Source: an uncultured Dehalococcoidales bacterium
GTDB lineage: Bacteria > Chloroflexota > Dehalococcoidia > Dehalococcoidales > E44-bin46
DNA: 64,000 nucleotides
Reading direction: 5' to 3'
Assembly (NCBI GenBank): GCA_964627215.1
Contig: CAZVIZ010000001.1
Location: 145,395-209,394 of the forward strand
Shown: positions 1 through 64,000 of the stretch, piece after piece
Numbering within the stretch: position 1 is the first letter of the stretch
How the letters are laid out: the number at the start of each line of letters is the position of its first letter
The notes under the pieces: model-generated
Told to the model about the DNA's origin: nothing
Databases searched by the model: none
What the model saw: only the letters and a program-made list of their open reading frames with translations
Program-made: the position numbers and the translations under genes

Positions 1-9681: not shown

Positions 9682-9963
9682 ATGGCACTGTATGTGATGC
9701 TTACTACCTTGACCGACGAGGGCAGGAAGACCATAACCGCCAAGCCCAAGAGAATCAAAGAGGTGAATGAGGAGGTGGAGGCCATGGGGGTCAAGATAAT
9801 CGCCCAGTATGCCCTGTTGGGCCCCTACGACTTCCTCAACATCCTGGAGGCACCGGACAACATCACCGTGTCCAAGCTGGCCATGGATCTGGGAGCCAGG
9901 GGCACCCTCCAGACGATGAGCATGCCCGCTATGCCATTGGACGAGTTCATCGATAAGCTTTAG
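9682..9963 (+). CDS. GYD domain protein
   Basis: MALYVMLTTLTDEGRKTI...GPYDFLNILEAPD matches the GYD family. ATG at 9682 with GGGGAGG upstream is preferred over the track GTG at 9664. Confidence 0.7.
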   Translation: MALYVMLTTLTDEGRKTITAKPKRIKEVNEEVEAMGVKIIAQYALLGPYDFLNILEAPDNITVSKLAMDLGARGTLQTMSMPAMPLDEFIDKL

Positions 9964-9971
9964 AAAATCGG

Positions 9972-10586
9972 GTGAGAATAAGAAATAGACTGGTATTGGC
10001 CACGGGCAACGAGGGTAAGGTGCGTGAATACCGCCGCCTGCTCGCTGGTATCCCCGTGGAGCTTCTAGCGCCGGCCGACGTGGGTGTGGATGTGGAGGTG
10101 GAGGAGGTGGGGGCTACCTTTGAGGAAAACGCTGCCCTTAAAGCCAAGGCCATAGCCTCGCTGAGTGGTATTATGAGCCTGGCCGATGACTCCGGGCTGG
10201 AGGTAGATGCGTTGGGTGGGGAGCCGGGTGTCAGGTCAGCGCGTTACGCTGGCGAGGGGGCTTCGGACGAGGATAGGGTGAGCTATCTGCTTAGCAAGAT
10301 GCGGGGGGTGCCCTGGGAGGAGCGCACGGCGCGGTTTTGCTGTGTTATCGCCGTAGCCTCCCCCGAGGGTGCGGTGGAGTTCTGCGAAGGGAAATGCGAG
10401 GGCATGATAGCGCTCCAGCCCAAAGGGGAGGGCGGCTTTGGCTACGACCCTGTGTTCTATGTCCCGGCTTTGGATAGGACTATGGCAGAGCTCTCTCAGG
10501 CCGAGAAGAACGCCATAAGCCACCGTGGCAGGGCGGCGGGTGGGGTGCCCCGTGTCCTGGAGAGGTTGGGCTATGACCGGCCTTAG
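9972..10586 (+). CDS. rdgB: dITP/XTP pyrophosphatase (RdgB/HAM1)
   Basis: LVLATGNEGKVREY...DDSGLEVDALGGEPGV...GFGYDPVF...SHRGRA. Confidence 0.9.
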   Translation: MRIRNRLVLATGNEGKVREYRRLLAGIPVELLAPADVGVDVEVEEVGATFEENAALKAKAIASLSGIMSLADDSGLEVDALGGEPGVRSARYAGEGASDEDRVSYLLSKMRGVPWEERTARFCCVIAVASPEGAVEFCEGKCEGMIALQPKGEGGFGYDPVFYVPALDRTMAELSQAEKNAISHRGRAAGGVPRVLERLGYDRP

Positions 10587-11559
10587 CGACTCCTTCCAGC
10601 GCCCCATCAACTACCTGCGCATATCGGTTACTGACCGCTGTAACCTGCGTTGTATCTATTGCATGCCTGACGGCGGCGTGCCGCAGGTCTCCCACGAGGA
10701 TATCCTCACCTATGAGGAGATAGCCGCCGTGGCCGAGGCCGCCAGCGAGGTTGGCATAGATAAAGTGCGGCTCACTGGCGGCGAGCCACTGGTCAGGCTA
10801 AACCTGAGCGCCCTGGTCAAGATGCTGGCTCGCATTAAGAGAATAGACGATATCTCCCTATCTACCAACGGCACCCTGCTCAAAAACTATGCTGGGGAGC
10901 TTAAGGCGGCGGGGCTTAAACGGGTTAATATAAGCCTGGATACCCTTAAGCCGGATAGGTTCCGTGCCATTACCCGCAGCGAGCACGAGTTGGGCGATGT
11001 CCTCGCCGGACTGGAGGCCGCTCATGCGGCAGGGCTTACGCCGGTGAAGATAAACGTGGTGGTTATCCGCGGCAAAAACGATGACGAGATAGCTGACTTT
11101 GCTCTAAAGACCATTCATGAGGGCTGGCACGTCCGCTTTATAGAGCTTATGCCTGTAAAGGGCTTGGGTTTGAGCGAGCTTGACTTCGTGCCTGTGGCGG
11201 AGATGAGGAAACGGCTTGAACCGCTGGGACCTCTTGAACCCTGCCTGCCCAGTGCGGGCAACGGCCCGGCTAAGTACCTCCGCTTCACTGGATCCGCCGG
11301 AAGTATAGGCTTCATCACGCCGGTCAGCGAGCACTTCTGCTTTAAATGCAACCGCTTGCGTTTAACCGCTGACGGTAGGCTGCGCCCCTGTCTGCTGGCC
11401 GACGATGAGGTTGACCTCAGGCGTCCATTGCGCCAGGGGGCATCGGCGGCGGAGATTAAGCAGCTTGTAGAGCAGGCGGCGGCGGCTAAGCCGCGACGGC
11501 ATGGTCTGGATAATGGCTGCATGCCCCAGGGCGGCCGTTTCTCTGAGACAGGAGGCTGA
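10573..11559 (+). CDS. moaA: GTP 3',8-cyclase (radical SAM, molybdopterin biosynthesis)
   Basis: INYLRISVTDRCNLRCIYCMP motif. The internal ATG at 10573 is preferred over the track start at 10525. Confidence 0.9.
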   Translation: MTGLSDSFQRPINYLRISVTDRCNLRCIYCMPDGGVPQVSHEDILTYEEIAAVAEAASEVGIDKVRLTGGEPLVRLNLSALVKMLARIKRIDDISLSTNGTLLKNYAGELKAAGLKRVNISLDTLKPDRFRAITRSEHELGDVLAGLEAAHAAGLTPVKINVVVIRGKNDDEIADFALKTIHEGWHVRFIELMPVKGLGLSELDFVPVAEMRKRLEPLGPLEPCLPSAGNGPAKYLRFTGSAGSIGFITPVSEHFCFKCNRLRLTADGRLRPCLLADDEVDLRRPLRQGASAAEIKQLVEQAAAAKPRRHGLDNGCMPQGGRFSETGG

Positions 11560-11562
11560 CCA

Positions 11563-12039
11563 ATGACTGAGATGACCCATATGGACGATTCCGGGCGGCC
11601 GCGTATGGTGGACATAAGCGGCAAGGCCGATACCAGCCGCCTGGCGGCGGCTGGGGGTAGGGTGGAGATGAAGCCCGAAACCCTCGAGATGATAAAGGGG
11701 GGTGGAACGGCCAAGGGGGACGTGCTGGTTGTGGCCAAGCTGGCCGGTATTATGGCGGCCAAACAAACGGCGCAGATGATACCGCTGTGTCATCCTATCC
11801 AGCTTGCCGAGGTGGATATAGACTTCGTCCTGCATGAAGAAGATAGCTCCGTGGAGATAACCGCCCGGGCAAAAGCAGTGGGCAAGACCGGCGTGGAGAT
11901 GGAGGCGATGGTCGCCGTGGCGGCGACGGCGCTGACTATCTATGATATGTGCAAGGCGGTGGACAGGGGCATCAGGGTTCAGGATATCCGCCTCAAGAGC
12001 AAGAGCGGCGGTAAGAGCGGCGATATAGTCCTTGAGTAA
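11563..12039 (+). CDS. moaC: cyclic pyranopterin monophosphate synthase
   Basis: 158 aa: MVDISGK...IPLCHPI...GVEMEAM...TIYDMCKA. Confidence 0.9.
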   Translation: MTEMTHMDDSGRPRMVDISGKADTSRLAAAGGRVEMKPETLEMIKGGGTAKGDVLVVAKLAGIMAAKQTAQMIPLCHPIQLAEVDIDFVLHEEDSSVEITARAKAVGKTGVEMEAMVAVAATALTIYDMCKAVDRGIRVQDIRLKSKSGGKSGDIVLE

Positions 12040-12104
12040 ACGGGGATATTGATATATAGTATGTCTATATATATCTGGGAATATACACTTTCTGGGGGTG
12101 TGTC

Positions 12105-13247
12105 ATGAAGCTTACTTGTCTTCAGGAGAACTTGAACCGCGGACTGGGCATAGTGGGGAGGGCGGTGGCCACCAGGGCCACGTTGCCTATAACCAGCAAT
12201 GTCCTTCTATCGGCGGAGGCGTCCCAGCTCAAGCTGGCGGCTACCAATCTGGAGATGGCAATAAGCTGTCGGGTAGGGGCCAAGGTGGAGAAAGAGGGTT
12301 CAATCACCGTACCTGCCCGGCTGCTCATAGAGTTCGTGAACTCCCTGCCCAACGATAAAGTGGATATCCAACTGCTTCCCCAGACCAAAACCCTGGAGCT
12401 TAAGTGCGCCCGCTTCGAGGCGCGTATAAGCGGGGTGGATGCCAAGGACTTTCCGCCTATACCGGAGGTGGCCCAGGGGGTTCCTACTAAGGCACAGGTA
12501 GATGCCCTTAGGCAGGGTATCAACCAGGTGGTCTTCGCCGCCGCTACCGAGGAGTCTCGCCCCGTACTTACCGGCGTGGACGCCGAGTTTGATGGCGAGA
12601 ATGTAACCATGGCCGCTGCCGATGGCTTCCGCCTGGCGGTGTATAAATTGCCCCTGGCCAAGAAGGTTACCCAGAAGACCCAGGTGATTATCCCATCTCG
12701 CACCCTCGCCGAGCTGGGGCGGCTGATCACCGACGAGGAGTCGGTGGATATTATGGTGGATCCCGATAAGAGCCAGATACTGTTCAGCCTTAAGGGCAAG
12801 GCGCAGAGCATAGCCCTGGTGTCGCAGCTGGTCCAGGGTAGCTTCCCCAACTATGGCCAGCTTATACCGCAGGATTGTAAGACTAAGGCAGTGGTGGACA
12901 CCACGTCCTTCTTAAGGGCGGCCAAGACTGCCTCTATCTTCGCCCGTGATGGCAGCGGCATCGTCCGCCTGGTAATGGCCCCCGGCGTTGAGATGACGCC
13001 TGGCAGAATGACCGTATCTGCCCGCTCCGAGGAGATAGGCGACGATGTGGGCGAGATAGACGCCGTGGTGGATGGCGAGGAGTCTAAGATAGCCTTTAAC
13101 GGCAAGTACCTGATAGATGTCTTGAACGTGCTCCGGGAGGAGCAGGTTTCACTGGAGACAACCAACCCCTCTAGCCCTGGTGTTATTCGCCCTGTGGGCA
13201 CGGACAACTACATCCATGTTGTAATGCCCATGTTCGTTCAGTGGTGA
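12105..13247 (+). CDS. dnaN: DNA polymerase III beta sliding clamp
   Basis: 380 aa: MKLTCLQENLNRGL...LPITSNVLL...MPMFVQW C-terminus. No dnaA is adjacent. Confidence 0.9.
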   Translation: MKLTCLQENLNRGLGIVGRAVATRATLPITSNVLLSAEASQLKLAATNLEMAISCRVGAKVEKEGSITVPARLLIEFVNSLPNDKVDIQLLPQTKTLELKCARFEARISGVDAKDFPPIPEVAQGVPTKAQVDALRQGINQVVFAAATEESRPVLTGVDAEFDGENVTMAAADGFRLAVYKLPLAKKVTQKTQVIIPSRTLAELGRLITDEESVDIMVDPDKSQILFSLKGKAQSIALVSQLVQGSFPNYGQLIPQDCKTKAVVDTTSFLRAAKTASIFARDGSGIVRLVMAPGVEMTPGRMTVSARSEEIGDDVGEIDAVVDGEESKIAFNGKYLIDVLNVLREEQVSLETTNPSSPGVIRPVGTDNYIHVVMPMFVQW

Positions 13248-13254
13248 GTAAGCT
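13224..13254 (+). repeat. direct repeat copy 1 (native dnaN 3' end plus stop), att-like
   Basis: ATGCCCATGTTCGTTCAGTGGTGAGTAAGCT recurs at 16951-16975 (24/25) and 17144-17169 (22/26). Confidence 0.8.
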
Positions 13255-13338
13255 CGACGAATCCCCTGATGATTCCGTGGACATAGATTCCAGCGGTATG
13301 ATGCTTGACTTTACAGGTATCTATCAAACGGGCACTAG

Positions 13339-14121
13339 TTAATCCGGAATTACTATTATCGGTTTCCCATTCGGTCCGATTACAGAATTTCCCTCTCCAT
13401 CTAAGACAGCCCGACCTAGTATCGGGGCTCCATCTTCATCTACAAGAGGATTGCCCGTTGGGTTCATCACAGGTTGTGGCTCGCCGAATTGTGTATCATC
13501 ACGGAATGTTTCCGATGGTGATAGCTCATCATCTTGCATCTCAGAGCGTGGTATTCCTCCTGGTGGAGTCGGATCCTGGGTTGGGTCATCTTGCCTATCA
13601 GGGCGAGGAGTATACGCGAATCTTTCATTGTCGGGTCCAGACGTGAATCCTGGACCGAGTTCAAGAAAATACGTCACGGGGGGGGATATCCATCCTTCGT
13701 CAGTATCAGTAAAATATATCGGCTCGCCTTCAGGATACTCACTATAATCGAGGACCGGTTCTCCCGTTTCATAAAAGAGTTGTCGACCCAGCACCGGGTA
13801 TCCATCTGCGGTTACAATAATATCACCATTGAAATCTCTAACATTCTGCACATCGCCTAATTCTTGACCCTCAGGGACTTCTATTTGCAAGAAAGAATCA
13901 CTATACTTATAATCATCATACTCATAACGATCATCATCTCCGCCATTACCGCCATCATCTCCGCCATGGTCACCATCTCCGCCATTACCGCCATCATCTC
14001 CGCCATGGTCACCACCTCCGCCATTACCGCCATCACCAGGAATATAGGCCAATGTTGGGGAAGACAAGGCTATAATAAAGATCAATGATAGTATTAGCGA
14101 AAAAGCTAATTTCATTTTCAT
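13339..14121 (-). CDS. secreted acidic Gly/Asp-repeat protein, function unknown
   Basis: 260 aa. It has an N-terminal signal peptide (MKMKLAFSLILSLIFIIALSSPTLA), then GDHGGDDGGNGGD repeats. The gene is AT-rich. Confidence 0.6.
   Translation of the reverse strand: MKMKLAFSLILSLIFIIALSSPTLAYIPGDGGNGGGGDHGGDDGGNGGDGDHGGDDGGNGGDDDRYEYDDYKYSDSFLQIEVPEGQELGDVQNVRDFNGDIIVTADGYPVLGRQLFYETGEPVLDYSEYPEGEPIYFTDTDEGWISPPVTYFLELGPGFTSGPDNERFAYTPRPDRQDDPTQDPTPPGGIPRSEMQDDELSPSETFRDDTQFGEPQPVMNPTGNPLVDEDGAPILGRAVLDGEGNSVIGPNGKPIIVIPD
13935..14037. repeat. 39-bp in-frame tandem repeat (2 full units plus a partial one)
   Basis: CATCTCCGCCATTACCGCCATCATCTCCGCCATGGTCAC occurs at 13935-13973 and identically at 13974-14012, with a partial variant to 14037. 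It encodes GDHGGDDGGNGGD on the minus strand. Confidence 0.9.
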
Positions 14122-14161
14122 AAGTATATTTTACCCCCTCTACAAAAGTAGACTCTAATGG

Positions 14162-14725
14162 CTATTTCTCCCCAAACCAACTAATGGTTTCCAGTTTATT
14201 AAGCAGATGTACCCCCACCTGCTCAAGTGCTTCCTTACGAGATTTACCGGCATCACTCCAACTCTCGTACTGGGACAGGGTCCAAATATTATCTTTCGGC
14301 AAAGAATCAACTAGTGTAGTGTAATCATAATGGGTCGTGTAATAGACATCGAAAGCTGCCTGAGAGTTTGTATCGTCAATGGCTGCAATGAGACTAACCA
14401 GTTGAGAATTAAACGCGGCTACGTCATCGAAATTATAAGCACCGGTTCCATAATAGTAATCGTACCAAAGTAAGTAAGCAGTAATCGCGGACAGTTCTTC
14501 ATTCAGTTTGGTAGAATTATTGAGCGAGTTCTCAAGTTCTCCATTGGTTTTGGTCAAATCCTCAACTCGGGTGTTGAGTTCTTCCAGTTGCTGTTGGGAA
14601 GAGGTTAATTCAGACGTTAATTGGTCGTGTTGCTCCTGAGGGATTCCGGATGAACAACCTGACAAAGCCAGCACCATAATCATTAATGGTAGATAGATTG
14701 CGAAGTACTTCATTTTTGTTGTCAC
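14162..14725 (-). CDS. lipoprotein with coiled-coil segment, function unknown
   Basis: 187 aa with lipobox LALSGC after a hydrophobic N-terminus, and a Q/E/L-rich heptad-like stretch. Confidence 0.6.
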   Translation of the reverse strand: MTTKMKYFAIYLPLMIMVLALSGCSSGIPQEQHDQLTSELTSSQQQLEELNTRVEDLTKTNGELENSLNNSTKLNEELSAITAYLLWYDYYYGTGAYNFDDVAAFNSQLVSLIAAIDDTNSQAAFDVYYTTHYDYTTLVDSLPKDNIWTLSQYESWSDAGKSRKEALEQVGVHLLNKLETISWFGEK

Positions 14726-14833
14726 GATAACATACTCCTATACCAGAGTATTCGCACTTTACTAAAAAAAAACGCCATTAGTCAAGAATTTAGTAACAGC
14801 TTGTATCATGCAGTGTGCAAAAAGTCCGAAATA

Positions 14834-14947
14834 TCACATTTTGACGGAGTGCTCCTCCAGGTAGGGCAGCATGACATTGCGGACGCCGGGGTCAATCGGG
14901 GTGGTAGCATTGTAGTCAAGGTATATCGGCTTCTCACTGGGTTTCAT
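14834..14947 (-). pseudogene. 5' stub of a cysteine desulfurase (NifS/IscS-like) gene
   Basis: Own translation: MKPSEKPIYLDYNATTPIDPGVRNVMLPYLEEHSVKM*. IYLDYNATTP...V...M.PYL is the conserved class V aminotransferase N-terminus. Only 37 codons remain, and the GC-rich patch ends where AT-rich DNA begins. Confidence 0.65.
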
Positions 14948-14963
14948 TGATGGTGCTATCTTA

Positions 14964-15683
14964 TCAGTGTTCCTCTACTTTCGATATGAACATGCCGTGC
15001 CATGTATGATACCAGACGTCTCCTGAGTAGCCATTTATGCTCAGCATGCCATAGTGCTCATCTTCAAGCTTGGCCATTATGGTATAGTAGCCGTAGTAGG
15101 CGACAATCTCGTCAGCCTCGGCGCCGGGGTATGCCACGTCCAGAAAGCCCTGAGCGAGTTCCAGGGCCCTTTCCGGGGTAACTGCCATCTGAGCCTGCTG
15201 AGAGCTGCCCATCATGCCGTACTTGCTGTTCCACATCATGCTCTGGGGCTCGACTTGGAGGCTGCCACTATATCTGTCGATGATGGTCTCAATGGCTCCT
15301 CTGGCGGTGCTCTTCTCAATTAGGGACACGTAGAAGTTGTGGGAGTACTCCTCGAACTCATCGATTCTAAGGTCCGGGTTGTTCAGGGATGCCAAATAGT
15401 CATTTGCTATATCCTTAGCATCGTCATGAGAGAGCGGGACGAGAGCTCCAGAGTAGTATCCCATCATACCCCTCATCCCAGGCATGCCACTCATCATTCC
15501 CGATCCCGTCATACTTGACCCCATCATACCGCCGGAGCCCATCATGCCACCTGGGCTCATCATCCCGCCACCCTGCTGTGGCTGCTGGTAAGACGGCGTT
15601 GCAGGCTGAGTGGTGACACAGGAAGTAAGCACTAGTGGGACTAGTATCACTAGTAGAATACCTAACGTGTATAACCTCCTCAT
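14964..15683 (-). CDS. Met/Gly-rich lipoprotein (possible soft-metal binding), function unknown
   Basis: 239 aa with lipobox LVLTSC, then GGGMMSPGGMMGSGGMMGSSMTGSGMMSGMPGMRGMMG, then a globular C-terminal domain. Confidence 0.6.
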   Translation of the reverse strand: MRRLYTLGILLVILVPLVLTSCVTTQPATPSYQQPQQGGGMMSPGGMMGSGGMMGSSMTGSGMMSGMPGMRGMMGYYSGALVPLSHDDAKDIANDYLASLNNPDLRIDEFEEYSHNFYVSLIEKSTARGAIETIIDRYSGSLQVEPQSMMWNSKYGMMGSSQQAQMAVTPERALELAQGFLDVAYPGAEADEIVAYYGYYTIMAKLEDEHYGMLSINGYSGDVWYHTWHGMFISKVEEH

Positions 15684-15719
15684 CCCTGACCTCCAACCAT
15701 GAGTTGTCTTTCACGAATA

Positions 15720-16058
15720 TTAAACCATGTCCTTCTTCTTCTCTTCGTACTCCTGCTTATCTATCTCACCTCGGGCATATCTCTTTTTGAGCATTTCCAG
15801 AGGCGAGTCTGCTTTTAAGGAGTGAGAACCCCTTGACTCACCTAAACCGTGGACCAGAGCCACTACAGCCCATATGATAAGCCCCCAGAAAACCGGCATT
15901 AGCCACATCCCCCCGAAGCCGCCCATCATCCAGGGCCCCGTCATTCCGTATCCGTAGCATGGCCAACCCGGAATTGCTCCAAAAACCAGGGGTAAGACAA
16001 CAATGATGACTACCGCTATGCTACCGACAATAATGGCAGTCTTAATATTTTTATTCAT
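15720..16058 (-). CDS. SHOCT-domain membrane protein
   Basis: 112 aa with two hydrophobic segments containing M/G/W-rich loops. The C-terminal LEMLKKRYARGEIDKQEYEEKKKDM matches the SHOCT motif. Confidence 0.7.
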   Translation of the reverse strand: MNKNIKTAIIVGSIAVVIIVVLPLVFGAIPGWPCYGYGMTGPWMMGGFGGMWLMPVFWGLIIWAVVALVHGLGESRGSHSLKADSPLEMLKKRYARGEIDKQEYEEKKKDMV

Positions 16059-16169
16059 TCTGTCCCCCGCTTATCTATAATGATAGTGGAAGCATCGTTC
16101 TGGGATTCCAAACTCTTCAGCTTATGCCTGTCCTTTGGCAAGTGATACTCACCTTAACCGGTAATCGTT

Positions 16170-16496
16170 TTAGCCGAAAGTCACCACCTTGTCCGACTCG
16201 TCAATCATCTCCACCAATTGCGACATGGTAGAGATGGGACATACCCCAGCCTCCTTGTTCCTGGATTTGAGACAGGTGCCGCAGGCCAAAAGCCTGCCTT
16301 CGTGATTCAGGAACTGTGTTAGACCCTCAGCAACATTGAACTTCTTGTCCTTGACGTTCTCTATCTCCACACCGCTCCCCAAGAGAAACACGCTGGTTTC
16401 ATGACCATCAGCCAGAGCTTTGTTGCCCAAGCGCAGTGCATTCCAGGCGGTCTCAGGGTCGTTGCTGTTTAAGATGATGCCAAGCTTCATTACCAT
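16170..16496 (-). CDS. DsrE/DsrF-like sulfur-relay family protein
   Basis: 108 aa: MKLGIILNSNDPETAWNALRLGN...LLACGTCLK, matching the DsrE-like fold pattern. Confidence 0.55.
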   Translation of the reverse strand: MVMKLGIILNSNDPETAWNALRLGNKALADGHETSVFLLGSGVEIENVKDKKFNVAEGLTQFLNHEGRLLACGTCLKSRNKEAGVCPISTMSQLVEMIDESDKVVTFG

Positions 16497-16511
16497 ACCT
16501 CCTGACTAGTT

Positions 16512-16832
16512 TCATTTATCCCGAATAAGGGCTGCATCCTGTCTGATTTGCTCGAACAGTATTTCCCGCAATAAATCAAAGGCCTCAAGGAGGCGAGGAT
16601 TGGCTACTCGATAATAGACCACATTTCCCTCCTTCCTTGAGACGAGGATGCGGCGCTCCCTCATCATGGCCAGGTGCTGGGATAAATTGGCCACGGCCAG
16701 CCCCAGCCTCTGGGACAGATCGGTTACACTCATCTCTTCATCGCGGAGAATGTTAATGAGCTGCAGTCGTTTAGGGTGAGAGAACACCTTACACATCTCG
16801 GCGTGGTAGGAATAGATCTGGTCTTCTTCCAC
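16512..16832 (-). CDS. ArsR/SmtB family transcriptional regulator
   Basis: 106 aa: FSHPKRLQLINILRDEEMSVTDLSQRLGLAVANLSQHLAMMRERRILVSRKEGNVVYYRV (winged HTH). GTG start lies 7 nt after AGGAGG. Confidence 0.85.
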   Translation of the reverse strand: MEEDQIYSYHAEMCKVFSHPKRLQLINILRDEEMSVTDLSQRLGLAVANLSQHLAMMRERRILVSRKEGNVVYYRVANPRLLEAFDLLREILFEQIRQDAALIRDK

Positions 16833-16861
16833 TTATACCTCCTGTATGCGTAAATAAATAC

Positions 16862-16877
16862 TTTAGAAACTTCTAAA
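16862..16877. promoter_or_regulatory. candidate ArsR operator palindrome TTTAGAA-AC-TTCTAAA
   Basis: Perfect 7-2-7 inverted repeat 30-45 bp upstream of the arsR-like start. It sits just downstream of a minus-strand TATAAT. Confidence 0.45.
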
Positions 16878-16950
16878 ATACTATATAATTATAATAGCTG
16901 ACACCTTTTTCCATGTCAACCCCCGTGGTCGGATATTTTGGGGGTACATA

Positions 16951-16975
16951 ATGTTCGTCCAGTGGTGAGTAAGCT
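16951..16975 (+). repeat. direct repeat copy 2 of the dnaN 3' end
   Basis: ATGTTCGTCCAGTGGTGAGTAAGCT matches dnaN 13230-13254 at 24/25 positions. The single difference is a synonymous third-codon position. Confidence 0.8.
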
Positions 16976-17143
16976 TTAGCGAGCTCGCCGATGCCTCCGT
17001 TTGAGCGGTCTCCAGCGGAATTGCACCCTGGGACCGATTTTCTCTGGCGTGGCTTTCCCTCGCTTGTGCCTTCGGCCGAATTCCGATATAATAGCTTGTG
17101 TGTCCGGTGGTCGGGTTGTACTTACCCGTTTGAATTAACAAAC

Positions 17144-17169
17144 ATGCCTATGTTTGTCCACTGGTGAGT
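17144..17169 (+). repeat. direct repeat copy 3 of the dnaN 3' end (more diverged)
   Basis: ATGCCTATGTTTGTCCACTGGTGAGT matches 13224-13249 at 22/26 positions and reads MPMFVHW*. All four differences fall on third codon positions. Confidence 0.7.
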
Positions 17170-17852
17170 TGTTTTAAGGGTATCGGTTAAGGCGGGCTGG
17201 TGGAGGCGGGGATCTGATGTGGGTGGCCAGGGAAGGGGCGCATAGGATAATCAAGCCCCATCAGGCTGAGCTTCTGTCTGACGACGTGAAAAAAACCTGC
17301 GTGAGATTGTGGAAACTGCCAGGAAAGAGCTTGTATGAGCTTTGATAGGGCCGATGTTTGGGGAACCTGGTGTCGGCGGCATTCAAGAGTTACTGTGAGT
17401 TGAAGGAAATTCAGCTGATTGTGAGCATAATAGGGTCATCGTGTATGTCAGGGTGATATCCGGCCAGTTGGATAGAATCTTGGTCATGGATGGTGGCCGT
17501 AGTGCATTTGATATAGCGGGACAGATTCTCACCAGCGAGATTCAAGACATGGTGCGCATTAACCACGTGGTCTGGGTGCGGACCAGCGATTCGTTGGAAT
17601 CTGTCATGAACCTTGAGAGCGAGGTATGCATCGGCGCGCAGGACGAATCCCCGGCATCTACAAGGGATACCCTTATACATGTAACAGACTTGATAGAGGA
17701 GTTTGACCTGGAGTATAGGAGGTTGAAGGCGGGGTGGGGGATTATGAAAGTGCGGATTTAGTGGCGTTGCAAGATGTGCCGGGATTATAACTTGGATATC
17801 AATTGTCTCCGGCGTGGCCTGCCAATTTGTAGCCTAAGATTGTGGCCGACTC

Positions 17853-17893
17853 CATGCCCTGATGTAAGTGTAAGCGGATTACATCAGGGCATG
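17853..17893. other. perfect 15-bp inverted repeat (hairpin) downstream of ureD
   Basis: CATGCCCTGATGTAA-11 nt-TTACATCAGGGCATG. There is no clear U-tract on either strand. Confidence 0.3.
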
Positions 17894-17969
17894 ATTTAAC
17901 AAACAAGTCAGGATATATCTCCCGCCGCATTTTGGGTGTCAGGAAACCGGGCGAAGTGAAGGGTTACCC

Positions 17970-18881
17970 TTATCTCATGCCTGCCGGAGTTGCGCCGGTT
18001 TGGATAGGTTTTGCTGGCTTGCCAGCAATTGCCGGTCGCGTTACCTCCCACGCACCATAGATTGCTTCATTGATCTGCCAAGTCTCTTGACTTAAAATAC
18101 GTACAACCACCATATTACCTAAGCGGCTTACCCCTATCTCCACACCATCAACAGCTGCGCACTTATCATGTACTGAATCCTCAATTCCCCCCGGCAGATC
18201 GGGAGCATAAGCGAAGACCGTGCCCATATAGTAGGCTCCATTCCAGAGCTGTTTTAGCGCATCTACGTGCCTGCGTTCCTTTGCAACAAGGCGGTCGATG
18301 GCGAACCTTCTGTTATCAATGCTAACCTCGAACGACGATTCCATACTGTCGAACTGGAAGATTTCACCATCTCCATGGTAGATCCGGCCTGCTGTCATCA
18401 GGTCTGTGGCGAAGAGCCTTGAGGATTGATCTATGAAGATCTGAGTGTTCCGTTGGATACGACTCTGACCATAGGGGATAGCCAGACCAGAATGATACTC
18501 GAATAAGGCTCGCGCACCCACGGTCACATTAACAATCTCGCGTGAGGTTTCCCCCCCCAGGCAACCATAGAACTTACTGGCTGATTGAGCGGCTACCAGC
18601 ATCCTGGTATCGGGTTCAAGAACGGCAGTGAATTCAGTGACATCACCTTCCACGAAACCGCCGCTGGTGGTAATCAGGGGGAAAAACGGCTCATCGTCGT
18701 GATCTTGATAATGGTATCCCTGCCACTGATACGGGACACGCCGACTACGAGACTCAATCTCTGTGCGTCCATTTTGCAACCGCGCGTGTATGTTCAGTAA
18801 ACCGTGTTTACCAATATCCCAATCCTCTTTTGGCAAAACGGGTTCGGCCATAATCAACTCCTCAATCGCCTTAGGGTTCAA
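17970..18881 (-). CDS. ureD: urease accessory protein UreD
   Basis: 303 aa at the last position of the urease cluster, overlapping ureG. Length and position fit UreD/UreH. Confidence 0.7.
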
Positions 18882-19482
18882 TTAAAAGCACTTCGCGTTT
18901 GATCCAGCTAATCACTTGGTCAAGTCCTTCGCCGGTCTTCATATTAGTGAAGATAAATGGCTTATCGCCCCTCATATTCTTGGCGTCTCGTTCCATCAGA
19001 GAGAGATCAGCTCCCACATACTGCGCTAGGTCCCTCTTGTTAATGACTAGGAGAGGGGATTTAGTAATGCCAGGGCCGCCTTTCCTGGGGACGTCATCGC
19101 CTCCTGCTACGTCTAGAACATAGATGTGGCTATCCACAAGCTCTGGGCTATAAGTCGCTGCCAGGTTATCGCCCCCACTCTCAACGAATACTATATCAAC
19201 ATCGGGATGTTGGGCAATCATTTCCTCCACCGCATGAAGATTCATAGACACGTCTTCACGGATTGCGGTGTGAGGGCAACCCCCGGTCTCAACTCCACTA
19301 ACGCGGTCGGCAGGCAGCACACCACTTCTTACAACAGCCTGAGCGTCTTCTTTGGTATAAATATCATTGGTGATAGCTGCCACTGAATAAGTTTTCCCCA
19401 TCTCGCGAGCAAGTTGCAAGAGGAGAGCAGTCTTACCCGAGCCTACGGGTCCTGCAATTCCAAGTCTGACTGGTTTACGCAT
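18871..19482 (-). CDS. ureG: urease accessory GTPase UreG
   Basis: [16 protein letters not shown]...[13 protein letters not shown]...ESGGDNL. Confidence 0.95.
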
Positions 19483-19518
19483 TTTTCCTACTCCTTCCAG
19501 GGTTAATAGTAAATATTC

Positions 19519-20247
19519 TCAAGACATACAGAGGCGAGAATACATACGCTCGTGGTGCATAGCCGCAATATCAAGCATCGCTGCGGTAGATCCAAACTCT
19601 TCAGGCTTGAGTGACCGAGCGATTTCCACTGCTTGGGTCAACAGGGGCCAGGAATTGGTAATGATACGCTGTGCTTCTATTTGACCCAGCGGAATCAGAC
19701 GGGCAGCAACCCCTATTAGATTACCGAGAGTAGCCTGAAGGGAAACTAATACTATTTCCGCTTCTGTGATGCCCGCAGCAGCTCCGGCAACTCCGGAAGC
19801 TACGGCCTGATGACCTTCACATTTGCCTTCCTTCACTGCTTTAGCGTAAGGCTCCAACATTCCACCATGATGAAATACCTTCATCACAGTGGTAAGGAAA
19901 GCATGCCCCATCTTATATGAGGATTCCCGAATCTCCCGTGGGAGCTTTAAAGCTCCCACAAGATTGTCAAGCTCAACGATTTGCTCGAGGTCTCCTGCTA
20001 AAGCTGCACGGTGTGCTGTTGCCACCGCTGCCCCGTCCAGCGGAGCTACTCCATAGAGCAACCAGTTAGAGCATAGTTCCTCTAAGCCCTTCGCATCGGA
20101 GATCTCTCCCCTGTCTATTAGTGTTTCGAATCCATATGAGTGATTGAAAGCACCAGTGGGAAACGCTGAGTTGGCAATTTGAAGTAAATAAAGCAGCCCT
20201 TCCTGCCCTTTTTCAACAGGCATGTGACCTCCTATCCATGCAGACAT
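19519..20247 (-). CDS. ureF: urease accessory protein UreF
   Basis: 242 aa: LLQIANSAFPTGAFNHSYGFE, the typical UreF motif. Confidence 0.85.
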   Translation of the reverse strand: MSAWIGGHMPVEKGQEGLLYLLQIANSAFPTGAFNHSYGFETLIDRGEISDAKGLEELCSNWLLYGVAPLDGAAVATAHRAALAGDLEQIVELDNLVGALKLPREIRESSYKMGHAFLTTVMKVFHHGGMLEPYAKAVKEGKCEGHQAVASGVAGAAAGITEAEIVLVSLQATLGNLIGVAARLIPLGQIEAQRIITNSWPLLTQAVEIARSLKPEEFGSTAAMLDIAAMHHERMYSRLCMS

Positions 20248-20711
20248 TAATCGTGATGATGATGGTGGGCGCCATAACGTTTGCCCGTAAAGGGCGTCAC
20301 ACGTTGGACATAAGGAACTTTGAGCCGGTCCAACACGCCTGCAACCCCTGAATCAGCTGGGGTGAGTAACGAATCGTGGTTGAAACGTACAGGGCTGTGC
20401 AAGTTTCCCAGCAGATAGCCGGTCACCCCCCACTCAAGCGCATCTCTTGGACTAACCACAAAGAGATCCTCTGGTGCAGCGGCGATAACGATGGCGATCT
20501 CCCCATCCACTGCTATCACGTCTCCGTCCATGAGTTCAATGCCTCGTGGAATAGAGAGCCGCATATTGCGCCCGCCTTCGGTTTGTCTGACCATGTGGGG
20601 GCTCGACCGCTCCTCTGCGGTTAGCAGGAGGCGGTCGAACCCCTTCACGTTCTCTTTAAAGTCGTCAGCTTTTCCTAGGACCTCTACAACCACACCCTCT
20701 TCACCAATCAT
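20247..20711 (-). CDS. ureE: urease accessory metallochaperone UreE
   Basis: 154 aa with His-rich tail GAHHHHHD, positioned between ureC and ureF. Confidence 0.8.
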   Translation of the reverse strand: MIGEEGVVVEVLGKADDFKENVKGFDRLLLTAEERSSPHMVRQTEGGRNMRLSIPRGIELMDGDVIAVDGEIAIVIAAAPEDLFVVSPRDALEWGVTGYLLGNLHSPVRFNHDSLLTPADSGVAGVLDRLKVPYVQRVTPFTGKRYGAHHHHHD

Positions 20712-20741
20712 ATCCGACTTCCTTTTTATCTAGGCGTCTTC

Positions 20742-22451
20742 TTAACGGAAGAAATAAAGCTGAGACATAGGCAGCGACTTAGCTGGCTTTACCGTTGCTC
20801 GTTCCCCGTCCACATAAACGCTGTATGACTCTGGGTCGATTTCGATTTCGCCCATCCAGTCATTATACAGCATATCACGTTTGGACAGTGTTCGCACATC
20901 GTGGACCGGCATCAGGGTCTGATGGGACCCAAGCCTGTCGGCCAAGCCGTCATCAATGGCTGCCTGAGGCACGAAGGAATAGCTTAACTGTGACGGATTG
21001 CTACCAAAGGCTGCGTACTGTGGGCGAATCTTGGTCGGCTGGGTGGTCATTAGGGAACCATTGGGTTCTCCCATATCGGCCCTGGAAATGTACCCGCCCT
21101 TTAATATGTGCTGTGGCTTCACGAAGATCATGTCAGGCCGCCAGACAACGAGGTCGGCGAGCTTTCCTGGTTCTATGGAGCCAATATACTGGGAGACACC
21201 AGTGGCGATACAAGGGTTGATGGTAACCTTGGACAAGTATCGCTTGATGCGGAAGTTGTCGTTATTAGGGCTGTCTTCAGGAAGCTTGCCATAACGCACC
21301 TTGTTGACAGCAGCAAGCTGGAAACTCTTCAGCGCGCTCTCACCGGCACGCCCCATGCCCTGGTTGTCCGCCGTCATCATGCTGATAGCACCGATGTCGT
21401 GCAAAACATCCTCAGCCCTCATAGTTTCCGCACGTGCTCGCCCATGGGCGAATGCTATATCTGTCGGCACATCTACGTTGAGATTGTGGCACGTAATCAG
21501 CATGCCGAGAGACTCATCCCAGGTATTGATACAGAACGGATTAGCACAACTGGTCGAGCTGGTCAATAAGTTGGGCTCACCGCAGCACTTCAGGAGGTCT
21601 GGAGCATGTCCCCCTCCGGTACCTTCAACATGATACATATGCATCACTCGTCCGTTGATGGTTTCAAGCGTGCGTTCCATGTATCCGGCTTCATTAAGGG
21701 TGTCAGTGTGCAGCATTATTGGTATATCGTACTCGTCGCCAATCTGCAGACAGACATCGGTTACTGCGTGGGTTGCGCCCCAATCCTCATGAATCTTAAA
21801 GCCCGTTGCACCATTCAGAACCTGTTCTCTTAGTACACCTTTGCTTATGGCATTGCCCTTGCCCCAGTTAGCGAAGTTGACAGGGAAATCGGCCATAGCC
21901 TGCAGCATCATGCGCAAGTTGTTTTGGCCTGGGCACTCAATACCAACGGTGTGAGGGCCCGTGCCGCCGCCGAATAGACTGGTAAAACCAGCGTTCAAGA
22001 ATTCGTATACTGTCTGGACGGAATCGAAGTGGACATGGGCGTCCACTAGTCCTGGAGTGACGATCTTGCCTTCGACTGACAGGATATCAGTGTTGGCTGA
22101 AACAACCAGCCCTGGGGTGATATCCATGGTGTCTGGATTGCCTGCTTTGCCCACGCCAACGAACTTGCCATCCCGAATGCCTATATCGCCTTTAACTATG
22201 CCCTGGACTGGGTCCATGATGACGGCATTGGTTATTACGAAGTCAAGAGCGCCATCGTTATATGACCATTTGCCCGAATGGCCCGCGCCATCACGGATGG
22301 TCTTGCCGGGGCCGAACACCATCTCGTCACCATAAGTACCATAATCGTGTTCAATCTCGGCAACTAGGCCTGTGTCCGCCAAGTGAATGCGATCACCCTT
22401 CGTCGGCCCATACTGTATCGCATAATCAGAACGCGGAATCTTTACGCTCAT
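20742..22451 (-). CDS. ureC: urease alpha subunit
   Basis: 569 aa: VDAHVHF...MLHTDTLNE...HVEGTGGGHAPD...MGRAGE active-site motifs. Confidence 0.95.
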   Translation of the reverse strand: MSVKIPRSDYAIQYGPTKGDRIHLADTGLVAEIEHDYGTYGDEMVFGPGKTIRDGAGHSGKWSYNDGALDFVITNAVIMDPVQGIVKGDIGIRDGKFVGVGKAGNPDTMDITPGLVVSANTDILSVEGKIVTPGLVDAHVHFDSVQTVYEFLNAGFTSLFGGGTGPHTVGIECPGQNNLRMMLQAMADFPVNFANWGKGNAISKGVLREQVLNGATGFKIHEDWGATHAVTDVCLQIGDEYDIPIMLHTDTLNEAGYMERTLETINGRVMHMYHVEGTGGGHAPDLLKCCGEPNLLTSSTSCANPFCINTWDESLGMLITCHNLNVDVPTDIAFAHGRARAETMRAEDVLHDIGAISMMTADNQGMGRAGESALKSFQLAAVNKVRYGKLPEDSPNNDNFRIKRYLSKVTINPCIATGVSQYIGSIEPGKLADLVVWRPDMIFVKPQHILKGGYISRADMGEPNGSLMTTQPTKIRPQYAAFGSNPSQLSYSFVPQAAIDDGLADRLGSHQTLMPVHDVRTLSKRDMLYNDWMGEIEIDPESYSVYVDGERATVKPAKSLPMSQLYFFR

Positions 22452-22501
22452 ATTTGTGCCTCTCTTTCATACTTTAAAAGTTGAAATACCTTCCGGTATA
22501 G

Positions 22502-23005
22502 TTACTTTTTCTTAGCCTTATACTTCTCGTCTGCTCGAGTTACTACCGGGTATCTATCTCCCTCAAAGCAGAAACCGTCGGCACGTAGCCTGCTCATGGT
22601 TTGTTTCTTGATCTCCGGCAACCTTACAGAGCCGTTGGTCATGTTGTTTAGGCCATATATTGCCTGGTGCCCTAGGAAGGTTGTAAGACGGATTTTCTGG
22701 CTTTGTCCGGGCTCAAAACGCACAGAGGTCCCTGCTGGTATGTCGAGACGCAATCCGAAAGCAGCCTCACGATCAAAAGCCATAGCTCTATTGCACTCTG
22801 CAAAATGGAAATGCGCTCCAACCTGGACAGCGCGGTCACCTGTGTTGACCACCGTTAGTTCCGTAGTTGGTCTACCGACGTTAATTTCAATATCGCCTTC
22901 AGCGAAGTCGATATGTCCGCACTTGCTTGGCTCACCAACATCAAATGATTCCTTTGGAATCACAGACTTAGGTAGAGGCGGCCTTTCCCAAAATTTCTCA
23001 GACAT
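22502..23005 (-). CDS. ureB: urease beta subunit (with N- and C-terminal extensions)
   Basis: The core INVGRPTTELTVVNTGDRAVQVGAHFHFAECNRAMAFDR matches UreB. At 167 aa it is longer than the usual ~100-130 aa. Confidence 0.85.
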   Translation of the reverse strand: MSEKFWERPPLPKSVIPKESFDVGEPSKCGHIDFAEGDIEINVGRPTTELTVVNTGDRAVQVGAHFHFAECNRAMAFDREAAFGLRLDIPAGTSVRFEPGQSQKIRLTTFLGHQAIYGLNNMTNGSVRLPEIKKQTMSRLRADGFCFEGDRYPVVTRADEKYKAKKK

Positions 23006-23030
23006 AGCTATCCTCCTTTCGTAATATCTA

Positions 23031-23339
23031 CTATCGTATCGGGTTATATATGGTAACTAACTTCGAGCCTTCGGGGAACTTTACATCGATTTGTAGGATT
23101 TTCATCATCTCCGGCACCGGCTCCATAACGTGATCCTTTGTTAGGATCTTTCCCCCGTATTCCACAAGGTCAACGAGCATCGGAATACTGTTGTCGCGGG
23201 CGCGCTCAAGGACTTCATCACAAATCAGGGCCATGGCTTCGGGGTAGTTCAACTTAACCCCACGCTCAAGCCGCCGCCGAGCCATCTCAGCCGCCGCCCA
23301 AACTTGTATGCGCTCCTCTTCATGGATTGTTAAATGCAT
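23031..23339 (-). CDS. ureA: urease gamma subunit
   Basis: MHLTIHEEERIQVWAAAEMARRRLERGVKLNYPEA. ATG at 23339 is preferred over the track TTG at 23345. Confidence 0.9.
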   Translation of the reverse strand: MHLTIHEEERIQVWAAAEMARRRLERGVKLNYPEAMALICDEVLERARDNSIPMLVDLVEYGGKILTKDHVMEPVPEMMKILQIDVKFPEGSKLVTIYNPIR

Positions 23340-23438
23340 CCCCAACCCCCTTTCTCTTTCTATTAAGAATAAAATCTCTCAACTTCTTTATTGCGCCTAC
23401 CTTCACATAACCCCCCTCCCTTTCTATTGATTATCACT

Positions 23439-23456
23439 GCGCAATATCATTTGCGC
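23439..23456. promoter_or_regulatory. palindrome GCGCAA-N6-TTGCGC upstream of ureA (operator candidate)
   Basis: Perfect 6-6-6 inverted repeat about 100 bp upstream of the ureA start, in the SBP1-ureA spacer. Confidence 0.3.
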
Positions 23457-23500
23457 TTCAAGTAGCTCACAGGGTTTATCCTATTAGTGCCTACTTATGG

Positions 23501-24931
23501 CTACTCTAGCCAAGGAGGCAATACAAACTCCGTTCCTACCTCTTCAATATATTGATGTCGGGGTTGATACCCGTAGTGTTCTAACATATATTCTTCTGTG
23601 GGGTAGTCATATAAGAAGAGTACTATATCCTGCGGGCCGTCTGATGTGACCTGTATCTGGCTGAAGGTCATTGAGGACCCGTAATCTGGTCCCTCCGGAC
23701 GGTTTTCCTTGTCCCACTCCGGCATACCCTCTCTCCACATTGTACGGTCAGTACCGCTCAGCGGCGATATGTTAGTCCCGCTCGGGCCATAAGTCATGCC
23801 TTTCATGTGAGTGTCCATGATGTGATCAATAATTCCGCGATAATCCTTCACATCACCGACAGCTTCAACAGCTTCCGCCCAGAACATAACCTGATCATAG
23901 TTTGAATAAGCCATGCAGAAGCCAGGCCCCTCGCCAAATCTGGCCGTATATCTTTCCCTGTAATCGTACGCCTTGTCGGTTGGATACGGCCCTATGGTGG
24001 TTTGCCAAAGCAAGCCCACAGCTTGTTCCCCCAGCATTTTCCGCAATTCAGGTGTAGTCGGAGCATACTGGATAACAATCAGCGAATCGGTCGGGTCTTC
24101 AAGGAATTGCCTTACGAAAGCGGCTGATTCGGGAACAAACGCGGTGTTGAAAAAGATGAACCCTGGGTTTGCCTCCCTGATCTTGGCTAGCTGTATCCCA
24201 AATTCCGGAACACCACTGCCGACGTCCATGCTCCTGAATGGGTGAACTTCATCTATCACTAATTCCCACTCGGGGTCCGCTTCTATCAAATCTCTTAGAA
24301 CGCCCGAAATCTCCAAGTTGTAGGTTACCTGTGCCGTTAAGATTGCTGCCGTTTTGCTTGGATAATCATATTCCTCCGCAATCTTCTCAGTCATAATCTC
24401 ATAAACATTTGGGCCATACATTACTGCGGTGTCGTCCAGCTGCAATATGTTCCAGTACTTATCTGGGTTCGACGCCCACATTTCAGCAAACAGTTCTGTA
24501 GTACCCACATGAAGATAGGGAATGCCGCCGGTCTCCTCCGCGGCGAAAATATCCATGAAGGCGGGATCGAAGCCATAACCCGGGAAGAAGGCATCTACCT
24601 CCTTTTGTAGCAGGTAGTCACGAGCCGCGATCTGGTCCTGCGCCCCCCAGTTCACCACATCACGGATAAAGATTTCTACGCGTCTCCCCAGTAACCCACC
24701 CCTAGCGTTTATCTCTTCAACCGCCATGGTCATTCCGCGTTCCATCTCTATCGCATCAGGCCCTGGCACCCCGCTGAGAGGCAAGGGCGCGCCTATTCTT
24801 ATCGGTTCTATCTCCTCTGGTGTTGGAGTTGGGGCAGCACAGCCATTTAGCAATGGCACACTTGTTAGCAGTACCGCTGCTAAGCTTATACCGACAATCG
24901 CTTTAAACTTTAACAATTTAGATTTACCCAT
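23501..24931 (-). CDS. ABC transporter substrate-binding lipoprotein, Liv/Urt (HAAT) type, paralog 1
   Basis: Lipobox LLNGC. It is very similar to the 28515-29993 product (shared blocks such as DPAFMDIFAAEETGGIPYLH and ELFAEMWASNPDKYWNILQ). The internal ATG at 24931 avoids overlap with the ATPase gene. Confidence 0.75.
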   Translation of the reverse strand: MGKSKLLKFKAIVGISLAAVLLTSVPLLNGCAAPTPTPEEIEPIRIGAPLPLSGVPGPDAIEMERGMTMAVEEINARGGLLGRRVEIFIRDVVNWGAQDQIAARDYLLQKEVDAFFPGYGFDPAFMDIFAAEETGGIPYLHVGTTELFAEMWASNPDKYWNILQLDDTAVMYGPNVYEIMTEKIAEEYDYPSKTAAILTAQVTYNLEISGVLRDLIEADPEWELVIDEVHPFRSMDVGSGVPEFGIQLAKIREANPGFIFFNTAFVPESAAFVRQFLEDPTDSLIVIQYAPTTPELRKMLGEQAVGLLWQTTIGPYPTDKAYDYRERYTARFGEGPGFCMAYSNYDQVMFWAEAVEAVGDVKDYRGIIDHIMDTHMKGMTYGPSGTNISPLSGTDRTMWREGMPEWDKENRPEGPDYGSSMTFSQIQVTSDGPQDIVLFLYDYPTEEYMLEHYGYQPRHQYIEEVGTEFVLPPWLE

Positions 24932-24932
24932 T

Positions 24933-25637
24933 TTATATCCCCAAGAACACGGCTTTGACATGCTCATTTTGCATGACCTCTTCCGTGGTCCCATGGAATA
25001 CTATCCGGCCGTCTTCTACCAAGTAGACCTTGTCTGTATATTCTGAGGCTTCGGTAATATCTTGCTCCACCATAAGCACGGTAATCCCGGTCTTATTGAT
25101 AGTGGCGATTGTCTTAAACACCTCTTCTCTAAGAAAGGGAGCTAAACCCAGTGATGGTTCGTCTATCGCCAGCAGTTTGGCGTTGGACATCAAACCTCGC
25201 CCGAGAGCCAGCATACGAGCCTCTCCACCGCTTAACTGCTCAGCCAGATGCGAAATCCGCTCTTTCAATCTTGGGAACATTTCGAGGACGTATTCGATAT
25301 TCTCAGCCATCTTAGCTCTAGCATGTACGTTATAGGCGCCCAATTCCAGATTATCCATGACGCTCATTTTCGGGAAAAGATGCCTGTCCTCGGCGATATA
25401 CACTAAACCCATCTCGACTAGCTTGAGAGCCCCCAGGTTAGTAATATCTTTTCCGTCAAAATTTATTGAGCCTGAGGTCGATGGATGTAGGCCGCAGATA
25501 GTCTTAAGCAGGGTGCTTTTACCATGACCATTCGGCCCGAAAACAACCACCAACTCACCCTCGGCTACCTCAAGAGAAATATCGTGTAATGCCCGGAATT
25601 GTCCGTAGTAACTATTCAGGTCTTTTACTTTAAGCAT
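24933..25637 (-). CDS. ABC transporter ATP-binding protein (LivF/UrtE-like)
   Basis: Walker A GPNGHGKST, signature LSGGE, Walker B LLAIDEP. Confidence 0.9.
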   Translation of the reverse strand: MLKVKDLNSYYGQFRALHDISLEVAEGELVVVFGPNGHGKSTLLKTICGLHPSTSGSINFDGKDITNLGALKLVEMGLVYIAEDRHLFPKMSVMDNLELGAYNVHARAKMAENIEYVLEMFPRLKERISHLAEQLSGGEARMLALGRGLMSNAKLLAIDEPSLGLAPFLREEVFKTIATINKTGITVLMVEQDITEASEYTDKVYLVEDGRIVFHGTTEEVMQNEHVKAVFLGI

Positions 25638-26352
25638 GTTTGCCCCTCCCTAGATAAACTTCTATGACCTTCTCCATGCTGCAAACCTCATCCGGAGGAC
25701 CAATAGCAATCTTGACACCGTTTTCTAGAATCATGAGTCTATTAGCCAGCCGCGTGAGCACCTTCATCAGGTGCTCAATTATTATGATGGTCATACCCAG
25801 TTCAGTATTTACCTTTTCAACTAGAGAAACAAACTGTCCAACCTCTGTCGGGCTTAGCCCACCTATGGGTTCATCTAACAGCAGTAACTTTGGTTTTGTG
25901 GCCAGAGCCGCTGCTAACATGGTCAGCTTTTTATCGTAGAGATTGAGGTTGTCAGCGATAACCTCCTCTTTCCCTTCTAACCCCACAAACTTGATCGCCT
26001 CCCTAATATTCTCATACTTTTCTTCTTTTCCCACGTTGCCGAAATGTGCGCCAACCTCTACATTAGCGTGCACCGGCAGGGTAGAGAAAAGCTGAGGGAT
26101 TTGAAGAGTTCCTGCAACACCCCTGTGACAGACTTGATGCGTTTTAAGCTTCATAATGTGTTCATTATCAAAGATAATGTCCCCTGAGCCCTTGTAGACT
26201 CTGGAGATTACATTAAACAAAGTGGTTTTTCCCGCACCATTTGGCCCGGCAACGCCAAGCACCTCCCCTTTTTCTAACTCAAAGTCGAGGTCGCTAATCA
26301 CTTTTAATGAACCAAATTGCTGGGTTACTTTCTCACATTTAAGAAGGGACAT
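25630..26352 (-). CDS. ABC transporter ATP-binding protein (LivG/UrtD-like)
   Basis: GPNGAGKTT...LLLLDEP...IIEH. Confidence 0.9.
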   Translation of the reverse strand: MSLLKCEKVTQQFGSLKVISDLDFELEKGEVLGVAGPNGAGKTTLFNVISRVYKGSGDIIFDNEHIMKLKTHQVCHRGVAGTLQIPQLFSTLPVHANVEVGAHFGNVGKEEKYENIREAIKFVGLEGKEEVIADNLNLYDKKLTMLAAALATKPKLLLLDEPIGGLSPTEVGQFVSLVEKVNTELGMTIIIIEHLMKVLTRLANRLMILENGVKIAIGPPDEVCSMEKVIEVYLGRGKHA

Positions 26353-26411
26353 ATTTATTCCTCTTGTTGGGCAAATATAGTTTTATACTCATATATCGTC
26401 CATTCCATACG

Positions 26412-27416
26412 TCATGCCGTAGGCGAGTCACTCACCTTTTTAGATGTCCTGCCCGTGATGAAACGCTTGGCGACTTCGGGTATTGAAATTAGGCCACCAG
26501 GTAAAGCAATCATTACTGCTACTACTATTGCTCCCAGTATTGTAAGACGTGCCATACCTACCTCCCGCGCAGCATCGTTAAGGAATATGACTACGAACGC
26601 GCCAATCGCTGCTCCGGGGAACCGTGACATACCTCCAAGCATAACCATGACTAGAGCGAAAAGGAAAAACTCAAGTCTAAAGATGCCAGGAGAAATCACG
26701 CCCATGTAATGAACGTAGAAACTGCCTGCCACGCCTGTGATGAAAGCAGCCAGTGCGAACACTATAACCGTGTATTTATACTGGTCTATTCCGAGCTTCT
26801 TTGCGAAGGTTTCAGCATCACGGAGGGCCATGAATGCCAGCCCGATTGGGGAATTGATAATCTTATGTATCGCAAAAATGAATCCAGCGAATAGACCTAA
26901 AGCCGCATAATACCAAGGGATCATATTAAGCTTAGAGAAAACATAGTCTCCAACATTCAGGGGCGCTATGCCAAACAAACCGTAAGTTCCCCCAGTCCCA
27001 ATCGCGTTTCCAGCGACAAATAAGGTTGGCAGGACTAGATGAATGGCGAAGGTGACCATACCTACATAGATTCCTCTAAGTCTAAGGCAGATTACAGCCA
27101 CTACAAGACCGGTGGCTAGTGCTATGCCACCCCCTGCCAGCATTCCCAGCCATGGTGATATTCCCATATGTAAGGTAAGCATGGCCGAAGCGTAACCACC
27201 CAGGGCGAAAAACGCGAGCTGTCCGAAAGACAAGACCCTGGCATATCCCATAATCAGGTCCCATGCGCTAGCTACCACGCCCCAAATGAAGCTCAAGATA
27301 AACAAATGCATTATGTCGCGGTTGCCTCCGATGCCAAGCGGAAGAAGGCATAAAAGTGCTGCTAAACCGATGAAAATATAGGATTTCTTGTTTAATCTCA
27401 ATGCTCTTTTTACCAT
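26412..27416 (-). CDS. ABC transporter permease (LivM/UrtC-like)
   Basis: Polytopic membrane protein. ATG at 27416 overlaps the livH-like stop (ATGGTAA). Confidence 0.85.
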   Translation of the reverse strand: MVKRALRLNKKSYIFIGLAALLCLLPLGIGGNRDIMHLFILSFIWGVVASAWDLIMGYARVLSFGQLAFFALGGYASAMLTLHMGISPWLGMLAGGGIALATGLVVAVICLRLRGIYVGMVTFAIHLVLPTLFVAGNAIGTGGTYGLFGIAPLNVGDYVFSKLNMIPWYYAALGLFAGFIFAIHKIINSPIGLAFMALRDAETFAKKLGIDQYKYTVIVFALAAFITGVAGSFYVHYMGVISPGIFRLEFFLFALVMVMLGGMSRFPGAAIGAFVVIFLNDAAREVGMARLTILGAIVVAVMIALPGGLISIPEVAKRFITGRTSKKVSDSPTA

Positions 27417-28282
27417 GTTCCAAACAGTCCTCTCGGCCTCAGCGCTAATACTACGAACAATATCACCAAGAAGATAGGCAGCGCCCATAGAGCGCCGATT
27501 TGATATGTAACAAACGCCTCTACTATCGCCAAGGTGAAGGCAGCGACGATGGTCCCTTTAATACTGCCTAAGCCGCCAAATACTACAACTACCATTGCCT
27601 TGACAAGAACAGGCCAACCTACATAGGAATATAGCTGGGTTCTTGGAGCGAGAAGCATACCGCTGATACCAGCCAGGGCTGTTGTTAAAGCAAATGTATA
27701 GCCAAATACCTTAGGTGATGGTATCCCGACAATGGCTGCCCCTATCGAATCTTGGGCAACCCCTTGCATAGCCTTCCCGGCTCTGGTTTTCTTCAAGAAC
27801 ATGTTAAGTGCGATCATTGCAGCTATCGCTATAAGCAATATTGCTAGATCATGTTTAGCAAATGAAAACTGACCAAATGTCAAGTTACCCTCAATTAGGT
27901 AGGGCAAGGTTCTGCCTCGCGCGCCAAAGATTACCAGAGATAAGTTATCTAAGAACAAGGCAGAGCCTAAAGTAACGATTATGGCAAGCCATTCCCAGTC
28001 AGGGAAGCGACGCAACGGATTTAGAAGCGCCCTTTCATATGCTAGGCCCATAAAGAACATAATTACGATTGTAATGCCAAAAACCAACGGATAAGGTAGG
28101 TTAAAGTATCCTTTGTGCAAGCTCCAGGCGATGTATCCACCCCAGAGATAGAACGACCCCAGAGCAAAATTGAAGACCCTGGTAATACCGTAAACTAGAG
28201 TTAACCCTAAAGCCATTAAGGCATATATACCACCAAGCGAGATGGCAACTAAAAGTACATCTATGACTTCAGAACCAGACAT
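27410..28282 (-). CDS. ABC transporter permease (LivH/UrtB-like)
   Basis: 290 aa, polytopic: LTLVYGITRVFNFALG. Confidence 0.85.
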   Translation of the reverse strand: MSGSEVIDVLLVAISLGGIYALMALGLTLVYGITRVFNFALGSFYLWGGYIAWSLHKGYFNLPYPLVFGITIVIMFFMGLAYERALLNPLRRFPDWEWLAIIVTLGSALFLDNLSLVIFGARGRTLPYLIEGNLTFGQFSFAKHDLAILLIAIAAMIALNMFLKKTRAGKAMQGVAQDSIGAAIVGIPSPKVFGYTFALTTALAGISGMLLAPRTQLYSYVGWPVLVKAMVVVVFGGLGSIKGTIVAAFTLAIVEAFVTYQIGALWALPIFLVILFVVLALRPRGLFGTW

Positions 28283-28514
28283 AGCTTGTCACCTTTCCCC
28301 TCCGCTTGGGACATGCGCTTCTCTTCTTGTCTGCGTATCCCTTGAAATTTTGCCCCACTGTGGTTCTCTCCCCTATGGGCCGGGCATAAGTGCTTAGTCG
28401 CCGCTTCTTTCTTCCTCTATCCCTTGGTGCCAGGGATAACACGGCAGTACAAACCGTAAGCATAACTAAGCACCTATGCTGCCCTATAAATTTAAGGTTT
28501 CAACCTTGCGAAAC

Positions 28515-29993
28515 TTACTCCAGCCACGGAGGTAGCACGAATTCCGCCCCTACCTCGTCAAGATACTTGTGGAAGGGGTCGACCCCATAGTAAGCCTGCA
28601 TATACTCTTCTGTTGGCATGTCGTAGATGTAGGTTATGACATCTTGAGGACCATCGGAAGTCGCCTTTATCTGACTGAACGTCATGCTGGTTCCGACGTC
28701 CTTGCCTTCTGGCCTGTTTTCTTTATCCCACTCTGTCATACCGTTTCTCCATACTGTCCGATCGGTACCACTCAGAGGAGATACGTTAAGGCCAGCAGGA
28801 CCCTGTGTCATGCCTGCCATGATTACGCGGTCTTCAGTGCCGATAGAAGTGCGCATGAACTGATCGATAATGCCTTCGTAATCCTCTACATCACCGACAG
28901 CTTCGACAGCTTGAGCCCAGAACATGACTGCATCATGCACTGCGTAGGCTTGACAGAAGCCAGGTTCCTCGCCAAAGGTGTCTATATACCTCTCCCTATA
29001 ATCAAATACGGTCTTAGTTGGGGGAGGCCCTTCACTAGTTTGCCAAAGTATGCCGATAGACTGGTCGCCAAGCATCTTCCGGAACTCGACGTTGGATGGA
29101 CAGTAATGGACAACAACTAGTGAATCGGACGGGTTGCTCAGGAACTGTCTTACGAATGCTACCCCTTCAGGAACCACAACGGTGCTGAAGAAGATGAACC
29201 CTGGGTTGTGCTCTCTGATCTTGGATAGCTGAACCCCAAACTCCTGGGTGCCGAACGGGTGCTCTTCGTCTACTACCACTTCCCACTCGGGATCCGCGTT
29301 TATCAGATCCCTTAACCCGGCCGAAATCTCCTGATTATAGGTTATCTGTGATGTCAGGATTGCCACAGTTTTGTTGGGATACTCGTATTCGTTTGGAATT
29401 GCCCTGGTCATGACCTCGTAGACATTCGGGCTATACGTGATGGAGGTGTCGTCAATCTGCAGTATGTTCCAGTACTTGTCCGGATTCGACGCCCACATCT
29501 CCGCAAACAGCTCTGTGGTGCCGTAATGGAGATAGGGAATACCACCGGTCTCCTCTGCGGCGAAAATGTCCATGAAGGCGGGATCTAGTCCGTAACCCGG
29601 CAGGAACAGGTCTACATCCTTTGTAAGCAGGTAGTCGCGAGCCGCAACCTGATCCACCGCTCCCCAATCTACTACGTCAGCGGTGACGTATTCCACAGGC
29701 CTTCCCAGCAAGCCGCCCCTGGCATTGAGGTCCTCAACGCCCAGGCTAAGTCCGCGTTCTATCTCTACGGCATCAGATGCTGGTGCCCCAGTGATAGGCA
29801 AAGGTGCTCCGATTACTATCGGCTCTGGCGGTGCTTCGGTCGGCGGTGCCGTTTCGGTCGGCGGTGCCTCTTCGGTCGGCGGTGCTGCTTCCTGTTTTCC
29901 AGGCAAACAACCGCTAGTAAGAGGTACAATTATCGCCAGCGCTACTATTAGGCTGATGATAAACGCTTGTTTTAGTGCTAGTCTTCTCTTCAT
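28515..29993 (-). CDS. ABC transporter substrate-binding lipoprotein, Liv/Urt (HAAT) type, paralog 2
   Basis: Lipobox LTSGC followed by a Pro/Glu/Thr/Ala-rich linker. Paralog of 23501-24931. Confidence 0.75.
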   Translation of the reverse strand: MKRRLALKQAFIISLIVALAIIVPLTSGCLPGKQEAAPPTEEAPPTETAPPTEAPPEPIVIGAPLPITGAPASDAVEIERGLSLGVEDLNARGGLLGRPVEYVTADVVDWGAVDQVAARDYLLTKDVDLFLPGYGLDPAFMDIFAAEETGGIPYLHYGTTELFAEMWASNPDKYWNILQIDDTSITYSPNVYEVMTRAIPNEYEYPNKTVAILTSQITYNQEISAGLRDLINADPEWEVVVDEEHPFGTQEFGVQLSKIREHNPGFIFFSTVVVPEGVAFVRQFLSNPSDSLVVVHYCPSNVEFRKMLGDQSIGILWQTSEGPPPTKTVFDYRERYIDTFGEEPGFCQAYAVHDAVMFWAQAVEAVGDVEDYEGIIDQFMRTSIGTEDRVIMAGMTQGPAGLNVSPLSGTDRTVWRNGMTEWDKENRPEGKDVGTSMTFSQIKATSDGPQDVITYIYDMPTEEYMQAYYGVDPFHKYLDEVGAEFVLPPWLE

Positions 29994-30175
29994 CTAAACC
30001 CTCTAAAACCCCCTCTCAACTTCCTAATTTTATAACACACATCAATTATTACTCACTTTATATATGTTTTGTTCACTCCATATAGTGTCTCCTTTCTATT
30101 TTCTTTCTATTACGCAAAATTCCGGAATTCATTGCCTCGAATTCTCGGCTAAAAAGTCTATTCATTCTGTTTACC

Positions 30176-30206
30176 GTTGTTGGGGGGAGCGCCACCCCCC
30201 AACAAC
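30176..30206. other. perfect 12-bp inverted repeat GTTGTTGGGGGG-7 nt-CCCCCCAACAAC
   Basis: Read directly. It is followed by A7 on the plus strand and preceded by T7 on the minus strand. Confidence 0.5.
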
Positions 30207-30502
30207 AAAAAAACTAGAAGGAGGGATTGGGTTTGCTGATACGGTTCGGTTGCTCAACCGTAATCACCCAAGGCCTCCAGCTATTGGGTCAACTATATTT
30301 GTGTTATGGCTTTTTAGCATACCGAAGGACTATCCTTCTGCTTGCTTGTTTTTCCCTCCAGGACGCACCAAATCCGTCCGCCAAGCGTTTTGCCTCACAA
30401 AACGACCCTGAGACACACCGCAACGCAGCATTTGGATTGACCCCAGAACTTCCGAGTTTATTCACCATTCGCTTAAGCGAGATTAATCAATTACTGAAAT
30501 CT

Positions 30503-30752
30503 ATCACTCAGCAACAATCCTGTCAACCTAATGTCTAATAATGTCAACCCCTTATATGGGGGAAAACGAGCCCTAAAATCAGCTAAATTGTTTGAAATTT
30601 ATCACTCAGCAACAATCCTGTCAACCTAATGTCTAATAATGTCAACCCCTTATATGGGGGAAAACGAGCCCTAAAATCAGCTAAATTGTTTGAAATTTAT
30701 CACTTAATAATATTCTTGTCAAGTCTTCTGTTAATAATGCCAACCCCATAAT
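30503..30752. repeat. 98-bp tandem repeat: two identical units plus a degenerate third
   Basis: 30503-30600 and 30601-30698 are identical as read. 30699-30752 is a diverged partial unit. Each unit contains TGTCAAC twice (TTGACA on the minus strand). Confidence 0.9.
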
Positions 30753-30816
30753 GGCGTGGGTGGCAGTTTGTCAATGGGCTGGGGTGGTAAGTGTGAGCTT
30801 AGCTTACGTCCTTTGA

Positions 30817-31563
30817 CCTGGCTTTGCGGCCTGTCTCCGGGAGCATGAAGGCGAAACCTATGCTGGTCCCAGCCAGGGCAGTAAGGATGACGATATTCCG
30901 TCCGACATAAAGCCCGCCTGCGCCAGTTGCGAGCACTTCGTGCCCTTTAATGCCGATATGACCGTTGCCCTGGCGGGTGACCAGGATCTGGATTCCCAGT
31001 GCCTGGTGTATCTGAACACCGAGAAGGGTGAGGAGTTCGCCGATGGCCTGGACGCCGAGCGCGCCCAGGGTGAGGTGGAGTCGGAGGTTGTAAAGGGGCT
31101 TATAGAAAAGAGAGCGGCTCGTAAGAAGGATCTCTTTGACGAGCTCGGCAGTGATGTCTTCGACATACAGAAGGTCTTTGCTAAGTGTATCGGCTGTCAT
31201 GCTTGTAGCAAGGCTTGCCCCATATGTTATTGCCATGTATGCTACTTTGACTCCGGTGGCGATGACCACGATATGTCTTACTACGAGAAGAAGATGGAGA
31301 AAACAGGGTGTGCCGCCGTGTTGCCTGACCCCTTGTCATATCAGATGGTCAGGCTGTCGCATGTCAGTGCCTCCTGTGTGGGGTGCGGCCTGTGCGCCGA
31401 CGTGTGTCCTGTGGGTATCCCTCTGTGGGCCGTCTCACTGAGGGCCGGGGAATCGGTCCAGAAGGCGTTTGAATACGTGCCCGGCAGGGACCAGGAGGAG
31501 GGACTCCCCCTGGTGACCTTCAAGCCGGACGAATTCGACATGGCGGAGGTAAGCAAGGGCTGA
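30817..31563 (+). pseudogene. 5'-truncated 4Fe-4S protein gene (AsrA/HydB-like Fe-S subunit)
   Basis: CIGCHACSKACPICYCHVCYF and CVGCGLCADVCP cluster motifs. The reading frame stays open and protein-like (ACASCEHFVPFNAD...) back to a stop at 30814 with no ATG, GTG or TTG before 30940. It abuts the AT-rich region. Confidence 0.5.
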
Positions 31564-31587
31564 TTCGCTTAAAAGCCTAGCAATAGG

Positions 31588-31627
31588 GGGCTGGTCGTCC
31601 GCTCAAGACGGATGACCAGCCCTTTTT
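31588..31627 (+). terminator. rho-independent terminator
   Basis: GGGCTGGTCGTCCG-CTCAAGA-CGGATGACCAGCCC (14-bp stem with one G.U pair) followed by TTTTT. Confidence 0.8.
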
Positions 31628-31689
31628 AGCGTTTATAACTACCTCTCCGTCTAATTCTTACGATATGTTCTTTAGAATGCGGGAAAAGA

Positions 31690-31717
31690 TTTAATATAGA
31701 TTTAACACGACTTTAAT
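31690..31717 (+). promoter_or_regulatory. Pho-box-like direct repeats upstream of pstS
   Basis: TTTAAT, TTTAAC and TTTAAT start at 31690, 31701 and 31712 (11-bp period). The middle unit contains TTAACA, which matches the B. subtilis PhoP half-site TT(A/T/C)ACA. Confidence 0.35.
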
Positions 31718-31874
31718 CCTGCGGTAAAGCGGCACTGTTACCGTGAACGTTGATGACGGGGTATGGATTAAAGGGGATTTTTGGGCTTACAGGCGACAGC
31801 TGGGAAGCGGTTGCTGTAAGCCCGTTTATCTATTATATATAGAGAAGGTATGTAAATCAGAGAAGGGGGCGGAT

Positions 31875-32669
31875 ATGAGGAGCATGACGAAAAGATTTAT
31901 AGTGCCTCTGATAGTTTCGGTTGTAGCCGTATTAGCTCTGGGTGGATGTATGGGTGGTGGGAGAGGGGTGGTTACCGTTGGTGGCTCCACCACCGTTCAG
32001 CCCCTATCCGAGGTGTGGAGTGAGAAGTTCATGGAGCATAACCCCGGCGTCACCATCACCGTTCAGGGTGGCGGCTCCAGCGCCGGCGTCAAGGGCGTGG
32101 CCCAGGGTACCCTGGATATCGGCGCCGCTTCCAGAGAGATGACGTCCAGCGAGATTATCGATTACCCCAGCCTTCGGTCCCATCGCGTGGCTGCTGACGG
32201 TGTGGCTATCATAGTCCATCCCTCCGCCAGCGTTGCTGATATGACGCTGGAGGAGGTCAGGGATGTCTTTGTCGCCGGCTCCAACGATACCTGGACAGTG
32301 ATTAGCCGCGAGGCAGGCTCCGGCACCAGAGATGTCTTTGAGAATAAGGTCATGGGCGATGCTGAGATAGCGGCCAACACCGAGTTCCTGCCCGCCAACG
32401 GGGCCATAAAGCAGAAGGTGGCGGCTACAGAGAGCGCCATCGGCTACCTGTCTTTGGGCTACGTGGACTCGTCGGTCAAGGTGCTTATTATAAATGGAGT
32501 TGCCTGTAACGAGGCCAATATCCTGAGCGGCGCATACCCTGTTATGCGCTATCTTAACTATATTACCAAGGGAGAGCTTGAGGGCCTGGCTAAGGAGTAC
32601 ATGGACTTCTGCCTTAGCAGCGAGGGTCAGGGTATAGTGGCCGGGGAGGGCTATGTACCCCTGAAGTAA
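31875..32669 (+). CDS. pstS: phosphate ABC transporter substrate-binding protein
   Basis: GGSTTVQPL...GGGSSAGV...SREMT. ATG at 31875 gives a signal peptide with LALGGC. Confidence 0.9.
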   Translation: MRSMTKRFIVPLIVSVVAVLALGGCMGGGRGVVTVGGSTTVQPLSEVWSEKFMEHNPGVTITVQGGGSSAGVKGVAQGTLDIGAASREMTSSEIIDYPSLRSHRVAADGVAIIVHPSASVADMTLEEVRDVFVAGSNDTWTVISREAGSGTRDVFENKVMGDAEIAANTEFLPANGAIKQKVAATESAIGYLSLGYVDSSVKVLIINGVACNEANILSGAYPVMRYLNYITKGELEGLAKEYMDFCLSSEGQGIVAGEGYVPLK

Positions 32670-32707
32670 GTCTTTACCTTCTTAAACTTCCCTAATATAA
32701 TATGGCT

Positions 32708-32739
32708 GGTGGGGCGGTGTTGAAATACGCCGCCCCACC
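32708..32739 (+). other. intra-operon hairpin between pstS and pstC
   Basis: GGTGGGGCGG-12 nt-CCGCCCCACC, with no U-tract. Confidence 0.5.
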
Positions 32740-32763
32740 CTAGATGGTCTGTGAAGTAGAAGC

Positions 32764-33642
32764 ATGCCGATGAAGTTGGCGTCCCATTATCGTGCGGATT
32801 CTGCGGCCAGGCGCCTTGTTCTTATATCCGCTATAGTTTCCTTTGCAATTCTTATCTCCATAGCCATTTTTATTACACGTGCGAGCATACCTGCCTGGGG
32901 AGAGGTGGGTTTTGTAGATATAGTTCTAAACGCCAAGTGGTACCCCGGACGCGGGGATTTCGGCATACTTACCATGCTCGCTGGCTCCGCTGTGGCCACC
33001 TTGCTTGCCCTGGCGATAGCGGTGCCCCTTTCGCTGGGCACGGCCATATTCCTGGCCGAGGTAGCCCCGCCCAGGGTGCGCAATTTCGTCAAACCGGCCA
33101 TAGAGTTGCTGGTGGGCATACCATCGGTGGTCTATGGGTTGGTGGGGGTTATATTCCTGACGCCCATTATCGCAGATATAAGCGGACACGGCTCGGGCTC
33201 GTCCATTCTGGCAGCGGGTGTGATCTTGGCCATAATGATTCTGCCAACCGTGGCCAGCATAAGCGAGGATAGCCTGCGTGCCGTGCCCAAGCAATACAAA
33301 GAGGGTGCCTTGTCGCTGGGGGCTACCCATTGGCAGGCAATACGTCATGTAATGCTTCCCGCTGCTCGCCGCGGTATCGTGGCCGGCATCGTGTTGGGGT
33401 TGGGTAGGGCTATCGGCGAGACCATGGCTATGGTTATGGTCATCGGCAACTCACCCATATTCCCCACCAGCATCTTCAGCCCGGCCCGCACGCTCACGGG
33501 CAACATCGCCGTGGAGATAGCGGCTGCCACCGGTATACACGAGAGCGCCTTGTTTGCCACCGGCCTGGTGCTGTTCCTGCTGGTCATAGGTATAAACAGC
33601 GTGGGGCTTACAATAGCTTATAGGGGTAACAACCGTGCTTAA
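32764..33642 (+). CDS. pstC: phosphate ABC transporter permease PstC
   Basis: 292 aa polytopic protein in second position of the pst operon, with EAA-like loop SLGATHWQAIRHVMLP. Confidence 0.9.
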   Translation: MPMKLASHYRADSAARRLVLISAIVSFAILISIAIFITRASIPAWGEVGFVDIVLNAKWYPGRGDFGILTMLAGSAVATLLALAIAVPLSLGTAIFLAEVAPPRVRNFVKPAIELLVGIPSVVYGLVGVIFLTPIIADISGHGSGSSILAAGVILAIMILPTVASISEDSLRAVPKQYKEGALSLGATHWQAIRHVMLPAARRGIVAGIVLGLGRAIGETMAMVMVIGNSPIFPTSIFSPARTLTGNIAVEIAAATGIHESALFATGLVLFLLVIGINSVGLTIAYRGNNRA

Positions 33643-34486
33643 TATCTCGCCGAAGCGTGGGCAGAAGTACGCCTTTGCCTTTTCCTGGGCGGCGGGCATC
33701 TGCTCCGTTCTTATATTGCTGTTTCTGATTATATACGTGCTGGCCAAGGGCCTGCCAGTCATAAACCCAGAGTTCCTGCTCACCCCCCCGCGGGGTGGTT
33801 TGGCTGGAGAGGGGGGCATATCCACCGCCATCTTGGCCACATTCTGGCTTATCGGGGTAACTATGGCCATTCTGGTCCCGTTGGGGCTGGGGGCAGCCAT
33901 ATATCTGGCTGAATATGCCCCGGACAATCGCTTCACTCGCTTTATTCGCCGCAGTGTGGAACTGCTGGCGGGGGTGCCTTCCATAGTCTTTGGCCTGTTT
34001 GGCTTTGCCCTGTTCGTTCTGGCGCTCAGGTTCAACTACTCTATATTGTCCGGTGCCCTTACCATGGTGTGCTTGTTGCTACCCTTCCTGATGCGCACCG
34101 CGGAGGAGGCGATGAGGACGGTGCCCAAGTCGCAGCGCGAGGCCGCATTTTCGCTGGGGGCTACCAAGTGGCAGACCATAACGCGCGTGGTTCTGCCCGG
34201 AGCCCTGCCGGGTATCATAACCGGGGTTATACTGTGCGTGGGTGGGGTGGTGGCTGAGTCGGCTTGTCTCTTTGTGACCATGGGAGGGTCGTCGGCCATG
34301 CCCACCTCGCTGATGTCTGGAGGGCGCACCCTGGCGGTGCACGTATTCTACTTGGCCATGGAAACCAATGCCTTGGATAAGGCCCTGGCCACCGGCGCGG
34401 TGCTGATATTAATAATCCTGGCCATAAACTTCGTCACTAGGTGGACTTCCAACCGTATTCAGGCCAGAATGAGGGGGGAAGCTTAA
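33635..34486 (+). CDS. pstA: phosphate ABC transporter permease PstA
   Basis: 283 aa: REAAFSLGATKWQTITRVVLP. Confidence 0.9.
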   Translation: MLNISPKRGQKYAFAFSWAAGICSVLILLFLIIYVLAKGLPVINPEFLLTPPRGGLAGEGGISTAILATFWLIGVTMAILVPLGLGAAIYLAEYAPDNRFTRFIRRSVELLAGVPSIVFGLFGFALFVLALRFNYSILSGALTMVCLLLPFLMRTAEEAMRTVPKSQREAAFSLGATKWQTITRVVLPGALPGIITGVILCVGGVVAESACLFVTMGGSSAMPTSLMSGGRTLAVHVFYLAMETNALDKALATGAVLILIILAINFVTRWTSNRIQARMRGEA

Positions 34487-35242
34487 ATGGAAGCGAAGAT
34501 AAAGGTAACAAAGCTCAATTTCTTCTATGGGACTACTCAGTGTCTTAAGGATGTAACCATGGATATCCGTGACAGGCAGATAACAGCCCTGATAGGCCCA
34601 TCGGGTTGTGGCAAGACCACCTTCCTGCGCTCGCTTAACCGCATGAACGATATCATAGAGGGCGCCAAGCTGGAGGGCAAGGTCCTCTTAGACGGGCAGG
34701 ATATCTATGCCCCCGATGTGGAAGTGGTGGAGATTAGAAAGAGGGTGGGCATGGTGTTCCAGCAGCCCAACCCTTTCCCCATGTCCATATATGACAACGT
34801 TACCTTCGGCCCCAATATACTGGGTATCGGCGACAAGGCTCACCTGGACGAGCTGGTGGAGAGGAGCCTTCGCTCCGCTGCGCTTTGGGACGAGGTCAAG
34901 GACAGCCTAAACAAGTCGGGGTTGGCTCTCTCCGGCGGTCAGCAGCAGCGGTTGTGTATAGCACGCGTGCTGGCCGTGGATCCGGAGGTGATTATCATGG
35001 ACGAGCCCTGCTCGGCGCTGGACCCTCTCTCTACCCTTAAGATAGAGGATCTCATGCAGGAACTCAAAAAGGATTACACCATAGTTATCGTAACCCATAA
35101 CATGCAGCAGGCTGCCAGGGTTTCCGACTGGACTGGTTTCTTTCTTATGGGGCAACTGGTAGAATACGACGATACAAAAGAGATGTTTAGCAACCCCACC
35201 GACAAACGCACCGAGGATTATATAACAGGCCGTTTCGGCTGA
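34487..35242 (+). CDS. pstB: phosphate ABC transporter ATP-binding protein
   Basis: [19 protein letters not shown]...[13 protein letters not shown]...[10 protein letters not shown]. Confidence 0.95.
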
Positions 35243-35261
35243 TACGGGAGGAGGTCAGGAC

Positions 35262-35930
35262 ATGGAGATAAGGACCACATTTCACGGCGAGCTTGAGAGA
35301 ATACAGAACGACACGCTGGCTATGGGGAGCATGGTGGACAAGGCTCTCGCCCTCTCCATCAAGGCCCTCAAAGAGAGGGACCAGGTTCTGGCCGAGCGCA
35401 TAATAGCTGATGACGAGAAGATAAACCGGAAGCGGGCCGATATAGAGGAAAGATGTATAGAGCTTATCGCCACCCAACAGCCTATGGCCAGCGATCTGCG
35501 CGTAATCATCGGCGTGCTCCATATAGGCTCGGAGCTGGAGCGCATAGGGGATCATGCCGAGGGCATCGCCAAGATAGTGATTATGATAGGAGACGAGCCA
35601 CCCTTGAAGCCGCTTATAGATGTGCCCCGTATGGCGGCCAAGACCAGCAGCATGTTGCGCCGCAGCCTGGAGGCTTTCGTTAAGCGTGACGCCAAGGCTG
35701 CCAGGAAGATAAGCCGCGAGGATGACGTGGTGGACGAGCTCTACGACCAGGTGTTTCGGGAACTGCTCCTCTTTATGGCGGAGGATGTGAAGACAGTTAC
35801 CCGTGCTACCCGCCTGATATGGGTGGCGCATAACCTGGAACGCAGCGCCGACAGGGTGACAAATATCTGCGAGCAGGTAGTCTTTATAGCCACCGGCAAG
35901 ATTGATGATATAGAGGCGTCTAAGTACTAA
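35262..35930 (+). CDS. phoU: phosphate signalling regulator PhoU
   Basis: 222 aa with two PhoU repeats (ERIGDHAEGIAK / ERSADRVTNICE). Confidence 0.9.
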   Translation: MEIRTTFHGELERIQNDTLAMGSMVDKALALSIKALKERDQVLAERIIADDEKINRKRADIEERCIELIATQQPMASDLRVIIGVLHIGSELERIGDHAEGIAKIVIMIGDEPPLKPLIDVPRMAAKTSSMLRRSLEAFVKRDAKAARKISREDDVVDELYDQVFRELLLFMAEDVKTVTRATRLIWVAHNLERSADRVTNICEQVVFIATGKIDDIEASKY

Positions 35931-35937
35931 ACCCGCT

Positions 35938-36795
35938 TCACACGGCGGCTTCTATATTTTGCCACAGGTTTGATATGAGCCCGCCGATGCCGTTACGGGA
36001 GTATTCCACCACAGGCTGGCGCTTGACGAGCGCTTCTGTAACCACGGTATCAAAAGGTATTTCGGCGGCCACCTCTATGCCGTTTTTACGGCAGTATTCC
36101 TTTAGGGCAGCACTGTTTTCATGGTTCAGGTCGCACTTATTTATGCAGACCATCATCGGTACCTTAAAGTGATGGCAGACCTGGGCAACGCGCTCCAGGT
36201 CGTGGATGCCCGAAAGGGTGGGCTCGGTGACGATGACCGCTAGGTGCGCTCCTGATAGAGACGATATGACCGGGCAGCCGATGCCCGGAGGGCCGTCTGC
36301 TATGAGGTACTGCAAACCTTTCTCCTCGGCGACTTGGCGTGCCTTCTGCTTCACCAGGGCCACCAGCTTGCCGGAGTTCTCCTGCGCTACCCCCAGCTTG
36401 GCGTGAACCAGGGGTCCATAGCGCGTCTGGGAGAGATACCAATGCCCTGCCATGTTGTCGTGCATGGTTATGGCCTGGTTGGGGCAGATATTGTAGCAGA
36501 AACAGCACCCTTCGCAAGCAAGCGGGTTCACACGGTAGTCCTCCGTGACGGCGTCGAAGCGGCACACCTCCCGGCACAGCCCGCAGCGGGAGCATGTCTC
36601 CTGGTCTATCTCCGCGTTCTGCCCGGCGACGAACTCACTCTGCTGCTGGGAGGAGGGATTGAGGATAAGGTGCAGGTCAGCGGCATCTACGTCGCAGTCT
36701 GCCATTACCTTGTTCTGGGCCAGGGAAGCCAGCGAGGCGGTGATGATGGTCTTGCCCGTTCCGCCCTTGCCGCTTATGACTACTATCTCCTTCAT
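35938..36795 (-). CDS. MinD/ParA-superfamily P-loop ATPase with inserted 4Fe-4S ferredoxin domain (COG1149-like)
   Basis: MKEIVVISGKGGTGKT P-loop, plus CSRCGLCREVCRF and CEGCCFCYNICP clusters. ATG at 36795 overlaps the upstream stop (ATGA). Confidence 0.8.
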   Translation of the reverse strand: MKEIVVISGKGGTGKTIITASLASLAQNKVMADCDVDAADLHLILNPSSQQQSEFVAGQNAEIDQETCSRCGLCREVCRFDAVTEDYRVNPLACEGCCFCYNICPNQAITMHDNMAGHWYLSQTRYGPLVHAKLGVAQENSGKLVALVKQKARQVAEEKGLQYLIADGPPGIGCPVISSLSGAHLAVIVTEPTLSGIHDLERVAQVCHHFKVPMMVCINKCDLNHENSAALKEYCRKNGIEVAAEIPFDTVVTEALVKRQPVVEYSRNGIGGLISNLWQNIEAAV

Positions 36796-37766
36796 TTGCC
36801 GCCTTTCTCGTCTAAGCTGTCCCGGATTTTCCGCCAAAGCTCGTGGAATTCATCTTTCCACTGAGGCATTCCCTCCACCAGGGGTACGCCGCGGGAATAA
36901 AACCTGGCGATTTCGCTATCCAGGGGTATCCTGAGCAGTACGTCTATCCCCTTACCGCGGCAATAGTCCTCAACTCCCATGTCCCCCACTCCGTCGCGGT
37001 TTATGACCACGCCGTGGGGTATACCGAGCTTGATAAGCATTTCCACAGCTAGTGCGAGGTCGTTCAGGCCGAATGGTGTGGGCTCGGTTACCAGCAGGCA
37101 GAAGTCGGTGTCCTTTACGGCCTCAACCACGGGGCAGGATGTGCCCGGAGAGGCGTCTATGATATTTACCCCCTGGGGGGAGGCATGGTTCTTGGTCTCC
37201 TTGATGATGTGGGGGGCGGCCACCTCACCGATGGTGAGCCGGCCCTGTACCAGGGCTAATCCGTCCCGGTTTGCGAACTCCAGCACCCCTACCTCTCTCC
37301 CCACCTCTGATATAGCCTTGGGGGGGCATAGGTATGAGCACGCTCCGCAACCGTGGCAAAGTTCCGGGAAGACGAGAACCCTGTCTCTCACCACAGCGAT
37401 GGCGTTGTAGGCGCATGCCTCGGCGCAGTCGCCGCAGTGGTTGCAGAGGCTCTCGTCTATTTGGGGGGTGGGGAGCAAAACGGGCCTGGTTTCCTTTATG
37501 GGCAACTTTAGGAGCACATTAGCATTAGGCTCCTCCACGTCGCAGTCAAGCACTGTTCCCGTCTCAGCGTCCTCTATGGATAGAGCCAAACTGGTGGCCA
37601 CCAGCGTCTTGCCTGTGCCGCCTTTGCCGCTGGCTATGGATATCGTCAGGCCCGTTCTCTTCCCATCCTGATGCCGCACCAGGCAGGGATGCCTCCCATT
37701 CTTCCCCTGCCCCTGCCGATATTGCCAGCGGGGCTTCTTTGCCCGAACATGGTTTTTACCCCCCAT
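36792..37766 (-). CDS. MinD/ParA-superfamily P-loop ATPase with inserted 4Fe-4S ferredoxin domain, paralog
   Basis: ISIASGKGGTGKT, CNHCGDCAEACAYNA and CHGCGACSYLCP. The exact start is uncertain: ATG 37766 overlaps the upstream stop, and the alternative is an internal GTG. Confidence 0.75.
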   Translation of the reverse strand: MGGKNHVRAKKPRWQYRQGQGKNGRHPCLVRHQDGKRTGLTISIASGKGGTGKTLVATSLALSIEDAETGTVLDCDVEEPNANVLLKLPIKETRPVLLPTPQIDESLCNHCGDCAEACAYNAIAVVRDRVLVFPELCHGCGACSYLCPPKAISEVGREVGVLEFANRDGLALVQGRLTIGEVAAPHIIKETKNHASPQGVNIIDASPGTSCPVVEAVKDTDFCLLVTEPTPFGLNDLALAVEMLIKLGIPHGVVINRDGVGDMGVEDYCRGKGIDVLLRIPLDSEIARFYSRGVPLVEGMPQWKDEFHELWRKIRDSLDEKGGK

Positions 37767-38310
37767 CTCTTCCCAGCTCGTCTATGCGCTGCTGGATACG
37801 CTCCATATGGCTTTTAAGCTCCTCTAGCTGTGCCTTTAGCATTTCAGCCTCCTGGGACGAGCTTATGGGTTTGCACTGCCCGTGCCTGCCCCCACCTCCG
37901 CCCTGTCCTCCGCCGCAGCCATTGCCCATTCCCATGCCAGCCCCAGCGCAGGCGCCAAAATGGCTGGCAACATTGGGCTGGGGGCTGGGCGTATGGAGGC
38001 CGGCTTTATGGCTCTTGGCAGCATCCTCAACCCTGCCGCCGACCCCGGTGAATATCTCTACGCCTGCGACGGACAGTACTTCGTGGGCATTGGGGCCGCA
38101 GTTTCCGGTCAGCACTGCCTTCACCCCCTTGTTGGCTATCATCTGTGCCGTGGAGATGCCGGCACCGCCTGCGGTCATGGCGGTGGTGTTGTCTATGGTC
38201 TCAAACTCCATTGTGTCCGGGTCTACGATGACAAAATATGGGCATCTGCCGAAGCGGTGGTCTACGTCGGCTTCCAGGCTTGGCGCCGTGGCTGAAATGG
38301 CTATCCTCAT
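37756..38310 (-). CDS. NifX/NifB-C-terminal-like (dinitrogenase FeMo-cofactor biosynthesis domain) protein with Gly-rich linker and DUF5320-like coiled coil
   Basis: MRIAISA...HFGRCPYFVIVD...GAGISTAQMIANKGVKAVLTGNCGPNA, then GMGMGNGCGGGQGGGGG, then EAEMLKAQLEELKSHMERIQQRIDEL. Confidence 0.7.
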   Translation of the reverse strand: MRIAISATAPSLEADVDHRFGRCPYFVIVDPDTMEFETIDNTTAMTAGGAGISTAQMIANKGVKAVLTGNCGPNAHEVLSVAGVEIFTGVGGRVEDAAKSHKAGLHTPSPQPNVASHFGACAGAGMGMGNGCGGGQGGGGGRHGQCKPISSSQEAEMLKAQLEELKSHMERIQQRIDELGRDGG

Positions 38311-38345
38311 TACTCTTTCCTCCTAGCGATTATTATATATGGTCC

Positions 38346-38816
38346 TTATTCGGGCCTGGTTGTCCTGCGTGTGTCCATGTGCGTCCCCTCTTCCCCTCCT
38401 GGTTGCGGCTGGATTGGTATGATATTGGGCGTCTTACACACGGGGCACTTCCTCGGGGGGGTGGTTACCATTACCTCAAAGGGGACCTCCCAGTCATGGC
38501 CGTTTATACAGCGGAAGGGGCGCTTCTGCATCTCAAAGTTGCCACCTTCAATCCTGATGGCCTTACCATTGAGCAAAGCGTCGGCCAGCTTGCCCCTGGC
38601 GCCGGTGAGCACGCGGTGGAAGGTGGGGCGGGAGATGTTCATGCGCCTGGCGCATGCCTCTTGCTCCAAACCCTCCAGGTCCTTGAGCCTTATTGCCTCT
38701 GCCTCCTCTACGGATATACATACCTCCTTGAGGACGCGCATTGGTATCCCCGCCGGCTTGAAGAAGGTTACCTCTGGTATGGAGGCCACACAACGCCGCT
38801 TAGGTATCCGACCCAT
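38346..38816 (-). CDS. DUF134 (UPF0251) putative DNA-binding protein with C-terminal Zn-ribbon-like tail
   Basis: PKRRCVASIPEVTFFKPAGIP...EAIRLKDLEGLEQEACARRMNISRPTFHRVL, with C-terminal C..H...CPVC. Confidence 0.75.
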   Translation of the reverse strand: MGRIPKRRCVASIPEVTFFKPAGIPMRVLKEVCISVEEAEAIRLKDLEGLEQEACARRMNISRPTFHRVLTGARGKLADALLNGKAIRIEGGNFEMQKRPFRCINGHDWEVPFEVMVTTPPRKCPVCKTPNIIPIQPQPGGEEGTHMDTRRTTRPE

Positions 38817-38846
38817 CTTCCTGTATAAACCCCTCTCGGTATTTTT

Positions 38847-38882
38847 ACATAGGTTCGCAAAAATACTATAATGAACCTATGT
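38847..38882. promoter_or_regulatory. 10-16-10 perfect palindrome ACATAGGTTC...GAACCTATGT upstream of the DUF134 operon (operator candidate)
   Basis: Read directly. It lies 31-66 bp upstream of the DUF134 start, and the spacer contains TATAAT (plus strand) / TATAGT (minus strand). Confidence 0.45.
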
Positions 38883-39029
38883 CCAGAATAATGATACCAT
38901 CGGCTGCGGCCTGAGTCAAGGCTTGATTAGCGTTCCTTGAACATATGACGGGTTGTTTTTGGATTTGCCTTAAAATAGGCCTTGCGAAAGGTGATTCTGA
39001 TGGTAGAATGTTAGTAGGGCCTTTAAGCT

Positions 39030-39719
39030 ATGGACAGTAAAAAAATCCTCCTCGTGGAAGACGACCGTAACCTGCTGCATGTCCTGGACTATAATCTGAC
39101 CAGAGAGGGCTATAACGTTATTACGGCTGTGGATGGCGTGGCGGCTCTGGATATGGCCAGGGAGCAGCGGCCGGTACTGATTATCCTGGACCTCATGTTG
39201 CCCGGCCTGGACGGCTTTGAAGTATGCCGCATCCTGCGTAAGGAGATGAGCACCCCCATACTGATGCTCACTGCCAAGGACGAGGAGGTGGATAAGATAG
39301 TTGGCCTGGAGATAGGGGCCGACGACTACATGACCAAGCCTTTCAGCATGCGGGAGCTTCTTGCCCGCGTGCGAGCCATGCTCCGCCGCGTGGGCATGAT
39401 TGAGCCTTCCCGTGAGGATATGCCCCTTTGCTTGGGCAACCTTGAGATAGACACCTCGCGCCGCATCGTCACCGTGGACGGGCGCTCACTTAAGATGACC
39501 GCCAAGGAGTTCGACGTGCTTGCCTTCTTGGCCCGTAATAAGGGCATCGTCTTCAGCCGCCAGCGGCTGTTAGAGAAGGTGTGGGGCTACGAGTATGCCG
39601 GCAATACCCGCACCGTGGATGTCCACATTCGCCGCCTCAGGCAGAAGATAGAGGCCAGCCCTGGCCGGCCGAAGCGCCTGCTCACTGTGCGGGGGGTGGG
39701 ATACAAGCTGGAGGAATGA
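39030..39719 (+). CDS. OmpR/PhoB-family response regulator
   Basis: The receiver domain LLVEDD...DLMLPGLDG and the winged-helix C-terminus [14 protein letters not shown]...TVRGVGYKL are both present. Confidence 0.9.
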
Positions 39720-41098
39720 GTTTGGTGCTAGGTGTTCGGTGGCGTATAGCTCTGCCTATAATGGCGCTCATTTTGGGCAGCCTGGGCGGCCTGGGATACT
39801 ATATCCTGGGTTATCTCAGGGACGCTCAGGCCACCGATGGGGTGGTGAGGGCGGTGGGGATAGCCATTGCCATTGCGGCCTCGCTGGCGGTGTGGGTTGT
39901 GCTGTATATAACCAGGATGATCAACCGTCCCCTGCATGAGATAACCACCGCAGCGCGCAAGATATCCCTGGGTGACTTCAGCCAGCGCCTGCCTGTGGAG
40001 AGGCAGGACGGTTTGGGGGAGCTGGCCCGTACCTTTAATGAGATGTCCCAGAGTATGAAGTATACCCTAACCGCCATATCCGAGGAGCGCGGCAAACTTT
40101 CTACCATACTGGCCAACCTGGTGGATGGCGTGATCATGGTGGACTGGGAGGGGATGGTAGCCCTGGCCAACCCGGCGGCGGAGAACATATTTGGCTTCAA
40201 AGAGAAGTCCGCCATCGGCCGTAATGTGATAGAGGTTGTCCACGACCACGAGGTGGACGAGGTGCTCAAGGCTTCAATTGAAAAGCGCAGGGAGCAGACG
40301 GCTCAGTTTGAGTCTGGGGCCACGGGGCGCTTTCTGAGGGTTATTGTTCTGCCGCTTCTGGCCTATAATCCGGTGAGGATATTGATCCTGTTCCAGGACC
40401 TCACCGAGATGAGGTCCATGCAGACGATGCGGCGGGAGCTGGTGGGCAATATCTCCCACGAGCTCAGGACGCCCCTCACTACCATAAAGGCCATAGTGGA
40501 GACCCTTAACGACGGCGTGCTGGACGATAAGGACGTGGCTCGGGACTTTCTCCTCAAGGTGGACAGTGAGGTGGACCGCATGACGCAGATAGTGGCTGAG
40601 CTGACCGAGCTCTCCCGCATAGAGAGCGGGGAGGTGAAGCTGGACCTGGTGGAGGTGGATATGGGCGCGCTCGCCGACGACGTGGTGGTGCGCTTAAATC
40701 CGCAGGCGGAGAGGCGCAGCATAGTCCTCCACAGCGACATCTCCGACGCCATGCCGCCCGTCAAGGTGGATCGTGAGCGCATACGCGAGGTGCTGGTGAA
40801 CCTGATTCATAATGCCATCAAATTCACCCCGGAGGGGGGACGGGTGAGCGTATCGGCTAAGGAGAAGAGCAAGAAACTGGTGGTCAGCGTATCCGATAAC
40901 GGCATGGGCATAGATGAGGCCGACCTGCCCCATGTCTTCGAGCGCTTCTATAAGGCCGATAAGGCGCGGTCGGAGGATGGGACCGGAATGGGGCTGGCCA
41001 TCGCAAAGCATATCGTCCAGGCGCACGGCGGCGATATCTGTGTGGAAAGCGAGAAGGGCAAAGGCGCCGTCTTCAGCTTCAGCCTGCCGCTCAAGTAG
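39716..41098 (+). CDS. sensor histidine kinase (HAMP-PAS-HisKA-HATPase, PhoR-like)
   Basis: H-box [12 protein letters not shown]-box LIHNAIKF, G-boxes DNGMGI and [11 protein letters not shown] at 39716 overlaps the response regulator stop (ATGA). Confidence 0.85.
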
Positions 41099-41220
41099 CC
41101 CTTCAGCAGTCCGCCGCCCGTCCCGCGTTTTACTTCGGCATTCCATATAGGGTGGCGATTTTTTATATTTGCCGCCGCCCACGGCTTACGGCTATAATCT
41201 ATAGTGCCGTTTGAGCCGAG

Positions 41221-42039
41221 ATGGTTATGAGCAGAGATTCCTACGTTCACGGTTATTCCCCCGCCGAGGCCGCCAGGCTGGACGACCAGGCCGGCACCTT
41301 GAGCGAGCTTTTGCACCACGACTCCGTATTCCCGCCGCACAGCCGGGTGCTTGAGGTGGGGTGTGGTACCGGGGCACAGACGCATACCCTGGCCAGAATG
41401 AACCCCGCGTGCGACTTCGTCTCCGTGGATATCTCCCCCGGGTATATAGAGGCGGCGCGGGAGAGGGTGCTCAAGGCCGGTCTGGAGCACGTGGAGTTCC
41501 ATGTGGCCGATATATTCGCCCTTCCCTTTGAGGATGGGGCGTTTGACCATATCTTCCTCTGTTTCCTCCTGGAGCACCTGCCCCAACCGCGCCGGGCGTT
41601 GGAGATGCTCAAGAAGGTGCTTAAAAAGGGGGGTACTATAACCGCCATAGAGGGCGACCATGGCTCGGCTTACTATTACCCCAGGAGCACCCGTGCCCAG
41701 GCGACTATACAGTGTCTTATAGACGTGCAGGCTGCGCTGGGCGGCAATGCCCTTATCGGCAGGGAGCTGTATCCGCTTATGGCATCCGCAGGCCTCGATG
41801 AGGTGCGGGTGTCCCCTAGGATGGTTTATGCTGACGTGAGCCGTCCGCGTATGGTGGACGGTTTCACCATAAAGACCTTCATCGCTATGGTGGCGGGGGT
41901 CAGGGACCAGGCCATAGAGCGGGGTCTCATAGACGCGGAGGAGTGGGGTAGGGGTATGGCCGACCTGAACCGCACCGCAGAGGTGAATGGTACCTTCTGC
42001 TACACTTTCTTCAAGGCCGTTGGTCGTAAGTTGACATAA
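41221..42039 (+). CDS. class I SAM-dependent methyltransferase
   Basis: VLEVGCGTGAQT motif I, 272 aa. Confidence 0.75.
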   Translation: MVMSRDSYVHGYSPAEAARLDDQAGTLSELLHHDSVFPPHSRVLEVGCGTGAQTHTLARMNPACDFVSVDISPGYIEAARERVLKAGLEHVEFHVADIFALPFEDGAFDHIFLCFLLEHLPQPRRALEMLKKVLKKGGTITAIEGDHGSAYYYPRSTRAQATIQCLIDVQAALGGNALIGRELYPLMASAGLDEVRVSPRMVYADVSRPRMVDGFTIKTFIAMVAGVRDQAIERGLIDAEEWGRGMADLNRTAEVNGTFCYTFFKAVGRKLT

Positions 42040-42043
42040 TACT

Positions 42044-42802
42044 ATGGATAGAACGATTCCCCTCAATATAGACGGACTAGAGCTGTGGGCGCGGGCGTAT
42101 ATACCGCCGGGTGCTGGTCCACGCCCCGCCGTCTGTATATGCCATGGCTTGCCTGCCAGCCCTTACGACTCCGAGGACCAGGGCTATTCTATGCTGGCCC
42201 AAAGGGTGTGCCGTCGGGGGTTCGCTGTGCTGCTGTTCCACTTCCGCGGCTCAAGGGCAAGCCAGGGCAACGTGGATATGTCCGGATGGGTGAGGGATCT
42301 GAGGGCCGCCATAGGCGCTCTGAAGGCCATTCCTGAGGTGGATGGCTCGAGGCTGGCTCTGTTGGGCTTCAGCGCTGGGGCGGCGACCTCCATACGCGTG
42401 GCGGCTGAGGATACCACCGTCGCCGCCGTGGTGTCATGCGCCTCGCCCGCCAACTTCGGACTGCTGATATCCGACGCGGTTGAGGTGGATAGCTACATAG
42501 AGCGCCTGCGTGCCATCAATGCCATAAAGGACGATAGCTTCCCCCCCTCCGTGGACGATTGGATTGAGGGCTTTAAAGCGCTGGATCCATTAAAGCATAT
42601 AGCCCGGCTATCGCCCCGCCCCATACTCATCTTGCATGGTGGTGATGACGAGGTGGTGGACGTCTCCCACGCCTATAAGCTCTATGAGAGCGCGGGTGAG
42701 CCTAAGGGCCTGGTGGTGGTGAGGGGTGGGGGACATCGGCTCAAGCAAAACCCCGCAGCGATGGCCGTGGCCATAGACTGGCTGGAGGCCAAACTCCTCT
42801 AA
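42044..42802 (+). CDS. alpha/beta hydrolase (dienelactone hydrolase-like)
   Basis: GFSAG nucleophile elbow, with ILHGGDDEVV and GGGH near the C-terminus. Confidence 0.7.
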   Translation: MDRTIPLNIDGLELWARAYIPPGAGPRPAVCICHGLPASPYDSEDQGYSMLAQRVCRRGFAVLLFHFRGSRASQGNVDMSGWVRDLRAAIGALKAIPEVDGSRLALLGFSAGAATSIRVAAEDTTVAAVVSCASPANFGLLISDAVEVDSYIERLRAINAIKDDSFPPSVDDWIEGFKALDPLKHIARLSPRPILILHGGDDEVVDVSHAYKLYESAGEPKGLVVVRGGGHRLKQNPAAMAVAIDWLEAKLL

Positions 42803-42867
42803 ATTGACCGATGCCAGTCGATTGCTTTATAATTTAGTTAGAAGGGCTGTTTAAGGGGCAAATAAAG

Positions 42868-44265
42868 TTGCACGAGGCTTGTGGTGTTTGCGGTATCTAT
42901 GCTCCCCATGAGGATGTAGCCCGTCTTACCTTCTATGCCCTCTTTGCCCTTCAGCACCGTGGTCAGGAGAGTGCTGGCATCGCCACCACCGACGGCAACG
43001 ACCTTCAGGTTTATAATGATATGGGGCTTGTGTCCCAGGTCTTCTGCGAAGACTCCCTGGCACAGTTGAGTGGGGATATGGCAATCGGCCATACCCGCTA
43101 CTCTACCAAGGGATCAAGCCGCGCTTTGAACGCCCAGCCCATAGTTTTAGGTAGCGGTGCTGATACCATGGCCATAGCCCACAACGGCAACCTGATAAAT
43201 GCCGAGTACCTCTTCAGCGAGCTTTCGGATAAGGGCTACGAGTTCCGCACCACCACCGATACCGAGGTCATCGGCAATCTGATACTGTCCTGTCCTGATA
43301 AGGACTGGCTGGGCAAGATTAAACATGCCATGCATCGCCTGCAGGGGGCGTATTCCCTGGTTATACTAACCCACGATGCTATCTTTGCCGTCCGCGACCC
43401 CTTGGGGGTGCGCCCGCTTTGTATTGGTAAGATAGACGGGGGTTGGGTGGTGGCCTCCGAGAGCTGTGCCCTGGACCATATCGGGGCCAACTTCGTCAGG
43501 GAGGTGGAACCCGGCGAGATAGTTACCATCACAAGGGGCGGCATGGAGAGCTGCAGCGAAAAGATAACTCGCCGTGCCGTGTGTATATTTGAGTATATCT
43601 ACTTCGCCCGCCCCGACAGCATAATAAATGGCAAGCTGCTCTACCCCGCCCGGCAGGCAATGGGCGCCAACCTGGCCCGGCAGTATCCTGTGGACGCCGA
43701 TATGGTAATGGGCGTCCCAGACTCTGCTACCGCCGCCAGCGTGGGCTATGCCCACGAGTCGGGCATACCCCTGGGGGAGGGGTTAATTAAGAACCGCTAT
43801 GTGGGCCGCACCTTCATAGAGCCGCACCAGCGCATAAGGGATCTGGGGGTTACCTTGAAATTCAACCCGCTCTCTCAGATGCTTTCCGACAAGCGCATGG
43901 TGGTTATAGACGATAGCATAGTTCGCGGCACTACCACCCCCCAGGTAGTGGCCATGCTCAGAAAGGCGGGGGCCAAGGAGGTCCATATGCGCATCTGTGC
44001 GCCTCCTATACGCTACCCCTGCTTCTTCGGGGTGGATATGGCCAACCGCAGCGAACTTATCGCCGCACAGAAGAGCGTGGAAGATATAAGGAAGTTCATC
44101 GGCGCCGATTCCCTGGGTTATCTATCCATAGACGGTTTGGTGAATGCGGTGGGCCTGCCCAAGGAGATGTTCTGTCTAGCCTGCTTTACCGGCAGCTATC
44201 CCATACCGGTCCAGCTGGAGATGGATAAGCTGGGGCTGGAGAGCATGTCGGCGGGCCGGCGCTGA
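42868..44265 (+). CDS. purF: amidophosphoribosyltransferase
   Basis: N-terminal ACGVCGIYAP (Ntn Cys), HRGQESAGI, DDSIVRGTT, and C-terminal Cys ligands CFFG...CLACFTG. Confidence 0.95.
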   Translation: MHEACGVCGIYAPHEDVARLTFYALFALQHRGQESAGIATTDGNDLQVYNDMGLVSQVFCEDSLAQLSGDMAIGHTRYSTKGSSRALNAQPIVLGSGADTMAIAHNGNLINAEYLFSELSDKGYEFRTTTDTEVIGNLILSCPDKDWLGKIKHAMHRLQGAYSLVILTHDAIFAVRDPLGVRPLCIGKIDGGWVVASESCALDHIGANFVREVEPGEIVTITRGGMESCSEKITRRAVCIFEYIYFARPDSIINGKLLYPARQAMGANLARQYPVDADMVMGVPDSATAASVGYAHESGIPLGEGLIKNRYVGRTFIEPHQRIRDLGVTLKFNPLSQMLSDKRMVVIDDSIVRGTTTPQVVAMLRKAGAKEVHMRICAPPIRYPCFFGVDMANRSELIAAQKSVEDIRKFIGADSLGYLSIDGLVNAVGLPKEMFCLACFTGSYPIPVQLEMDKLGLESMSAGRR

Positions 44266-44305
44266 AAACCTCCGCCGCTAGGTATTACGCCAGGAGGTAA
44301 GACCA

Positions 44306-45307
44306 ATTAAGGAGACCTATGCTGGTGCTGGCGTCAATATCGACGCCGCCGGCAAAATAACGGATATCATCAAGAAGCACGCCGCTTCCACCCGCCGCCC
44401 CGAGGTCATGGGCGGCATAGGCTTCTTCGGGGGTATGTTCCGCTTTCAGGGCTATAAGAAGCCGGTGCTGGTATCCAGCGTAGATGGCGTGGGCACCAAG
44501 CTCAAGCTGGCCTCGGCGCTGGGCCGTCACGAGGGTGTGGGCATGGACATAGTGAACCACTGCGTTAACGATATCCTCACCTGCGGCGCCGCTCCACTAT
44601 TCTTCCTGGACTATATAGCCGCAGGCAGACTTGAGCCTCGGCAGGTGGAGTCCGTGGTTAAGGGGCTGTCGCTCTCTTGCCGCCAGGTGGGTTGCGCGCT
44701 AATCGGTGGGGAGACCGCCGAGATGCCGGGGCTTTACGCCGGCGGAGACTACGACCTGGCCGGCTTTATAGTAGGGGTGGTGGAGGAGGACGCTGTAATG
44801 GACGGAAGCTCTATCACCGCGGGGGATGTGGTATTGGGCCTGCCCTCGTCCGGGCTTCACACCAACGGCTATTCCCTGGTGCGGAAGATTTTCGGCGAGA
44901 CCGCCGCTGACCTCTCTGTGCGCCCCCAGGGGCTGGACAAGACCCTGGGTGAGGTGCTTTTGGAGCCGCACCGTTGTTATTATAACGAGCTTAAAGACCT
45001 GCTTGGGCAAATAAAGGGTCTGGCGCACATCACCGGCGGTGGTTTTGAGGGCAACGTGCCCCGCGTTCTCCCCGCTGGGCTTATGGTGCGCCTTGATAGT
45101 GCTGCCTGGGAGGCGCCGCCCATATTCAAGCTCATACAAGAGAAAGGCAATGTTGAACGCGACGAGATGTACCGCGTGTTCAATATGGGCATCGGCATGG
45201 CGGTCTTCTGCTCTCAATCGGATGCCGATGTGCTTAAGCGAAAACTTCCCGGTGCCGGTGTTATAGGTGAGGTGGTGGAGGGGGGCGGTGGAGTGGTCAT
45301 AGAATAA
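44306..45307 (+). CDS. purM: phosphoribosylformylglycinamidine cyclo-ligase, start reassigned to ATT at 44306
   Basis: The frame is open from the stop at 44279-44281 and encodes (I)KETYAGAGVNIDAAGK..., the conserved PurM N-terminus that the track start (44408) omits. There is no ATG, GTG or TTG in between. ATT lies 8 nt after AGGAGG. Confidence 0.8.
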   Translation: MKETYAGAGVNIDAAGKITDIIKKHAASTRRPEVMGGIGFFGGMFRFQGYKKPVLVSSVDGVGTKLKLASALGRHEGVGMDIVNHCVNDILTCGAAPLFFLDYIAAGRLEPRQVESVVKGLSLSCRQVGCALIGGETAEMPGLYAGGDYDLAGFIVGVVEEDAVMDGSSITAGDVVLGLPSSGLHTNGYSLVRKIFGETAADLSVRPQGLDKTLGEVLLEPHRCYYNELKDLLGQIKGLAHITGGGFEGNVPRVLPAGLMVRLDSAAWEAPPIFKLIQEKGNVERDEMYRVFNMGIGMAVFCSQSDADVLKRKLPGAGVIGEVVEGGGGVVIE

Positions 45308-45356
45308 GGCTATAAACGTAGCGCATTAAAAACGTCTTCATAGAGGAGTAGAGAAT

Positions 45357-46901
45357 TTGCGAGCTATCGTTAGTGTTTCCGACAAAGAGGGCGTCGCCGA
45401 TTTCGTTCGGGGCATAGCCAGCCTTGGCTATGAAATCTTCAGCACTGGGGGCACCAAGCGGACGCTCTCCGATGCCGGTGTTGAGGTTAAGAGTGTCTCC
45501 GATATAACGGGTTTCCCTGAGATATTAAACGGTAGGGTCAAGACGCTTCACCCTGCCGTGCACGGCGGGCTGCTGGCACGGCGCGACCTGCCCGCCCATA
45601 TGACGGAGCTTGAGAACAATGATATAGAGCCTGTGGATATGGTGGTGGTTAACCTGTATCCCTTCGTCAAGACGGTGTCTAAAGAGGGGGTTAGTTTAGA
45701 GGAGGCGCTTGAGAACATAGACATCGGTGGGCCTACGATGCTGCGTGCCGCTGCTAAAAACTTCCCCTCCGTCATCGTGGTGGTGGATCCTGCTGATTAC
45801 CCCATCGTTCTGAAAGGGCTTGAGGGTGGGGGGCTGGACCAGGACGCCCGCAAGCGCCTGGCCCAAAAGGCCTTCCAGCACGTGGCCTCCTACGATACCG
45901 CCATATCGGGCTATCTGGCCGGGGATACGAAGGGCTTCCCTCAGGAGACGACCCTGGCGCTGGAGAAGCGCTTTGGGCTGCGCTATGGAGAGAATCCACA
46001 TCAGGAGGCAGCCTTCTATGCCGAGCGGGTGGTGGGTTCGCAGCACGATACGGGCATAACCTGGGCCGAGCAGATGGGGGGCAAGGCGCTCTCCTTCAAT
46101 AACATACTTGATGGAGATGCTGCCTGGAGGGTGGTGGTAGACTTCGCCGCCCCCACGGTTTCCGTAATAAAGCACACCAACGCCTGCGGCCTGGCCAGCC
46201 ACGAGGACCTCTTGGAGGCCTATCGCCGCGCCCTGTCCGGCGACCCTGTGGCCGCCTTCGGCGGCATAGTGGCCGTGAATCGTAAGCTCACCGCCGCCGT
46301 GGCCGCCGAGATGAAGAGCATGTTCTACGAGATAGTCATCGCCCCGGAATATGAGGACGGGGCACTTGAGATATTGAAGCAAAAGAAAGATCTGCGTATA
46401 CTGGCTGTTCCCCTGCCTCCGGGTTATGGGGAGGCCGTGTCGGGTTATCTGGACTACCGCTGCGTTAAGGGCGGCATGCTCGTCCAAGGTTCGGACTCCC
46501 TGCCCGAGAGCGACGTGGAGTTTAAGACTGTAACCGAGCGAAAACCCACCGAAGCCGAGGTCGCTGACCTGCTCTTTGCTTGGCGTGCTGTTAAGCATAT
46601 AAAGTCCAACGCCATACTGCTGGCCAAGGACAAGGCCATAATGGGAATGGGGGCGGGGCAGCCCAGTCGCATCGTGGCCGCACGTATCGCCAAGGAGAAG
46701 GCGGGCGACAAGACGCGGGGCAGTGTGCTGGCCTCCGATGCCATGTTCCCCTTCCCTGACGTGGTGGAGGCGGCGGCGGAGGGTGGAGTGACCGCAATCG
46801 TCCAGCCTGGAGGCTCGCTTAAGGACAAAGACTCCATTGCCGCTGCCGATAAGCATGGGCTGGCCATGGTGTTCACCGGCCGGAGGCACTTCCTGCACTA
46901 A
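45357..46901 (+). CDS. purH: bifunctional AICAR transformylase / IMP cyclohydrolase
   Basis: MRAIVSVSDKEGV...TGGT...VVVNLYPF...IVQPGGS. Confidence 0.95.
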   Translation: MRAIVSVSDKEGVADFVRGIASLGYEIFSTGGTKRTLSDAGVEVKSVSDITGFPEILNGRVKTLHPAVHGGLLARRDLPAHMTELENNDIEPVDMVVVNLYPFVKTVSKEGVSLEEALENIDIGGPTMLRAAAKNFPSVIVVVDPADYPIVLKGLEGGGLDQDARKRLAQKAFQHVASYDTAISGYLAGDTKGFPQETTLALEKRFGLRYGENPHQEAAFYAERVVGSQHDTGITWAEQMGGKALSFNNILDGDAAWRVVVDFAAPTVSVIKHTNACGLASHEDLLEAYRRALSGDPVAAFGGIVAVNRKLTAAVAAEMKSMFYEIVIAPEYEDGALEILKQKKDLRILAVPLPPGYGEAVSGYLDYRCVKGGMLVQGSDSLPESDVEFKTVTERKPTEAEVADLLFAWRAVKHIKSNAILLAKDKAIMGMGAGQPSRIVAARIAKEKAGDKTRGSVLASDAMFPFPDVVEAAAEGGVTAIVQPGGSLKDKDSIAAADKHGLAMVFTGRRHFLH

Positions 46902-46918
46902 GCGCCTCGGAGGAATAT

Positions 46919-48436
46919 ATGGCCGCAAAGGCCGTCCTGGTAATAGATATGCTTAGGGGGTTTCTGGAGGAAGGATACCCCCTATACTGCGGCCGCGCGG
47001 CACGTCGTATCATACCTCGTGTACAGGCACTCCTGGAGGGCGGCAGCATTTTCTTCGTCTGCGACCGCCACGGCTCGGATGACCCTGAGCTTGCCTCTTT
47101 CCCCCCACACTGTATTGAGGGCACCGCCGAGGCCGAAATTATCCCTGAACTTTCAGGTTATAAGGGCGAGGTGATACCCAAGAGGGGCTTCAGCGCCTTC
47201 CAGGACACTGATCTGGCGGATAGGCTTGAAAGTGCGGGGATAACCGAACTGGTGGTCTGTGGGGTGCGCAGCGATATCTGTGTTCTTCATACCGTCGCCG
47301 ATGCCCGAGCCCGCGGCTACGATGTGGAAGTGCCGCTTGATTGCGTGGCCTCCCCCGACGAGGAGGGGCACCGCTTCGCGTGTAGGCACATGGAAAGGGT
47401 GTTGGGGGCCAGGGTGCTCGTTACTTTGGAGGCTGACGTGGGGCCGCCACGTTTCCATACCAGCGGGGCGGTGCTCTCTGGATACACCGCCGATGTCTAT
47501 TTCGCCCATACGGTTGACATAATGCGCAAAGAGGGGCTTAACCCCGTCGCCGTTATGGAGTTCTTCACCCGCCGCGCTGGTGTGTTCTGCGGCGTGGAGG
47601 AGGTTAAGGCGCTCCTTAACTGTGTCCTTCCCCCTCAGGAGAGCGAGGTTTGGGCGCTTGAGGAGGGCGATGCCATGGGGGATCGGGATGTGGTGTTGCG
47701 CATAAAGGCTCCCTATATGAGCTACGGCCTCTACGAGACGGCCATAGATGGCATGATGGCGCACTCAAGCGGTTGGGCAACCGCCGCTCGCGAGTGCGCG
47801 GAGGCGGCGGGTGGACTGCCGGTGGTTAGCTTTGGCGTGCGCCACGTGCACCCCGGCGTGGCCGCTGTTATGGACTATGCCGCCGTGGTAGGCGGCTGCC
47901 GTGGCTGCTCCAGTATCGCCGGGGCGGATCTAGCCGGCATAGAGACATCTGGGACCATGCCCCATGCCCTTATCCTTATTATGGGGGATACGGTTAAGGC
48001 CACACTGGCCTTTGATAGGCATATGCCGCCTTCCCTCCCGCGCGTGTCCCTGGTGGACACTTTTCGTGATGAGGCCGAGGAGAGTCTGCGGGTAGCGCAG
48101 GCGCTTGAGGACAGGCTTGATAGCGTGCGGCTGGACACCCCGGGGGAGTTGGGCGGAGTCACCCCGGAGATGGTGAGCAGGGTGAGAAGCACCCTGGACT
48201 CGGGTGGGTTTAAAGGAGTAAAGATATTCGTAAGCGGCGGAGTTACCCCAAAGCGCATAGCCGACTTTATTGAAAGCGGCGCCAGGGTGGACGGGTTCGG
48301 GGTGGGGAGCTATATAAGCGGCGCTGCGCCCATAGATTTCACTGCTGATCTCCACGAGGTCGACGGCAGGGCCATAGCCAAGCGGGGCAGAACCCCGGGT
48401 ATAACGGCTAATCCCCGCCTTAGGCGGATTATGTAG
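46919..48436 (+). CDS. fusion protein: isochorismatase-family nicotinamidase (PncA-like) N-terminal domain plus nicotinate phosphoribosyltransferase-family C-terminal domain
   Basis: The N-terminal half has VLVIDMLRGF...VVCGVRSDICVLHTVADA (isochorismatase fold with the catalytic Cys region). The C-terminal ~330 aa has GTMPHALI...RLDTPGE...VSGG, typical of archaeal-type NAPRTase-family proteins. Confidence 0.7.
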   Translation: MAAKAVLVIDMLRGFLEEGYPLYCGRAARRIIPRVQALLEGGSIFFVCDRHGSDDPELASFPPHCIEGTAEAEIIPELSGYKGEVIPKRGFSAFQDTDLADRLESAGITELVVCGVRSDICVLHTVADARARGYDVEVPLDCVASPDEEGHRFACRHMERVLGARVLVTLEADVGPPRFHTSGAVLSGYTADVYFAHTVDIMRKEGLNPVAVMEFFTRRAGVFCGVEEVKALLNCVLPPQESEVWALEEGDAMGDRDVVLRIKAPYMSYGLYETAIDGMMAHSSGWATAARECAEAAGGLPVVSFGVRHVHPGVAAVMDYAAVVGGCRGCSSIAGADLAGIETSGTMPHALILIMGDTVKATLAFDRHMPPSLPRVSLVDTFRDEAEESLRVAQALEDRLDSVRLDTPGELGGVTPEMVSRVRSTLDSGGFKGVKIFVSGGVTPKRIADFIESGARVDGFGVGSYISGAAPIDFTADLHEVDGRAIAKRGRTPGITANPRLRRIM

Positions 48437-48462
48437 TATTATAATATCGTGGGGGTGTTCAT

Positions 48463-49305
48463 ATGAAGAAACAGGATAAAACAAACGAGGATATTAAGAA
48501 GCAGGTCAGGCAAGGCTACGCTGAAATAGCCGACGGCGGTTCCTGCTGTGCCCCGACGGCGAAGACCTGTAGCTGCAATAGCCAACCGCAGGCCGTTAGC
48601 GAGAGTGTGGGCTACAGCGTGGAGGAGCTTCGCTCCATACCTAAGGATGCCGTGATGGGCCTGGGTTGCGGCAACCCTGTGGCGCTGGCTTCCCTTAAAG
48701 ACGGCGAGGTCGTTTTGGACCTGGGCAGTGGCGGCGGCATAGACTGTTTTCTGGCGGCCAACAGGGTGGGCAGTGGGGGCAGGGTGATAGGCGTGGATAT
48801 GACGCCGGAGATGCTGGACAAGGCCAGGGGAAATGCCGCCAAGGCAGGATATAAGAACGTGGAGTTCCGCCTGGGTGAGATTGAGAACATACCCGCTGCG
48901 GACTGCTCGGTGGACGTGGTGGTCTCCAACTGTGTTATAAACCTCTCTCCGGATAAGGACAGGGTGTTCCGCGAGGCCTTCCGTGTGCTCCGTCCCGGCG
49001 GCAGGCTGATGGTATCGGATATCGTCCTCACCCAGGAATTACCTGACTGCGTGAGGAAGTCCGTATCTGCCTATGTGGGCTGTATTGCCGGTGCCATTAT
49101 GAAGCAGGACTATCTGGCGATGGTGGCGGGGGCGGGGTTCGTGGACGTGGAGGTGCTCGAAGAGGCCCGCTTCTCCATAGACGGGCTTGAATGCGGCCCC
49201 GATGCCAAGGCGGCCATAAATAAACTGAACGTCTCCCCGGAGGAGGCGGCTTCAGCCGCCGCCTCTGTGCTGAGTGCCAAGGTGCGGGCAATAAAGCCTA
49301 TATGA
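48463..49305 (+). CDS. arsM: arsenite S-adenosylmethionine methyltransferase-like protein
   Basis: VRQGYAEIA...CC...ESVGYS...LGCGNP...VLDLGSGGGIDCF...VVSNCVINL, the ArsM family pattern. Confidence 0.8.
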   Translation: MKKQDKTNEDIKKQVRQGYAEIADGGSCCAPTAKTCSCNSQPQAVSESVGYSVEELRSIPKDAVMGLGCGNPVALASLKDGEVVLDLGSGGGIDCFLAANRVGSGGRVIGVDMTPEMLDKARGNAAKAGYKNVEFRLGEIENIPAADCSVDVVVSNCVINLSPDKDRVFREAFRVLRPGGRLMVSDIVLTQELPDCVRKSVSAYVGCIAGAIMKQDYLAMVAGAGFVDVEVLEEARFSIDGLECGPDAKAAINKLNVSPEEAASAAASVLSAKVRAIKPI

Positions 49306-49306
49306 T

Positions 49307-50116
49307 GTGACTTTAGTGATAGAGCATTCAGTCGCCCTTTTCAAGTCGTTCTTTGCCGCCCCTACTCCAATGGGCGTTGGGTTGGCCTTCGCCTTCGGCG
49401 CCATATGGCTGGCGCCGTACCGACCGCCGCTCATTAAACGGTGGTGGCTGTGGGTGATTATGGTGATAAGCGCCTTCCTGGCCCTGTTGGCTGCCTCCTT
49501 TATCCAGATACCGTGGCAGCTTACGACTGGGCGGGCCCTGGTGGGTTTCTGGGGCGAGGACGCCGTGATGAGGAACGTTTTGGTGATGGGCATACCCGCT
49601 GTTCTTATAAGCGGCTTCGTACAGGAGGCCGCCAAGCTGGCGCCGATTTTGTTCCTCTATAAACGCCGTGGCAGCAGGATAACGCCTCTTACGGGGCTTA
49701 TGATGGGGGCGGCGGCGGGCGCCGGATTCGCCGTATTTGAGGCGCAGTGGGTGCATAACATGATGCTGGCTTCCGGCTGGAGCTGGGAGTGGGCACAGGA
49801 CATAGGCCTTTTGGGATTCGTCGGCATCTGGGAGAGGTTCGTAACCGTTCCGTCCCATATCGCCTTCTCGGCGCTGGCCGGCTACGGCTTGGTGGTGGGG
49901 AAGGGGTGGCGCTTCTACGTCATCGTCTCCCTGCTGCATGCCTTCCTGAATTACAGCGCCGTCCTGATGAGGGGTGGGGTCTTGAGCGTGGTCCAGGTGG
50001 AGATATATGCCACTGTGTATGCTTCTGCCGTAACTGCCTGGGCACTGCGGTTGCGGTGGCGTCGCTTAAGGTCGGACAGGGTGGAGGGATTAGGCTCTCT
50101 TAAAGCTGAGGCTTAA
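49307..50116 (+). CDS. polytopic membrane protein, PrsW-like intramembrane protease family (tentative)
   Basis: 269 aa, multi-TM. The VQEAAKL, GFAVFEA, SHIAFSA and LHAFLNY motifs resemble the PrsW motif set, but the first Glu is replaced. Confidence 0.4.
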   Translation: MTLVIEHSVALFKSFFAAPTPMGVGLAFAFGAIWLAPYRPPLIKRWWLWVIMVISAFLALLAASFIQIPWQLTTGRALVGFWGEDAVMRNVLVMGIPAVLISGFVQEAAKLAPILFLYKRRGSRITPLTGLMMGAAAGAGFAVFEAQWVHNMMLASGWSWEWAQDIGLLGFVGIWERFVTVPSHIAFSALAGYGLVVGKGWRFYVIVSLLHAFLNYSAVLMRGGVLSVVQVEIYATVYASAVTAWALRLRWRRLRSDRVEGLGSLKAEA

Positions 50117-51499
50117 CACGCGTTTGGTTTGAGATGTAACCTTGGCGCGTTCGTCTATGCGGCTTCCTACCACCCAAACGATGTTATCCCCTGAGCAGAC
50201 CAGGGGAATGCTGTCCCTTTGGGGTTGGGGTATGCGCGTATCTATCATGAACTCCGACACCTTTTTCGTTTCCCCCATGCCCAGCGGCTGAAAGCGGTCG
50301 CCGCGGCGGCGGTGGCGTACGATGAGGTGGTCGCCCGTCTTATCCATATCCAGGTAGGCGGTTAGCCCATCTTCTGCCAGCATCTTCATGCCTTTTACTA
50401 CGCTGGCTGTTACCAGCCACCCCGAAAATGAGGTCTCGCCGGGTATGTTGAGGGCGTGTTCTCCCTCCAGGGGGAGTGGGGTGTCCTCACCCAAGCTCAA
50501 TATGTAGCGGTCGTGCTCCGTGGCGAAGCTAAGCCCCGATGGCAGCGAGACGCGCTTCCCTGCGCCCTTCATGAGCACCGCCATCATGTCCTCTATATGG
50601 CACATCTGGATATCCCGAGCGTCGCCTTTTAGCGTCTCCACAGCCATTTGAAGCAAGTATCGCCTGAGCGCCGGCGGCGCTTCCAAGATGCCCTCTTTGT
50701 TCAGCATTATCTTGTCGCCGTGTTTGGCGGCTATCTGTTCCCAAAGACGGCGGCACTCAGCTTCTATAAAGGAGAAGTCCTCGGCGGCGCTGCGGGCGGT
50801 GCGTATAAGCGCCTCCGTCGCGCGGGGGTTGTACTGCTTCATAAGTGGCACCAGCTGGTGGCGAATGCGGTTCCTAAGCGGCGAGAGGCTTCTGTTGGAG
50901 GCGTCCAGACGGGGCTCCAGGTTGTGCTCCAGGCAGTAGGCCTCGGTTTCATGCCGGGTTGTTTCCAGAAGCGGTCGTATAACATCTATAGGCCCGCCTT
51001 TGGTCTGAAGGCAGGTGCGGGATTTAAGCCCCGTAAGCCCCCTTAAGCCCGTGCCCCTAACCAGATGTAGGAGCATGGTCTCTATATGGTCGTTCTGGGT
51101 GTGGCCCACCGCCACAGCCCCGGCCCCCACAGCCTGGGTGATTTCTTGGAGGAATCCGTAGCGCACTCGGCGTGCCGCCTCCTCTAGCGAGAGCTTGGTA
51201 GCGGCACGGTGGGCACTCACGTCTCGTGCCTTCACTGTTATGGGTATGTTTAAGCCCTTTGCCAGCGCGGCGGCATAGCGGGCGTCGGCATCTGAAGCGT
51301 CGCCGCGGAGCTTATGGTTCAGGTGGGCGGCGTGAAGCTCCAGGCCTAAGTCGCCTTTCAGCCCGGCGAGGATATGAAGAAGGCATACTGAATCCGCCCC
51401 TCCCGATACCGCCACCACCAGCTTGGGTGGGGTGGGCGTGAGGCCGTTGGCCTGTATGAAGCGGAGCACCCGCTTTTCAAGCGTGTCAGGGCTTTTCAT
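50090..51499 (-). CDS. tilS: tRNA(Ile)-lysidine synthetase
   Basis: VAVSGGADSVCLLH PP-loop, 469 aa. Confidence 0.9.
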   Translation of the reverse strand: MKSPDTLEKRVLRFIQANGLTPTPPKLVVAVSGGADSVCLLHILAGLKGDLGLELHAAHLNHKLRGDASDADARYAAALAKGLNIPITVKARDVSAHRAATKLSLEEAARRVRYGFLQEITQAVGAGAVAVGHTQNDHIETMLLHLVRGTGLRGLTGLKSRTCLQTKGGPIDVIRPLLETTRHETEAYCLEHNLEPRLDASNRSLSPLRNRIRHQLVPLMKQYNPRATEALIRTARSAAEDFSFIEAECRRLWEQIAAKHGDKIMLNKEGILEAPPALRRYLLQMAVETLKGDARDIQMCHIEDMMAVLMKGAGKRVSLPSGLSFATEHDRYILSLGEDTPLPLEGEHALNIPGETSFSGWLVTASVVKGMKMLAEDGLTAYLDMDKTGDHLIVRHRRRGDRFQPLGMGETKKVSEFMIDTRIPQPQRDSIPLVCSGDNIVWVVGSRIDERAKVTSQTKRVLSLSFKRA

Positions 51500-51515
51500 G
51501 CTGTACTCCTGCCCT

Positions 51516-52166
51516 TCAGCCCGATTTCAGGATTAACCTGGTGCGGTGTATGGATTGGGGGGGCTGTTTAAAGCCCAGCGCCAGGGCCACCTGCTCCGGT
51601 CTCCCCGAGCCGTTGCTGTCGCAGCGCAGTCTCATGCATATCGCCGCCGTCCCATCGGGCTTCTCGGCCTCCAGCCACAGGTCGTCCACCAGGGCGCGGA
51701 GGTCGTAACTACGGGTTCCGGTGTCCCTCTTATGCTGCCAGGCGAACGTATCCGCCGCCATTAGCTTATCAATGGCTGTCGTTATCTCCTGGGGCGGCTC
51801 TTCTGCCGCTAACTCCACACGGTATTCGGCGAAGCGCATCTGGGCCTGGAGTGAGGGCTGGGTGAGGGGTATCTGTATGGCCTCCACTATGTCTATACCC
51901 TCCGGTAGTTGCCGCATGAGCGCCTTCATCAGGAAGTGCGGCGATACCTGCTTTACGGTGGTGATGTCCATAAGCTCGGCCTCGCTAGTTATGCCCAGCG
52001 CCAGGGGCGCCGCCAGGGATATGCGGGGATGGGGGCTGAACCCCTGGGAGTAGGCCAGGGCTATGCCGGCGCGATGGATCGCCCTCTGCCACAGGCGTAT
52101 GATGTCCAGATGGGAGATGTATTTCAGCGCCTCCCCTCGCTTGAACTTAATTCGCAGGCGGCACAT
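51516..52166 (-). CDS. DUF2344 / TIGR03936-type radical-SAM-associated protein
   Basis: KYISHLDIIRLWQRAIHRAGIALAYSQGFSPHPRISLAAPLALG. Confidence 0.75.
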   Translation of the reverse strand: MCRLRIKFKRGEALKYISHLDIIRLWQRAIHRAGIALAYSQGFSPHPRISLAAPLALGITSEAELMDITTVKQVSPHFLMKALMRQLPEGIDIVEAIQIPLTQPSLQAQMRFAEYRVELAAEEPPQEITTAIDKLMAADTFAWQHKRDTGTRSYDLRALVDDLWLEAEKPDGTAAICMRLRCDSNGSGRPEQVALALGFKQPPQSIHRTRLILKSG

Positions 52167-53430
52167 CTTGCCTGGCTTTCTCTTTGGTGAGCAATATCTC
52201 CTCTATCTTGACACCGCGCATTTTGGTTATCACTATCTTAATACCCTTGTACTTTAGCTGCTCGCCCCGCTTGGGTATGTGCCCCAGCAGGTCCAGAACG
52301 AAGCCGGCCACCGTCTCGTAGTCTCCCTCGGGTAGCTCCAGCTCCATTTCCTCATTGGCTTCCTCTATGCGCATGCCCCCGTCCACCTGGAAGGTATACT
52401 CGTTTATGGCCTCGTAGTCCTTCTCCACCTCGGCCAGTTCATCACCGAACTCGCCCACTATCTCCTCCACCAGGCGGCTGATGGTGACCACGCCGGCGGT
52501 GCCGCCATATTCGTCCACCACCACCGCCATGCGGTAGTTCCGTGCCTGCATCTCGGAGAATAGATCGTTTATATGTTTGCCCTCCGGAGTGAAATAAGGG
52601 GGGCGGGATAGGTCGTCTATTATGCTCTGCTTGTCTATGCTGCCCTTGGCCAGCCCCATTAGGACGTCCTTTATGGCCAGAGTGCCGATGACGTTGTCCA
52701 TGTTTTCCTGGTATAGCGGGAAGCGTGAGATGGGGTCCTTAACATATGTGGCGAGGAAGTCGGCCACGGTTGAACCCTTCTCTAGGGCGACTACCTCGGG
52801 GCGGGGTACCATCACCTCGCGAACGGGGCGGTCGCCGAACTCAAATACCTTATGCAGCATCTCGGCCTCGTCCTCCTCCACCGTGCCTTCCTTGTGCCCC
52901 ATGGATATCATGGTGCGTATGTCCTCCTCACTGACGATGGAGCGGGGCACCGTGGCACCCCCGGCTATTTTGCTGAAGCGGGTGGTTACCGCGCTTAAGG
53001 CCAGCACGGCGGGGGTGAAGGCCTTGGACGCAGCGGCTATGGTGCCCGCCGTCCTCAGCACCATCTTCTCGGGGTGGTGCGCTGCGATGACCTTGGGTGT
53101 GGCCTCGCAGAATACCAGCAGTATTATAGTTACGCCTACGGTGGAGATTAGCACTCCCCATTCTCCCCACGCCGCTACCGCCAACGCCGTGCCCAGGGCA
53201 GCGGCGGCGGTGTTTACCAGGTTGTTGCCGGTAAGTATGGTGGATAGGAGTCGTGCCGGGTGTTCCATAAGCTTGGCTACCAGGGCGGACTTGGGCACCT
53301 TCTCGTTTATCATCTGCTCCAGACGCACCCTTCTTAGCGAGGTGAACGCCGTCTCCGAGCTGGAGAAGAAGGCCGATGCGCTCAGGCAGGCGATAAACAG
53401 TCCCAGATAGACCCATTCAATGCTAATCAT
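52147..53430 (-). CDS. CNNM/HlyC/CorC family transporter (DUF21-CBS pair-CorC_HlyC)
   Basis: 427 aa with N-terminal TM domain, a CBS region and C-terminal GHIPKRGEQL...ITKM...I. Confidence 0.8.
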   Translation of the reverse strand: MISIEWVYLGLFIACLSASAFFSSSETAFTSLRRVRLEQMINEKVPKSALVAKLMEHPARLLSTILTGNNLVNTAAAALGTALAVAAWGEWGVLISTVGVTIILLVFCEATPKVIAAHHPEKMVLRTAGTIAAASKAFTPAVLALSAVTTRFSKIAGGATVPRSIVSEEDIRTMISMGHKEGTVEEDEAEMLHKVFEFGDRPVREVMVPRPEVVALEKGSTVADFLATYVKDPISRFPLYQENMDNVIGTLAIKDVLMGLAKGSIDKQSIIDDLSRPPYFTPEGKHINDLFSEMQARNYRMAVVVDEYGGTAGVVTISRLVEEIVGEFGDELAEVEKDYEAINEYTFQVDGGMRIEEANEEMELELPEGDYETVAGFVLDLLGHIPKRGEQLKYKGIKIVITKMRGVKIEEILLTKEKARQDVPPAN

Positions 53431-53567
53431 AGTGTATCACCACCCCCGGTTCCGAGATGTGTTTAAGACGGGTTATTATGGATTGCGCCATCATCATAGC
53501 ATCGGCCATATTGGGTGTCAAAGCAGTGGTGGTGGCGCTTGACTACCGCGTTTTGCTGTCTTCGTGC

Positions 53568-53573
53568 TATAAT
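53568..53573 (+). promoter_or_regulatory. -10 box TATAAT 8 nt upstream of the tsaD ATG (possible leaderless transcript)
   Basis: TGCTATAAT is read directly. There is no Shine-Dalgarno sequence between it and the ATG at 53582. Confidence 0.35.
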
Positions 53574-53581
53574 TTCTTGCC

Positions 53582-54568
53582 ATGAAGATACTGGGTATAG
53601 AGACGTCCTGTGATGAGACGGCGGCGGCAGTGGTCGAAGATGGGGCCACGGTGCTCTCCAACGAGATAGCCTCGCAGGTGGAGATTCACGCTCGCTACGG
53701 CGGCATTGTTCCCGAGGTAGCCTCCAGGCAGCATATCCTGGCTGTGATACCCATACTGCAGCGCGCCATGAAGGAAGCCGGGGTCGGCTGGGACAACCTG
53801 GATGGCGTGGCTGTTACCCATGGCCCTGGGCTTTCGGGGTCGTTGTTGGTGGGGGTAAGCGTGGCCAAGGCAGTAGCCCTAGCGCAGCGGCTGCCCTTAA
53901 TAGGGGTGAACCACCTGGAGGCTCATATTTACGCTAACTGGCTGGGGCGTGGGGAGGGCGATATGCCCCTCTTTCCCCTGCTGTGCCTCATCGTCTCCGG
54001 CGGCCATAGCGACCTGGTGTTGATGCGGGGTCATGGGGACTACGTGCTCCTGGGGCGCACCCGGGACGATGCCGCCGGCGAAGCGTTTGATAAGGCCGCT
54101 CGAATACTGGACGTGGGCTATCCCGGCGGCCCTGCTGTGGAGAAGGCGGCTCGGGAGGGTCAGGACACCCTGGGCTTGCCCCGCGCCTGGCTTAAGGGCA
54201 GCGACGACTTCAGCTTCAGTGGTGTTAAAACAGCCCTCCTGCGTATGGTGGAGGGGGGTGGGGTATCGTCTAAACCCGATGCCGCTGCCAGCTTTCAGGC
54301 GGCGGTGGTGGATGTGCTGGTAACCAAGACGGTGGCGGCGGCTGGGAAGCACGGGGTAAGGCAGATACTTCTGGCGGGTGGGGTAGCTTCAAATAAGTAC
54401 CTCCGCACCGCGTTAAAAAACAGTTCTCGAGTGCCGGTGCTGATACCGAAGCCGATTTACTGCACCGATAACGCCGCCATGATAGCCGCCTGTGGCTGCT
54501 ATCGCCTGGAAGCTGGAGCGGTCAGCGGCCTGGATCTGGACGTATTCCCCGGCCTTAGCCTCGTTTGA
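53582..54568 (+). CDS. tsaD: tRNA N6-adenosine threonylcarbamoyltransferase
   Basis: [17 protein letters not shown]...[11 protein letters not shown]...NHLEAH. Confidence 0.95.
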
Positions 54569-54733
54569 TGCTCCCATAAGGATCGCTTATGGTATTTCAG
54601 GGTAGAAAAAGTGACCTTATGGGTTGTATAGAGCTATAATACATCTCCCAACCTAACTAGATAGCCGTTAATGTATGTAAACGTGTCATATTCAAGTTGC
54701 GCTCGGTGGCAGAAGTGGGGTATTATATATCAA

Positions 54734-54760
54734 TTAGCAGTCTAATCGTTAGACTGCTAA
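54734..54760 (+). promoter_or_regulatory. CIRCE (HrcA operator) variant TTAGCAGTC-N9-GACTGCTAA
   Basis: Perfect 9-9-9 inverted repeat 26 bp upstream of groES. The consensus is TTAGCACTC-N9-GAGTGCTAA. Confidence 0.85.
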
Positions 54761-54785
54761 AAACAGTAATTAAGGAGGATTCGGC

Positions 54786-55079
54786 ATGGCAATTAAGCTT
54801 GAACCATTAGCGGACCGCGTGGTGGTTAAGCCTATAGAGAAGGATGAGGTTACCAAGAGTGGTATAGTTCTGCCCGATACTGCCAAGGAGAAGCCCCAGG
54901 AGGGTGAAGTGGTGGCTGTGGGCAATGGTAGGGTAGCCGAGGACGGCAAGCGCTTGCCTATGGACGTGAAGGTGGGCGACATTGTTATTTATGCTAAGTA
55001 CGGGGGTACTGAGGTCAAGGTAGAAGAGGATGACCTGGTAATACTCCGTGAGAGCGATATTCTGGCCAAGAAGGCTTAA
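54786..55079 (+). CDS. groES: co-chaperonin GroES
   Basis: [14 protein letters not shown]...[23 protein letters not shown]. Confidence 0.95.
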
Positions 55080-55113
55080 AGAAGGAACTTGAAAGGTATT
55101 TAAGGAGGGGAAA

Positions 55114-56742
55114 TTGGCAAAGCAGATTATATCTGGAGAGGAAGTCAGGCGTGCTCTGAAGAAGGGAGTGGATACCCTGACCGATGCCGTTAAGGTTACC
55201 CTGGGCCCCAAGGGCCATTGCGTGGCATTGGACAAGAAGTGGGGCGCTCCCTCGGTTATAGACGATGGTGTTACCATTGCCAAGGACATAGAGTTGCCTG
55301 ACCCCTTTGAGAACATGGCCGTTCAGTTGGTGAAGGAGGCGGCCAGCAAGACCAATGACGCCTGTGGAGACGGCACTACCACCTCCACTATACTGGCGCA
55401 CGCCGTCATCACCGGTGGTTTCAAGAACATCGCCGCTGGTGCCGATCCTATGGCGCTTAAACGCGGTATAGAGAAGGCGGTCAAGACTATCATAGAGGAG
55501 ATGAAGCAGAAGTCCACCGCTGTCAAGGGCAAGGAGCAGATAGCCCAGGTGGCTACCATATCCGCCGTGGATGCGGAGATAGGCGGGCTTATCGCCGATG
55601 TGCTGGAGAAGGTAGGCAAGGACGGTGTGGTCACCGTGGAGGAGTCCAAGGGTCTTAATTACGAGACTGAGTACGTGGAGGGCATGCAGTTTGACCGTGG
55701 TTACGTAAGTCCCTATTTCGTAACCAATGCAGAGCGCATGGATGCGGTGATAGAAGACCCCTATATTCTCATAACCGATAAGAAGATATCTGCCATAGCT
55801 GATATCCTGCCCGTGCTTGAGAAGATACTGCAGGTCACCAAGAATCTGGTGATCATCGCCGAGGACGTGGAGGGCGAGGCCCTGGCCACGTTAGTGGTCA
55901 ACAAGCTGCGCGGCACCATGAATGTGCTGGCGGTCAAGGCTCCCGGATTCGGCGACAGGCGCAAGCGGATGCTGGAGGATATCGCTATAATTACCGGCGG
56001 CGTGGTCATCTCTGAGGAGGTGGGCCGTAAGCTGGATTCTGCCACTGTTGAGGACCTGGGCCGAGCACGGCGCGTGACCTCGGACAAGGATAACACCACC
56101 GTGGTGGAGGGCAAGGGCGCTGATGAGGATATACAGGGTCGCATAAAGCAGATTAAGGCCCAGATAGAGGAGACCTCTTCGGACTTTGACCGCGAGAAGC
56201 TGCAGGAGCGCGCGGCTAAGCTGGCTGGTGGTGTGGCGGTAATCAAGGTTGGCGCTGCTACTGAGACCGAGCTTAAAGAGAAGAAGCACAGGGTAGAGGA
56301 TGCTCTGTCGGCCACCCGTGCCGCGGTTGAGGAGGGTATACTCCCCGGCGGTGGCGTAGCGCTAGTGAACGCCCGCACCGCCCTGGACGCCCTTAATCTC
56401 AATGGCGACGAGGCTACCGGCGTGGACATAGTGCGCCGTGCCGTGGTTGAGCCCATACACTTGATAGCTGCCAACGCTGGCAAGGATGGGGCCGTGATAG
56501 CGGACAAGGTAGCGCAGAGCGATGTCGGTGTCGGATACGATGCTGCCAACGACGAGTTCGGCGATATGGTGGAGAAGGGTATCATAGATCCCACCAAGGT
56601 TGTCCGTTCCGCTCTGGAGAACGCGGCTAGCATCGCCACAATGGTGCTGATTACGGAGTCTCTGGTAACCGATATACCGGAAAAGGAGAAGCCGCAGATG
56701 GCTCCTCCGGGCGCACCCGGCGGCATGGAGGGCATGTACTAA
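55114..56742 (+). CDS. groEL: chaperonin GroEL
   Basis: [14 protein letters not shown]...[10 protein letters not shown]...C-terminal GGMEGMY. Confidence 0.98.
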
Positions 56743-56770
56743 TACCCTGAAGGCTTAAAGCGGATTTAAG

Positions 56771-56810
56771 GGCCGCAGACCCCTATCGAGGGGCCTGCGG
56801 CCTTCTCTTT
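56771..56810. terminator. bidirectional terminator between convergent groEL and M16 peptidase genes
   Basis: GGCCGCAGACCCCT-ATCG-AGGGGCCTGCGGCC (8+5 bp stem with one mismatch) followed by TTCTCTTT. Confidence 0.65.
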
Positions 56811-56815
56811 ATATC

Positions 56816-58078
56816 TTATATCTTTAAGAGCGGTTCCAGGGGCATCTTGCGGCTAACCGGCCCTACCACCGCCAAGTGCAGCCTGTCGCCGTCGATGATA
56901 CCGCGGCTCAGGTGTTTCACATCATCGGTGGTGACGGCATCTATCACGGCTGTCATCTGGTCTATATCGCGTACTCTGCCGTTCAGAATCTCCTGCCCCC
57001 CCAGCCATGATGCGACGCCGCGGCTGTTCTCCAGCCGTAGTAGTAGCCGTCCCTTGGCCGATTCCTTGGCCTCGGCCAGCTCCTCCTCGGAGATGTCCTT
57101 AATTCTGGCCAGTTCGCCTAATATGGCCTTTATCATGCGCTCCAGCTGGCCGGCCTCGGTGCCGGCGTATACTATGAGCGCCCCTGAGTCCAGGAAGTGC
57201 TCAGCGTAGCTGTGTATGCTGTATGCCAGCCCCAGCCTGTCCCTTACCTCGGTGAACAGGCGGCTGCTCATGCCCTCCCCTAGTATGACGTTCATAAGAT
57301 CCAGGGCGAAGCGCTGTGGGTGCCGCAGGGAGAGACCTGGCAGCGCCAAGCACAGGTGTGTCTGCTCGGTATCCTTGCTCTGTATCACCACCCGGCGGGA
57401 ATCGGCGCCGGGATTGTATGCCCGGTAGCCCTTGTGGGGCTTGGTGGCGCCCCACCCTCCCAGTGTCTCGGCCACAGCGGCGGTGACCTCGGTGGGGTCC
57501 ACATTGCCAGCGATGGATACCACGGTGTTCCGTGGGGTGTACTGGCGCTCCATATACTTAAGCATGTCTTCCCTGGTGAGGGCGGCAACGGAGCGCTTGC
57601 TGCCCGCCGTGTCCCTGCCCAGGGGGTGGCGGGGCCAGAGGGTGCTGTCTATGAGCATATTCACCTGTTGAGAGGGGGAGTCCTTGCTCATGTTTATCTC
57701 TTCTATGACCACCTGGCGTTCCTTCTCTATCTCGGCGGGGTCGAATTTGGAGTTGAGCAGCATGTCCGTTAGCACGTCCAGGGCCAGGTGAAAGTGGTTT
57801 TGGGCCACCTTACACCAGTACACGGTCAGCTCCTTATCGGTGCCTCCATTTAGCGTGCCTCCCATCCCCTCGATGGCCCCTGATATCTCTCGCGACGTAC
57901 TGCGTTTGGGGGTGCCCTTGAATAAGAGGTGCTCTATGAAGTGGGATATGCCTGCCTGGCGCTCGCTTTCGTAGCGGGAACCGGTGCCTACGAAGATTGC
58001 CATGGATACCGAGAGGGCGTGAGGCATGGGGCTTACTATCAGCCTGAGTCCGTTGTCCAGGGTTGTCTTATGATACAA
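56816..58078 (-). CDS. M16 family zinc peptidase (pitrilysin/insulinase-like)
   Basis: HFIEHLLFKG inverted zinc motif (HxxEH), 420 aa. Confidence 0.85.
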   Translation of the reverse strand: MYHKTTLDNGLRLIVSPMPHALSVSMAIFVGTGSRYESERQAGISHFIEHLLFKGTPKRSTSREISGAIEGMGGTLNGGTDKELTVYWCKVAQNHFHLALDVLTDMLLNSKFDPAEIEKERQVVIEEINMSKDSPSQQVNMLIDSTLWPRHPLGRDTAGSKRSVAALTREDMLKYMERQYTPRNTVVSIAGNVDPTEVTAAVAETLGGWGATKPHKGYRAYNPGADSRRVVIQSKDTEQTHLCLALPGLSLRHPQRFALDLMNVILGEGMSSRLFTEVRDRLGLAYSIHSYAEHFLDSGALIVYAGTEAGQLERMIKAILGELARIKDISEEELAEAKESAKGRLLLRLENSRGVASWLGGQEILNGRVRDIDQMTAVIDAVTTDDVKHLSRGIIDGDRLHLAVVGPVSRKMPLEPLLKI

Positions 58079-58232
58079 TTTGTTCTTAACTCCCTCTAGA
58101 GGGCTATTCTAGCGGCAGAGTCGCACGGGTGTCAATGCGAGCCTTACTTGACCGGTTGTAAACAAAAAGGGTAACATATCGGGTGATATTGGTTGTTTAG
58201 CAACCTTTTTAGATGGGAGAGGATATCTGCCG

Positions 58233-59465
58233 ATGGGCAAAATATACTTACTTGATGTAACCAACCGTGATGGAGTGCAGACGGCCAGGCTGGGGCTTTC
58301 TAAGCTGGCCAAGACGATGCTTAATATCTACCTGAACGAGATGGGGGTCTTCCAGAGCGAATGTGGTTTTCCCACCACCCGCCACGAGTCCCGCTATCTG
58401 ATGGCCAACCTTAAGCTTGTTGCCAAGGGCGTGCTTAAGCCTATACATCTGGGTGGCTGGATAAGGGCCACCGTGGGCGATGTGGAGAGGGCATTCGCAT
58501 TGGTGCCGGGAATAAAGCACCTCAATCTCTCTATCTCCACCTCCAGTCAGATGATTAACGGCAAGTTCAAGGGCTCTAAGACGGAGAAGGACATACTGAA
58601 TATGGCTGTGGCGGCCTTGGACGCCGCCAAGGCGCATGGCATCGAGACCGTGGGCCTAAACGCCGAGGATGCCTCCAGGACGGATATGGATTACCTGGTG
58701 CAGTTCGCCAAGGCCGCCAAGGAGCACGGGGCCGACCGTTTCCGCTATTGCGATACCTTGGGCTACGATAACCCTTTCACCATATACGAGACATGTAAGC
58801 AGTTGGCCCAGGAGGCCGCCATGCCTATAGAACTTCACTGCCATAACGATTTGGGTATGGCTGTGGCCAACTCCGTGGCTGGGGCGATGGGGGTGGTGGA
58901 CGGTGGTCAGGATGCCTATATCAACACCACCGTGAATGGTATAGGGGAGAGGGCCGGCAACGCTGACCTCGTGGCTGTGGTGCTGGCATTATTGAACTCT
59001 AAGGGTTCTAATGACAGGTACGGCTTCGGCTTACCCATAGACCTCAAGGTGGCCTGGAAGATATGCAAGTACGCCAGCTATGCCTTTAATGTGCCCATAC
59101 CTCTTAACCAGCCCGGGGTGGGGGTTAACGCCTTCGCACATGAGTCCGGCATACATGCCGATGGCGTGCTCAAGGACCCCCAGAATTACGAGCTGTATCA
59201 CTTTGAGGATCTGGGTAGGGGGGAGCCGGAGATTGTGGAGACAGGCAGGGAGATATCCTCCGGCGAGTATAGCGGCGCAGCCGGTTTCAAGCACATTATG
59301 GGCAAGATGGACGTTACCTTTAAGGATAAGAAGGATGCGGAGGCTATACTGGAGCTGGTGCGCTACGCTAATGTGCTGGCGCAGAAGCCGTTGGTTGAGG
59401 ACGAGCTCCTGTTCATCGCCAAGTACCCCAAGATTGCCAGGGATCTGCTTACATTAACGCCTTAA
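58233..59465 (+). CDS. DRE-TIM metallolyase of the homocitrate / Re-citrate / isopropylmalate synthase family
   Basis: LLDVTNRDGVQTA...HCHNDLGMAVANS...TVNGIGERAGNA. At 410 aa it lacks the LeuA regulatory domain. Confidence 0.75.
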   Translation: MGKIYLLDVTNRDGVQTARLGLSKLAKTMLNIYLNEMGVFQSECGFPTTRHESRYLMANLKLVAKGVLKPIHLGGWIRATVGDVERAFALVPGIKHLNLSISTSSQMINGKFKGSKTEKDILNMAVAALDAAKAHGIETVGLNAEDASRTDMDYLVQFAKAAKEHGADRFRYCDTLGYDNPFTIYETCKQLAQEAAMPIELHCHNDLGMAVANSVAGAMGVVDGGQDAYINTTVNGIGERAGNADLVAVVLALLNSKGSNDRYGFGLPIDLKVAWKICKYASYAFNVPIPLNQPGVGVNAFAHESGIHADGVLKDPQNYELYHFEDLGRGEPEIVETGREISSGEYSGAAGFKHIMGKMDVTFKDKKDAEAILELVRYANVLAQKPLVEDELLFIAKYPKIARDLLTLTP

Positions 59466-59533
59466 GCCTGGTATCGTGGCCTGGCTACACATACATTCAT
59501 TGAAGCGAGGATTGCCACCTGCTCAGGTGCGGC

Positions 59534-60610
59534 TTACAGATGGGCTATTATGGCGTCTGCCATATCCGATGTGCCCACCGCCAGGCGCTCGTCGCGCCCC
59601 GGCACCAGGTCATATGTAAGAGACTTGCCCTCAGCTAGAACGTCCTCTATCGCCTTATCAAGCCTCGCGGCGGCCTCGTCCTCGCCGATGTGCCTGAGCA
59701 TCATAACGCCGCTCAATATGGTGGCGGTTGGATTGGTCTTGTTCATGCCGGCGTACTTGGGGGCACTGCCGTGTACTGGCTCAAAGACGGCGATGTCGTC
59801 GCCCAGGTTGGCCCCCGGCGCTACCCCCAGCCCCCCCACCAGGCCGGCGCACAAATCGGAGACTATGTCGCCGTAGAGGTTGGGCAACACCAGCACGTCG
59901 AACTGGCGCGGGTCTCTGACCAGTTGGGCGCAGAGGTTGTCTATCATCCTGTCCTCAAAGGCTATGTCGGCGTGGCCTTCGGCCACCTCCTTGGCTACTT
60001 CAAGGAACAGCCCGTCGCTGAACTTTATGATGTTGGCCTTGTGCCCTGCGGTAACCTTCTTGCGTCCGCGTGAGCGGGCGTATTCAAAGGCGAAGGTCAC
60101 TATGCGGCGCGATGCCCTATCTGAGATGACCTTCAGGCTTACGGCAGAGCTGAGATCTATCTCCTTTTCGGCGTTTGTGGCCGCTATCTTCAGTATCTCT
60201 CCTGCTTCCTTACTATCTTTAGCGAACTCTATGCCGATGTAGAGGTCTTCCGTGTTCTCCCTAACCACGACTATGTCCGTGCCCTCGAATCGGGTGGGTA
60301 TGCCGCGATAGCTGCGGCAGGGCCTCAGGCAGGCGTAGAGGTCCAGCTCTTTGCGCAGGGCCACGTTTACGCTGCGGAAGCCGCTGCCCACGGGGGTGGT
60401 GGCGGGGCCTTTCAGAGCCACCCTGTTCTTCCTTATGGATTTGAGCAGCCTTGGGGGCAGGAGTTCCCCCTCTTTTTCCAGGGCGGTGGCACCTATCTCG
60501 GCTCTCTCCCACTCTATGTTGGCACCGCTGGCTTCCAGGCAACGGCGAGCTGCCTCCGTCACCTCTGGGCCGATGCCGTCGCCTTGTATCAAGGTTACGG
60601 TGTGTCTCAT
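59534..60610 (-). CDS. icd: isocitrate/homoisocitrate dehydrogenase family (NAD(P)-dependent beta-decarboxylating dehydrogenase)
   Basis: TLIQGDGIGPEV...GFRSVNVALRKELDLYACLRP...NLYGDIVSDL. Confidence 0.75.
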   Translation of the reverse strand: MRHTVTLIQGDGIGPEVTEAARRCLEASGANIEWERAEIGATALEKEGELLPPRLLKSIRKNRVALKGPATTPVGSGFRSVNVALRKELDLYACLRPCRSYRGIPTRFEGTDIVVVRENTEDLYIGIEFAKDSKEAGEILKIAATNAEKEIDLSSAVSLKVISDRASRRIVTFAFEYARSRGRKKVTAGHKANIIKFSDGLFLEVAKEVAEGHADIAFEDRMIDNLCAQLVRDPRQFDVLVLPNLYGDIVSDLCAGLVGGLGVAPGANLGDDIAVFEPVHGSAPKYAGMNKTNPTATILSGVMMLRHIGEDEAAARLDKAIEDVLAEGKSLTYDLVPGRDERLAVGTSDMADAIIAHL

Positions 60611-61110
60611 TCTTTAGTTACCTTAAAGCCCTTATGTTTCTTGATGTAGGGGACCAACCCGCCCTTATCCAGTATGCTGATCATAATGTCAGGCATGGGG
60701 TTGAAGTGGAGTTTTGTCTTTTTCGTCTTGTTTATAATCTCCCCTGCCCCAAGGTCTATGTGAAGCTCGTCGCCGTCTTCTATCTTGTCGGTGTCGCAGA
60801 TTAGCACGGGGAGGCCGATATTTATGGCGTTGCGGTAGAAGATGCGGGCCACTGTCTTGGCCAGCACCGCGCTCACCCCGGACATCTTTATGATGAGGGG
60901 GGCGTGCTCGCGGGAGGAGCCGAGGCCGAAGTTATTGCCCCCGACTACGAAATCGCCCTGGCCCACTCGGCTGGCGAAGGTGGGGTCGGCGTCCTCCAAT
61001 ACGTGTTTGGCCAGCTCGGGCAGGTTGCTGCGCAGGCAGAGATAGCGCCCCGGGGCGATGAGGTCTGTGGAGATGTCGTCGCCGAACTTGAACGCTTTAC
61101 CTTTCAGCAT
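60607..61110 (-). CDS. aconitase-family dehydratase small subunit (LeuD/HacB-like)
   Basis: 167 aa: FGDDISTDLIAPGRY...GGNNFGLGSSREHA. Confidence 0.85.
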   Translation of the reverse strand: MLKGKAFKFGDDISTDLIAPGRYLCLRSNLPELAKHVLEDADPTFASRVGQGDFVVGGNNFGLGSSREHAPLIIKMSGVSAVLAKTVARIFYRNAINIGLPVLICDTDKIEDGDELHIDLGAGEIINKTKKTKLHFNPMPDIMISILDKGGLVPYIKKHKGFKVTKE

Positions 61111-62363
61111 GGCATAAACCCCCTGGGGTCGGTTATCTCGCCTTTTATGGCTGTGGCGGCGGCGGTGGCGGGGCTGGCCAGGTATATGAAGGCGTTGGGG
61201 TTGCCCATGCGCCCCCTGAAGTTGCGGTTAGCGGTGGAGAGACAGCTTTCGTTGTCCCCCAGCACCCCTTGGTGTGAGCCCAGACAGGCGGCACAGCCCG
61301 GCGGGACTATGGTTGCCCCCGCCTGGACAAGGGTGGTCAGGTAGCCCTCGGCTATGGCCTTCAACATCACCTTTTGTGAGGCTGGAGCCACGATCAGGCG
61401 GGTGGTGGGGTGTCGCTTTTTGCCTTTCAGCATAGAGGCGACCAGGGCAATGTCCTCCAGCCTTCCGTTGGTGCAGGTGCCTATGAATACCTGGTCTATC
61501 TTGGTGCCCTCAAGCTCGCCTACAGTGGCGGTGTTATCCACTGTATGGGGCTTGGACACGGTGGGCTCTATACAGGATACGTCTATCTCCAGGGTTTCCT
61601 CGTAGCGAGCGTCGGGGTGGGGGCAGAAGGAGACGAAGTCCGTCTGTCTGCCCTGTTGTTTAAGATAATACTTGGTTACATCGTCTGATGGGAACAGCCC
61701 TACTTTGGCCCCCGCCTCCACCGCCATGTTGGCGATGGTGAGGCGTTGGGGCATCATCATATTATGCGCCGCCTCCCCGACGAACTCCAGCGCCTTGTAG
61801 GTGGCGCCGTCGGCGCCTAGCTTGCCGATTATATGGAGCATGAGGTCCTTGGCGCAGACCCCCGTGGAGAATGCCCCCGTGATGTTGATTTTTATGGTCT
61901 TCGGCACGCGCAGCCACGTCTTGCCCAATGCCATGGCTACTGCTATATCGGTGGAGCCCATGCCGGTGGCGAAGGCGCAGAGTGCGCCGGCGGTTACGGT
62001 GTGTGAGTCTGCCCCTAGTATTATATCACCTGGGCGGGCGAAGGCCTCTGCCACCACCTGGTGACATACGCCCTCCCCTACATCGCTCAAAATAGCCTTG
62101 TTCTCCCTAGCGAAAGAGCGCAGGAAGATGTGGTCGTTAGAAAGCTCCTTGGCGGGGCTGGGGGAGGAATGATCTATGAATAGTACAGTCCTCTGGGGGT
62201 TATGGAGCTTTCCCAGTCCTAGGTCTGTCAGCTGCCTTAGTGTTAGCGGGCCGGTGCTGTCCTGGGTGAATACCAGGTCCACAGGGGCTACAATTATGTC
62301 GCCTGCATCTACGTCGCTACCGCACTTGGCGCTTAGGATTTGCTCGGTTAGGGTCTTCGTCAT
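61104..62363 (-). CDS. aconitase-family dehydratase large subunit (LeuC/HacA-like)
   Basis: 419 aa: DSHTVTAGA...GTCTNGR...CAACLG Fe-S ligand motifs. Confidence 0.85.
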   Translation of the reverse strand: MTKTLTEQILSAKCGSDVDAGDIIVAPVDLVFTQDSTGPLTLRQLTDLGLGKLHNPQRTVLFIDHSSPSPAKELSNDHIFLRSFARENKAILSDVGEGVCHQVVAEAFARPGDIILGADSHTVTAGALCAFATGMGSTDIAVAMALGKTWLRVPKTIKINITGAFSTGVCAKDLMLHIIGKLGADGATYKALEFVGEAAHNMMMPQRLTIANMAVEAGAKVGLFPSDDVTKYYLKQQGRQTDFVSFCPHPDARYEETLEIDVSCIEPTVSKPHTVDNTATVGELEGTKIDQVFIGTCTNGRLEDIALVASMLKGKKRHPTTRLIVAPASQKVMLKAIAEGYLTTLVQAGATIVPPGCAACLGSHQGVLGDNESCLSTANRNFRGRMGNPNAFIYLASPATAAATAIKGEITDPRGFMPC

Positions 62364-62427
62364 TATTTGGTCAGTCCTAATTCTAGGTGTTCAGGTAGGG
62401 CTAAGTCAAGGATACGGCGCACCAAAA

Positions 62428-62456
62428 TTGACTTAGCTTGCTGGCATTGGTAACAT
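62428..62456 (+). promoter_or_regulatory. candidate promoter TTGACT-17-TAACAT ending 8 nt before the lysA ATG (possible leaderless mRNA)
   Basis: Hexamers at 62428-62433 and 62451-62456. There is no Shine-Dalgarno sequence before the ATG at 62465. Confidence 0.35.
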
Positions 62457-62464
62457 TCTATCAA

Positions 62465-63772
62465 ATGGAGCCTCGACTTTGTCTGTTTCCGCATACCGCC
62501 TGCATAAATGAGCGCGGACATCTGGCCATAGGCGGCTTAGACGCCGCATCCCTGGCCGGGGAGTTCGGCACGCCCCTGTATGTCTTTGACGAGCAGGATA
62601 TAAGGGATAGGTGTGCTGAATACCGCCGCGAGTTCGGAGAGCGTTGGGCTGATACCAGGGTTATATTCGCCTGTAAGGCGTTTATAAATGGTGCTCTGGC
62701 TCGCATCTTCCATGAGGAGGGTTTGGGACTGGACGTGGTCTCCGCCGGGGAGATGGCAATAGCCCGCTCGGTGGATTTCCCTATGGACTCCGTATACCTT
62801 CATGGCAACAACAAGTTCTCCGGAGAGCTTGCCGAGGCCATGGAGGTAGGGGTGGGGCGTATTGTGGTGGATGGCTCGGACGAGCTTCAGATGCTGTCCC
62901 GTATGGCTGAGGAGAGAAGGAAGCGGGTCAACGTGCTTTTGCGCATAAACCCAGCTGTAGACCCCCATACCCATAGCCATATTGCCACAGGCGTGGTCGA
63001 CAGCAAATTCGGTTTCCCCCTGGAGGAGGGGGAGGGGGCGGTTGCGGCGGCCATGGCGGCGCCGGGGCTGAACCTGATCGGGCTTCACATTCACATCGGC
63101 TCGTCTATCTTTGAGGTTGAGCCGTACGTTAAGTCCCTGGGGGTGGCGCTTGATTTCGCCGCAGCAATGAGGGATAAGCAGAATTTTGTTCTTAAAGAAC
63201 TGGATATAGGTGGCGGCTTCGCCATGCAGTACACCATGGATACTCCCGCTCCGCCCATCTCTACCTATGCCGAGGCGCTCACGGGGGCGCTTCGTGATGG
63301 CTGTCGGCGGCTGGGTTTGGAGGCGCCTCGGCTGGTTATAGAGCCGGGGAGGTCTGTGGTGGGGCCGGCGGGGGTGGCTCTCTATACGGTAGGTGTTATC
63401 AAGGACGTACCTGGTATAAGGCGTTATGTATCGGTGGATGGTGGTATGGGTGATAACATACGCCCCGCCCTCTACGGCGCTCGCTACGAGGCGGTGGCGG
63501 CGGATAAGATGCGGAGTGGGGTGGGGGATAAAGTGACCATTGCGGGCAAGTTCTGTGAGTCCGGGGACATACTCATCAAAGACATCGCCATGCCCGAGCT
63601 TACTCGGGGGGATATCATCGCAATTCCCGGCTGCGGAGCCTACTGCATACCGCAGTCTAGCAATTTCAACGCTTCGTTGAAGCCGGCCATCGTTCTGGTC
63701 GGGGGTGGGAAGGCGCGCCTTATACGCCGGCGTGAGACGTTTGAGGACCTCACTCGGTGCGATCTGGACTGA
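62465..63772 (+). CDS. lysA: diaminopimelate decarboxylase
   Basis: LAIGGLDAASLAGEFGTPLYVFDE...HIHIGS...EPGRSVVG...CESGD. ATG at 62465 is preferred over the track TTG at 62438. Confidence 0.9.
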   Translation: MEPRLCLFPHTACINERGHLAIGGLDAASLAGEFGTPLYVFDEQDIRDRCAEYRREFGERWADTRVIFACKAFINGALARIFHEEGLGLDVVSAGEMAIARSVDFPMDSVYLHGNNKFSGELAEAMEVGVGRIVVDGSDELQMLSRMAEERRKRVNVLLRINPAVDPHTHSHIATGVVDSKFGFPLEEGEGAVAAAMAAPGLNLIGLHIHIGSSIFEVEPYVKSLGVALDFAAAMRDKQNFVLKELDIGGGFAMQYTMDTPAPPISTYAEALTGALRDGCRRLGLEAPRLVIEPGRSVVGPAGVALYTVGVIKDVPGIRRYVSVDGGMGDNIRPALYGARYEAVAADKMRSGVGDKVTIAGKFCESGDILIKDIAMPELTRGDIIAIPGCGAYCIPQSSNFNASLKPAIVLVGGGKARLIRRRETFEDLTRCDLD

Positions 63773-63794
63773 AAGCGGCTTCAAGGAGGGGATA

Positions 63795-64000
63795 ATGGTG
63801 TGGCAAGTGTGCGGTCAGGATAGGGCGGTATCGCTCCTTGAACGTGGCCTTAAGAGGGGAACTCTTTCTCACGCCTATCTGCTGGTGGGGCCCCGCAACG
63901 TGGGCAAGATGACCCTGGCACAGGACATTGCACGGGCGCTTAACTGCGCCTCCGACGAACCGCCCTGTGGGGAATGTGCCTCGTGCCAGAAGATATCCCA
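63795..64000 (+). CDS. holB: DNA polymerase III delta' subunit, N-terminal part (runs off window)
   Basis: Own translation from ATG 63795: MVWQVCGQDRAVSLLERGLKRGTLSHAYLLVGPRNVGKMTLAQDIARALNC...CGECASCQKIS. GGAGGG lies upstream. Confidence 0.75.
   Translation, partial: MVWQVCGQDRAVSLLERGLKRGTLSHAYLLVGPRNVGKMTLAQDIARALNCASDEPPCGECASCQKIS

Follow-up and report, generated by a model that had tools for sequence, protein, structure and literature searches.

The 3' end of dnaN as a probable insertion site of large serine recombinase elements in Dehalococcoidales

Why does the end of a sliding-clamp gene recur, in the same orientation, behind the gene itself? For the window, i.e. the whole 64,000-nucleotide stretch of DNA analysed here, an earlier note had described three copies of the dnaN 3' end and read them as attachment scars of tyrosine-recombinase islands. 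We found the three copies as described (Table 1) and a different class of recombinase associated with them. We put at roughly 88% the probability that the three (probably four) copies represent a tandem array of attL, junction and attR sites, left by large serine recombinase (LSR) elements that target the last ~20 bp of dnaN.

Repeat copies and recombinase stubs in the window

The dnaN reading frame is unbroken up to its C-terminus (..HVVMPMFVQW*), its product is 67-80% identical to the DnaN of 80 Dehalococcoidales species genomes, and a drop in GC begins at its stop codon. A 20-mer search with up to 3 mismatches returned exactly the three dnaN-end sites, each of them on the + strand (0.00 expected from 100 shuffles); neither a position weight matrix (PWM) nor relaxed regular expressions revealed a further clear copy in the 64 kb. 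Comparison with copy 1 confirmed the match counts and translations previously given for copies 2 and 3, and all four differences of copy 3 indeed fall on third codon positions. One of them, CAG to CAC, replaces Gln by His, as is visible in the translation given in the earlier note.

Table 1. Features of the dnaN locus, in coordinates of the window
Feature	Position	Strand	Evidence or sequence
dnaN, beta sliding clamp, 380 aa, insertion target	12105..13247	+	Pfam DNA_pol3_beta, _2 and _3
Copy 1, attL-type site	13224..13254	+	ATGCCCATGTTCGTTCAGTGGTGAGTAAGCT; true end of dnaN
Stub A, last ~26 codons of an LSR gene	13248..13302	-	tblastn, blastn
Element A cargo, six ORFs	13339..16832	-	Pfam, GC
Copy 2, element A/element B junction	16951..16975	+	24/25 match, reads MFVQW*
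Stub B, 3' end of second serine recombinase gene	16976..17053	-	two frameshifts: KATPEKIG / AIPLETAQTEASASS / LLTTGRT
Copy 3, attR-type site	17138..17169	+	dnaN-end part 17144-17169, 22/26 match, reads MPMFVHW*
Copy 4, candidate, heavily decayed	17701..17715	+	GTTTGACCTGGAGTA; continuation of stub D alignment
Stub D, 3' part of third serine recombinase gene	about 17743..17834	-	..ATPETIDIQVIIP..
Low-GC block right of array	17835..30800	.	Pfam, GC 0.45-0.53

The copies differ in what flanks them. Copy 1 has dnaN on its left (B arm) and the P' arm of an element on its right, with a predicted crossover dinucleotide CC at 13227-13228; the sequence after its stop (GTAAGCTCGACGAATCC..) is the antisense of a recombinase-gene 3' end, which excludes chromosomal flank. 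Copy 2 lies between the decayed P arm of element A and the P' arm of element B. Its ATGCCC part is gone through a 3-nt deletion (..TACATA/ATGTTC..) that had been overlooked; owing to this deletion it lacks the CC centre, and its left arm is poor. The 7 nt behind the stop are identical in copies 1 and 2, because both run on into recombinase 3' ends. Copy 3 possesses a well-preserved left arm that is absent from native dnaN and had likewise escaped notice: ACAAACAT-GCCT-ATGTTTGT forms an inverted repeat (17138-17145 and 17150-17157), the arm is almost identical to that of L012, and the PWM score exceeds that of the native dnaN end (37.6 versus 28.8). Its crossover CC is predicted at 17147-17148. 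A degenerate site is probably a fourth copy, matching the core at ~9/15 positions as judged by eye, with indels nearby; it is detectable only through the alignment of stub D with the attL and recombinase end of L002, and alone is not significant.

The 3' stubs of three LSR genes sit immediately right of copies 1, 2 and degenerate 4. With its dnaN overlap, the tblastn match of stub A spans 13225-13302, the remainder of the gene being deleted. Its translation (IIPLESMSTESSGDSSSLLTTERTWA) is 65% identical to the L002 recombinase C-terminus over 26 aa (tblastn, E 1e-4) and has 19/26 residues in common with P0001/L082; at the nucleotide level the stub matches the L082 recombinase 3' end at 88% over 92 nt (blastn, E 1e-28). 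Stub B together with copy 2 (16951-17053) is 74% identical to the same 3' end over 104 nt (blastn, E 3e-11). Stub D reached local alignment scores of 36 (L082) and 28 (L002), the highest score among 3000 random 400-nt windows being 26; blastn gave 77% over 39 nt (E 0.014) and tblastn 10/13 residues. The window copies are assigned via short-stub homology (26 aa, 104 nt and ~90 nt). No intact recombinase or integrase gene was found in the window, where activity cannot be demonstrated. The earlier statement that no integrase survives therefore holds for intact genes and fails for the three stubs, and the fossil state ascribed to the window's elements is upheld.

Between copies 1 and 2, the cargo of element A encodes a SHOCT-domain protein, a DsrE-like protein, an ArsR-type regulator and three products without significant Pfam match, at a GC of 0.43-0.53 versus 0.55-0.61 upstream of dnaN. 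A search of this cargo for defence systems gave generic winged-helix matches only, and no relative has homologues of it beside dnaN. The low-GC block holds, by Pfam, the urease genes ureDGFE-CBA, a urea/branched-chain-type ABC transporter and two binding proteins. None of the relatives has it next to dnaN, and we found neither a right-hand repeat for it nor an att-like sequence at its 30.7-kb edge. The block may belong to the array, as cargo of its oldest element.

The dnaN end in relatives and in free elements

Is the dnaN end a common insertion site in this order? Extra dnaN-end copies and/or an LSR gene or fragments occur in 29 of 69 informative Dehalococcoidales species genomes (those in which 500 nt or more follow dnaN). 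In 21/69, one or two further copies lie on the same strand 0.1-9.7 kb downstream of dnaN; the LSR is near full length in 7/69 and fragmentary in 7/69. These LSR genes (domains Resolvase, Recombinase and Zn_ribbon_recom) stand on the opposite strand, convergent with and flush against dnaN, whose last ~26 nt they overlap. The cargo between copies is different in each genome, and its 10 largest ORFs include a MalT/LuxR regulator, surface proteins, SMC-like and SIR2-like proteins, an NYN protein and a CetZ tubulin. The left arm of the extra copies mirrors the dnaN end (6.5/12 proximal positions symmetric versus 3.5/12 at native ends), and the CC centre is present in 25/31 extra copies and 80/80 native ends. 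The third-position argument extends to these genomes: among 38 extra-copy matches (up to 2 mismatches allowed, a few probably by chance), third positions account for 64/83 differences, and the reading MFVQW is retained in 22 copies. This bias fits an element-borne copy that becomes the real dnaN end upon integration.

Empty sites with a single copy are found in L001, L004, L009, L013, L015-17, L045 and others. In the nearest relative (L001), whose DnaN is only 80% identical, synteny with window positions 6179-13253 resumes at once at 42119 onward, so that dnaN is followed directly by a homologue of the gene at 42044. This answers the question raised in the earlier note: neither the gene at 30817 nor the sequence to the right of 17169 follows dnaN there. 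No same-species strain with an empty site was found, an exact-protein look-up returning the arrangement of the window itself and no other. Metagenomes searched for exact matches to the right flank of copy 3 gave none.

A second, independent sample consisted of loci picked by LSR homology. On long contigs, the LSR overlaps a DNA_pol3_beta gene in 3/4 cases and abuts a dnaN 3' fragment in the remaining one. Metagenomes contributed 66 informative loci: 44 abut dnaN, and in 16 others the dnaN-end core is joined to non-dnaN sequence (14) or terminates the locus (2). The nearest solved relatives of these LSRs in a PDB search are the SPbeta YokA, TP901-1 and A118 integrases. Two contigs are free forms. 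L088, a tailed-phage contig without dnaN, carries a CI-like repressor, the LSR, the site and then tail genes; the site is symmetric at 18/25 positions (null 6.2 +/- 2.2). The ends of L177 overlap exactly over 123 bp, which yields a circle of 7,574 bp, and L176, from another sample, is 100% identical in the overlap and spans the circle junction. L177 encodes an LSR and an Mrr nuclease and has a weak Rep_trans match; of dnaN it contains the last 7 codons only. Beside the LSR in both L088 and L177, attP holds the last dnaN codons within an imperfect inverted repeat with a CC centre. The users of the dnaN site are a family of Dehalococcoidales phages and small circular elements with an LSR. The architecture in relatives, the attP forms and the empty sites uphold the earlier view of the repeats as att scars and of dnaN as an island insertion site, and the tandem array upholds its repeated use.

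Array formation and alternative readings

In the model that we propose, the element when free is either a temperate tailed phage or a small plasmid-like circle and carries attP as an imperfect ~50-bp inverted repeat, whose right half copies the last dnaN codons (..CC N ATG TTY GTN CAR TGG stop) and whose left half is their mirror image (..ACARACAT S). The LSR gene adjoins attP and reads into it, and its last codons (..LTTGQTWA) are therefore antisense to the DnaN C-terminus. On integration, attP would recombine with the end of dnaN, the Pro-codon CC being the likeliest crossover point; this would provide a new synonymous dnaN end (attL) and move the old one to the far side of the element, behind its left arm (attR). 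The crossover point is placed by symmetry and by the departure of attR from dnaN, not by a matched attB/attP/attL/attR set of one element. Later elements would enter at the live dnaN end and shift older ones outward, an order of arrival that we infer. On this reading, two or more insertions, probably three or four, persist in decayed form in the window, stacked behind dnaN, in an array that is fixed because its recombinase genes are reduced to 3' stubs and copy 2 has no crossover dinucleotide. The P'/B' identity of 20-25 bp exceeds what a serine integrase needs and looks like a consequence of keeping dnaN intact. We found no published description of dnaN as a target of such elements.

Could a recombinase encoded elsewhere in the genome have built the array from integrase-less cassettes with palindromic ends, as in integron-like or Xer-like systems? 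Most inter-copy intervals in relatives do hold diverse cargo without a recombinase, and the extra copies are palindromic. However, dnaN has neither an integron integrase gene nor a Xer-type gene as its neighbour in the window, the free forms encode their own LSR, and the site, read against a textbook attC with no formal test, lacks the R''-L''/L'-R' layout. The stubs occupy the positions of intact LSR genes in complete elements, so integrase-less intervals more plausibly represent decayed or cis-mobilisable elements, and we consider the cassette origin improbable. Slightly less probable still are scars of tyrosine-recombinase elements, which usually target tRNA or tmRNA genes and for which duplication of a target-gene 3' end is typical. 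A 229-aa Phage_integrase-domain protein in the L002 island agrees with such an origin, but it occurs in a single island, 1.8 kb from the site and not adjacent to it. In every intact case the gene abutting and overlapping the site is consistently a serine recombinase (Resolvase, Recombinase, Zn_ribbon_recom); the three window stubs are serine-recombinase 3' ends, and phage and circle have such a gene beside attP, with no tyrosine recombinase seen among their scanned ORFs.

The agreement of copies 1 and 2 at 24/25 nt plus the 7 post-stop nt might also suggest that the dnaN 3' end was duplicated locally or spread by gene conversion, through homologous recombination or replication slippage, and that unrelated DNA entered afterwards. 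We regard this as very unlikely: the shared post-stop nucleotides continue into two different recombinase stubs, the element-type left arm of copy 3 is common to other species, and 21 species show the same pattern with different cargo. Least credible of all is a conserved regulatory or structural repeat (terminator, small RNA, protein-binding site) or a dispersed motif without mobile DNA: many extra copies are preceded by seemingly promoter-like sequence (e.g. TATAGT ~25 nt upstream), but this stretch is the distal part of the left arm of attP and has its mirror image in the right arm in L088 and L177, insertion-free relatives have the native copy only, the 64 kb hold no additional copy, and no Rfam family matches within 12-19 kb at E up to 0.1.

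Comparison with known systems

Large serine integrases of temperate phages include those of Bxb1 (groEL1), A118 (comK), SPbeta (SprA/YokA), phiC31 and TP901-1. The dnaN LSRs have the same domain architecture; attP lies beside int, as in L088, each att site consists of an imperfect inverted repeat with a dinucleotide at its centre, and the target lies within a host ORF. Those phages generally disrupt or alter their target gene, whereas the dnaN element restores the DnaN C-terminus. In staphylococci, SCCmec, a system also treated in PMC3146451, integrates via CcrAB, both CcrA and CcrB being required, at the 3' end of orfX/rlmH. Here too, a conserved housekeeping ORF receives DNA at its 3' end by serine recombination and is kept active, with direct repeats at the borders, tandem or composite arrays and integrase-less remnants; the two recombinases, host phylum, target and cargo differ. 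A pneumococcal prophage between dnaN and ychF, which excises as a circle, likewise lies directly downstream of dnaN; unlike the dnaN-coding-end site, its 14-bp attB (CCCTTTTTGTGTTA) is in the ychF promoter region, and duplication of dnaN codons was not reported (PMC6375853).

The architecture of the dnaN site matches that of the ssrA-specific islands of Dehalococcoides mccartyi, which use the serine recombinase DsiB (McMurdie et al. 2011, PMC3146451). Both systems belong to Dehalococcoidia; in each, islands lie in tandem behind an essential gene present in single copy, and the target 3' end is repeated directly at their borders (20 bp in the ssrA case), with extra conserved, element-derived bases directly upstream of each repeat (PMC3146451). 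In both, a serine recombinase of ~500-540 aa is encoded on the reverse strand beside attL; the 3' end of its gene reaches into the target, which makes its stop codon vary with the integration state, and integrase-less islands are read as fixed or cis-mobilisable (PMC3146451). The six-gene ssrA integration module, which includes the small serine recombinase DsiA, RecF-like, ParB, Mom and a tRNA-like element (PMC3146451), was not seen in the dnaN-site elements examined; these carry Prim-Pol/D5, Rep_trans-like or phage modules in its place. The target differs as well, being a tmRNA gene there (PMC3146451) and a protein-coding gene here. The dnaN element therefore has to rebuild a reading frame, so that codons constrain one strand of its repeat and the recombinase tail constrains the other.

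Copies of the dnaN end in the window and in related genomes

Using a 20-mer of the dnaN end (up to three mismatches), we found exactly three sites in the window, all on the plus strand, where shuffled sequences predict 0.00, and this bears out the threefold repetition in one orientation described in an earlier note on this DNA. A weight matrix built from relatives, together with relaxed patterns, gave no further clear copy in the 64 kb; no tRNA or tmRNA gene was found in the window, and no Rfam match over its 12-19 kb section. Copy 2 lacks the ATGCCC part, with three bases lost, and copy 3 is preceded by ACAAACAT, an inverted repeat of its own ATGTTTGT and an arm that the native dnaN end does not have. 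An exact look-up of the window's DnaN protein yielded a single short contig, arranged in the same way, and an exact search of metagenomes with the right flank of copy 3 gave 0 matches.

Coordinates of the features in the window and of recombinase ORFs that span the att site elsewhere
Feature	Position	Strand	Remarks
dnaN, beta sliding clamp	12105-13247	+	complete; all three Pfam clamp domains
Copy 1	13224-13254	+	last dnaN codons plus 7 nt
Cargo of element A	13339-16832		3.5 kb; three unassigned ORFs, SHOCT, DsrE-like, ArsR
Copy 2	16951-16975	+	24/25 match to copy 1
Copy 3	17144-17169	+	22/26 match to copy 1
Urease ureDGFE-CBA	17970-23345		inside low-GC stretch, 13.2 to ~30.8 kb
ABC transporter and two binding proteins	up to 29993		inside low-GC stretch
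pstSCAB-phoU, Fe-S proteins	31-42 kb		core-like GC
Recombinase ORF spanning att site, L088 (phage contig)	3739-5253
Recombinase ORF spanning att site, L177 (circular element)	2620-4248
Recombinase ORFs spanning att site, L040 and L078 (relatives)

The GC content falls exactly at the dnaN stop, from 0.55-0.61 to 0.43-0.53, and recovers near 30.8-31.5 kb. The earlier note had considered that dnaN in relatives might be followed by the sequence right of 17169 or by the gene at 30817; in the nearest relative, L001, the counterpart of window 6179-13253 is instead joined straight to that of 42119 onward. There, only 27 nt lie between dnaN and the homologue of window 42044-42802, and ~28.8 kb of the window are therefore extra relative to L001. 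Two other relatives (L045, L011) carry the homologue of window 39030-39719 after dnaN or after an island of their own, and in no relative examined did a homologue of window 13.25-39 kb adjoin dnaN. Where the low-GC block ends on the right (~30.7 kb), no dnaN-end repeat was found; a candidate fifth scar there, based on a resemblance of the form TTTGTCAATGG..GTGGTAAGT, was rejected because its score did not exceed that of random windows. The urease block may have arrived with the oldest element. The same edge holds a non-coding stretch of ~0.8 kb in which a 98-bp unit with two TGTCAACC motifs is duplicated in tandem (30495-30690, 99% identity), a diverged third partial unit lying behind.

Is the repeated dnaN end a common feature of related genomes? 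A DnaN protein scan with one genome per species yielded 80 loci (67-80% identity), nearly all labelled as Dehalococcoidales, Dehalococcoidia or Chloroflexota MAGs and one binned as Calditrichales; the 69 that extend at least 500 nt past dnaN were taken as informative. One or two extra same-strand copies lie 0.1-9.7 kb downstream in 21 of these 69 species genomes, and signs of site use are present in 29. The DNA between copies differs in every genome (regulators, surface proteins, nuclease- and SIR2-like proteins, CetZ tubulin and others): an all-vs-all blastp of island ORFs gave no protein common to islands of different genomes, and Pfam gave no recombinase among the ten largest inter-copy cargo ORFs of the relatives. 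Species without inserted DNA have a single copy (empty sites in L001, L009, L045 and others), not the full set that, according to the earlier note, would speak against insertion. With short blastn at E 0.01 the window flanks matched nothing in the relatives, and homology was seen only via translation and via a closer locus, L082. Nine of the 80 contigs terminate within 400 nt past the dnaN stop (L003, L007, L014, L021, L022, L032, L043, L052, L070), which suggests that metagenome assemblies break at this strain-variable site. In L023, an att-like copy with the element-type left arm TCAGACATCCCGATGTTTGTGAGGTGGTAAGTAGG lies inverted 4 kb upstream of dnaN (~3273, minus strand), which may reflect an inversion between sites.

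The extra copies share a left arm that native dnaN lacks, ..ACA[AG]ACAT[CG]-CC-N-ATGTTYGT.., which makes the site an imperfect inverted repeat with the CC of a proline codon at its centre. Proximal symmetry reaches 6.5/12 in the extra copies (n=31) vs 3.5/12 at native ends, and the CC centre is retained in 25/31 extra copies and 80/80 native ends. Differences from dnaN fall at third codon positions in 64 of 83 cases, and 22 of 38 copies still read MFVQW. A promoter reading of the ~45 nt conserved to the left of the extra copies was rejected, as these nucleotides form the distal portion of the left arm of attP.

A large serine recombinase at the dnaN end

Which enzyme is associated with these sites? 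In L002, a relative, a 528-aa opposite-strand ORF ends inside dnaN, its last codons (..LLTTGQTWA*) being the antisense of ..ATGCCCATGTTTGTCCAGTGG.., and its Resolvase, Recombinase and Zn_ribbon_recom domains identify it as a large serine recombinase (LSR). PF00239, PF07508 and PF13408 are all matched by L002, L031, L036, L040, L078, L088 and L177. Homologues with 50-53% identity directly adjoin dnaN in L031, L036, L040 and L078; those of L029, L048 and L068 also abut dnaN and are truncated by the contig end, L018 has one at a distance of 2.5 kb from dnaN, and fragments are present in L005, L011, L012, L020, L067 and the window. The complete example, L078, has dnaN, the LSR and a weak Rep_trans-like gene, with a P arm and dnaN end 5.1 kb downstream, and the integrated order dnaN, LSR, cargo, P arm plus dnaN end recurs in L082, L084, L085 and L086. 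L084 contains dnaN and three further copies within 11 kb, a longer array than that of the window; in L085 the same post-stop sequence follows the second copy as the first, representing a second recombinase end. Among the cargo proteins of these two loci are NERD and OLD-like (AAA_15/TOPRIM) types.

Databases contain at least 1745 relatives of the L002 LSR, the best 120 of which are unnamed or called only 'recombinase family protein' and come from Chloroflexota. On long contigs, three of four relatives overlap a DNA_pol3_beta gene, and the fourth (protein P0001 of L082) abuts a ~150-nt dnaN 3' fragment with a second copy at the other boundary. This 8-kb element (L082/L083) encodes a Prim-Pol/D5 primase, a DUF3800 protein and an LSR 79% identical to that of L002; in the region L082 11440-11750 the fragment adjoins an aldehyde:ferredoxin oxidoreductase gene with no whole dnaN there, and could mark a rearrangement or a secondary site. 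Among 80 metagenome loci picked by LSR homology, the 3' end of the LSR gene is contained in 66: 44 abut dnaN, 14 join a dnaN-end core to non-dnaN sequence, two end at the core and six have neither core nor dnaN. Based on the long-contig relatives and these counts, this recombinase clade is specifically linked to the dnaN end. In six metagenome loci (L132, L141, L145, L164, L169, L172) the sequence left of the core (e.g. tttcacgtccatgtgttcatcccc) is not dnaN and has a likeness to the B arm of dnaN, aactacatccacgtcgtcatgccc; either these are decayed dnaN fragments or there is a second P-arm type.

The earlier note had ascribed the repeats to tyrosine-recombinase elements, and this class is wrong: no Phage_integrase gene stands next to an att site in the window or the relatives, in particular none adjoins dnaN in the window, and the sites are joined to LSR genes or stubs. 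The only such ORF among the relatives is a 229-aa Phage_integrase-domain protein in the L002 island (5792-6481, minus strand), which is not adjacent to the site and whose island has a serine recombinase as its att-adjacent integrase. An integron-like model, briefly favoured by the integrase-free islands, was dropped once the recombinase was seen to overlap dnaN on the opposite strand; no intI was found, moaA and moaC lie upstream of dnaN, and it is LSR genes or their stubs that accompany the sites.

LSR elements were also found in free form. L088 is a 25-kb IMG/VR phage contig without dnaN that carries a CI-like repressor, a 180-aa ORF, the LSR, the site and tail genes (tape measure, major tail), an order int-attP-late genes that is that of an unintegrated temperate phage. 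In its attP, cttagcgtcatagtgcagacatg-CC-gATGTTTGTTCAATGGggctaag, symmetry extends to 18 of the 25 positions (null 6.2 +/- 2.2, 1 in 20,000). It was reached via the protein, a generic attP/attR pattern having given 0 matches in IMG/VR. L177, one of the 14 non-dnaN metagenome loci, is a contig of 7,697 bp whose two ends coincide exactly over 123 bp; a contig from a second sample, L176, matches it at 100% in the part they share and spans the junction, so that together they describe a 7,574-bp circle. The circle codes for the LSR and an Mrr-type nuclease and has a weak Rep_trans match, its site cccatacgtacgcatgaaatggcagacatg-CC-cATGTTTGTTCAATGGtgagtagc is symmetric at 14 of 25 positions, and its resemblance to DnaN is confined to the last seven residues. 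LSR attP sites are imperfect inverted repeats, some 40-50 bp long, with a non-palindromic dinucleotide in the middle, and both of these sites, with CC at the centre, conform. Thus empty attB, attP and the hybrid sites attL (B-P') and attR (P-B') have all been observed, across different elements and with no matched set; both free forms differ from the element formerly in the window.

The window itself keeps only C-terminal LSR stubs without the catalytic domain. Stub A, right of copy 1, matches the L082 recombinase 3' end at 88% over 92 nt (E 1e-28), and its minus-strand translation IIPLESMSTESSGDSSSLLTTERTWA matches P0001 at 19 of 26 residues and L002 at 65%; only 55 nt past the dnaN stop are left. 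Stub B, the 103 nt right of copy 2 (16951-17053), is 74% identical to the same 3' end (E 3e-11) and frameshifted, with KATPEKIG, AIPLETAQTEASASS and LLTTGRT read in three frames. Stub D (17743-17834), ~600 nt right of copy 3, aligns to the same part of the recombinase gene (..ATPETIDIQVIIP..) with scores of 36 and 28 (highest of 3000 null windows, 26), and softer scoring extends the alignment into a decayed core, GTTTGACCTGGAGTA, at 17701-17715. With lower confidence, this core is a putative fourth copy with a third recombinase stub. A stub directly right of copy 3 was rejected: its sole likeness to short-tailed LSRs is 'PIPLKQ' in comparison with their [IV]PLE[LF] motif, which is too weak.

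The array thus reads dnaN, attL (copy 1), stub A, cargo, copy 2 junction, stub B, copy 3, about 0.5 kb, decayed copy 4, stub D and the urease/urea-transport block. It cannot move, because no intact recombinase gene is left in the window and copy 2 lacks the CC. The att scars, repeated site use and fossil state proposed in the earlier note were right in substance. Within the cargo, a minus-strand ORF (13339-14121) of an unassigned protein contains alternating 21-nt and 18-nt repeat units with a 39-nt super-period (13914-14035), which encode a Gly/Asp/Asn-rich repeat, and the identical short contig L081, which comes from run SRR8146443, terminates inside this ORF.

Proposed mechanism and its consequences for the clamp gene

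As a family, LSRs cleave both strands in concert with a 2-nt stagger and exchange them by subunit rotation, directionality being set by a recombination directionality factor. Following this standard scheme, the LSR would pair attP with the dnaN end and exchange strands at the central dinucleotide. We infer that CC is the cleavage dinucleotide; it is the only fitting candidate because it is the symmetry centre and because attR departs from dnaN immediately to its left (ATC/ATG) and not to its right. The element would then supply the final six and one-third codons of dnaN, which would account for the predominance of third-position differences among the copies. It would also own the last residues of the host sliding clamp. 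In E. coli, the C-terminal residues of the clamp are part of the pocket that binds partners such as polymerases, and an element truncating them would therefore probably be lethal. New arrivals would use the live dnaN end and push older elements outward, giving a tandem array.

The att site is coding on both strands, for the DnaN C-terminus PMFVQW* and for the recombinase tail ..TTGQTWA. As the recombinase frame crosses the crossover point, the C-terminus differs between free and integrated forms: the free-form recombinases are longer than the '..TWA*' end of many integrated copies by 18 codons in L088 and 30 in L177, and the integrated gene either takes its stop from dnaN or, where the dnaN Val codon is GTA and gives no stop, runs on antisense into dnaN. 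That this frame acts as a state-sensing switch, biasing integration against excision without a separate directionality factor, we regard as improbable. The corresponding question for dsiB, the relation of its C-terminus to the integration state, was raised and left open by McMurdie et al. (PMC3146451).

Significance and comparison with known systems

It is well supported that the dnaN-end elements extend an already known type of element by one target and one family, apparently undescribed and with an ordinary mechanism. Integration behind dnaN is frequent in this uncultured order of environmental importance, and knowing the site should help in binning, in finding accessory genes and in recognising Dehalococcoidia phages. 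The accessory genes are here metal- or sulfur-related, perhaps with the urease cluster, and elsewhere nucleases, SIR2-like, OLD-like and Mrr proteins. Moreover, the many natural serine integrases, with examples of attP and empty attB (no matched element), could be a source of tools for genome engineering. Other analogues are SCCmec, which inserts at orfX, and those phage serine integrases whose targets are ORFs; in a PDB search the nearest solved structures were the SPbeta YokA, TP901-1 and A118 integrases.

In a full-text library with few subscription papers, no description of the dnaN end as an integration target was found; for a pneumococcal prophage 'between dnaN and ychF', the attB is 14 bp long and falls within the promoter region of ychF (PMC6375853). 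The closest match is given by the ssrA islands of Dehalococcoides, which are tandem, bounded by a 20-bp repeat of the target 3' end, and carry a reverse-strand gene for a serine recombinase (~540 aa) that adjoins attL and overlaps the target; an integrase is missing from some of the islands, and each repeat has on its left conserved bases that come from the element (PMC3146451). The dnaN elements share the reverse-strand recombinase at attL overlapping the target, the tandem islands and the integrase-less members. Integration of the ssrA type itself does not account for the window, whose repeats are the dnaN end. The six-gene ssrA integration module comprises DsiB, DsiA, RecF-like, ParB-like and Mom-like proteins with an embedded tRNA-like gene (PMC3146451), whereas a Pfam search of some ORFs gave no second Resolvase-domain gene, ParBc or Mom near the LSR in L002, L078, L082, L084-L086, L088 and L177. 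The likening of the dnaN LSRs to DsiB draws on the published description of the latter (PMC3146451). The target differs as well, being a protein-coding replication gene here and the tmRNA gene in the ssrA islands, and for this reason the dnaN site is under a two-strand coding constraint. The ssrA-island mechanism of organohalide-respiring Dehalococcoides thus has a counterpart at a second essential gene.

Follow-up and report, generated by a model that had tools for sequence, protein, structure and literature searches.

Gene content and composition downstream of dnaN

We analysed a window of 64,000 nucleotides from an uncultured Dehalococcoidales bacterium, in which an intact dnaN gene is followed by accessory genes, gene remnants and non-coding DNA. 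The features discussed below are as follows, with the basis of each assignment in brackets.

12105..13247, plus strand: dnaN (DNA polymerase III beta clamp), intact, 380 aa, the integration target gene (ORF)
13218..13254, plus: att copy 1 (attL-like), the last dnaN codons (..VVMPMFVQW stop) and 7 nt
13255..13302, minus: large serine recombinase (LSR) gene stub 1, last ~16 codons 'IIPLESMSTESSGDSS' (similarity to relatives' LSR genes)
13339..14121, minus: gene for a secreted Gly/Asp-rich repeat protein, AT-rich, GC3 0.34 (ORF)
14162..14725, minus: lipoprotein gene, AT-rich, GC 0.42 (ORF; Pfam matches sub-threshold only)
14834..14947, minus: N-terminal stub of a cysteine desulfurase (nifS-like), 37 codons, 'MKPSEKPIYLDYNATTPIDPGV...' (translation)
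14964..16832, minus: ArsR operon fragment (Pfam)
14964-15683, minus: Met/Gly-rich lipoprotein (ArsR operon)
15720-16058, minus: SHOCT membrane protein (Pfam)
16170-16496, minus: DsrE-like protein (Pfam)
16512-16832, minus: ArsR (Pfam)
16951..16975, plus: att copy 2, which matches copy 1 at 24 of 25 nt (att-profile E=2e-4)
16976..17053, minus: recombinase-gene 3'-end stub 2 ('QGAIPLETAQTEASASS'), diverged, with an indel (tblastn alignment)
17138..17174, plus: att copy 3 (attR-like), the best match in the window (att-profile E=1e-8)
17175..17969, no strand: apparently non-coding DNA from att copy 3 to ureD (no gene assigned)
17970..23345, minus: urease cluster ureA-B-C-E-F-G-D, transcribed right to left (ORFs, UreC homologs)
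23501..29993, minus: ABC transporter of branched-chain amino acid/urea type (profile matches; order as in L085)
29994..30816, no strand: AT-rich non-coding stretch
30495-30754, no strand: 98-nt tandem repeat, 2.7 copies, within that stretch
30817..31563, plus: FrhB/FdhB-like Fe-S gene, 5'-truncated, the compositional right border
31564..42043, no strand: block of host-like GC inside the synteny gap (ORFs)
42044..44265, plus: alpha/beta hydrolase gene and purF, which follow dnaN in the ancestral order (relatives' synteny)

The first-pass annotation had described the DNA after dnaN as AT-richer than its flanks, and composition bears this out. In 1-kb windows, GC averages 0.490 (sd 0.023, n=17) in 13255-30255 versus 0.579 (sd 0.022, n=44) outside (Mann-Whitney p=2e-9). 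GC3 averages 0.525 for the 19 genes inside versus 0.707 for 13 flanking genes (p=5e-6), and tetranucleotide observed/expected ratios correlate with those of the flanks at 0.49-0.61 inside versus 0.86-0.93 outside. Every module that the annotation listed was recovered in 13.25-30.8 kb, including its degenerate or non-coding DNA, which amounts to ~1.1 kb without a convincing gene (16833-17969). The cysteine desulfurase stub exists but is not GC-rich as had been stated, since its GC is 0.44.

Among the left cargo, the Gly/Asp-rich protein had no Pfam match. In metagenomic relatives a full-length desulfurase gene follows the lipoprotein gene, its start being 76-87% identical to the stub in the window; the stub is what is left of the ArsR operon's fifth gene. 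The same operon occurs on many metagenome contigs with a GC of 0.46-0.53 (ArsR 82-87% identical), with neither dnaN nor a recombinase found nearby. The 17175-17969 stretch has no homolog in related loci and no Rfam match. Further right, the urease cluster is collinear at 75% nucleotide identity with L085, a low-GC contig whose genes have the urease Pfam families, and the closest named homologs of UreC are alphaproteobacterial. The transporter set comprises a binding protein, two ATPases, two permeases and a second, paralogous binding protein; no score reached the NCBIfam Urt cut-offs. Rfam gave no match in 29994-30816, where each 98-nt unit contains a minus-strand match to a sigma-70-like promoter. 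The cargo appears to be drawn from differing donors, as judged from the ArsR operon with its lower-GC relatives and from the transporter-urease block.

Damage had been suspected at both borders and is present at both. On the right, the Fe-S gene is genuinely truncated: only residues 127-355 remain, aligned with P0003 at 71% identity, in a family whose homologs have 355-379 aa. In L083 and L084 this gene closes a ~10-gene Hdr/TusA/DsrE-type operon, no other member of which was found in the window. On the left, the duplicated dnaN ends are att-site scars in three copies.

Repeated dnaN ends and recombinase-gene remnants

The 3' end of dnaN is present three times on the same strand, at 13230, 16951 and 17150 (chance expectation 0.01). 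In copy 1 the 25-nt repeat core spans 13230-13254, and the att profile matches at 13224-13249 (E=2e-7). The left arm of copy 2 is altered, reading ..ACATA before ATGTT where ..ACATCCCN before ATGTT is expected; this atypical arm could mark a different element subfamily instead of a deletion. Copy 3 combines a complete inverted repeat, ACAAACAT-GCCT-ATGTTTGT, with a decayed dnaN end (..PMFVHW stop), and its left arm agrees with the consensus of the distal copies from 14 relatives. Distal copies have in common a left arm that is absent from dnaN itself; paired with the right half, this arm makes an inverted repeat. Across 78 loci the att copies lie on the same strand downstream of dnaN, except for two weak matches, and more than one copy is present in 21 of the 78, with a maximum of three.

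The annotation had reported neither a recombinase nor a tRNA. There is indeed no tRNA and no intact recombinase gene, but two recombinase-gene 3'-end stubs exist, directly following att copies 1 and 2 respectively. In stub 1, the 'SLLTT...' after 'IIPLESMSTESSGDSS' is encoded within att copy 1. This stub is identical to the 3' end of the L166 LSR gene at 40 of 48 nt (random 48-mers: mean 12.3, sd 3.1), and its other alignments give 83% over 159 nt (blastn) and 62% over 34 aa to the L002 LSR (tblastn). Stub 2 (window 16951-17053) matches L166 at 74% over 104 nt (blastn, E=4e-11). A further candidate remnant, 'ATPETIDIQVIIP' at 17780-17818 on the minus strand, lacks statistical support. As the window contains no intact recombinase, present-day mobility cannot be demonstrated here.

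Recombinases and insertions at dnaN in relatives

Compared with its counterparts at 80 Dehalococcoidales loci, the window dnaN shows 67-80% identity. About 80 loci share the upstream order FBPase-GYD-rdgB-moaA-moaC-dnaN, and nothing downstream is common to the 80 loci. Since none of the 80 relatives keeps the downstream order, in contrast to the upstream one, synteny does not speak against the plasticity zone proposed in the first-pass annotation. LSR genes convergent with dnaN and overlapping its end are found in L078, L040, L002, L036 and L031, with remnants in further loci, and LSR genes or remnants adjoin dnaN in 13 of 80 loci. These genes carry the Pfam domains Resolvase, Recombinase and Zn_ribbon_recom, and this triple is the sole recombinase family that recurs in the first two ORFs past dnaN. 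When LSR homologs were sampled from the protein side, three of four (66%, 54% and 53% identity) overlapped dnaN by 26 nt, the context upstream of dnaN differing in one of these three; the closest homolog sampled, P0241 (79%), adjoins a 38-codon dnaN fragment beside an unrelated gene, with no intact dnaN. Complete elements with two flanking att copies are present in L078 (5.1 kb, GC 0.36 versus 0.50 in the surroundings) and L171 (6.9 kb, GC 0.52 versus 0.64). Prim-Pol primase genes occur in L166 and L168, and L078 has a weak Rep_trans match. Neither an empty-site strain nor an excised circular form was found among the relatives searched.

The insertion might instead be the work of another enzyme, for instance a tyrosine integrase, the LSR genes being mere frequent cargo. 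L002 has a small tyrosine recombinase gene (229 aa, Phage_integrase family) adjoining its LSR gene, and an identical 25-nt direct repeat is typical of tyrosine integrases. However, every LSR reading frame enters the att site through the 26-nt dnaN overlap, LSRs alone recur there as a recombinase family, and a tyrosine recombinase was met once, against LSR genes or remnants in the 13 loci, so we consider this explanation very improbable. Still harder to credit is an assembly chimera, in which foreign DNA was joined at the repeats to give the AT-rich block. The source is probably a metagenome-assembled genome, all 80 relatives are metagenome assemblies, and their contigs frequently end just past dnaN (within 300 nt in 11 of 80). 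Yet an independent assembly of run SRR8146443 (L081), in which DnaN is identical, repeats the junction between dnaN and the first AT-rich gene, the block sits in one contig with host-like DNA on either side, and its att and LSR-stub anatomy is the same as in independent genomes.

We think it likely that the zone after dnaN is a decayed accretion of LSR elements, built by successive insertions into the last dnaN codons. The att site of such an element would be an imperfect inverted repeat, ACAAACAT-CCCN-ATGTTTGT, whose right half mimics the dnaN end (..P MFVQW stop). Judging from this anatomy, the LSR would catalyse the insertion, with the crossover probably in the proline codon, at its CC. After that, dnaN would be completed by last codons that the element itself carries, and the original end would be shifted to the element's far side. 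Since the new junction would still be target-like, further elements could insert and shift the earlier ones to the right. The att pairs in this genome would mark at least two insertion events, whose order we infer. The deletion of the LSR genes, the copy at 16951 without the presumed crossover bases and the truncated cargo operons suggest that the array is fixed and decaying. The earlier description of an old, multiply rearranged plasticity zone, and not one fresh island, is likewise supported by three att scars of unequal divergence, recombinase genes worn to stubs, two truncated cargo genes (nifS and the FrhB/FdhB-like Fe-S gene) and closest relatives that differ from module to module.

Extent of the zone and likeness to known islands

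The right border placed at ~30.8 kb stands as a compositional border but not by synteny, since comparison with relatives extends the inserted zone to 42,043. In L001 the hydrolase gene begins 75 nt past dnaN, in L012 it comes after an att copy, and in L008 purF begins 127 nt past the last of two extra att copies; the relatives' islands are located between dnaN and these genes. With hydrolase and purF as the ancestral neighbours of dnaN, the true right edge of the variable zone lies at 42044 (42.04 kb), ~11 kb beyond the compositional border. The 31564-42043 block, found downstream of dnaN in no relative, contains pstSCAB-phoU, two MinD/Mrp-type Fe-S ATPases, NifX-like, DUF134, phoB, phoR and methyltransferase genes, named from their translations, with Pfam for pstB only, via an exact copy in L082.

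The urease block and the block at 30.8-42 kb would, we infer, have entered through LSR insertion as well, although the att profile and fragment search found neither an att copy nor an LSR fragment right of 17174 in the window. A less likely but appreciable alternative, to which this result lends support, is that only the left 3.9 kb (13.25-17.17 kb) was recombinase-inserted, the other two blocks having come by homologous recombination after DNA uptake, or by a rearrangement within the chromosome, which would have severed the Fe-S operon too. The 30.8-42 kb block resembles the flanks in GC and tetranucleotide usage, and the truncated Fe-S gene implies a deletion or rearrangement at 30.8 kb. On the other hand, L008 and L012 have att copies bounding everything between dnaN and hydrolase/purF, a deletion reaching into the Fe-S operon from its 5' side could have taken the distal att as well, and the ssrA arrays of Dehalococcoides keep their older, att-less parts farthest from the target gene (PMC3146451).

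The accretion of LSR elements that we favour resembles these Dehalococcoides mccartyi ssrA genomic islands (McMurdie et al., 2011; PMC3146451), which belong to the same class, Dehalococcoidia, and the SCC composite islands at rlmH. The ssrA islands likewise have low GC, insertion into an essential single-copy gene at its 3' end and, when compared by size and position, an LSR gene of ~520-550 aa on the reverse strand directly at attL. They also occur in tandem, with ~20-25-bp direct repeats of the target 3' end between them and, upstream of the distal repeats, a conserved motif that has no match in the target gene, and many are without an integration module and may be fixed (PMC3146451). Their target, however, is the tmRNA gene, whereas dnaN is protein-coding, so the repeat here must restore the reading frame (MFVQW stop). 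The six-gene integration module conserved there was not found at the dnaN loci, and their cargo is reductive dehalogenases, compared with urease, transporter and metal/sulfur genes in the window.

Among solved structures and phage records, the integrases of SPbeta, TP901-1 and A118 are closest to the dnaN-site LSRs (<=32% identity). Phage large serine integrases (Bxb1, phiC31, A118, SPbeta SprA) share the Resolvase, Recombinase and zinc ribbon domains and short, partly palindromic att sites. In contrast to phages, the dnaN elements are 5-7 kb where complete, with no phage structural genes seen, and the Prim-Pol genes and weak Rep_trans match make them look more like integrative mobilizable elements or satellites.

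SCC elements (SCCmec and the recombinase-less pseudo-SCC composite islands) insert at the 3' end of rlmH/orfX. There, the target is again a conserved protein-coding gene, entered at its last codons by means of the CcrAB/CcrC LSRs; the element brings a replacement end, and tandem elements, many without recombinase genes, are separated by direct repeats. The window zone shares last-codon insertion, the replacement end, direct repeats and recombinase-less elements with SCC, and differs in phylum, target gene, recombinase clade and the paired small and large recombinase genes, which were not seen in most dnaN loci. The likeness of SCC to island arrays was also drawn for ssrA (PMC3146451).

Integration by LSRs is a well-known mechanism, and dnaN as its target seems to be unreported. 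On the sequence evidence, the window appears to hold a fixed, recombinase-less accretion zone, whose 12-kb transporter and urease module probably gives the host the use of urea.

Gene order and composition around the dnaN junction

DnaN of the window is 67–80% identical to its homologs in 80 uncultured Dehalococcoidales/Dehalococcoidia genomes, and the upstream order FBPase-GYD-rdgB-(moaA-moaC)-dnaN is preserved in nearly all of them. In none of these 80 genomes is dnaN followed by any of the window genes at 13.3–36.8 kb, and this lack of a shared downstream order leaves standing the reading of 13255–30816 as a mosaic accessory region given in the first-pass annotation. Since the upstream order is kept and none of those window genes recurs behind dnaN in the relatives, the dnaN stop codon is an order-wide synteny breakpoint. 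In the 52 relatives with at least 2 kb of downstream sequence, GC downstream of dnaN averages 5.7 points below the upstream value, and the contig ends within 300 nt past dnaN in 11 of the 80. Exact-protein matching was used to look for an unoccupied site in another strain, and yielded only two short contigs, both arranged as in the window.

The genes that follow dnaN in the closest relatives are orthologs of a hydrolase gene (42044–42802) and purF (42868–44265) of the window. The hydrolase gene starts 75 nt past dnaN in one related locus (L001) and comes after a repeated dnaN end in another (L012), and purF starts 127 nt past the last of two extra dnaN ends in a third (L008). This adjacency defines an inserted zone of 28.8 kb, from 13,248 to 42,043. 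The earlier border was a damaged Fe-S gene, which is truly truncated, with a partial match and the rest of its operon gone; synteny nevertheless puts the edge of the variable zone at 42,043. In relatives this gene is the last of an approximately 10-gene Hdr/TusA/DsrE-type operon, and none of the remaining operon genes is in the window. This Hdr-like operon as the ancestral dnaN neighbour was considered and rejected, being present in 0 of 80 loci.

The composition of the left part of the zone bears out the claim that it is AT-richer than both flanks. Mean GC is 0.490 within 13.25–30.25 kb and 0.579 outside (1-kb windows; Mann-Whitney p=2e-9), mean GC3 is 0.525 in the 19 genes inside and 0.707 in 13 flanking genes (p=5e-6), and tetranucleotide observed/expected ratios correlate with those of the flanks at 0.49–0.61, down from 0.86–0.93. 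Every module listed earlier was found again, and only the description of the cysteine desulfurase stub as GC-rich had to be corrected.

Features of the AT-rich region and its right border
13230, 16951 and 17150: dnaN 3' end, three copies (att copies 1, 2 and 3)
13339–14725: two AT-rich secreted-protein genes
14834–14947 (−): cysteine desulfurase (nifS) N-terminal stub, 37 codons, GC 0.44
between the nifS stub and att copy 2: operon of ArsR, DsrE, SHOCT protein and lipoprotein genes
about 1.1 kb: stretch without a convincing gene
17970–23345: urease cluster ureDGFECBA, seven ORFs
beyond the urease cluster: ABC transporter with two paralogous binding proteins
30495–30754: 98-nt tandem repeat
right border: partial Fe-S gene, matching residues 127–355 only of homologs of about 355–365 aa

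Rfam searches of both non-coding stretches gave chance-level matches only, and apart from the att core these stretches have no homologs among the related loci. Within the first of the two secreted-protein genes a 39-nt repeat (13931–14035; 2.7 copies, 96% identity) encodes a GGNGGDGDHGGDD-type motif, and an independent contig, L081, stops inside this gene. A second low-GC patch (GC 0.46–0.50), in the first 2 kb of the window, consists of one AT-rich gene (584–1771, minus strand), whose 395-aa product reads from its motif as an HD-domain, dNTP-triphosphohydrolase-like protein. The 3' end of this gene overlaps the 5' end of a GC-rich gene (1768–3078) by 4 nt, and it may be a separate small acquisition.

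Duplicated dnaN ends and a large serine recombinase

From left to right the region consists of dnaN, att copy 1 with a recombinase stub, the two AT-rich genes, the nifS stub, the ArsR operon, att copy 2 with a second stub, 97 nt and att copy 3. The 25-nt dnaN end ATGTTCGTTCAGTGGTGAGTAAGCT at 13230–13254 recurs at 16951 (24 of 25 positions identical) and, more diverged, at 17150, against a chance expectation of 0.01, so that dnaN-end direct repeats bracket the island or islands. The target gene is intact: it encodes a full-length protein of 380 aa closing with MFVQW-stop, the displaced copies encoding MFVQW* and PMFVHW*, which is the combination of an undamaged target with an element-supplied replacement end known from SCC and ssrA islands. 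A second copy occurs in 14 loci by a strict pattern, and a profile search finds more than one copy in 21 of 78 related loci, with three in L008 and L033; apart from two weak matches, all extra copies are on the dnaN strand and downstream of that gene. Fourth and fifth copies in the window, suspected by eye near 17742 and 30772, were not supported by the att profile or a weight-matrix scan.

The target site is centred on GTCGTCATGCCNATGTTYGTNCARTGGTRA. Distal copies read ACA[AG]ACAT-NCCN-ATGTTYGT, while the dnaN copy has the right arm alone. The left arm ACA[AG]ACAT is the reverse complement of the right-hand ATGTTTGT, giving an inverted repeat about NCCN, a partly palindromic core with a central dinucleotide. 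In its sequence the site is built like the core site of a recombinase. The left arm would come from the element and the right arm would be common to element and target; the crossover position within the core we infer. Att copy 2 has ..ACATA|ATGTT in place of the ..ACATCCCN|ATGTT of other distal copies. The expected crossover bases appear to be missing from it, and their loss would have locked the first element in place. Very short att-att intervals were seen twice, 143 nt in L066 (11117–11280) and 199 nt in the window (16951–17174), and look like elements reduced to their two ends. A motif common to 16914 and the 98-nt repeat (TGTCAACCCC..GGGGG) was rejected as an att arm, since it reads on the minus strand as a hairpin followed by a TTGACA −35 box; it belongs to the promoter regions of the ArsR and transporter operons, an assignment made by a promoter scan for the 98-nt repeat and by eye for 16914.

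The candidate enzyme for this site comes from the relatives, where a large serine recombinase (LSR) lies at the edge of islands at the same junction. In L078 a 550-aa ORF with Resolvase, Recombinase and zinc-ribbon domains directly abuts dnaN on the opposite strand; homologs occupy the same position in L040, L002, L036 and L031, and partial copies or remnants were found in L005, L029, L048, L060 and L068. Counting matches of at least 100 aa, 13 of 80 loci carry a dnaN-adjacent LSR gene or remnant. Among relatives with at least 1.5 kb downstream, LSR is the sole recurrent recombinase family in the first two ORFs past dnaN, the other content being heterogeneous, and an att copy or a recombinase gene or remnant is found behind dnaN in 23 of the 52 relatives with enough flanking sequence. 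Two loci retain a complete element between two att copies, of 5.1 kb in L078 (GC 0.36 versus 0.50) and 6.9 kb in L171 (GC 0.52 versus 0.64).

Searched from the protein side as an independent check, the LSR family has more than 1,500 members, the named ones being Chloroflexota. The SPbeta, TP901-1 and A118 integrases are relatives of it, and no phage integrase in the collection compared exceeds 32% identity. Four homologs on long contigs were examined. Three of them (66%, 54% and 53% identical) converge on dnaN, with a 26-nt overlap, and one of these is in a host with a different gene context upstream of dnaN. The fourth and closest of those sampled (79%; L166/L167, 7484–7654) adjoins a 38-codon dnaN 3' fragment and not an intact dnaN, perhaps because this is a secondary site or because the element took a longer piece of dnaN. 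The gene next to this fragment encodes an aldehyde:ferredoxin oxidoreductase, and the element has a Prim-Pol/D5_N primase gene.

An intact recombinase ORF at the island edge is absent from the window, where only 3' stubs remain (13255–13302 and 16976–17053). Stub 1, the 48 nt past att copy 1, matches the end of the L166 LSR gene at 40 of 48 positions, with random 48-mers averaging 12.3 (sd 3.1), and encodes IIPLESMSTESSGDSSSLLTT where L166 has VIPLESMPTQSSEDSPSLLTT; stub 2 is more decayed (74% over 104 nt, E=4e-11). The earlier statement that the region lacks recombinase and tRNA genes thus holds for tRNA throughout the window and for an intact recombinase, although these two recombinase 3' ends do persist. 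Because the LSR reading frame enters the att site, the stubs belong to the right half-site of the element. A six-frame scan with the recombinase-family profile detected no further fragments in the window, and a third stub candidate at about 17780–17818 was not significant (E about 8–12). With stubs and no intact recombinase, the region is a decayed, non-autonomous relic and not an active member of this class of islands. Its description as an old, multiply rearranged plasticity zone, not one fresh island, is thereby supported, and our data make it likely that we are looking at the fixed remains of serial LSR insertions at the dnaN 3' end.

Cargo and relation to known islands

The cargo is a mosaic. 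What the window has of the ArsR operon is part of a five-gene operon widespread in metagenomic contigs of GC 0.46–0.53, where ArsR is 82–87% identical and nifS, in fifth place, is complete; neither dnaN nor a recombinase gene was found near the operon in those contigs. The urease cluster comprises structural ureA, B and C and accessory ureE, F, G and D, its UreC carrying PF00449 and PF01979. Together with the transporter it forms a 12-kb block collinear, at about 75% nucleotide identity, with contig L085, whose genes fall in the Urease_gamma, Urease_beta, Urease_alpha, UreE, UreF, cobW (at the UreG position) and UreD families. L085 has uniformly low GC (0.41–0.49), the homology to it stops exactly at the ureD stop codon, and the att profile has no match on it. 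The closest named UreC homologs (68–69%) are alphaproteobacterial, none being from Dehalococcoidia.

The transporter is a member of the branched-chain amino acid/urea superfamily. Against the NCBIfam Urt equivalogs it scores 26–40 bits for UrtA-type (cut-off about 493–495), 150 for UrtB (250), 111 for UrtC (296), 156 for UrtD (304) and 191 for UrtE (286). As every score falls below the curated cut-off, it is linkage to urease that suggests uptake of urea (or an amide). Paralogous substrate-binding genes (23501–24994 and 28515–29993; 69–75% nucleotide identity) lie one at either end of the transporter operon, and L085 has the same arrangement of two binding proteins, so this duplication is older than the transfer. 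The sole above-threshold Rfam match in the window, 5_ureB_sRNA (43.5 bits, cut-off 40), lies at 22000–22298 on the plus strand, antisense to the start of ureC, and may owe its score just to conserved urease coding sequence and not to a genuine antisense RNA. Each 98-nt repeat unit contains a sigma-70-like promoter match on the minus strand (TTGACA, 17 nt, TAAATT or TAGATT, with TG before the second hexamer), 500–760 nt upstream of the transporter-urease genes (5 sites in the scan, 1.6 expected); the repeat could be a triplicated promoter.

The right 11 kb of the zone, with pst-phoU, two Fe-S ATPases, phoB, phoR and a methyltransferase gene, is host-like in composition, and neither the att profile nor the recombinase profile detected a trace there or around the urease block. 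Both segments may have come by the same mechanism from donors of similar GC, or by rearrangement. Cargo behind dnaN in relatives is varied (L018 11393–13596, L031 6522–9875, L171 1492–2610, L055 11219–12454, L033 11224–13914) and includes restriction-modification genes (an EcoRI-type methylase with GmrSD/HNH, an Eco57I-type enzyme, an NmeDI-like gene), a tubulin/CetZ-like gene and a MalT/LuxR regulator. In L036 the island with the recombinase gene (14048–18943) has an apparent Rrf2-type regulator, ThiF-like enzyme, cysteine desulfurase, cysteine synthase and serine acetyltransferase, all named solely from the start of each translation; sulfur-metabolism cargo (DsrE, the nifS stub) occurs in the first element of the window too.

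SCCmec composite islands at rlmH and the ssrA islands of Dehalococcoides mccartyi share a mode of working. The closest precedent is the ssrA islands, tandem low-GC arrays separated by 20-bp ssrA-end repeats, in which a CcrB-like serine recombinase gene of about 540 aa lies on the reverse strand at attL, distal repeats are preceded by a conserved non-ssrA motif, and many islands are without an integration module (PMC3146451). Unlike both systems, the elements described here target dnaN, a protein-coding gene whose last five codons need restoring, and carry different cargo. In contrast to ssrA integration, the repeats are dnaN ends and the window has no tmRNA or tRNA gene. The six-gene integration module of the ssrA islands (DsiB, DsiA, RecF-like, ParB-like, Mom-like and others) is also lacking; neighbours of the LSR gene vary between loci and are not of those families, and only L168 has upstream small Resolvase-domain genes. 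Our literature searches turned up no account of integration into dnaN, and neither of two papers on Dehalococcoidia islands (one of them PMC3146451) mentions this gene. The mechanism is familiar from SCCmec and the Dehalococcoides ssrA islands, and the surprise for a specialist is moderate. What is worth recording is dnaN as the target, how widely this target occurs in an environmental order, and the gain of a urease module.

The recombinase tail and implications for Dehalococcoidales

In L002 (about 4000–4030) and L036 the recombinase frame crosses the att site and its TGA stop is the antisense of dnaN GTC-ATG. In L078 (10983–11137) dnaN has GTA-ATG and the frame continues about 50 codons into antisense dnaN. 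The window dnaN (13218–13254) also has GTA-ATG, with an antisense frame open well beyond the att site, so that insertion here would lengthen the recombinase frame as in L078. In most hosts the stop codon would come from the antisense of GTC-ATG, GTA-ATG hosts giving a run-on of about 50 codons. Because the frame runs across the att site, the C-terminal tail would differ between the integrated and excised states. We think it improbable that these elements make up an undescribed, order-wide integrase family specific for the dnaN 3' end, with a reading frame across the crossover and a tail swap as a possible direction switch. If true, the conserved site of about 40 bp in dnaN could be a genetic landing pad in the so far intractable Dehalococcoidia. 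A defined pair of recombinase and target site is in itself a potential genetic tool.

One simple, testable mechanism accounts for a confusing mosaic of 17–29 kb. The dnaN end is a recurrent insertion hot spot in environmental Dehalococcoidales, which explains the frequent assembly breaks right past dnaN in this group. Finally, one member of the group has gained a urease with a linked transporter and probably uses urea as a nitrogen source.

Follow-up and report, generated by a model that had tools for sequence, protein, structure and literature searches.

Background

Several promoters of the same orientation, each with its own -35 and -10 elements, may be stacked upstream of one operon, as in the tandem sigma70 promoters rrn P1/P2 and gal P1/P2. 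Intergenic minisatellites, some of them in promoter regions, are represented by the MIRU-VNTR loci of Mycobacterium tuberculosis. In Aspergillus fumigatus the promoter tandem repeats TR34 and TR46 of cyp51A raise expression. Short direct repeats are also found in plasmid iterons, which are about 17-22 bp long and have an adjacent rep gene, in lambda-type arm sites (P'1-P'3), and in Pho boxes and OmpR-family operators, where two or more direct half-sites at 10-11 bp phasing replace a poor -35. We know of no information on gene regulation in the uncultured lineage from which the DNA analysed here derives.

Within the window (the whole 64-kb stretch of DNA that was analysed), a 98-bp tandem array is found upstream of a minus-strand ABC-transporter/urease operon. 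The duplication is genuine and local but fairly ordinary, and its kind is known: a promoter-region tandem duplication or intergenic VNTR. Like the rrn and gal promoters, its promoter-like sites share one orientation upstream of one operon, and they agree with the housekeeping consensus in hexamers, 17-bp spacer and extended -10 TG. Unlike them, they are predicted sites that are copies of a 98-bp cassette and lie 505-701 nt from the start codon. With MIRU-VNTR the array shares non-coding head-to-tail units in the 40-100 bp range, a degenerate edge copy and an expected origin by slippage or unequal recombination; however, it is a single locus as searched, whereas MIRUs form a dispersed, many-locus family with demonstrated polymorphism. 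As in TR34/TR46, a segment with key recognition sites of a putative promoter is tandemly duplicated upstream of a regulated gene. TR34 and TR46 are eukaryotic and duplicate only transcription-factor sites, whereas here the whole putative core promoter is duplicated, and the array is not known to confer a phenotype.

Short, helically phased direct repeats, AT-richness and a foreign-looking edge are reminiscent of iterons and arm sites, but the period is 98 bp rather than ~20 bp, there is no att core at the edge and neither a rep nor an integrase gene was present among the ORFs scanned in the adjoining block. The TGTCA-type half-sites every 10-11 bp, overlapping the -35, with pst genes and an OmpR-type regulator nearby, resemble Pho boxes and OmpR-family operators. 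In contrast to these, the -35 of the array is perfect, its middle half-site is unconserved and the repeat upstream of pstS has the form TTTAAY.

Structure of the tandem array

The array and its units are as follows.

30495-30754: whole tandem array, period 98, 2.65 copies, 35% GC (TRF and repeat search)
30495-30592: unit 1, with one private substitution (C at 30501)
30593-30690: unit 2, 99% identical to unit 1
30691-30754: unit 3, partial and diverged (64 nt, with 16 mismatches in the first 57 nt)

TRF reported one array at this position (30495-30754; period 98, 2.7 copies, 90% matches, score 413), by far the strongest tandem array in the 64-kb window. Its copies stand head to tail and its unit is within the 10-100+ bp size range of a VNTR or minisatellite. 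The first-pass annotation had described two identical units followed by a degenerate third. In the phase used there, the two (30503-30600 and 30601-30698) are exactly identical, and they lie in an exact period-98 run of 105 nt (30502-30606 versus 30600-30704), making 30502-30704 perfectly periodic. In the phase used here, the sole mismatch between units 1 and 2 is C at 30501 versus T at 30599; this one difference in 98 nt supports the recent duplication that had been proposed. Homology of the third copy is clear, with an alignment score of 70 against 18.4 ± 3.7 for shuffled sequences, 0 of 500 of which reached 70. An additional unit-like stretch to the left of unit 1, suggested at the same time, is not significant and was dropped as an extra degenerate unit (score 18, below the shuffle mean of 21.4). 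A repeated peptide is ruled out by the period, since 98 cannot be divided by 3.

Short reads resolve perfect 98-bp repeats poorly, and the sequence comes from a metagenome-assembled contig; these points speak for a false or mis-counted duplication. However, an independent Logan assembly of SRR8146443 contains a contig (L013) that is 100% identical to the window from 30675 rightwards. Its start precedes, by precisely k-1 = 30 nt, the base where the unit-to-unit and unit-to-unit-3 continuations diverge. A de Bruijn assembler is expected to break in this way at a genuine repeat. The diverged third copy, furthermore, cannot arise as an artefact. An assembly artefact is hardly credible on this evidence, and an under-count of units is more likely than spurious extra ones. 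Given short-read assembly and the de Bruijn break at the repeat, the assembled copy number is a lower bound.

A second, coding tandem repeat of 39 bp (13931-14035, 2.7 copies, 96%) is present in the ORF at 13339-14121 (minus strand), which has no Pfam match.

Searches for the unit elsewhere

The array is the only locus of the unit within the 64-kb window and has no terminal inverted repeats, unlike dispersed repeats of the REP, MITE or Correia type. The generic dispersed repeat that the first-pass annotation had weighed against its own proposal is thus not what is seen in this window. It had also pointed to other genomes and plasmids as places in which to look for the unit, and no true match was found in the collections searched. 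The pattern TGTCAA-N9-TAATAATG-N-CAACCCC, which fits all three copies, returned only Bacteroidales clusters and two low-complexity matches from GTDB genomes, IMG/VR and JGI metagenomes, and blastn against plasmid and phage collections gave no match to the unit. No directly relevant paper was found in the literature.

The Bacteroidales matches are intergenic clusters, in rumen contigs, of 5 or 6 (A)CTGTCAAC (TGTCAAC) repeats 20-31 bp apart (L002, 7420-7560; L008, about 11050-11200; also L010 and L012). One stretch is 27/31 identical to the array core, but architecture and context differ. In L008, L010 and L012 the cluster comes directly after the same transposase 3'-end sequence, which in L008 belongs to an IS3-type orfA/orfB element, and in L002 it lies upstream of a small basic (THX-like) ORF. 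These clusters are probably unrelated to the array. An IS end, considered by analogy with L008, was rejected because the TGTCAAC cluster there is chromosomal DNA beside an IS3 insertion and not an IS terminus.

A structured RNA or riboswitch was likewise rejected. There was no Rfam match over the array, either at the gathering threshold or at E ≤ 5, and folding of the unit on both strands gave z of +0.3 to +1.1, which is no significant structure.

A rearrangement breakpoint and a low-GC block

The array forms the right end of a block (~13.2-30.75 kb) with 45-53% GC, compared with 55-61% outside. Fine-scale GC rises at ~30750, exactly at the end of copy 3, and a truncated gene follows.

30874-31563, plus strand: 5'-truncated FrhB/FdhB-like Fe-S gene, marking the right-hand breakpoint

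Only residues about 127-355 of this gene are left; homologues have 355-365 aa, and the first ~126 codons are gone. The GC step and the truncated gene bear out the earlier placing of the array at the right edge of an accessory region. Because the low-GC block meets the 5'-truncated gene there, the array, at the upstream end of the operon, sits directly on a rearrangement breakpoint. NCBI-type gene calling gives the truncated gene a 207-aa product from GTG 30940. It is followed on the right by a terminator-like hairpin and then by pstSCAB-phoU. In a relative (L004) the FrhB/FdhB-like gene ends a FlpD/DsrE/TusA/Hdr-like sulfur cluster, which is absent here; the window was searched for remnants of the hdr/sulfur cluster that lies upstream in the relative, and none came to light.

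The left end of the block is at the 3' end of dnaN (12105-13247). This 3' end occurs three times in direct orientation, at 13230-13254, 16951-16975 (the last 25 nt, 96%) and 17141-17174, the last of which still encodes MPMFVHW-stop. The copies look like the result of serial site-specific insertion of islands. In another relative (L005) the 3' end of dnaN is single-copy. Judged by its DnaN, the window belongs to an uncultured Dehalococcoidia-like bacterium: the closest match other than self has 83% identity, and matches with a name are from Dehalococcoidia MAGs. No other strain was found.

Such a setting raises the question of whether the array is a relic of the end of a mobile element, with arm-type integrase sites, transposase subterminal sites or iterons, as the first-pass annotation had offered as alternatives. 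The end of the array coincides with the GC step and breakpoint, the three dnaN-end copies on the left side of the block are a signature of site-specific insertion, and ATGTCAACCCC recurs ~30 nt left of the dnaN-end copy at 16951. However, this last occurrence, near 16914-16919, is the -35 region of the promoter of an ArsR-DsrE pair, and chance alone would give about 2-3 matches to an 11-mer in the window. The ORFs scanned at 13.2-31 kb include no integrase, transposase or rep gene. The dnaN-end copies are confined to 13230, 16951 and 17150, with none at the right edge, where scores of 13-16 are at the background level (12 ± 3). Neither an inverted partner cluster nor terminal inverted repeats are present. 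Part of the block may moreover be native, since dnaN is closely followed by an ABC-transporter operon in L005 too, with ATPases that are 62-68% identical. An origin from a mobile-element end is therefore very unlikely, and the iteron and arm-site alternatives find no backing here.

Two other candidates in this region were rejected. An oriC had been suggested by the nearby dnaN and a minimum of cumulative GC skew near 31 kb, but dnaN is preceded by moaA and moaC, not dnaA, and GC skew tracks gene orientation in the block. A supposed DsrE pseudogene remnant (30401-30427, an inverted match to 16437-16463) is not significant.

Promoter-like sites in all three copies

A consensus scan of the minus strand found one promoter-like site in each copy.

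30526-30498, minus strand: promoter-like site P1 (TTGACA-17-TAGATT with TG), whose predicted start near 30491 falls just beyond the array
30624-30596, minus strand: promoter-like site P2, TTGACA-17-TAAATT with TG
30722-30694, minus strand: promoter-like site P3 (TTGACA-17-TAAATT with TG) of the diverged unit 3

All three have a -35 matching sigma70 consensus at 6/6 positions (TTGACA), a -10 matching at 4/6, with A2 and T6 in place, and an upstream TG. Each site therefore agrees with consensus at 10/12 positions and has the optimal 17-bp spacer. In the phase that starts at 30495, each unit has the minus-strand sequence GGGGTTGACATTATTAGACATTAGG-TTGACA-(17 nt)-TAAATT-TCAAACAATTT, and the unit spans roughly -4 to -101 relative to such a promoter. 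TTGACA-17-TAAATT had already been recognised on the minus strand, where it was thought to arise across the unit junction. The sites are present, but they are not created by the junction, since each is wholly inside one unit in the natural phase. The distance of the array from the first gene, earlier put at 510-760 nt, becomes 505-701 nt when taken from the -10 elements to the ATG at 29993.

A scan of the whole window required a -35 with 5/6 or more matches to TTGACA, a spacer of 16-18 bp and a -10 of the form TAnnnT with 4/6 or more, and gave extra score for TG. Eleven sites reached the top score tier, and three of the 11 are those of the array, which backs at the sequence level the stacked promoters proposed at first reading. 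The other eight are all intergenic and lie 28-158 nt upstream of an ORF on the same strand. These ORFs encode a CNNM transporter, a peptidase M16, the ArsR-DsrE pair, a glutamine amidotransferase (GATase), CobA and an OmpR-type regulator; the remaining two are a 156-aa ORF and an unverified 108-aa ORF. As 8/8 of the other sites precede same-strand ORFs, canonical sigma70 promoters are in use here and this score level is predictive. The array sites differ from them in two respects. The -10 (TAAATT/TAGATT) has T at position 5, where 7/8 of the other sites have A and 1/8 has C, and the distance to the start codon is 505-701 nt as against 28-158 nt.

Further support for stacked promoters comes from the diverged third copy, which keeps every promoter position. 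Over 57 nt aligned with unit 2, copy 3 has 16 substitutions, none of which falls in the 14 positions of the -35, TG and -10 (hypergeometric P = 0.0046). The spacer of P3 has kept its length of 17, with 6/17 bases changed. A second block is also conserved.

30634-30649, minus strand: second conserved block, GGGGTTGACATTATTA, about -45 to -60 of P2 (repeat search)

The corresponding block is at 30536-30551 for P1 and at 30732-30747 for P3, the latter with one change (TTGGCA). Seen as TAATAATG-N-CAACCCC (minus strand GGGGTTGRCATTATTA, about -45 to -60), the block is kept in copy 3, and it is a candidate UP-element or activator site.

The reading we favour, to which we give about an even chance, is that the array may be a VNTR-like duplication of a promoter cassette, giving up to three stacked promoters that face the operon. 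A cassette of ~98 bp would have been duplicated head to tail at the upstream end of the minus-strand ABC-transporter/urease operon. An older duplication would have given copy 3, and recent slippage or unequal recombination the near-identical units 1 and 2. RNA polymerase would initiate at up to three stacked promoters, and transcripts would run leftwards through a structured leader of 500 nt into the operon. Duplication of the unit would have changed promoter dosage.

Putative leader and transporter/urease operon

The putative leader and the first gene of the operon are as follows.

29994-30494, minus strand: putative leader from P1 to the first gene, about 500 nt, hairpin-rich
28515-29993, minus strand: first operon gene, encoding a lipoprotein-type substrate-binding protein (SBP; Peripla_BP_6) with a weak UrtA-like match

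The first SBP gene is followed on the minus strand by genes for two permeases, two ATPases and a second SBP and then by the urease genes ureA, ureB, ureC, ureE, ureF, ureG and ureD, down to 17970. As no plus-strand gene on the right could supply read-through, the operon promoter must lie within 29994-30800. No canonical terminator was found between the array and the first gene in a consensus scan.

The putative leader contains a non-coding, hairpin-rich stretch at 30160-30491 (fold z of -3.35 on the minus and -4.18 on the plus strand) for which no Rfam family was matched. Candidate readings of this stretch are a leader, an attenuator and a palindromic relic. At 30176-30206 it includes a perfect GC stem of 12 bp. 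It is not a canonical terminator in either direction, as A7 follows on the plus strand and a U-tract is absent on the minus strand. Even without a U-tract, a hairpin of such predicted stability might stop or impede transcription. Closer to the gene, ~36 nt upstream of the SBP ATG, the minus strand has an extended -10 candidate at 30037-30027, which reads TGtTATAAA at 30037-30029 (or TAAAAT). No -35 match accompanies it, and the consensus scan did not pick it up; judged by this motif, it could be the working promoter of the operon.

The closest relative of the operon (L006) has an SBP that is 86% identical in amino acids and ~81% in nucleotides, but its upstream DNA is unrelated. The cassette is thus particular to this junction rather than conserved with the operon, and the idea of a conserved operon regulatory region was rejected. 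Another contig (L007) begins inside the first gene.

Counting against stacked promoters, then, are the distance of 505-701 nt, the T at position 5 of the -10, the proximal -10, the 12-bp GC hairpin and the unrelated upstream DNA of L006. Several of these would fit a neutral minisatellite, in which AT-rich junk at the rearrangement scar was duplicated by slippage or unequal crossing-over. The array is exactly at the breakpoint beside the truncated gene, it is unique, nothing homologous lies upstream of the closest relative's operon and the collections searched gave no match. On this view the operon would be driven from near 30030 by the proximal extended -10, the promoter-like matches being silent or incidental; the length of the would-be leader and the presence of a proximal candidate speak for it. 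However, substitutions that fall at random would not be expected to miss all 14 promoter positions of copy 3 (P = 0.0046), the second block is also kept there, and the eight other sites of equal quality are all just upstream of same-strand ORFs. Neutral duplication of junk appears somewhat unlikely in view of these points, and so, to the same degree, does a proximal promoter behind silent matches.

If the promoters of the duplicated cassette are active, the locus would be a clean natural case in which expression changed because an entire promoter cassette was duplicated where newly arranged DNA begins, with three start sites and a structured leader of 500 nt as candidates for nitrogen or urea control. 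If they are silent, the array would simply be a minisatellite on a rearrangement scar, and its main use would be as a strain marker and as a warning that assembled copy number may be too low. Each unit would comprise a full promoter and an upstream protein-binding block, and gain or loss of 98-bp units might act as a copy-number-variable promoter 'dial' that tunes a laterally acquired nitrogen-scavenging operon. We think this improbable. If true, contingency-locus-like regulation would reach as far as whole-promoter units, and this in an environmental phylum from which, to our knowledge, it has not been described.

The two SBPs of the operon (23501-24994 and 28515-29993) are paralogous, their DNA being 69-75% identical over 300-nt stretches. 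Both are far below the NCBIfam UrtA cut-offs (about 26-40 versus about 493-495 bits), so the transported substrate may not be urea itself. In the first SBP, the lipoprotein signal is followed by a Pro/Thr/Glu-rich linker that is encoded by an 18-bp repeat at 29827-29891. Within the urease genes, Rfam 5_ureB_sRNA, a Helicobacter antisense sRNA, matches 22000-22298 (plus strand) with 43.5 bits, just over the gathering score. The match is antisense to the 5' part of the gene for the urease alpha subunit (20742-22451) and is most likely conserved coding sequence rather than an sRNA gene.

Phased half-sites

TGTCAAC occurs twice in each full unit (at 30521, 30542, 30619 and 30640), as had been noted at first reading, and forms part of a trio of half-sites.

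30521-30548, plus strand: three direct half-sites, TGTCAAC/TGTCTAA/TGTCAAC, with 11- and 10-bp phasing

The trio is repeated at 30619-30646 and is degenerate at 30717-30744. On the plus strand of the unit, the half-sites are followed by a CCCC-N6-GGGGG mini-hairpin.

Winged-helix response regulators typically have sites with such phasing of 11 and 10 bp. The array might be a platform on which an OmpR/PhoB-type regulator, or a different multimeric DNA-binding protein, binds and controls the operon or a neighbour. Two sets of helically phased half-sites and a degenerate third would suit this, as would the TAATAATG-CAACCCC block kept in copy 3. An OmpR-family regulator, at 39030-39719, and a PAS histidine kinase are encoded within 39030-41098, the pst-phoU operon begins 1 kb to the right of the array, and similar TGTCAAC repeat clusters are found in intergenic DNA of rumen Bacteroidales. 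However, one of the half-sites is a perfect -35 hexamer, whereas activator-dependent promoters usually have no perfect -35. The middle half-site is not kept in copy 3, no regulator gene adjoins the array, the candidate Pho boxes before pstS are TTTAAY at 11-bp phasing rather than TGTCAA, and the Bacteroidales clusters are unlike the array in spacing and context. A regulator-binding platform is accordingly an unlikely explanation of the array, and duplication of a promoter cassette remains the preferred one.

The candidate Pho boxes upstream of pstS (31690-31717) read TTTAAT/TTTAAC/TTTAAT at 31690, 31701 and 31712, with exact 11-bp phasing. The OmpR-family regulator and its HAMP-PAS histidine kinase (39030-41098), a PhoB/PhoR-like pair, are encoded 3 kb beyond phoU.

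Follow-up and report, generated by a model that had tools for sequence, protein, structure and literature searches.

Gene content and layout of the cluster

Four minus-strand open reading frames fill positions 35938-38816 exactly in the window (the whole 64-kb stretch of DNA that was analysed), flanked by pstCAB-phoU and a two-component system. They encode a DUF134 protein (g1), a NifX-like/DUF5320 carrier (g2) and two paralogous Fe-S ATPases, A (g3) and B (g4) (Table 1). Our preferred reading, to which we give a probability of about 55%, is that the locus is a four-gene operon of a Dehalococcoidia-like anaerobe in which the ORP (orange protein) system, specific to anaerobes, is present in reduced form together with its own regulator. 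The original prediction had placed four genes on one strand and assigned them as DUF134, NifX-like plus DUF5320, and two MinD-type ATPases with ferredoxin motifs; the reading frames and Pfam agree on both counts.

Table 1. Genes and sequence features of the cluster, with positions in the window
Feature	Position	Strand	Description	Basis
Promoter	38891..38919	-	sigma-70-type: TTGACT, 17 nt, extended -10 TGgTATCAT	10/12 match, TG before -10
Site 1	38869..38888	-	operator-like palindrome, TTCTGGACATAGGTTCATTA	16.9 bits against palindrome matrix
Second site	38841..38860	-	degenerate, TTGCGAACCTATGTAAAAAT, 28 nt downstream of site 1	below 12 bits
g1	38346..38816	-	DUF134/UPF0251 protein, 156 aa, proposed autorepressor	Pfam, invariant residues, AF2 model, palindrome linkage
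Ribosome-binding site of g2	38319..38324	-	AGGAGG, in 35-nt g1-g2 spacer	read from sequence
g2	37756..38310	-	NifX/ORP/IssA-type domain 1-102, Gly-rich linker 103-147, DUF5320 coiled coil 148-184	Pfam, PDB matches
g3	36792..37679	-	ATPase A, 295 aa from GTG 37679	Pfam, public call, homologues
g4	35938..36795	-	ATPase B, 285 aa, architecture as g3, with DCDVDAADL and DGPPGIGCP	Pfam, called protein

The stop codon of g3 and the start codon of g4 share an ATGA at 36795-36792, as had been predicted. An 11-nt overlap between g2 and g3 had also been claimed and did not hold: it arose because the longest reading frame was taken, and depends on ATG 37766 as the start of g3. GTG 37679 is the likelier start because homologous ATPases begin at xI(L/I)SIASGKGG and the public gene call agrees; GGGAGG lies 11 nt upstream of this GTG, and the g2-g3 spacer is then 76 nt. 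For g1, ATG 38816 is the true start and the public 131-aa call is too short, since the Pfam profile matches from residue 3. The g4 product exists as a called protein (P0001). A sequence scan found no minus-strand terminator inside the cluster and a single, strong sigma-70-like promoter lies upstream of g1, which bears out the operon-like coupling of the original prediction; judged by spacing and consensus scans, g1 to g4 would be co-transcribed from this one promoter.

The carrier g2 matched Pfam Nitro_FeMo-Co (4.6e-23) and DUF5320 (1.1e-06), a NifX-DUF5320 fusion found in 27 reading frames across the loci we surveyed. Its best PDB match was MTH1175 (8e-22), and D. gigas ORP (2wfb) matched residues 2-92 at 1.9e-17. 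Both g3 and g4 are ParA/CbiA P-loop proteins with two Fer4 motifs each by Pfam. In g3 the deviant Walker A motif reads SGKGGTGKT; DCDVEEPN, a pair of CxxCxxCxxxC motifs and an invariant Cys within the switch II sequence D-x2-PG-x2-C-P are also present. The Walker A residues (including the signature lysine), switch and Cys residues of A and B were invariant across the surveyed lineages. Natural A-B fusions of about 600 aa head the representative search and fix the partnership of the two ATPases: occurring as single fused polypeptides, A and B probably act together, although the fusions would support association of A with B only and not a wider complex. At E<=1e-30, the ATPase alone accounts for 721 representative clusters (50% identity), and it was found in at least hundreds of species-representative genomes.

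Promoter, palindrome and the DUF134 protein

The product of g1 matched Pfam DUF134 (PF02001) over profile positions 6-97 of 98 (3.7e-24, 85.6 bits against a cut-off of 27). It comprises a basic N-terminal arm, a sigma-region-4-like helix-turn-helix (HTH, about residues 36-83) and a C-terminal metal ribbon, C103-x3-H107...C124-P-x-C127. In the AF2 model, the HTH superposes on sigma region 4 and on the DeoR DNA-binding domain with an rmsd of 0.5-1.0 Å.

Upstream of g1, site 1 begins 2 nt after the -10 box, so that transcription would be expected to start within it. Relatives carry TTATGGACATATGTCCATAA / TTATGAGCATATGCTCATAA at the same position; site 1 is a degenerate version of this sequence and scored 16.9 bits against 25-34 bits in those relatives. 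The cores of the two sites in the window form a perfect 10-nt inverted repeat (38847-38856 / 38873-38882), and their 28-nt tandem layout also occurs in two surveyed loci (L002 and L007), with a second site visible by eye in L087/L088. A TTGACA-17-TATCAT/TATAAT layout lies upstream of DUF134 in L002, L003, L007, L078, L087, L088, L090, L091 and L094, and in nine relatives, as in the window, the palindrome starts 2-3 nt past the -10 box. At a threshold of at least 12 bits, the palindrome gave 44 matches in 31 loci, compared with 0 in a shuffle. In a DUF134-centred metagenome set, the 20-bp palindrome TTATGAGCATATGCTCATAA stood at the operon head in 65 of 70 independent DUF134 loci, with DUF5320/NifX following in 44/47 and A/B in 19/22. 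The core of the palindrome varied with the recognition helix of DUF134 (kinship ignored): the helix residue was H wherever the core was GGAC/GAAC/TGAC (43 of 43 loci) and Q or G wherever it was GAGC (27 of 27).

The placement of the palindrome after the -10 box at operon heads and this covariation suggest that DUF134 is likely an autorepressor of its own operon, in place of the sigma-54/OrpR control of Desulfovibrio, and the link between palindrome and DUF134 in these operons appears to be new. A DUF134 dimer would bind the palindrome through its sigma-region-4-like HTH and repress its own operon at the transcription start, and metal, Fe-S or redox signals would probably enter through its Cys/His ribbon. 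Some clusters with no DUF134 within 10 kb (L030, L044, L081 and L083) are headed by the palindrome too, so another factor could bind it. DUF134 with its defined operator is a candidate dedicated regulator that could be used to find the inducing signal.

The ORP system and the reduced copy in the window

Compared with the ATPases of Desulfovibrio sp. X2, g3 is 42% identical to the A-type and 31% to the B-type, and g4 is 49% identical to the B-type and 32% to the A-type. The carrier g2 is 41% identical to the ORP of the same strain (E 8e-21), which is encoded directly upstream of the ATPase pair, a gene order as in the window. Sequence comparison identifies g2 as an orthologue of the ORP carrier, and g3 and g4 as orthologues of the two Orp3/Orp4-type ATPases. 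In Desulfovibrio, Orp3, Orp4 and Orp8 co-purify as an Fe-S complex to which MrpORP passes clusters, Orp3/Orp4 being the recipients and not the donors in the published transfer assay (PMC6345978), and the orp genes are transcribed only at low redox potential (PMC8359166). The original prediction had called the gene set undescribed and without demonstrated function, a view that does not survive its orthology to genes whose complex co-purifies with Fe-S, and assigning the window to the ORP system removes a false claim of novelty. The same prediction had allowed that a characterised orthologous system might explain the genes, which is half right: the system has a name and a partial characterisation, but as late as 2021 its function was still called unclear (PMC8359166).

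Our synteny survey covered 80 genome loci from many bacterial lineages and Archaea, screened for nine cluster families only. The genes were found together far beyond chance, as expected from the original prediction, and their order recurred throughout those lineages. In 60 of 72 loci, ATPase A immediately preceded B, a 4-nt overlap being the commonest arrangement. Among the 38 complete loci, all had NifX, 27 DUF5320, 21 Mrp, 18 NifU, 18 a Gly-rich zinc-ribbon protein and 12 DUF134. The carrier-A-B order is ancient and widespread, and the ORP-type cluster is among the most widespread anaerobe-specific gene sets of unknown function. The frequent Mrp and NifU_N neighbours fit the predicted likeness to metallocluster and Fe-S machinery, and we infer that the biochemical function is Fe-S or metal-sulfide handling. 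Two recurrent Gly/Arg-rich partner families, DUF5320 and the unnamed zinc-ribbon protein, were not highlighted by the Desulfovibrio work; across the surveyed loci, tails rich in Gly and Arg are a repeated feature of NifX, DUF5320, the zinc-ribbon protein and DUF134.

The window copy is smaller. Neither tblastn with the proteins of relatives nor a profile scan found Mrp, a second NifX or NifU in the 64 kb, and the Gly/Arg-rich partner genes are also missing; the Mrp and NifU partners may lie elsewhere in the genome. Given the absence of Mrp, a second NifX and NifU, and the lack of cationic character in the g2 linker, the window copy may be decaying or may have a different mode of action. That it is already a decaying remnant with no current function is highly improbable: most Dehalococcoidia relatives keep DUF5320, zinc-ribbon, second NifX, Mrp and NifU genes that are missing from it, its operator is degenerate and its DUF134 has lost the Gly/Trp/Arg tail, but all four reading frames are intact, every residue of g1, g3 and g4 that is invariant across the surveyed lineages is kept, the promoter matches consensus at 10 of 12 positions and a second public assembly holds an identical copy of the cluster.

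Possible functions and comparison with known systems

If the locus is a reduced ORP operon, its products could work as follows. A and B would form an ATP-sandwich heterodimer, in which nucleotide-driven movement of switch II would be linked, by way of the ferredoxin insertions, either to electron transfer or to the loading and unloading of a cluster species. The NifX-like protein would hold an inorganic Fe-S or heterometal-sulfide species non-covalently and would be oligomerised by the DUF5320 coiled coil; where the locus is fuller, neighbouring genes supply Mrp and NifU-type Fe-S carriers with which the product would be exchanged. Dehalococcoidia metabolism rests on Fe-S and corrinoid enzymes, and the operon may plausibly contribute to supplying cofactors. 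A bolder version, which we think unlikely, has DUF134 as a metal- or Fe-S-sensing autorepressor that, with the 20-bp palindrome, defines an ancient regulon widespread in anaerobes, and A/B as an ATP-driven, NifH-like reductase that mobilises or loads an Fe-S depot (thioferrate-like or heterometal-sulfide) on NifX/IssA-type carriers and Gly/Arg-rich partners. If true, anaerobes would have, besides SUF and ISC/NIF, a third way of supplying Fe-S.

The Desulfovibrio authors proposed a positioning role, in which the ATPases would act as MinD/ParA-type positioners for redox-responsive placement of the septum or a polar cargo, with the Fe-S inserts as redox sensors. MinD, FleN and FlhG were the best structural matches of the g4 AF2 model (pLDDT 84.6), A and B keep the signature lysine of dimerising MinD/ParA ATPases, and archaeal MinD (minD_arch) was their top NCBIfam match, albeit at 48-66 bits against a cut-off of 202. 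MrpORP is polar, and loss of orp expression leads to morphological defects (PMC8359166, PMC6345978); this cell-shape defect (Fievet 2011, via PMC8359166) is the sole phenotype reported for the orthologous ORP system. However, NifH followed in the fold search at near parity with MinD, and A and B differ from MinD, FleN and FlhG in their ferredoxin insert. The last helix of g4 is packed into the fold (pLDDT 93-94) and so belongs to it, leaving no extra membrane-targeting tail, and no MinC or MinE was noticed in the immediate flanks of the window cluster or among the genes called in four fully annotated relatives. A NifX-like carrier accompanies the pair without exception, with Mrp and NifU_N as common additions; this association points towards chemistry on clusters, and positioning is in our view an improbable role.

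Two further alternatives concern what the carrier holds. IssA, which belongs with MTH1175 in one NifX clade, serves as an Fe-S store and rebuilds the clusters of ferredoxin (PMC5524996), and g2 might likewise store Fe and S as a thioferrate-type polymer that the ATPases mobilise reductively. The g2 domain is closest to MTH1175 and, like IssA of Pyrococcus furiosus, combines an IPR003731/NifX-type domain, in its case one that may belong to that clade, with a Gly-rich extension; Gly/Arg-rich tails recur in these loci, and growth of M. voltae on pyrite raises expression of the IssA homologues Mvol_0689 and Mvol_0693 (PMC8516115). Whereas the IssA tail is cationic and aromatic, only 2 of the 45 residues in the g2 linker are Arg/Lys and 1 is aromatic, against 16 Gly, and the linker leads into an acidic coiled coil (whole-protein pI 5.8), so the feature thought to bind thioferrate is missing in the window; a cationic Gly-rich tail does occur in the relative at L003 (pI 12). 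IssA is not described with an ATPase pair such as the one g2 adjoins, the role given to the ATPases is pure inference, the particle data are confined to Pyrococcus, and we regard such a store as decidedly unlikely here.

Handling of Mo or W thiometallates (with Cu) in place of plain Fe-S, for storage, detoxification or supply to molybdopterin enzymes, is very unlikely. The orange protein, to whose Desulfovibrio form g2 is related as above, holds a non-covalent S2MoS2CuS2MoS2 cluster, as summarised in PMC6345978, which cites earlier work, and MobB adjoins the cluster in L002, L003, L007, L080 and L089. Yet MobB is present in only 2 of the 38 complete loci, where Mrp and NifU_N are far commoner neighbours, no Mo/W transporter or molybdopterin gene adjoins the window cluster, and the best PDB match of g2, MTH1175, has been placed in the IssA clade (PMC5524996).

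Among better-known systems, Mrp/NBP35/ApbC proteins share the P-loop fold, the deviant Walker A motif and Fe-S involvement with A and B. Membership of that family was rejected: A and B have no CxxC outside the ferredoxin inserts and no C-terminal CxxC, and their scores against the MrpORP model (43-50 bits, cut-off 450) were too low. NifH holds a subunit-bridging [4Fe-4S] cluster through two Cys per subunit (Cys97 and Cys132 in A. vinelandii numbering). A and B share with it the ATPase superclass, the signature lysine and a Cys 7 residues after the switch II Asp (D125...C132 in NifH); the Cys at this Cys132-equivalent spacing is invariant in both, and no conserved equivalent of Cys97 was seen. 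They differ from NifH in carrying their clusters in inserted ferredoxin domains and in their predicted pairing as a heterodimer of paralogues, and scored far under the cut-off of the nifH model (20.9 bits against 394). NifX and NafY use the NifX fold for a non-covalently held cluster, as g2 may, but nitrogenase maturation (NifX/NafY/NifB with NifH) goes with nif genes, which the window lacks: in line with the original prediction, a search of the 64 kb with iterated NifX and P-loop profiles turned up no further gene of NifX/NifB-like or MinD/NifH/Mrp-like type.

The Desulfovibrio ORP locus differs from the window in having MrpORP (Mrp/NBP35 plus a Di-Nase domain) and a second NifX-like protein, Orp5, and its Orp8 is a single-domain protein, whereas the ORP domain in the window is fused to a Gly-rich linker and the DUF5320 coiled coil. 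Transcription of orp in Desulfovibrio depends on sigma-54, OrpR and IHF, in contrast to the sigma-70-type promoter, palindromic operator and DUF134 gene of the window; the OrpR site GGGCGYRTTTTGCGCCC is unrelated to the window palindrome, no palindrome of at least 12 bits was found at the Desulfovibrio sp. X2 locus (L005), and no EBP gene flanks the window cluster. What the two share is the core: both have adjacent paralogous P-loop ATPases with two 4Fe-4S motifs each and an ORP-type NifX-like protein, and both sets are restricted to anaerobes.

Gene content and relation to the orange protein genes

Four open reading frames fill the cluster, and none of their four products reached the cut-off of a curated NCBIfam model, the nearest being those for archaeal MinD and MrpORP. 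The NifX-like domain encoded by the second gene (g2) matches the structures of the Desulfovibrio gigas orange protein (ORP; 2wfb, 1.9e-17) and of MTH1175 (8e-22). The ORP locus of Desulfovibrio sp. X2 encodes, in order, sigma-54 activators, two Gly-rich proteins, ORP, ATPases of 302 and 315 aa and a second NifX-like protein. By BLASTP, g2 is 41% identical to X2 ORP, ATPase A (g3) shares 42% identity with the 302-aa ATPase vs 31% with the 315-aa one, and ATPase B (g4) 49% with the 315-aa ATPase vs 32% with its partner. These paralogue-specific correspondences indicate that the A/B duplication is older than the split of the phyla concerned, and the order carrier-A-B is common to both loci. The closest homologues are labelled Dehalococcoidales or Dehalococcoidia. 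The cluster amounts to a reduced form of the ORP genes, probably controlled by a DUF134 protein (g1) and a sigma-70-type promoter. The original prediction of an undescribed gene set holds in so far as the cluster is genuine and well beyond chance; the set itself is that of ORP and not undescribed.

Features of the cluster, its flanks and the urease region
Feature	Position	Strand	Basis or remark
Four ORFs filling the cluster	35938-38816	minus	ORF calling
g1, 156 aa	38816-38346	minus	DUF134 match, 3.7e-24
g2, 184 aa	38310-37756	minus	Nitro_FeMo-Co (NifX-type) domain, 4.6e-23, then DUF5320, 1.1e-06
g3 and g4 (ATPases A and B)		minus	ParA/CbiA-type P-loop, two 4Fe-4S ferredoxin motifs apiece (Pfam)
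Sigma-70-like promoter, TTGACT-17-TGgTATCAT	38919-38891	minus	Upstream of g1; promoter scan
Palindrome, site 1	38888-38869	minus	Degenerate, 16.9 bits
pstC-pstA-pstB-phoU	one flank		Convergent on g4
OmpR-type response regulator and HAMP-PAS histidine kinase	other flank		Transcribed divergently
ureD	17970-18881
ureG	18871-19482
ureF	19519-20247
ureC	20742-22451
ABC transporter genes	23501-29993

We placed the g1 start at ATG 38816, since the Pfam match begins at residue 3; the public call has a later start and, at 131 aa, is too short, which accounts for the empty exact-sequence look-up of the 156-aa product. Weaker secondary Pfam matches of g1 were to sigma-70 region 4. The predicted coupling of g3 to g4 through overlapping stop and start codons (ATGA) was confirmed, and the 285-aa g4 product equals the called public protein. 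The 11-nt overlap proposed between g2 and g3 is probably wrong, since homologues begin at xILSIASGKGG and the public call starts at GTG 37679, with GGGAGG 11 nt upstream; this likelier start leaves a g2-g3 spacer of 76 nt. A 34-codon Gly/Arg-rich ORF (37750-37646, minus strand, other frame, beginning MFGQRSPAGNIGRGRGRMGG) fills this spacer, at a position taken in relatives by the gene for a Gly-rich zinc-ribbon protein, but we did not accept it as a remnant of that gene, as the match comprised low-complexity Gly/Arg only and was not significant, at E ~0.04-0.07 in a three-sequence search.

Neither tblastn nor a profile scan found a separate DUF5320, zinc-ribbon, second NifX, Mrp or NifU gene in the 64-kb window. 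The g2 linker is Gly-rich, hardly cationic, and has three cysteines missing from the homologue at the related locus L002, and g1 is without the Gly/Trp/Arg tail present in most relatives. Every residue that is invariant across the surveyed lineages is kept.

Conservation of the cluster and its paired ATPases

Scanning species-representative genomes with a B-type alignment returned at least 600 stretches, at least 555 of them confirmed, and 80 loci were examined. These listed loci include Chloroflexota, Acidobacteriota, Clostridia, Omnitrophota, Atribacteria, Planctomycetia, Ignavibacteria, Elusimicrobia, Desulfobacterales, Zixibacteria, Methanocellaceae, Methanophagales and others. With ORFs called and sorted by profiles made from the cluster proteins, a recurrent order emerged: optional DUF134, DUF5320, one or two NifX (often fused to DUF5320), a zinc-ribbon protein, A and B, then optionally NifX, Mrp or an Mrp-NifX fusion, and NifU_N. 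In 60 of the 72 testable loci among the 80, the gene for ATPase A immediately precedes that for B, most commonly with a 4-nt overlap. Among the 38 listed loci with full flanks, NifX was present in all 38, DUF5320 in 27, Mrp in 21, NifU and the zinc-ribbon protein in 18 each, DUF134 in 12 and MobB in 2. The zinc-ribbon family, which matched no Pfam model, comprises proteins of 70-80 aa whose Gly/Arg-rich N-terminus precedes CVCPxCG...HQRGxPC...CPxCG; its members are encoded shortly before ATPase A in many loci (L002 6900-7130, L007 8878 and others).

A full-library search for the ATPase found 721 representatives at E<=1e-30, and the top matches were natural fusions of 590-700 aa with an A-type N-terminal and a B-type C-terminal half. 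These single-chain proteins (P0361, P0362, P0364 and about 30 more) are direct evidence for joint action of A and B. Across the surveyed lineages both paralogues invariably carry SGKGGTGKT, a deviant Walker A motif whose signature lysine reaches across the dimer in MinD-, ParA- and NifH-class proteins, together with a DxD switch I and, inserted after it, two CxxCxxCxxxC(P) motifs. Also invariant is D-x2-P-G-x2-C-P, whose cysteine lies seven residues beyond the Walker B aspartate, the same spacing as D125...C132 in NifH. An AF2 model of g4 (pLDDT 84.6) has MinD, FleN and FlhG as its best fold matches, with NifH nearly equal. From sequence and model, A and B both look catalytically competent, with a switch II that looks wired to a cysteine.

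Two loci add variations of their own. An Armatimonadota locus (L029 2068-6140) carries two successive A-B pairs with a NifX-DUF5320 fusion gene between them. The Dehalococcoidales locus L002 encodes an adjacent Mrp homologue (9293-10312) with an N-terminal FeS_assembly_P domain and a single cysteine, without the CxxC that bridges a cluster in characterised Mrp/NBP35 proteins; just upstream is a NifX-like gene with HFGHCE...CDH motifs.

The proposed DUF134 regulator, its palindrome and the neighbouring genes

A perfect 10-nt inverted repeat lies downstream of the g1 promoter, and comparison of DUF134 upstream regions yielded a 20-bp palindrome with the consensus TTATGAGCATATGCTCATAA. Its matrix gave 44 matches of at least 12 bits in 31 loci and none in the shuffle, although these were the loci from which it had been built, and a second test was therefore made on 80 DUF134-centred metagenome loci. 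There the palindrome was present in 65 of the 70 with sufficient upstream DNA, with DUF5320/NifX following in 44/47 and A/B in 19/22. In the first scan, nearly all matches fell shortly before the cluster's first gene, which is DUF134 if present and otherwise NifX or ATPase A (Desulfobacterales, Clostridia). The palindrome begins 2-3 nt past the -10 box both in the window and in nine relatives, and so would cover the transcription start. A weaker second window site lies 28 nt beyond site 1, as in L002 and L007. No known RNA family (Rfam) was found in the g1 leader. Fur/PerR-type boxes, whose consensus was compared with the palindrome by eye, were set aside: the outer palindrome arms TTATGA/TCATAA are similar, but the 6-8-6 spacing differs.

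The putative regulator and operator co-vary. Among 87 pairs, counted without regard to kinship, the recognition-helix residue after the invariant RPTF is H in 43/43 loci with GGAC/GAAC/TGAC half-site cores and Q or G in 27/27 with GAGC cores, a pattern that the window fits (H67 with GGAC/GAAC). The AF2 model of g1 is confident for residues 30-90 and the ribbon only, and its three helices fit sigma region 4 and the DeoR DNA-binding domain with an rmsd of 0.5-1.0 Å. A candidate sensor is the invariant C-x3-H...C-P-x-C at the C-terminus, which takes the form of a CxxC...CxxC ribbon in other phyla and is replaced by the zinc-ribbon protein module, fused to DUF134, in the archaeal locus L075. Our literature search returned no study of DUF134/UPF0251 (PF02001), DUF5320, COG1149, COG1342, COG1433 or the palindrome (subscription literature and regulon databases lay outside its scope), and the DUF134-palindrome link appears to be new. 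Orp7/DVU2107 might be a DUF134 protein, a possibility given no weight here.

In four Desulfobacterales loci (L030, L044, L081, L083) the clusters headed by the palindrome lack a DUF134 gene within 10 kb; either the gene for the regulator lies at another place or the site serves a different factor. In the window, a near-consensus promoter-like sequence (TTTACA-17-TATAAT, 11/12; 38844-38872, plus strand) overlaps both palindromes and points towards the response-regulator gene at 39030, and a protein bound to the two palindromes could affect both divergent genes. We did not take the pst-phoU and two-component genes as functional context, as relatives have the cluster in other contexts and do not conserve these flanks; the phosphate genes are probably unrelated neighbours.

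Further away, window positions 14000-30000 hold an operon for urease and its accessory proteins, together with an ABC transporter of the branched-chain/urea type. The G+C content here is 0.46-0.51 vs 0.55-0.61 elsewhere, and the stretch may have been acquired horizontally. The sole Rfam match in the window, 5_ureB_sRNA (22000-22298, plus strand, 43.5 bits against a cut-off of 40), is antisense inside the urease alpha-subunit gene and may therefore reflect conserved coding sequence.

Proposed function and comparison with the Desulfovibrio system

In D. vulgaris the ORP complex consists of Orp3, Orp4, Orp5, Orp8 and Orp9; the paralogous ATPases Orp3 and Orp4 carry two [4Fe-4S] motifs apiece, and Orp3-Orp4-Orp8 co-purify and receive Fe-S clusters from MrpORP (PMC6345978). 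This literature contradicts the earlier view that nothing has been shown for these genes, although that view was right in so far as their function is only proposed. We consider that the cluster probably handles inorganic Fe-S or heterometal-sulfide species. One member of the MTH1175 clade is IssA, a store of Fe and S in the form of thioferrate that can rebuild ferredoxin clusters (PMC5524996). In Methanococcus voltae grown on pyrite, up-expression is reported for two IssA homologues whose locus tags lie close together (PMC8516115). The published idea of a role in cell division, alongside which stand the morphological defects on orp loss cited in PMC8359166, seems improbable to us: the NifX/ORP/IssA-type carrier is constant, Mrp and NifU_N are frequent and the complex contains Fe-S, all of which favour metal-sulfide handling over cytoskeletal positioning. 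A slightly less likely alternative is an IssA-type depot. A Mo/W-thiometallate role is the least likely of the three. Under inorganic Fe-S or heterometal-sulfide handling, A and B would form an ATP-gated heterodimer that donates electrons to the species carried on the NifX-like protein, or loads and unloads it.

To the known ORP system, for which an earlier proposal of archaeal origin is cited in PMC8359166, the present analysis adds a link between DUF134 and the palindrome, naturally fused A-B proteins and an overview of cluster composition across lineages. In Desulfovibrio, the sigma-54 activator OrpR limits orp expression to low redox potential (PMC8359166); DUF134 would most simply be the autorepressor of these operons and a functional stand-in for OrpR.

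Follow-up and report, generated by a model that had tools for sequence, protein, structure and literature searches.

Comparative evidence for an old AUU initiation codon in purM of an uncultured Dehalococcoidales bacterium

Initiation at AUU, AUA or AUC (AUH) has been studied in other bacteria. In Escherichia coli reporters, these three codons initiate at approximately 1-2% of the level of AUG, and infC and pcnB are the two confirmed AUU-start genes (10.1101/063800). Both genes, which encode IF3 and poly(A) polymerase I, respectively, have a chromosomal AUU start served by a Shine-Dalgarno (SD) site and kept across related species; the codon limits their translation and is missed by gene finders that look only for ATG, GTG and TTG (10.1101/063800; reference list of PMC13009471). 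The AUU/AUA starts of Staphylococcus aureus, which have an extended SD, reach about 10% of AUG in reporters (PMC13009471). Retapamulin ribosome profiling located these sites and reporter assays then examined them; the conserved ones are those of infC (AUA), cvfC1 (AUU), ccpN (AUA) and citZ (AUA) (PMC13009471). In rsbW of Listeria monocytogenes, switches from ATG to ATA or ATT are recent events within the species that were selected under acid stress, and lineage variation of the start codon at a fixed site tunes protein stoichiometry within the operon (PMC13068326). Our literature search found no description of ATT or ATA start usage in Dehalococcoidia or Chloroflexi.

Comparison of these systems with the purM gene of an uncultured Dehalococcoidales bacterium provides a frame for the start described here. 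Like infC and pcnB, purM presents a chromosomal AUU with an SD site, retained in related species. While those two genes encode IF3 and poly(A) polymerase I, purM encodes an enzyme of purine biosynthesis without a known link to IF3 autoregulation and belongs to uncultured Dehalococcoidia; its start codon is AUU in some sublineages and ATG or GTG in others, and its initiation site is predicted from sequence comparison. With the S. aureus genes it shares a weak codon coupled to a strong, well-spaced SD that is conserved in relatives, and citZ is likewise the gene of a metabolic enzyme. The S. aureus SD is extended, whereas that of purM is a plain AGGAGG, for which the evidence is comparative. As in Listeria rsbW, the identity of the start codon at a fixed site differs among lineages; in contrast to the recent rsbW switches, the purM ATT appears old, as the loci that carry it encode proteins only 55-77% identical to one another. 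We infer that the purM AUU is a start of the infC/pcnB type and that the public call of this gene is misannotated.

The window, that is, the whole stretch of DNA that was analysed, is 64,000 nucleotides long. The purM locus within it contains the following features.

42804-42833, forward strand: promoter-like site TTGACC-18 nt-TATAAT, 11 of 12 consensus matches (a consensus match only)
42868-44265, forward strand: purF (amidophosphoribosyltransferase), TTG start; TIGR01134, 532 bits, cutoff 350
44269-44273, forward strand: CCUCC block that could pair with the purM SD (predicted hairpin; specific to the window)
44279-44281, forward strand: in-frame TAG bounding the purM frame on its upstream side
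44292-44297, forward strand: SD site AGGAGG, identified from the sequence; anti-SD duplex of -11.7 kcal/mol
44306-44308, forward strand: predicted purM initiation codon ATT, from anatomy, homology boundary, relatives and coding periodicity
44306-45307, forward strand: purM coding sequence (phosphoribosylformylglycinamidine cyclo-ligase), 333 codons plus stop; TIGR00878
44408-44410, forward strand: first canonical in-frame ATG, start of the public 299-aa call, rejected as the true start
45357-46901, forward strand: purH, TTG start, downstream of purM; NF002049, 712 bits

The TAG is the upstream limit of the open purM frame, as read directly from the sequence. The codons that follow it are GTA TTA CGC CAG GAG GTA AGA CCA ATT AAG GAG ACC TAT, and the open frame translates as IKETYAGAGVNIDAAGKITDIIKKH. 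An 8-nt spacer (44298-44305) separates AGGAGG from the ATT. Only eight open codons lie upstream of the ATT and all are non-canonical; between the TAG and ATG 44408 there is no in-frame ATG, GTG, TTG or CTG at all. This ATG is located 34 codons past the ATT, and a start there would cost 34 conserved residues. The predicted N-terminal peptide is (f)MKETYAGAGVNIDAAGK for the ATT start and MGGIGFFGGMFR for the ATG start. An out-of-frame ATG at 44319, preceded by AAGGAG, was also considered and rejected: it opens an ORF of only 13 codons and is itself a by-product of the conserved Tyr-Ala codons.

The protein predicted from the ATT is PurM, or AIR synthetase (TIGR00878; Pfam AIRS and AIRS_C). It scores 391.2 bits against the equivalog profile TIGR00878 (cutoff 236.35), with residues 4-324 aligned to profile positions 2-330 of 332, and matches solved PurM structures with E-values down to 1e-100. 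The alignment with two of these chains, 2z01 (from its residue 5) and 2btu (from its residue 4), begins at residues 3-4 counted from the ATT, and the N-terminal Y-x-x-AGV-(D/N)-I segment is present as YAGAGVNID, aligned to the solved structures. Given this boundary in both profile and structures, initiation must fall within the ten codons at 44282-44311. The SD-plus-codon motif taken by itself is uninformative: the window contains 27 copies of GGAGG-N7-9-ATH, where 25.1 are expected. As the motif is not enriched, it was dropped as evidence, and position and conservation carry the argument. What stands above chance is the placement of the site exactly at the N-terminal boundary of a conserved protein, and the recurrence of the same arrangement in relatives.

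For this comparison, purM loci were fetched from species-representative genomes (80) and from metagenomes (80), and the codon aligned to residue 1 was located in each; the comparison set consists of the 101 loci with full-length purM at identities of at least 58%. The best protein match to the window PurM is 70% identical, and the top matches all belong to Dehalococcoidia or Chloroflexota. An isoleucine codon occupies the aligned start in 31 of the 101 loci (ATT in 27, ATA in 2 and ATC in 2), and none of these 31 has a canonical in-frame start within 12 codons upstream. Ten loci have ATG or GTG at exactly the aligned codon, and others have a differently placed start; GTG at the aligned codon is also seen in L165 and L168. 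An in-frame TAG immediately precedes the ATT in L092 and L117, while an in-frame stop lies one codon upstream in L114 and four codons upstream in L102, L105 and L090, so that no upstream start is possible in these loci. A GGAGG-type site is present in all 31 AUH loci, mostly 7-9 nt upstream (range 6-11), and 6-8 nt upstream in nine of the ten ATG/GTG loci. The SD duplex is only slightly stronger for the AUH loci (-10.5 kcal/mol) than for the ATG/GTG loci (-9.3 kcal/mol).

On a neighbour-joining tree, ATT is found in most of one large clade and on deeper branches, including that of the window itself. Here and there the ATT has given way to ATG or GTG, or an ATG five codons upstream has taken over, so that a weak start, if selected for at all, is not strictly maintained. 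The distribution indicates that the purM ATT is old and inherited across a large Dehalococcoidia clade. Nucleotide entropy places the beginning of the gene at the same point. For codons 2-34 of the 31 AUH loci it is 0.51/0.52/1.28 by codon position, and for the 30 nt upstream of the start it is 1.50/1.66/1.52, with the SD block alone conserved; protein-coding constraint and three-base periodicity thus begin at the ATT, with none upstream. The start is ATT in 87% of the AUH loci, compared with 51% ATT among the internal isoleucine codons of the same genes (binomial p = 3e-5, shared ancestry not corrected for), and conserved internal isoleucine columns of purM hold a free mix of ATT, ATC and ATA. 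NCBI gene calls start purM at the ATT in GCA_042575565.1 and GCA_042575275.1 (L167 and L169), the start contexts being GGAGGAGG-tagcgccg-ATT for P0056 of the former assembly and caGGAGGagcaggcag-ATT for P0079 of the latter. The purM genes of P0005 and P0010 start at GTG.

Two further genes of the window, rplU and hisA, present comparable starts.

4934-4950, forward strand: rplU initiation region, read from the sequence: GGAGG at 4934-38, 9 nt, ATT at 4948-4950, with an in-frame TAA at 4939-41
4948-5337, forward strand: rplU (ribosomal protein L21) coding sequence from the ATT; the L21 profile starts at residue 2
7832-7849, reverse strand: hisA initiation region, read from the sequence: GAGGAGG at 7849-7843, 8 nt, ATA at 7834-7832
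7121-7834, reverse strand: hisA coding sequence from the ATA; the HisA profile starts at residue 3

Isoleucine occupies the start codon position, before YAI(I/V)ETGGKQY, in 116 of the 120 closest L21 homologues, and the extensions that precede this isoleucine (GGLK, RRLE, EVEK) resemble a translated SD. In 65 of the 120 closest HisA homologues, '..IEIIPAID', with Ile-Glu at the start point, stands behind variable N-terminal extensions. In the NCBI annotation of the relatives GCA_011192105.1 and GCA_042582925.1 (L163 and L170), rplU starts at ATT in both, while hisA starts at ATA in the former and at ATC in the latter. In the window, a promoter-like site and a short leader precede both rplU and hisA, each of which appears to be a first cistron, unlike purM, which is internal to the purF-purM-purH unit. 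SD-anchored and per-gene scans of the approximately 65 window genes revealed no convincing AUH start beyond purM, rplU and hisA, the further sites that they flagged being internal codons, and an Rfam scan of the window gave no leader or riboswitch near any of the three. The SD of hisA is spanned by an out-of-frame mini-ORF, ATGAGGAGGTTACTCCCATAG (7831-7851, reverse strand), whose TAG overlaps the ATA start. Elsewhere in the window, an open frame of 248 codons (30817-31563, forward strand) has coding-like composition and its first canonical codon 41 codons in; the per-gene scan found no start candidate with an SD site in it.

The sequence-only reading of this DNA had taken the purM frame to be open from the TAG, with the translation given above and the conserved PurM N-terminal segment in it, and had noted that the first canonical start would delete 34 residues; direct reading and the alignments to TIGR00878, 2z01 and 2btu bear this out. 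Its choice of ATT 44306 as initiator, 8 nt after AGGAGG, is supported by the homology boundary, the AUH relatives, the periodicity and the NCBI calls, and the like SD-spacing-AUU/AUA geometry that it saw at rplU and hisA is indeed there.

We are confident, from these comparisons, that purM (44306-45307) is translated from AUU 44306. In the mechanism that we propose, AGGAGG would position the 30S subunit with the AUU in the P site, and, as at infC and pcnB of E. coli, formyl-Met initiator tRNA would read the codon despite a mismatch at its third position. The resulting PurM would begin M-K-E-T-Y-A-G-A-G-V. If the AUU is a weak start, as in those genes, less PurM would be made than PurF and PurH, the products of the adjacent operon genes, and PurM synthesis could become sensitive to the level of IF3. 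The AUU on the abundantly needed L21 fits simple attenuation poorly, and hints that AUU may not be very weak in this lineage.

An alternative to a role specific to purM is that the AUU is a real start without being a gene-specific attenuator. The IF3, initiator tRNA or 16S rRNA P site of Dehalococcoidia would discriminate poorly against AUU and AUA, and the codon would be near-neutral and simply inherited. We regard this as possible, though doubtful. Such starts are frequent locally: about 3 of the approximately 65 window genes use AUH, and in NCBI calls the non-canonical starts (AUH or CUG) number 3 among 14 genes for L163, 1 among 19 for L169 and 3 among 17 for L170 (including one CTG). E. 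coli has only infC and pcnB as confirmed AUU starts (10.1101/063800), and among 120 relatives, 116 retain AUU on rplU, a highly expressed gene. Yet within the same fetched loci an AUH codon at the aligned start is found for purM in 31 of 101, for purH in 1 of 117 and for purF in 0 of 68 (Fisher p = 5e-11 for purM against purH), a distribution unexpected if AUH were freely interchangeable, and which argues that the AUH state belongs to particular genes. The preference for ATT over ATA and ATC at the purM start (27:2:2) also counts against poor discrimination.

Deep conservation that is specific to certain genes, together with a high local frequency in the NCBI calls, is compatible with both a regulon and a loosened discrimination. 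We tentatively suggest that Dehalococcoidia have a conserved set of housekeeping genes initiated at AUU or AUA (purM, rplU, hisA and a few others, approximately 5% of the genes at the sampled loci), which would be either a regulon that follows IF3 or the product of loosened discrimination across the lineage. In the first case, IF3 activity would tie L21 and the synthesis of purines and histidine to translational status; in the second, IF3, the initiator tRNA or the 16S rRNA would be the possible seat. Our literature search turned up no description of either case. A tblastn search with an approximate E. coli IF3 query found no IF3 gene in the window or in the 760 kb of fetched loci, and ARAGORN found no initiator tRNA in the same DNA. 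Individual non-canonical starts seen along the way include an epimerase/dehydratase that NCBI calls from ATA (L163, 2068-3003, reverse strand), an argS called from CTG (L170, 6694-8325, forward strand), and the purH of L117, in which GGAGG and 6 nt are followed by ATA at the aligned start.

The operon context bears on a second alternative. In the window, purF lies upstream and purH downstream of purM, with the same neighbours in relatives, and the promoter-like site upstream of purF probably drives a purF-purM-purH transcript. From the TGA stop of purF (44263-65) to the purM ATT there are 40 nt, and no promoter-like site lies in this interval. Ribosomes ending at this stop might open a CCUCC:GGAGG hairpin and re-initiate 40 nt downstream, the AUU being used only through such translational coupling. 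The predicted fold does pair 44268-73 with the purM AGGAGG (region 44268-44298, forward strand), but its z-score of -1.85 is not significant and the CCUCC block, sought in relatives, is absent from them; the hairpin was rejected as a coupling device on these grounds. Many ATT-start relatives have, upstream of purM, a long gap and a promoter-like block instead of purF, and the AUH starts of rplU and hisA appear to belong to first cistrons with their own promoter-like sites. Obligate coupling is accordingly improbable as an account of the purM AUU.

The promoter-like block of these relatives, TTTGCAG, about 17 nt and TGGTAATCT, is located approximately 45-75 nt upstream of the purM ATT in several of the ATT-start loci (L085, L105, L083, L095, L099, L110, L113 and L102), where purM would be a first cistron under its own promoter. 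Downstream of the unit in the window, a single 505-aa ORF (46919-48436, forward strand) encodes an N-terminal part like isochorismatase/nicotinamidase and a C-terminal part that is a nicotinate phosphoribosyltransferase. In the relative L169 (13723-15250) the two parts are separate, overlapping genes. The 505-aa ORF could be a gene fusion, or there could be a frameshift in one of the two assemblies.

ATG is the most efficient start codon, and the public protein collection holds the purM product of the window only as a 299-aa protein from ATG 44408 (P0001), the upstream frame being left as non-coding and PurM deprived of its first 34 residues. That call results from gene finders allowing only ATG, GTG and TTG. 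The 34 upstream codons behave as coding sequence: 16-26 of the 34 residues are identical to those of relatives, three-base periodicity runs through them, and they match TIGR00878 positions 2-35 as well as N-terminal residues that are ordered in solved PurM structures. Upstream of ATG 44408 there is almost no SD (-1.8 kcal/mol, compared with -11.7 kcal/mol at the ATT), and the residue aligned to it in relatives is usually leucine (..EVLSG..) and not a conserved start. Initiation at this ATG is therefore very unlikely.

Initiation at another non-canonical codon of the same frame, GTA 44282, TTA 44285, GTA 44297 or AAG 44309, is less likely still. The frame is open from 44282 and each of these codons is one base away from GTG, TTG or ATG, but the first two lie upstream of the SD, GTA 44297 overlaps it, and AAG 44309 comes 11 nt after it, past the 7-9 nt usual in relatives. 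The stop directly before the ATT in L092 and L117, the lack of coding periodicity upstream, and the canonical codons that in relatives occupy the position of the ATT itself also speak against these codons.

The sequence-only reading held that ATG at this position in relatives would point to a sequence error, and some relatives do have ATG or GTG there; an error, or a recent inactivating mutation of ATG in what would be a pseudogene or misread gene, is nevertheless scarcely credible, given that Logan assemblies of two separate runs (SRR8146443 and SRR8146442) are identical in DNA to the window, ATT included, that ATT recurs in 27 divergent loci with proteins down to 55% identity to one another, among 31 with AUH, and that purM has an unbroken ORF with a full PurM score. 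By this record the ATT is not an assembly or sequence error, and start codons interchange in evolution at one and the same site.

Initiation at AUU has consequences for the annotation of this clade. In most of the 120 best PurM matches, '...PIKETYA...' is preceded by N-terminal extensions that vary and are unrelated to one another (LQLGCLKCYDYFTIRRAEP-IKETY is an example); others read MKETYA or VKETYA, some of the M-forms being themselves encoded by ATT. The extensions are gene-finder artefacts that run through a translated SD. In the genome of the window, the public and corrected lengths are 299 and 333 aa for PurM, 108 and 129 aa for L21, and 223 and 237 aa for HisA. Metagenome-derived homologues mostly carry spurious N-terminal extensions and less often truncations, since ATT and ATA are not considered by the usual gene finders. 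In this large uncultured clade, such mis-called N-termini contaminate protein families, structure predictions and the assessment of pathway completeness.

With an AUU start at 44306, purM would join the short list of bacterial genes in which such a start has been anciently maintained. Taken with rplU and hisA, the gene suggests that weak starts are unusually common on core genes in Dehalococcoidia, and start-codon stringency, with its regulatory use, becomes testable outside E. coli and Firmicutes.

One other region of the window differs in composition. Between approximately 13300 and 30400, the third-position G+C of ORFs is 0.33-0.66, compared with about 0.70 elsewhere, and urease and transporter genes can be recognized by eye; this segment may be an acquired island. 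The only Rfam match in the window, 5_ureB_sRNA (22000-22298, forward strand), is antisense to a 569-aa ORF (20742-22451, reverse strand), and may simply reflect conserved coding sequence.
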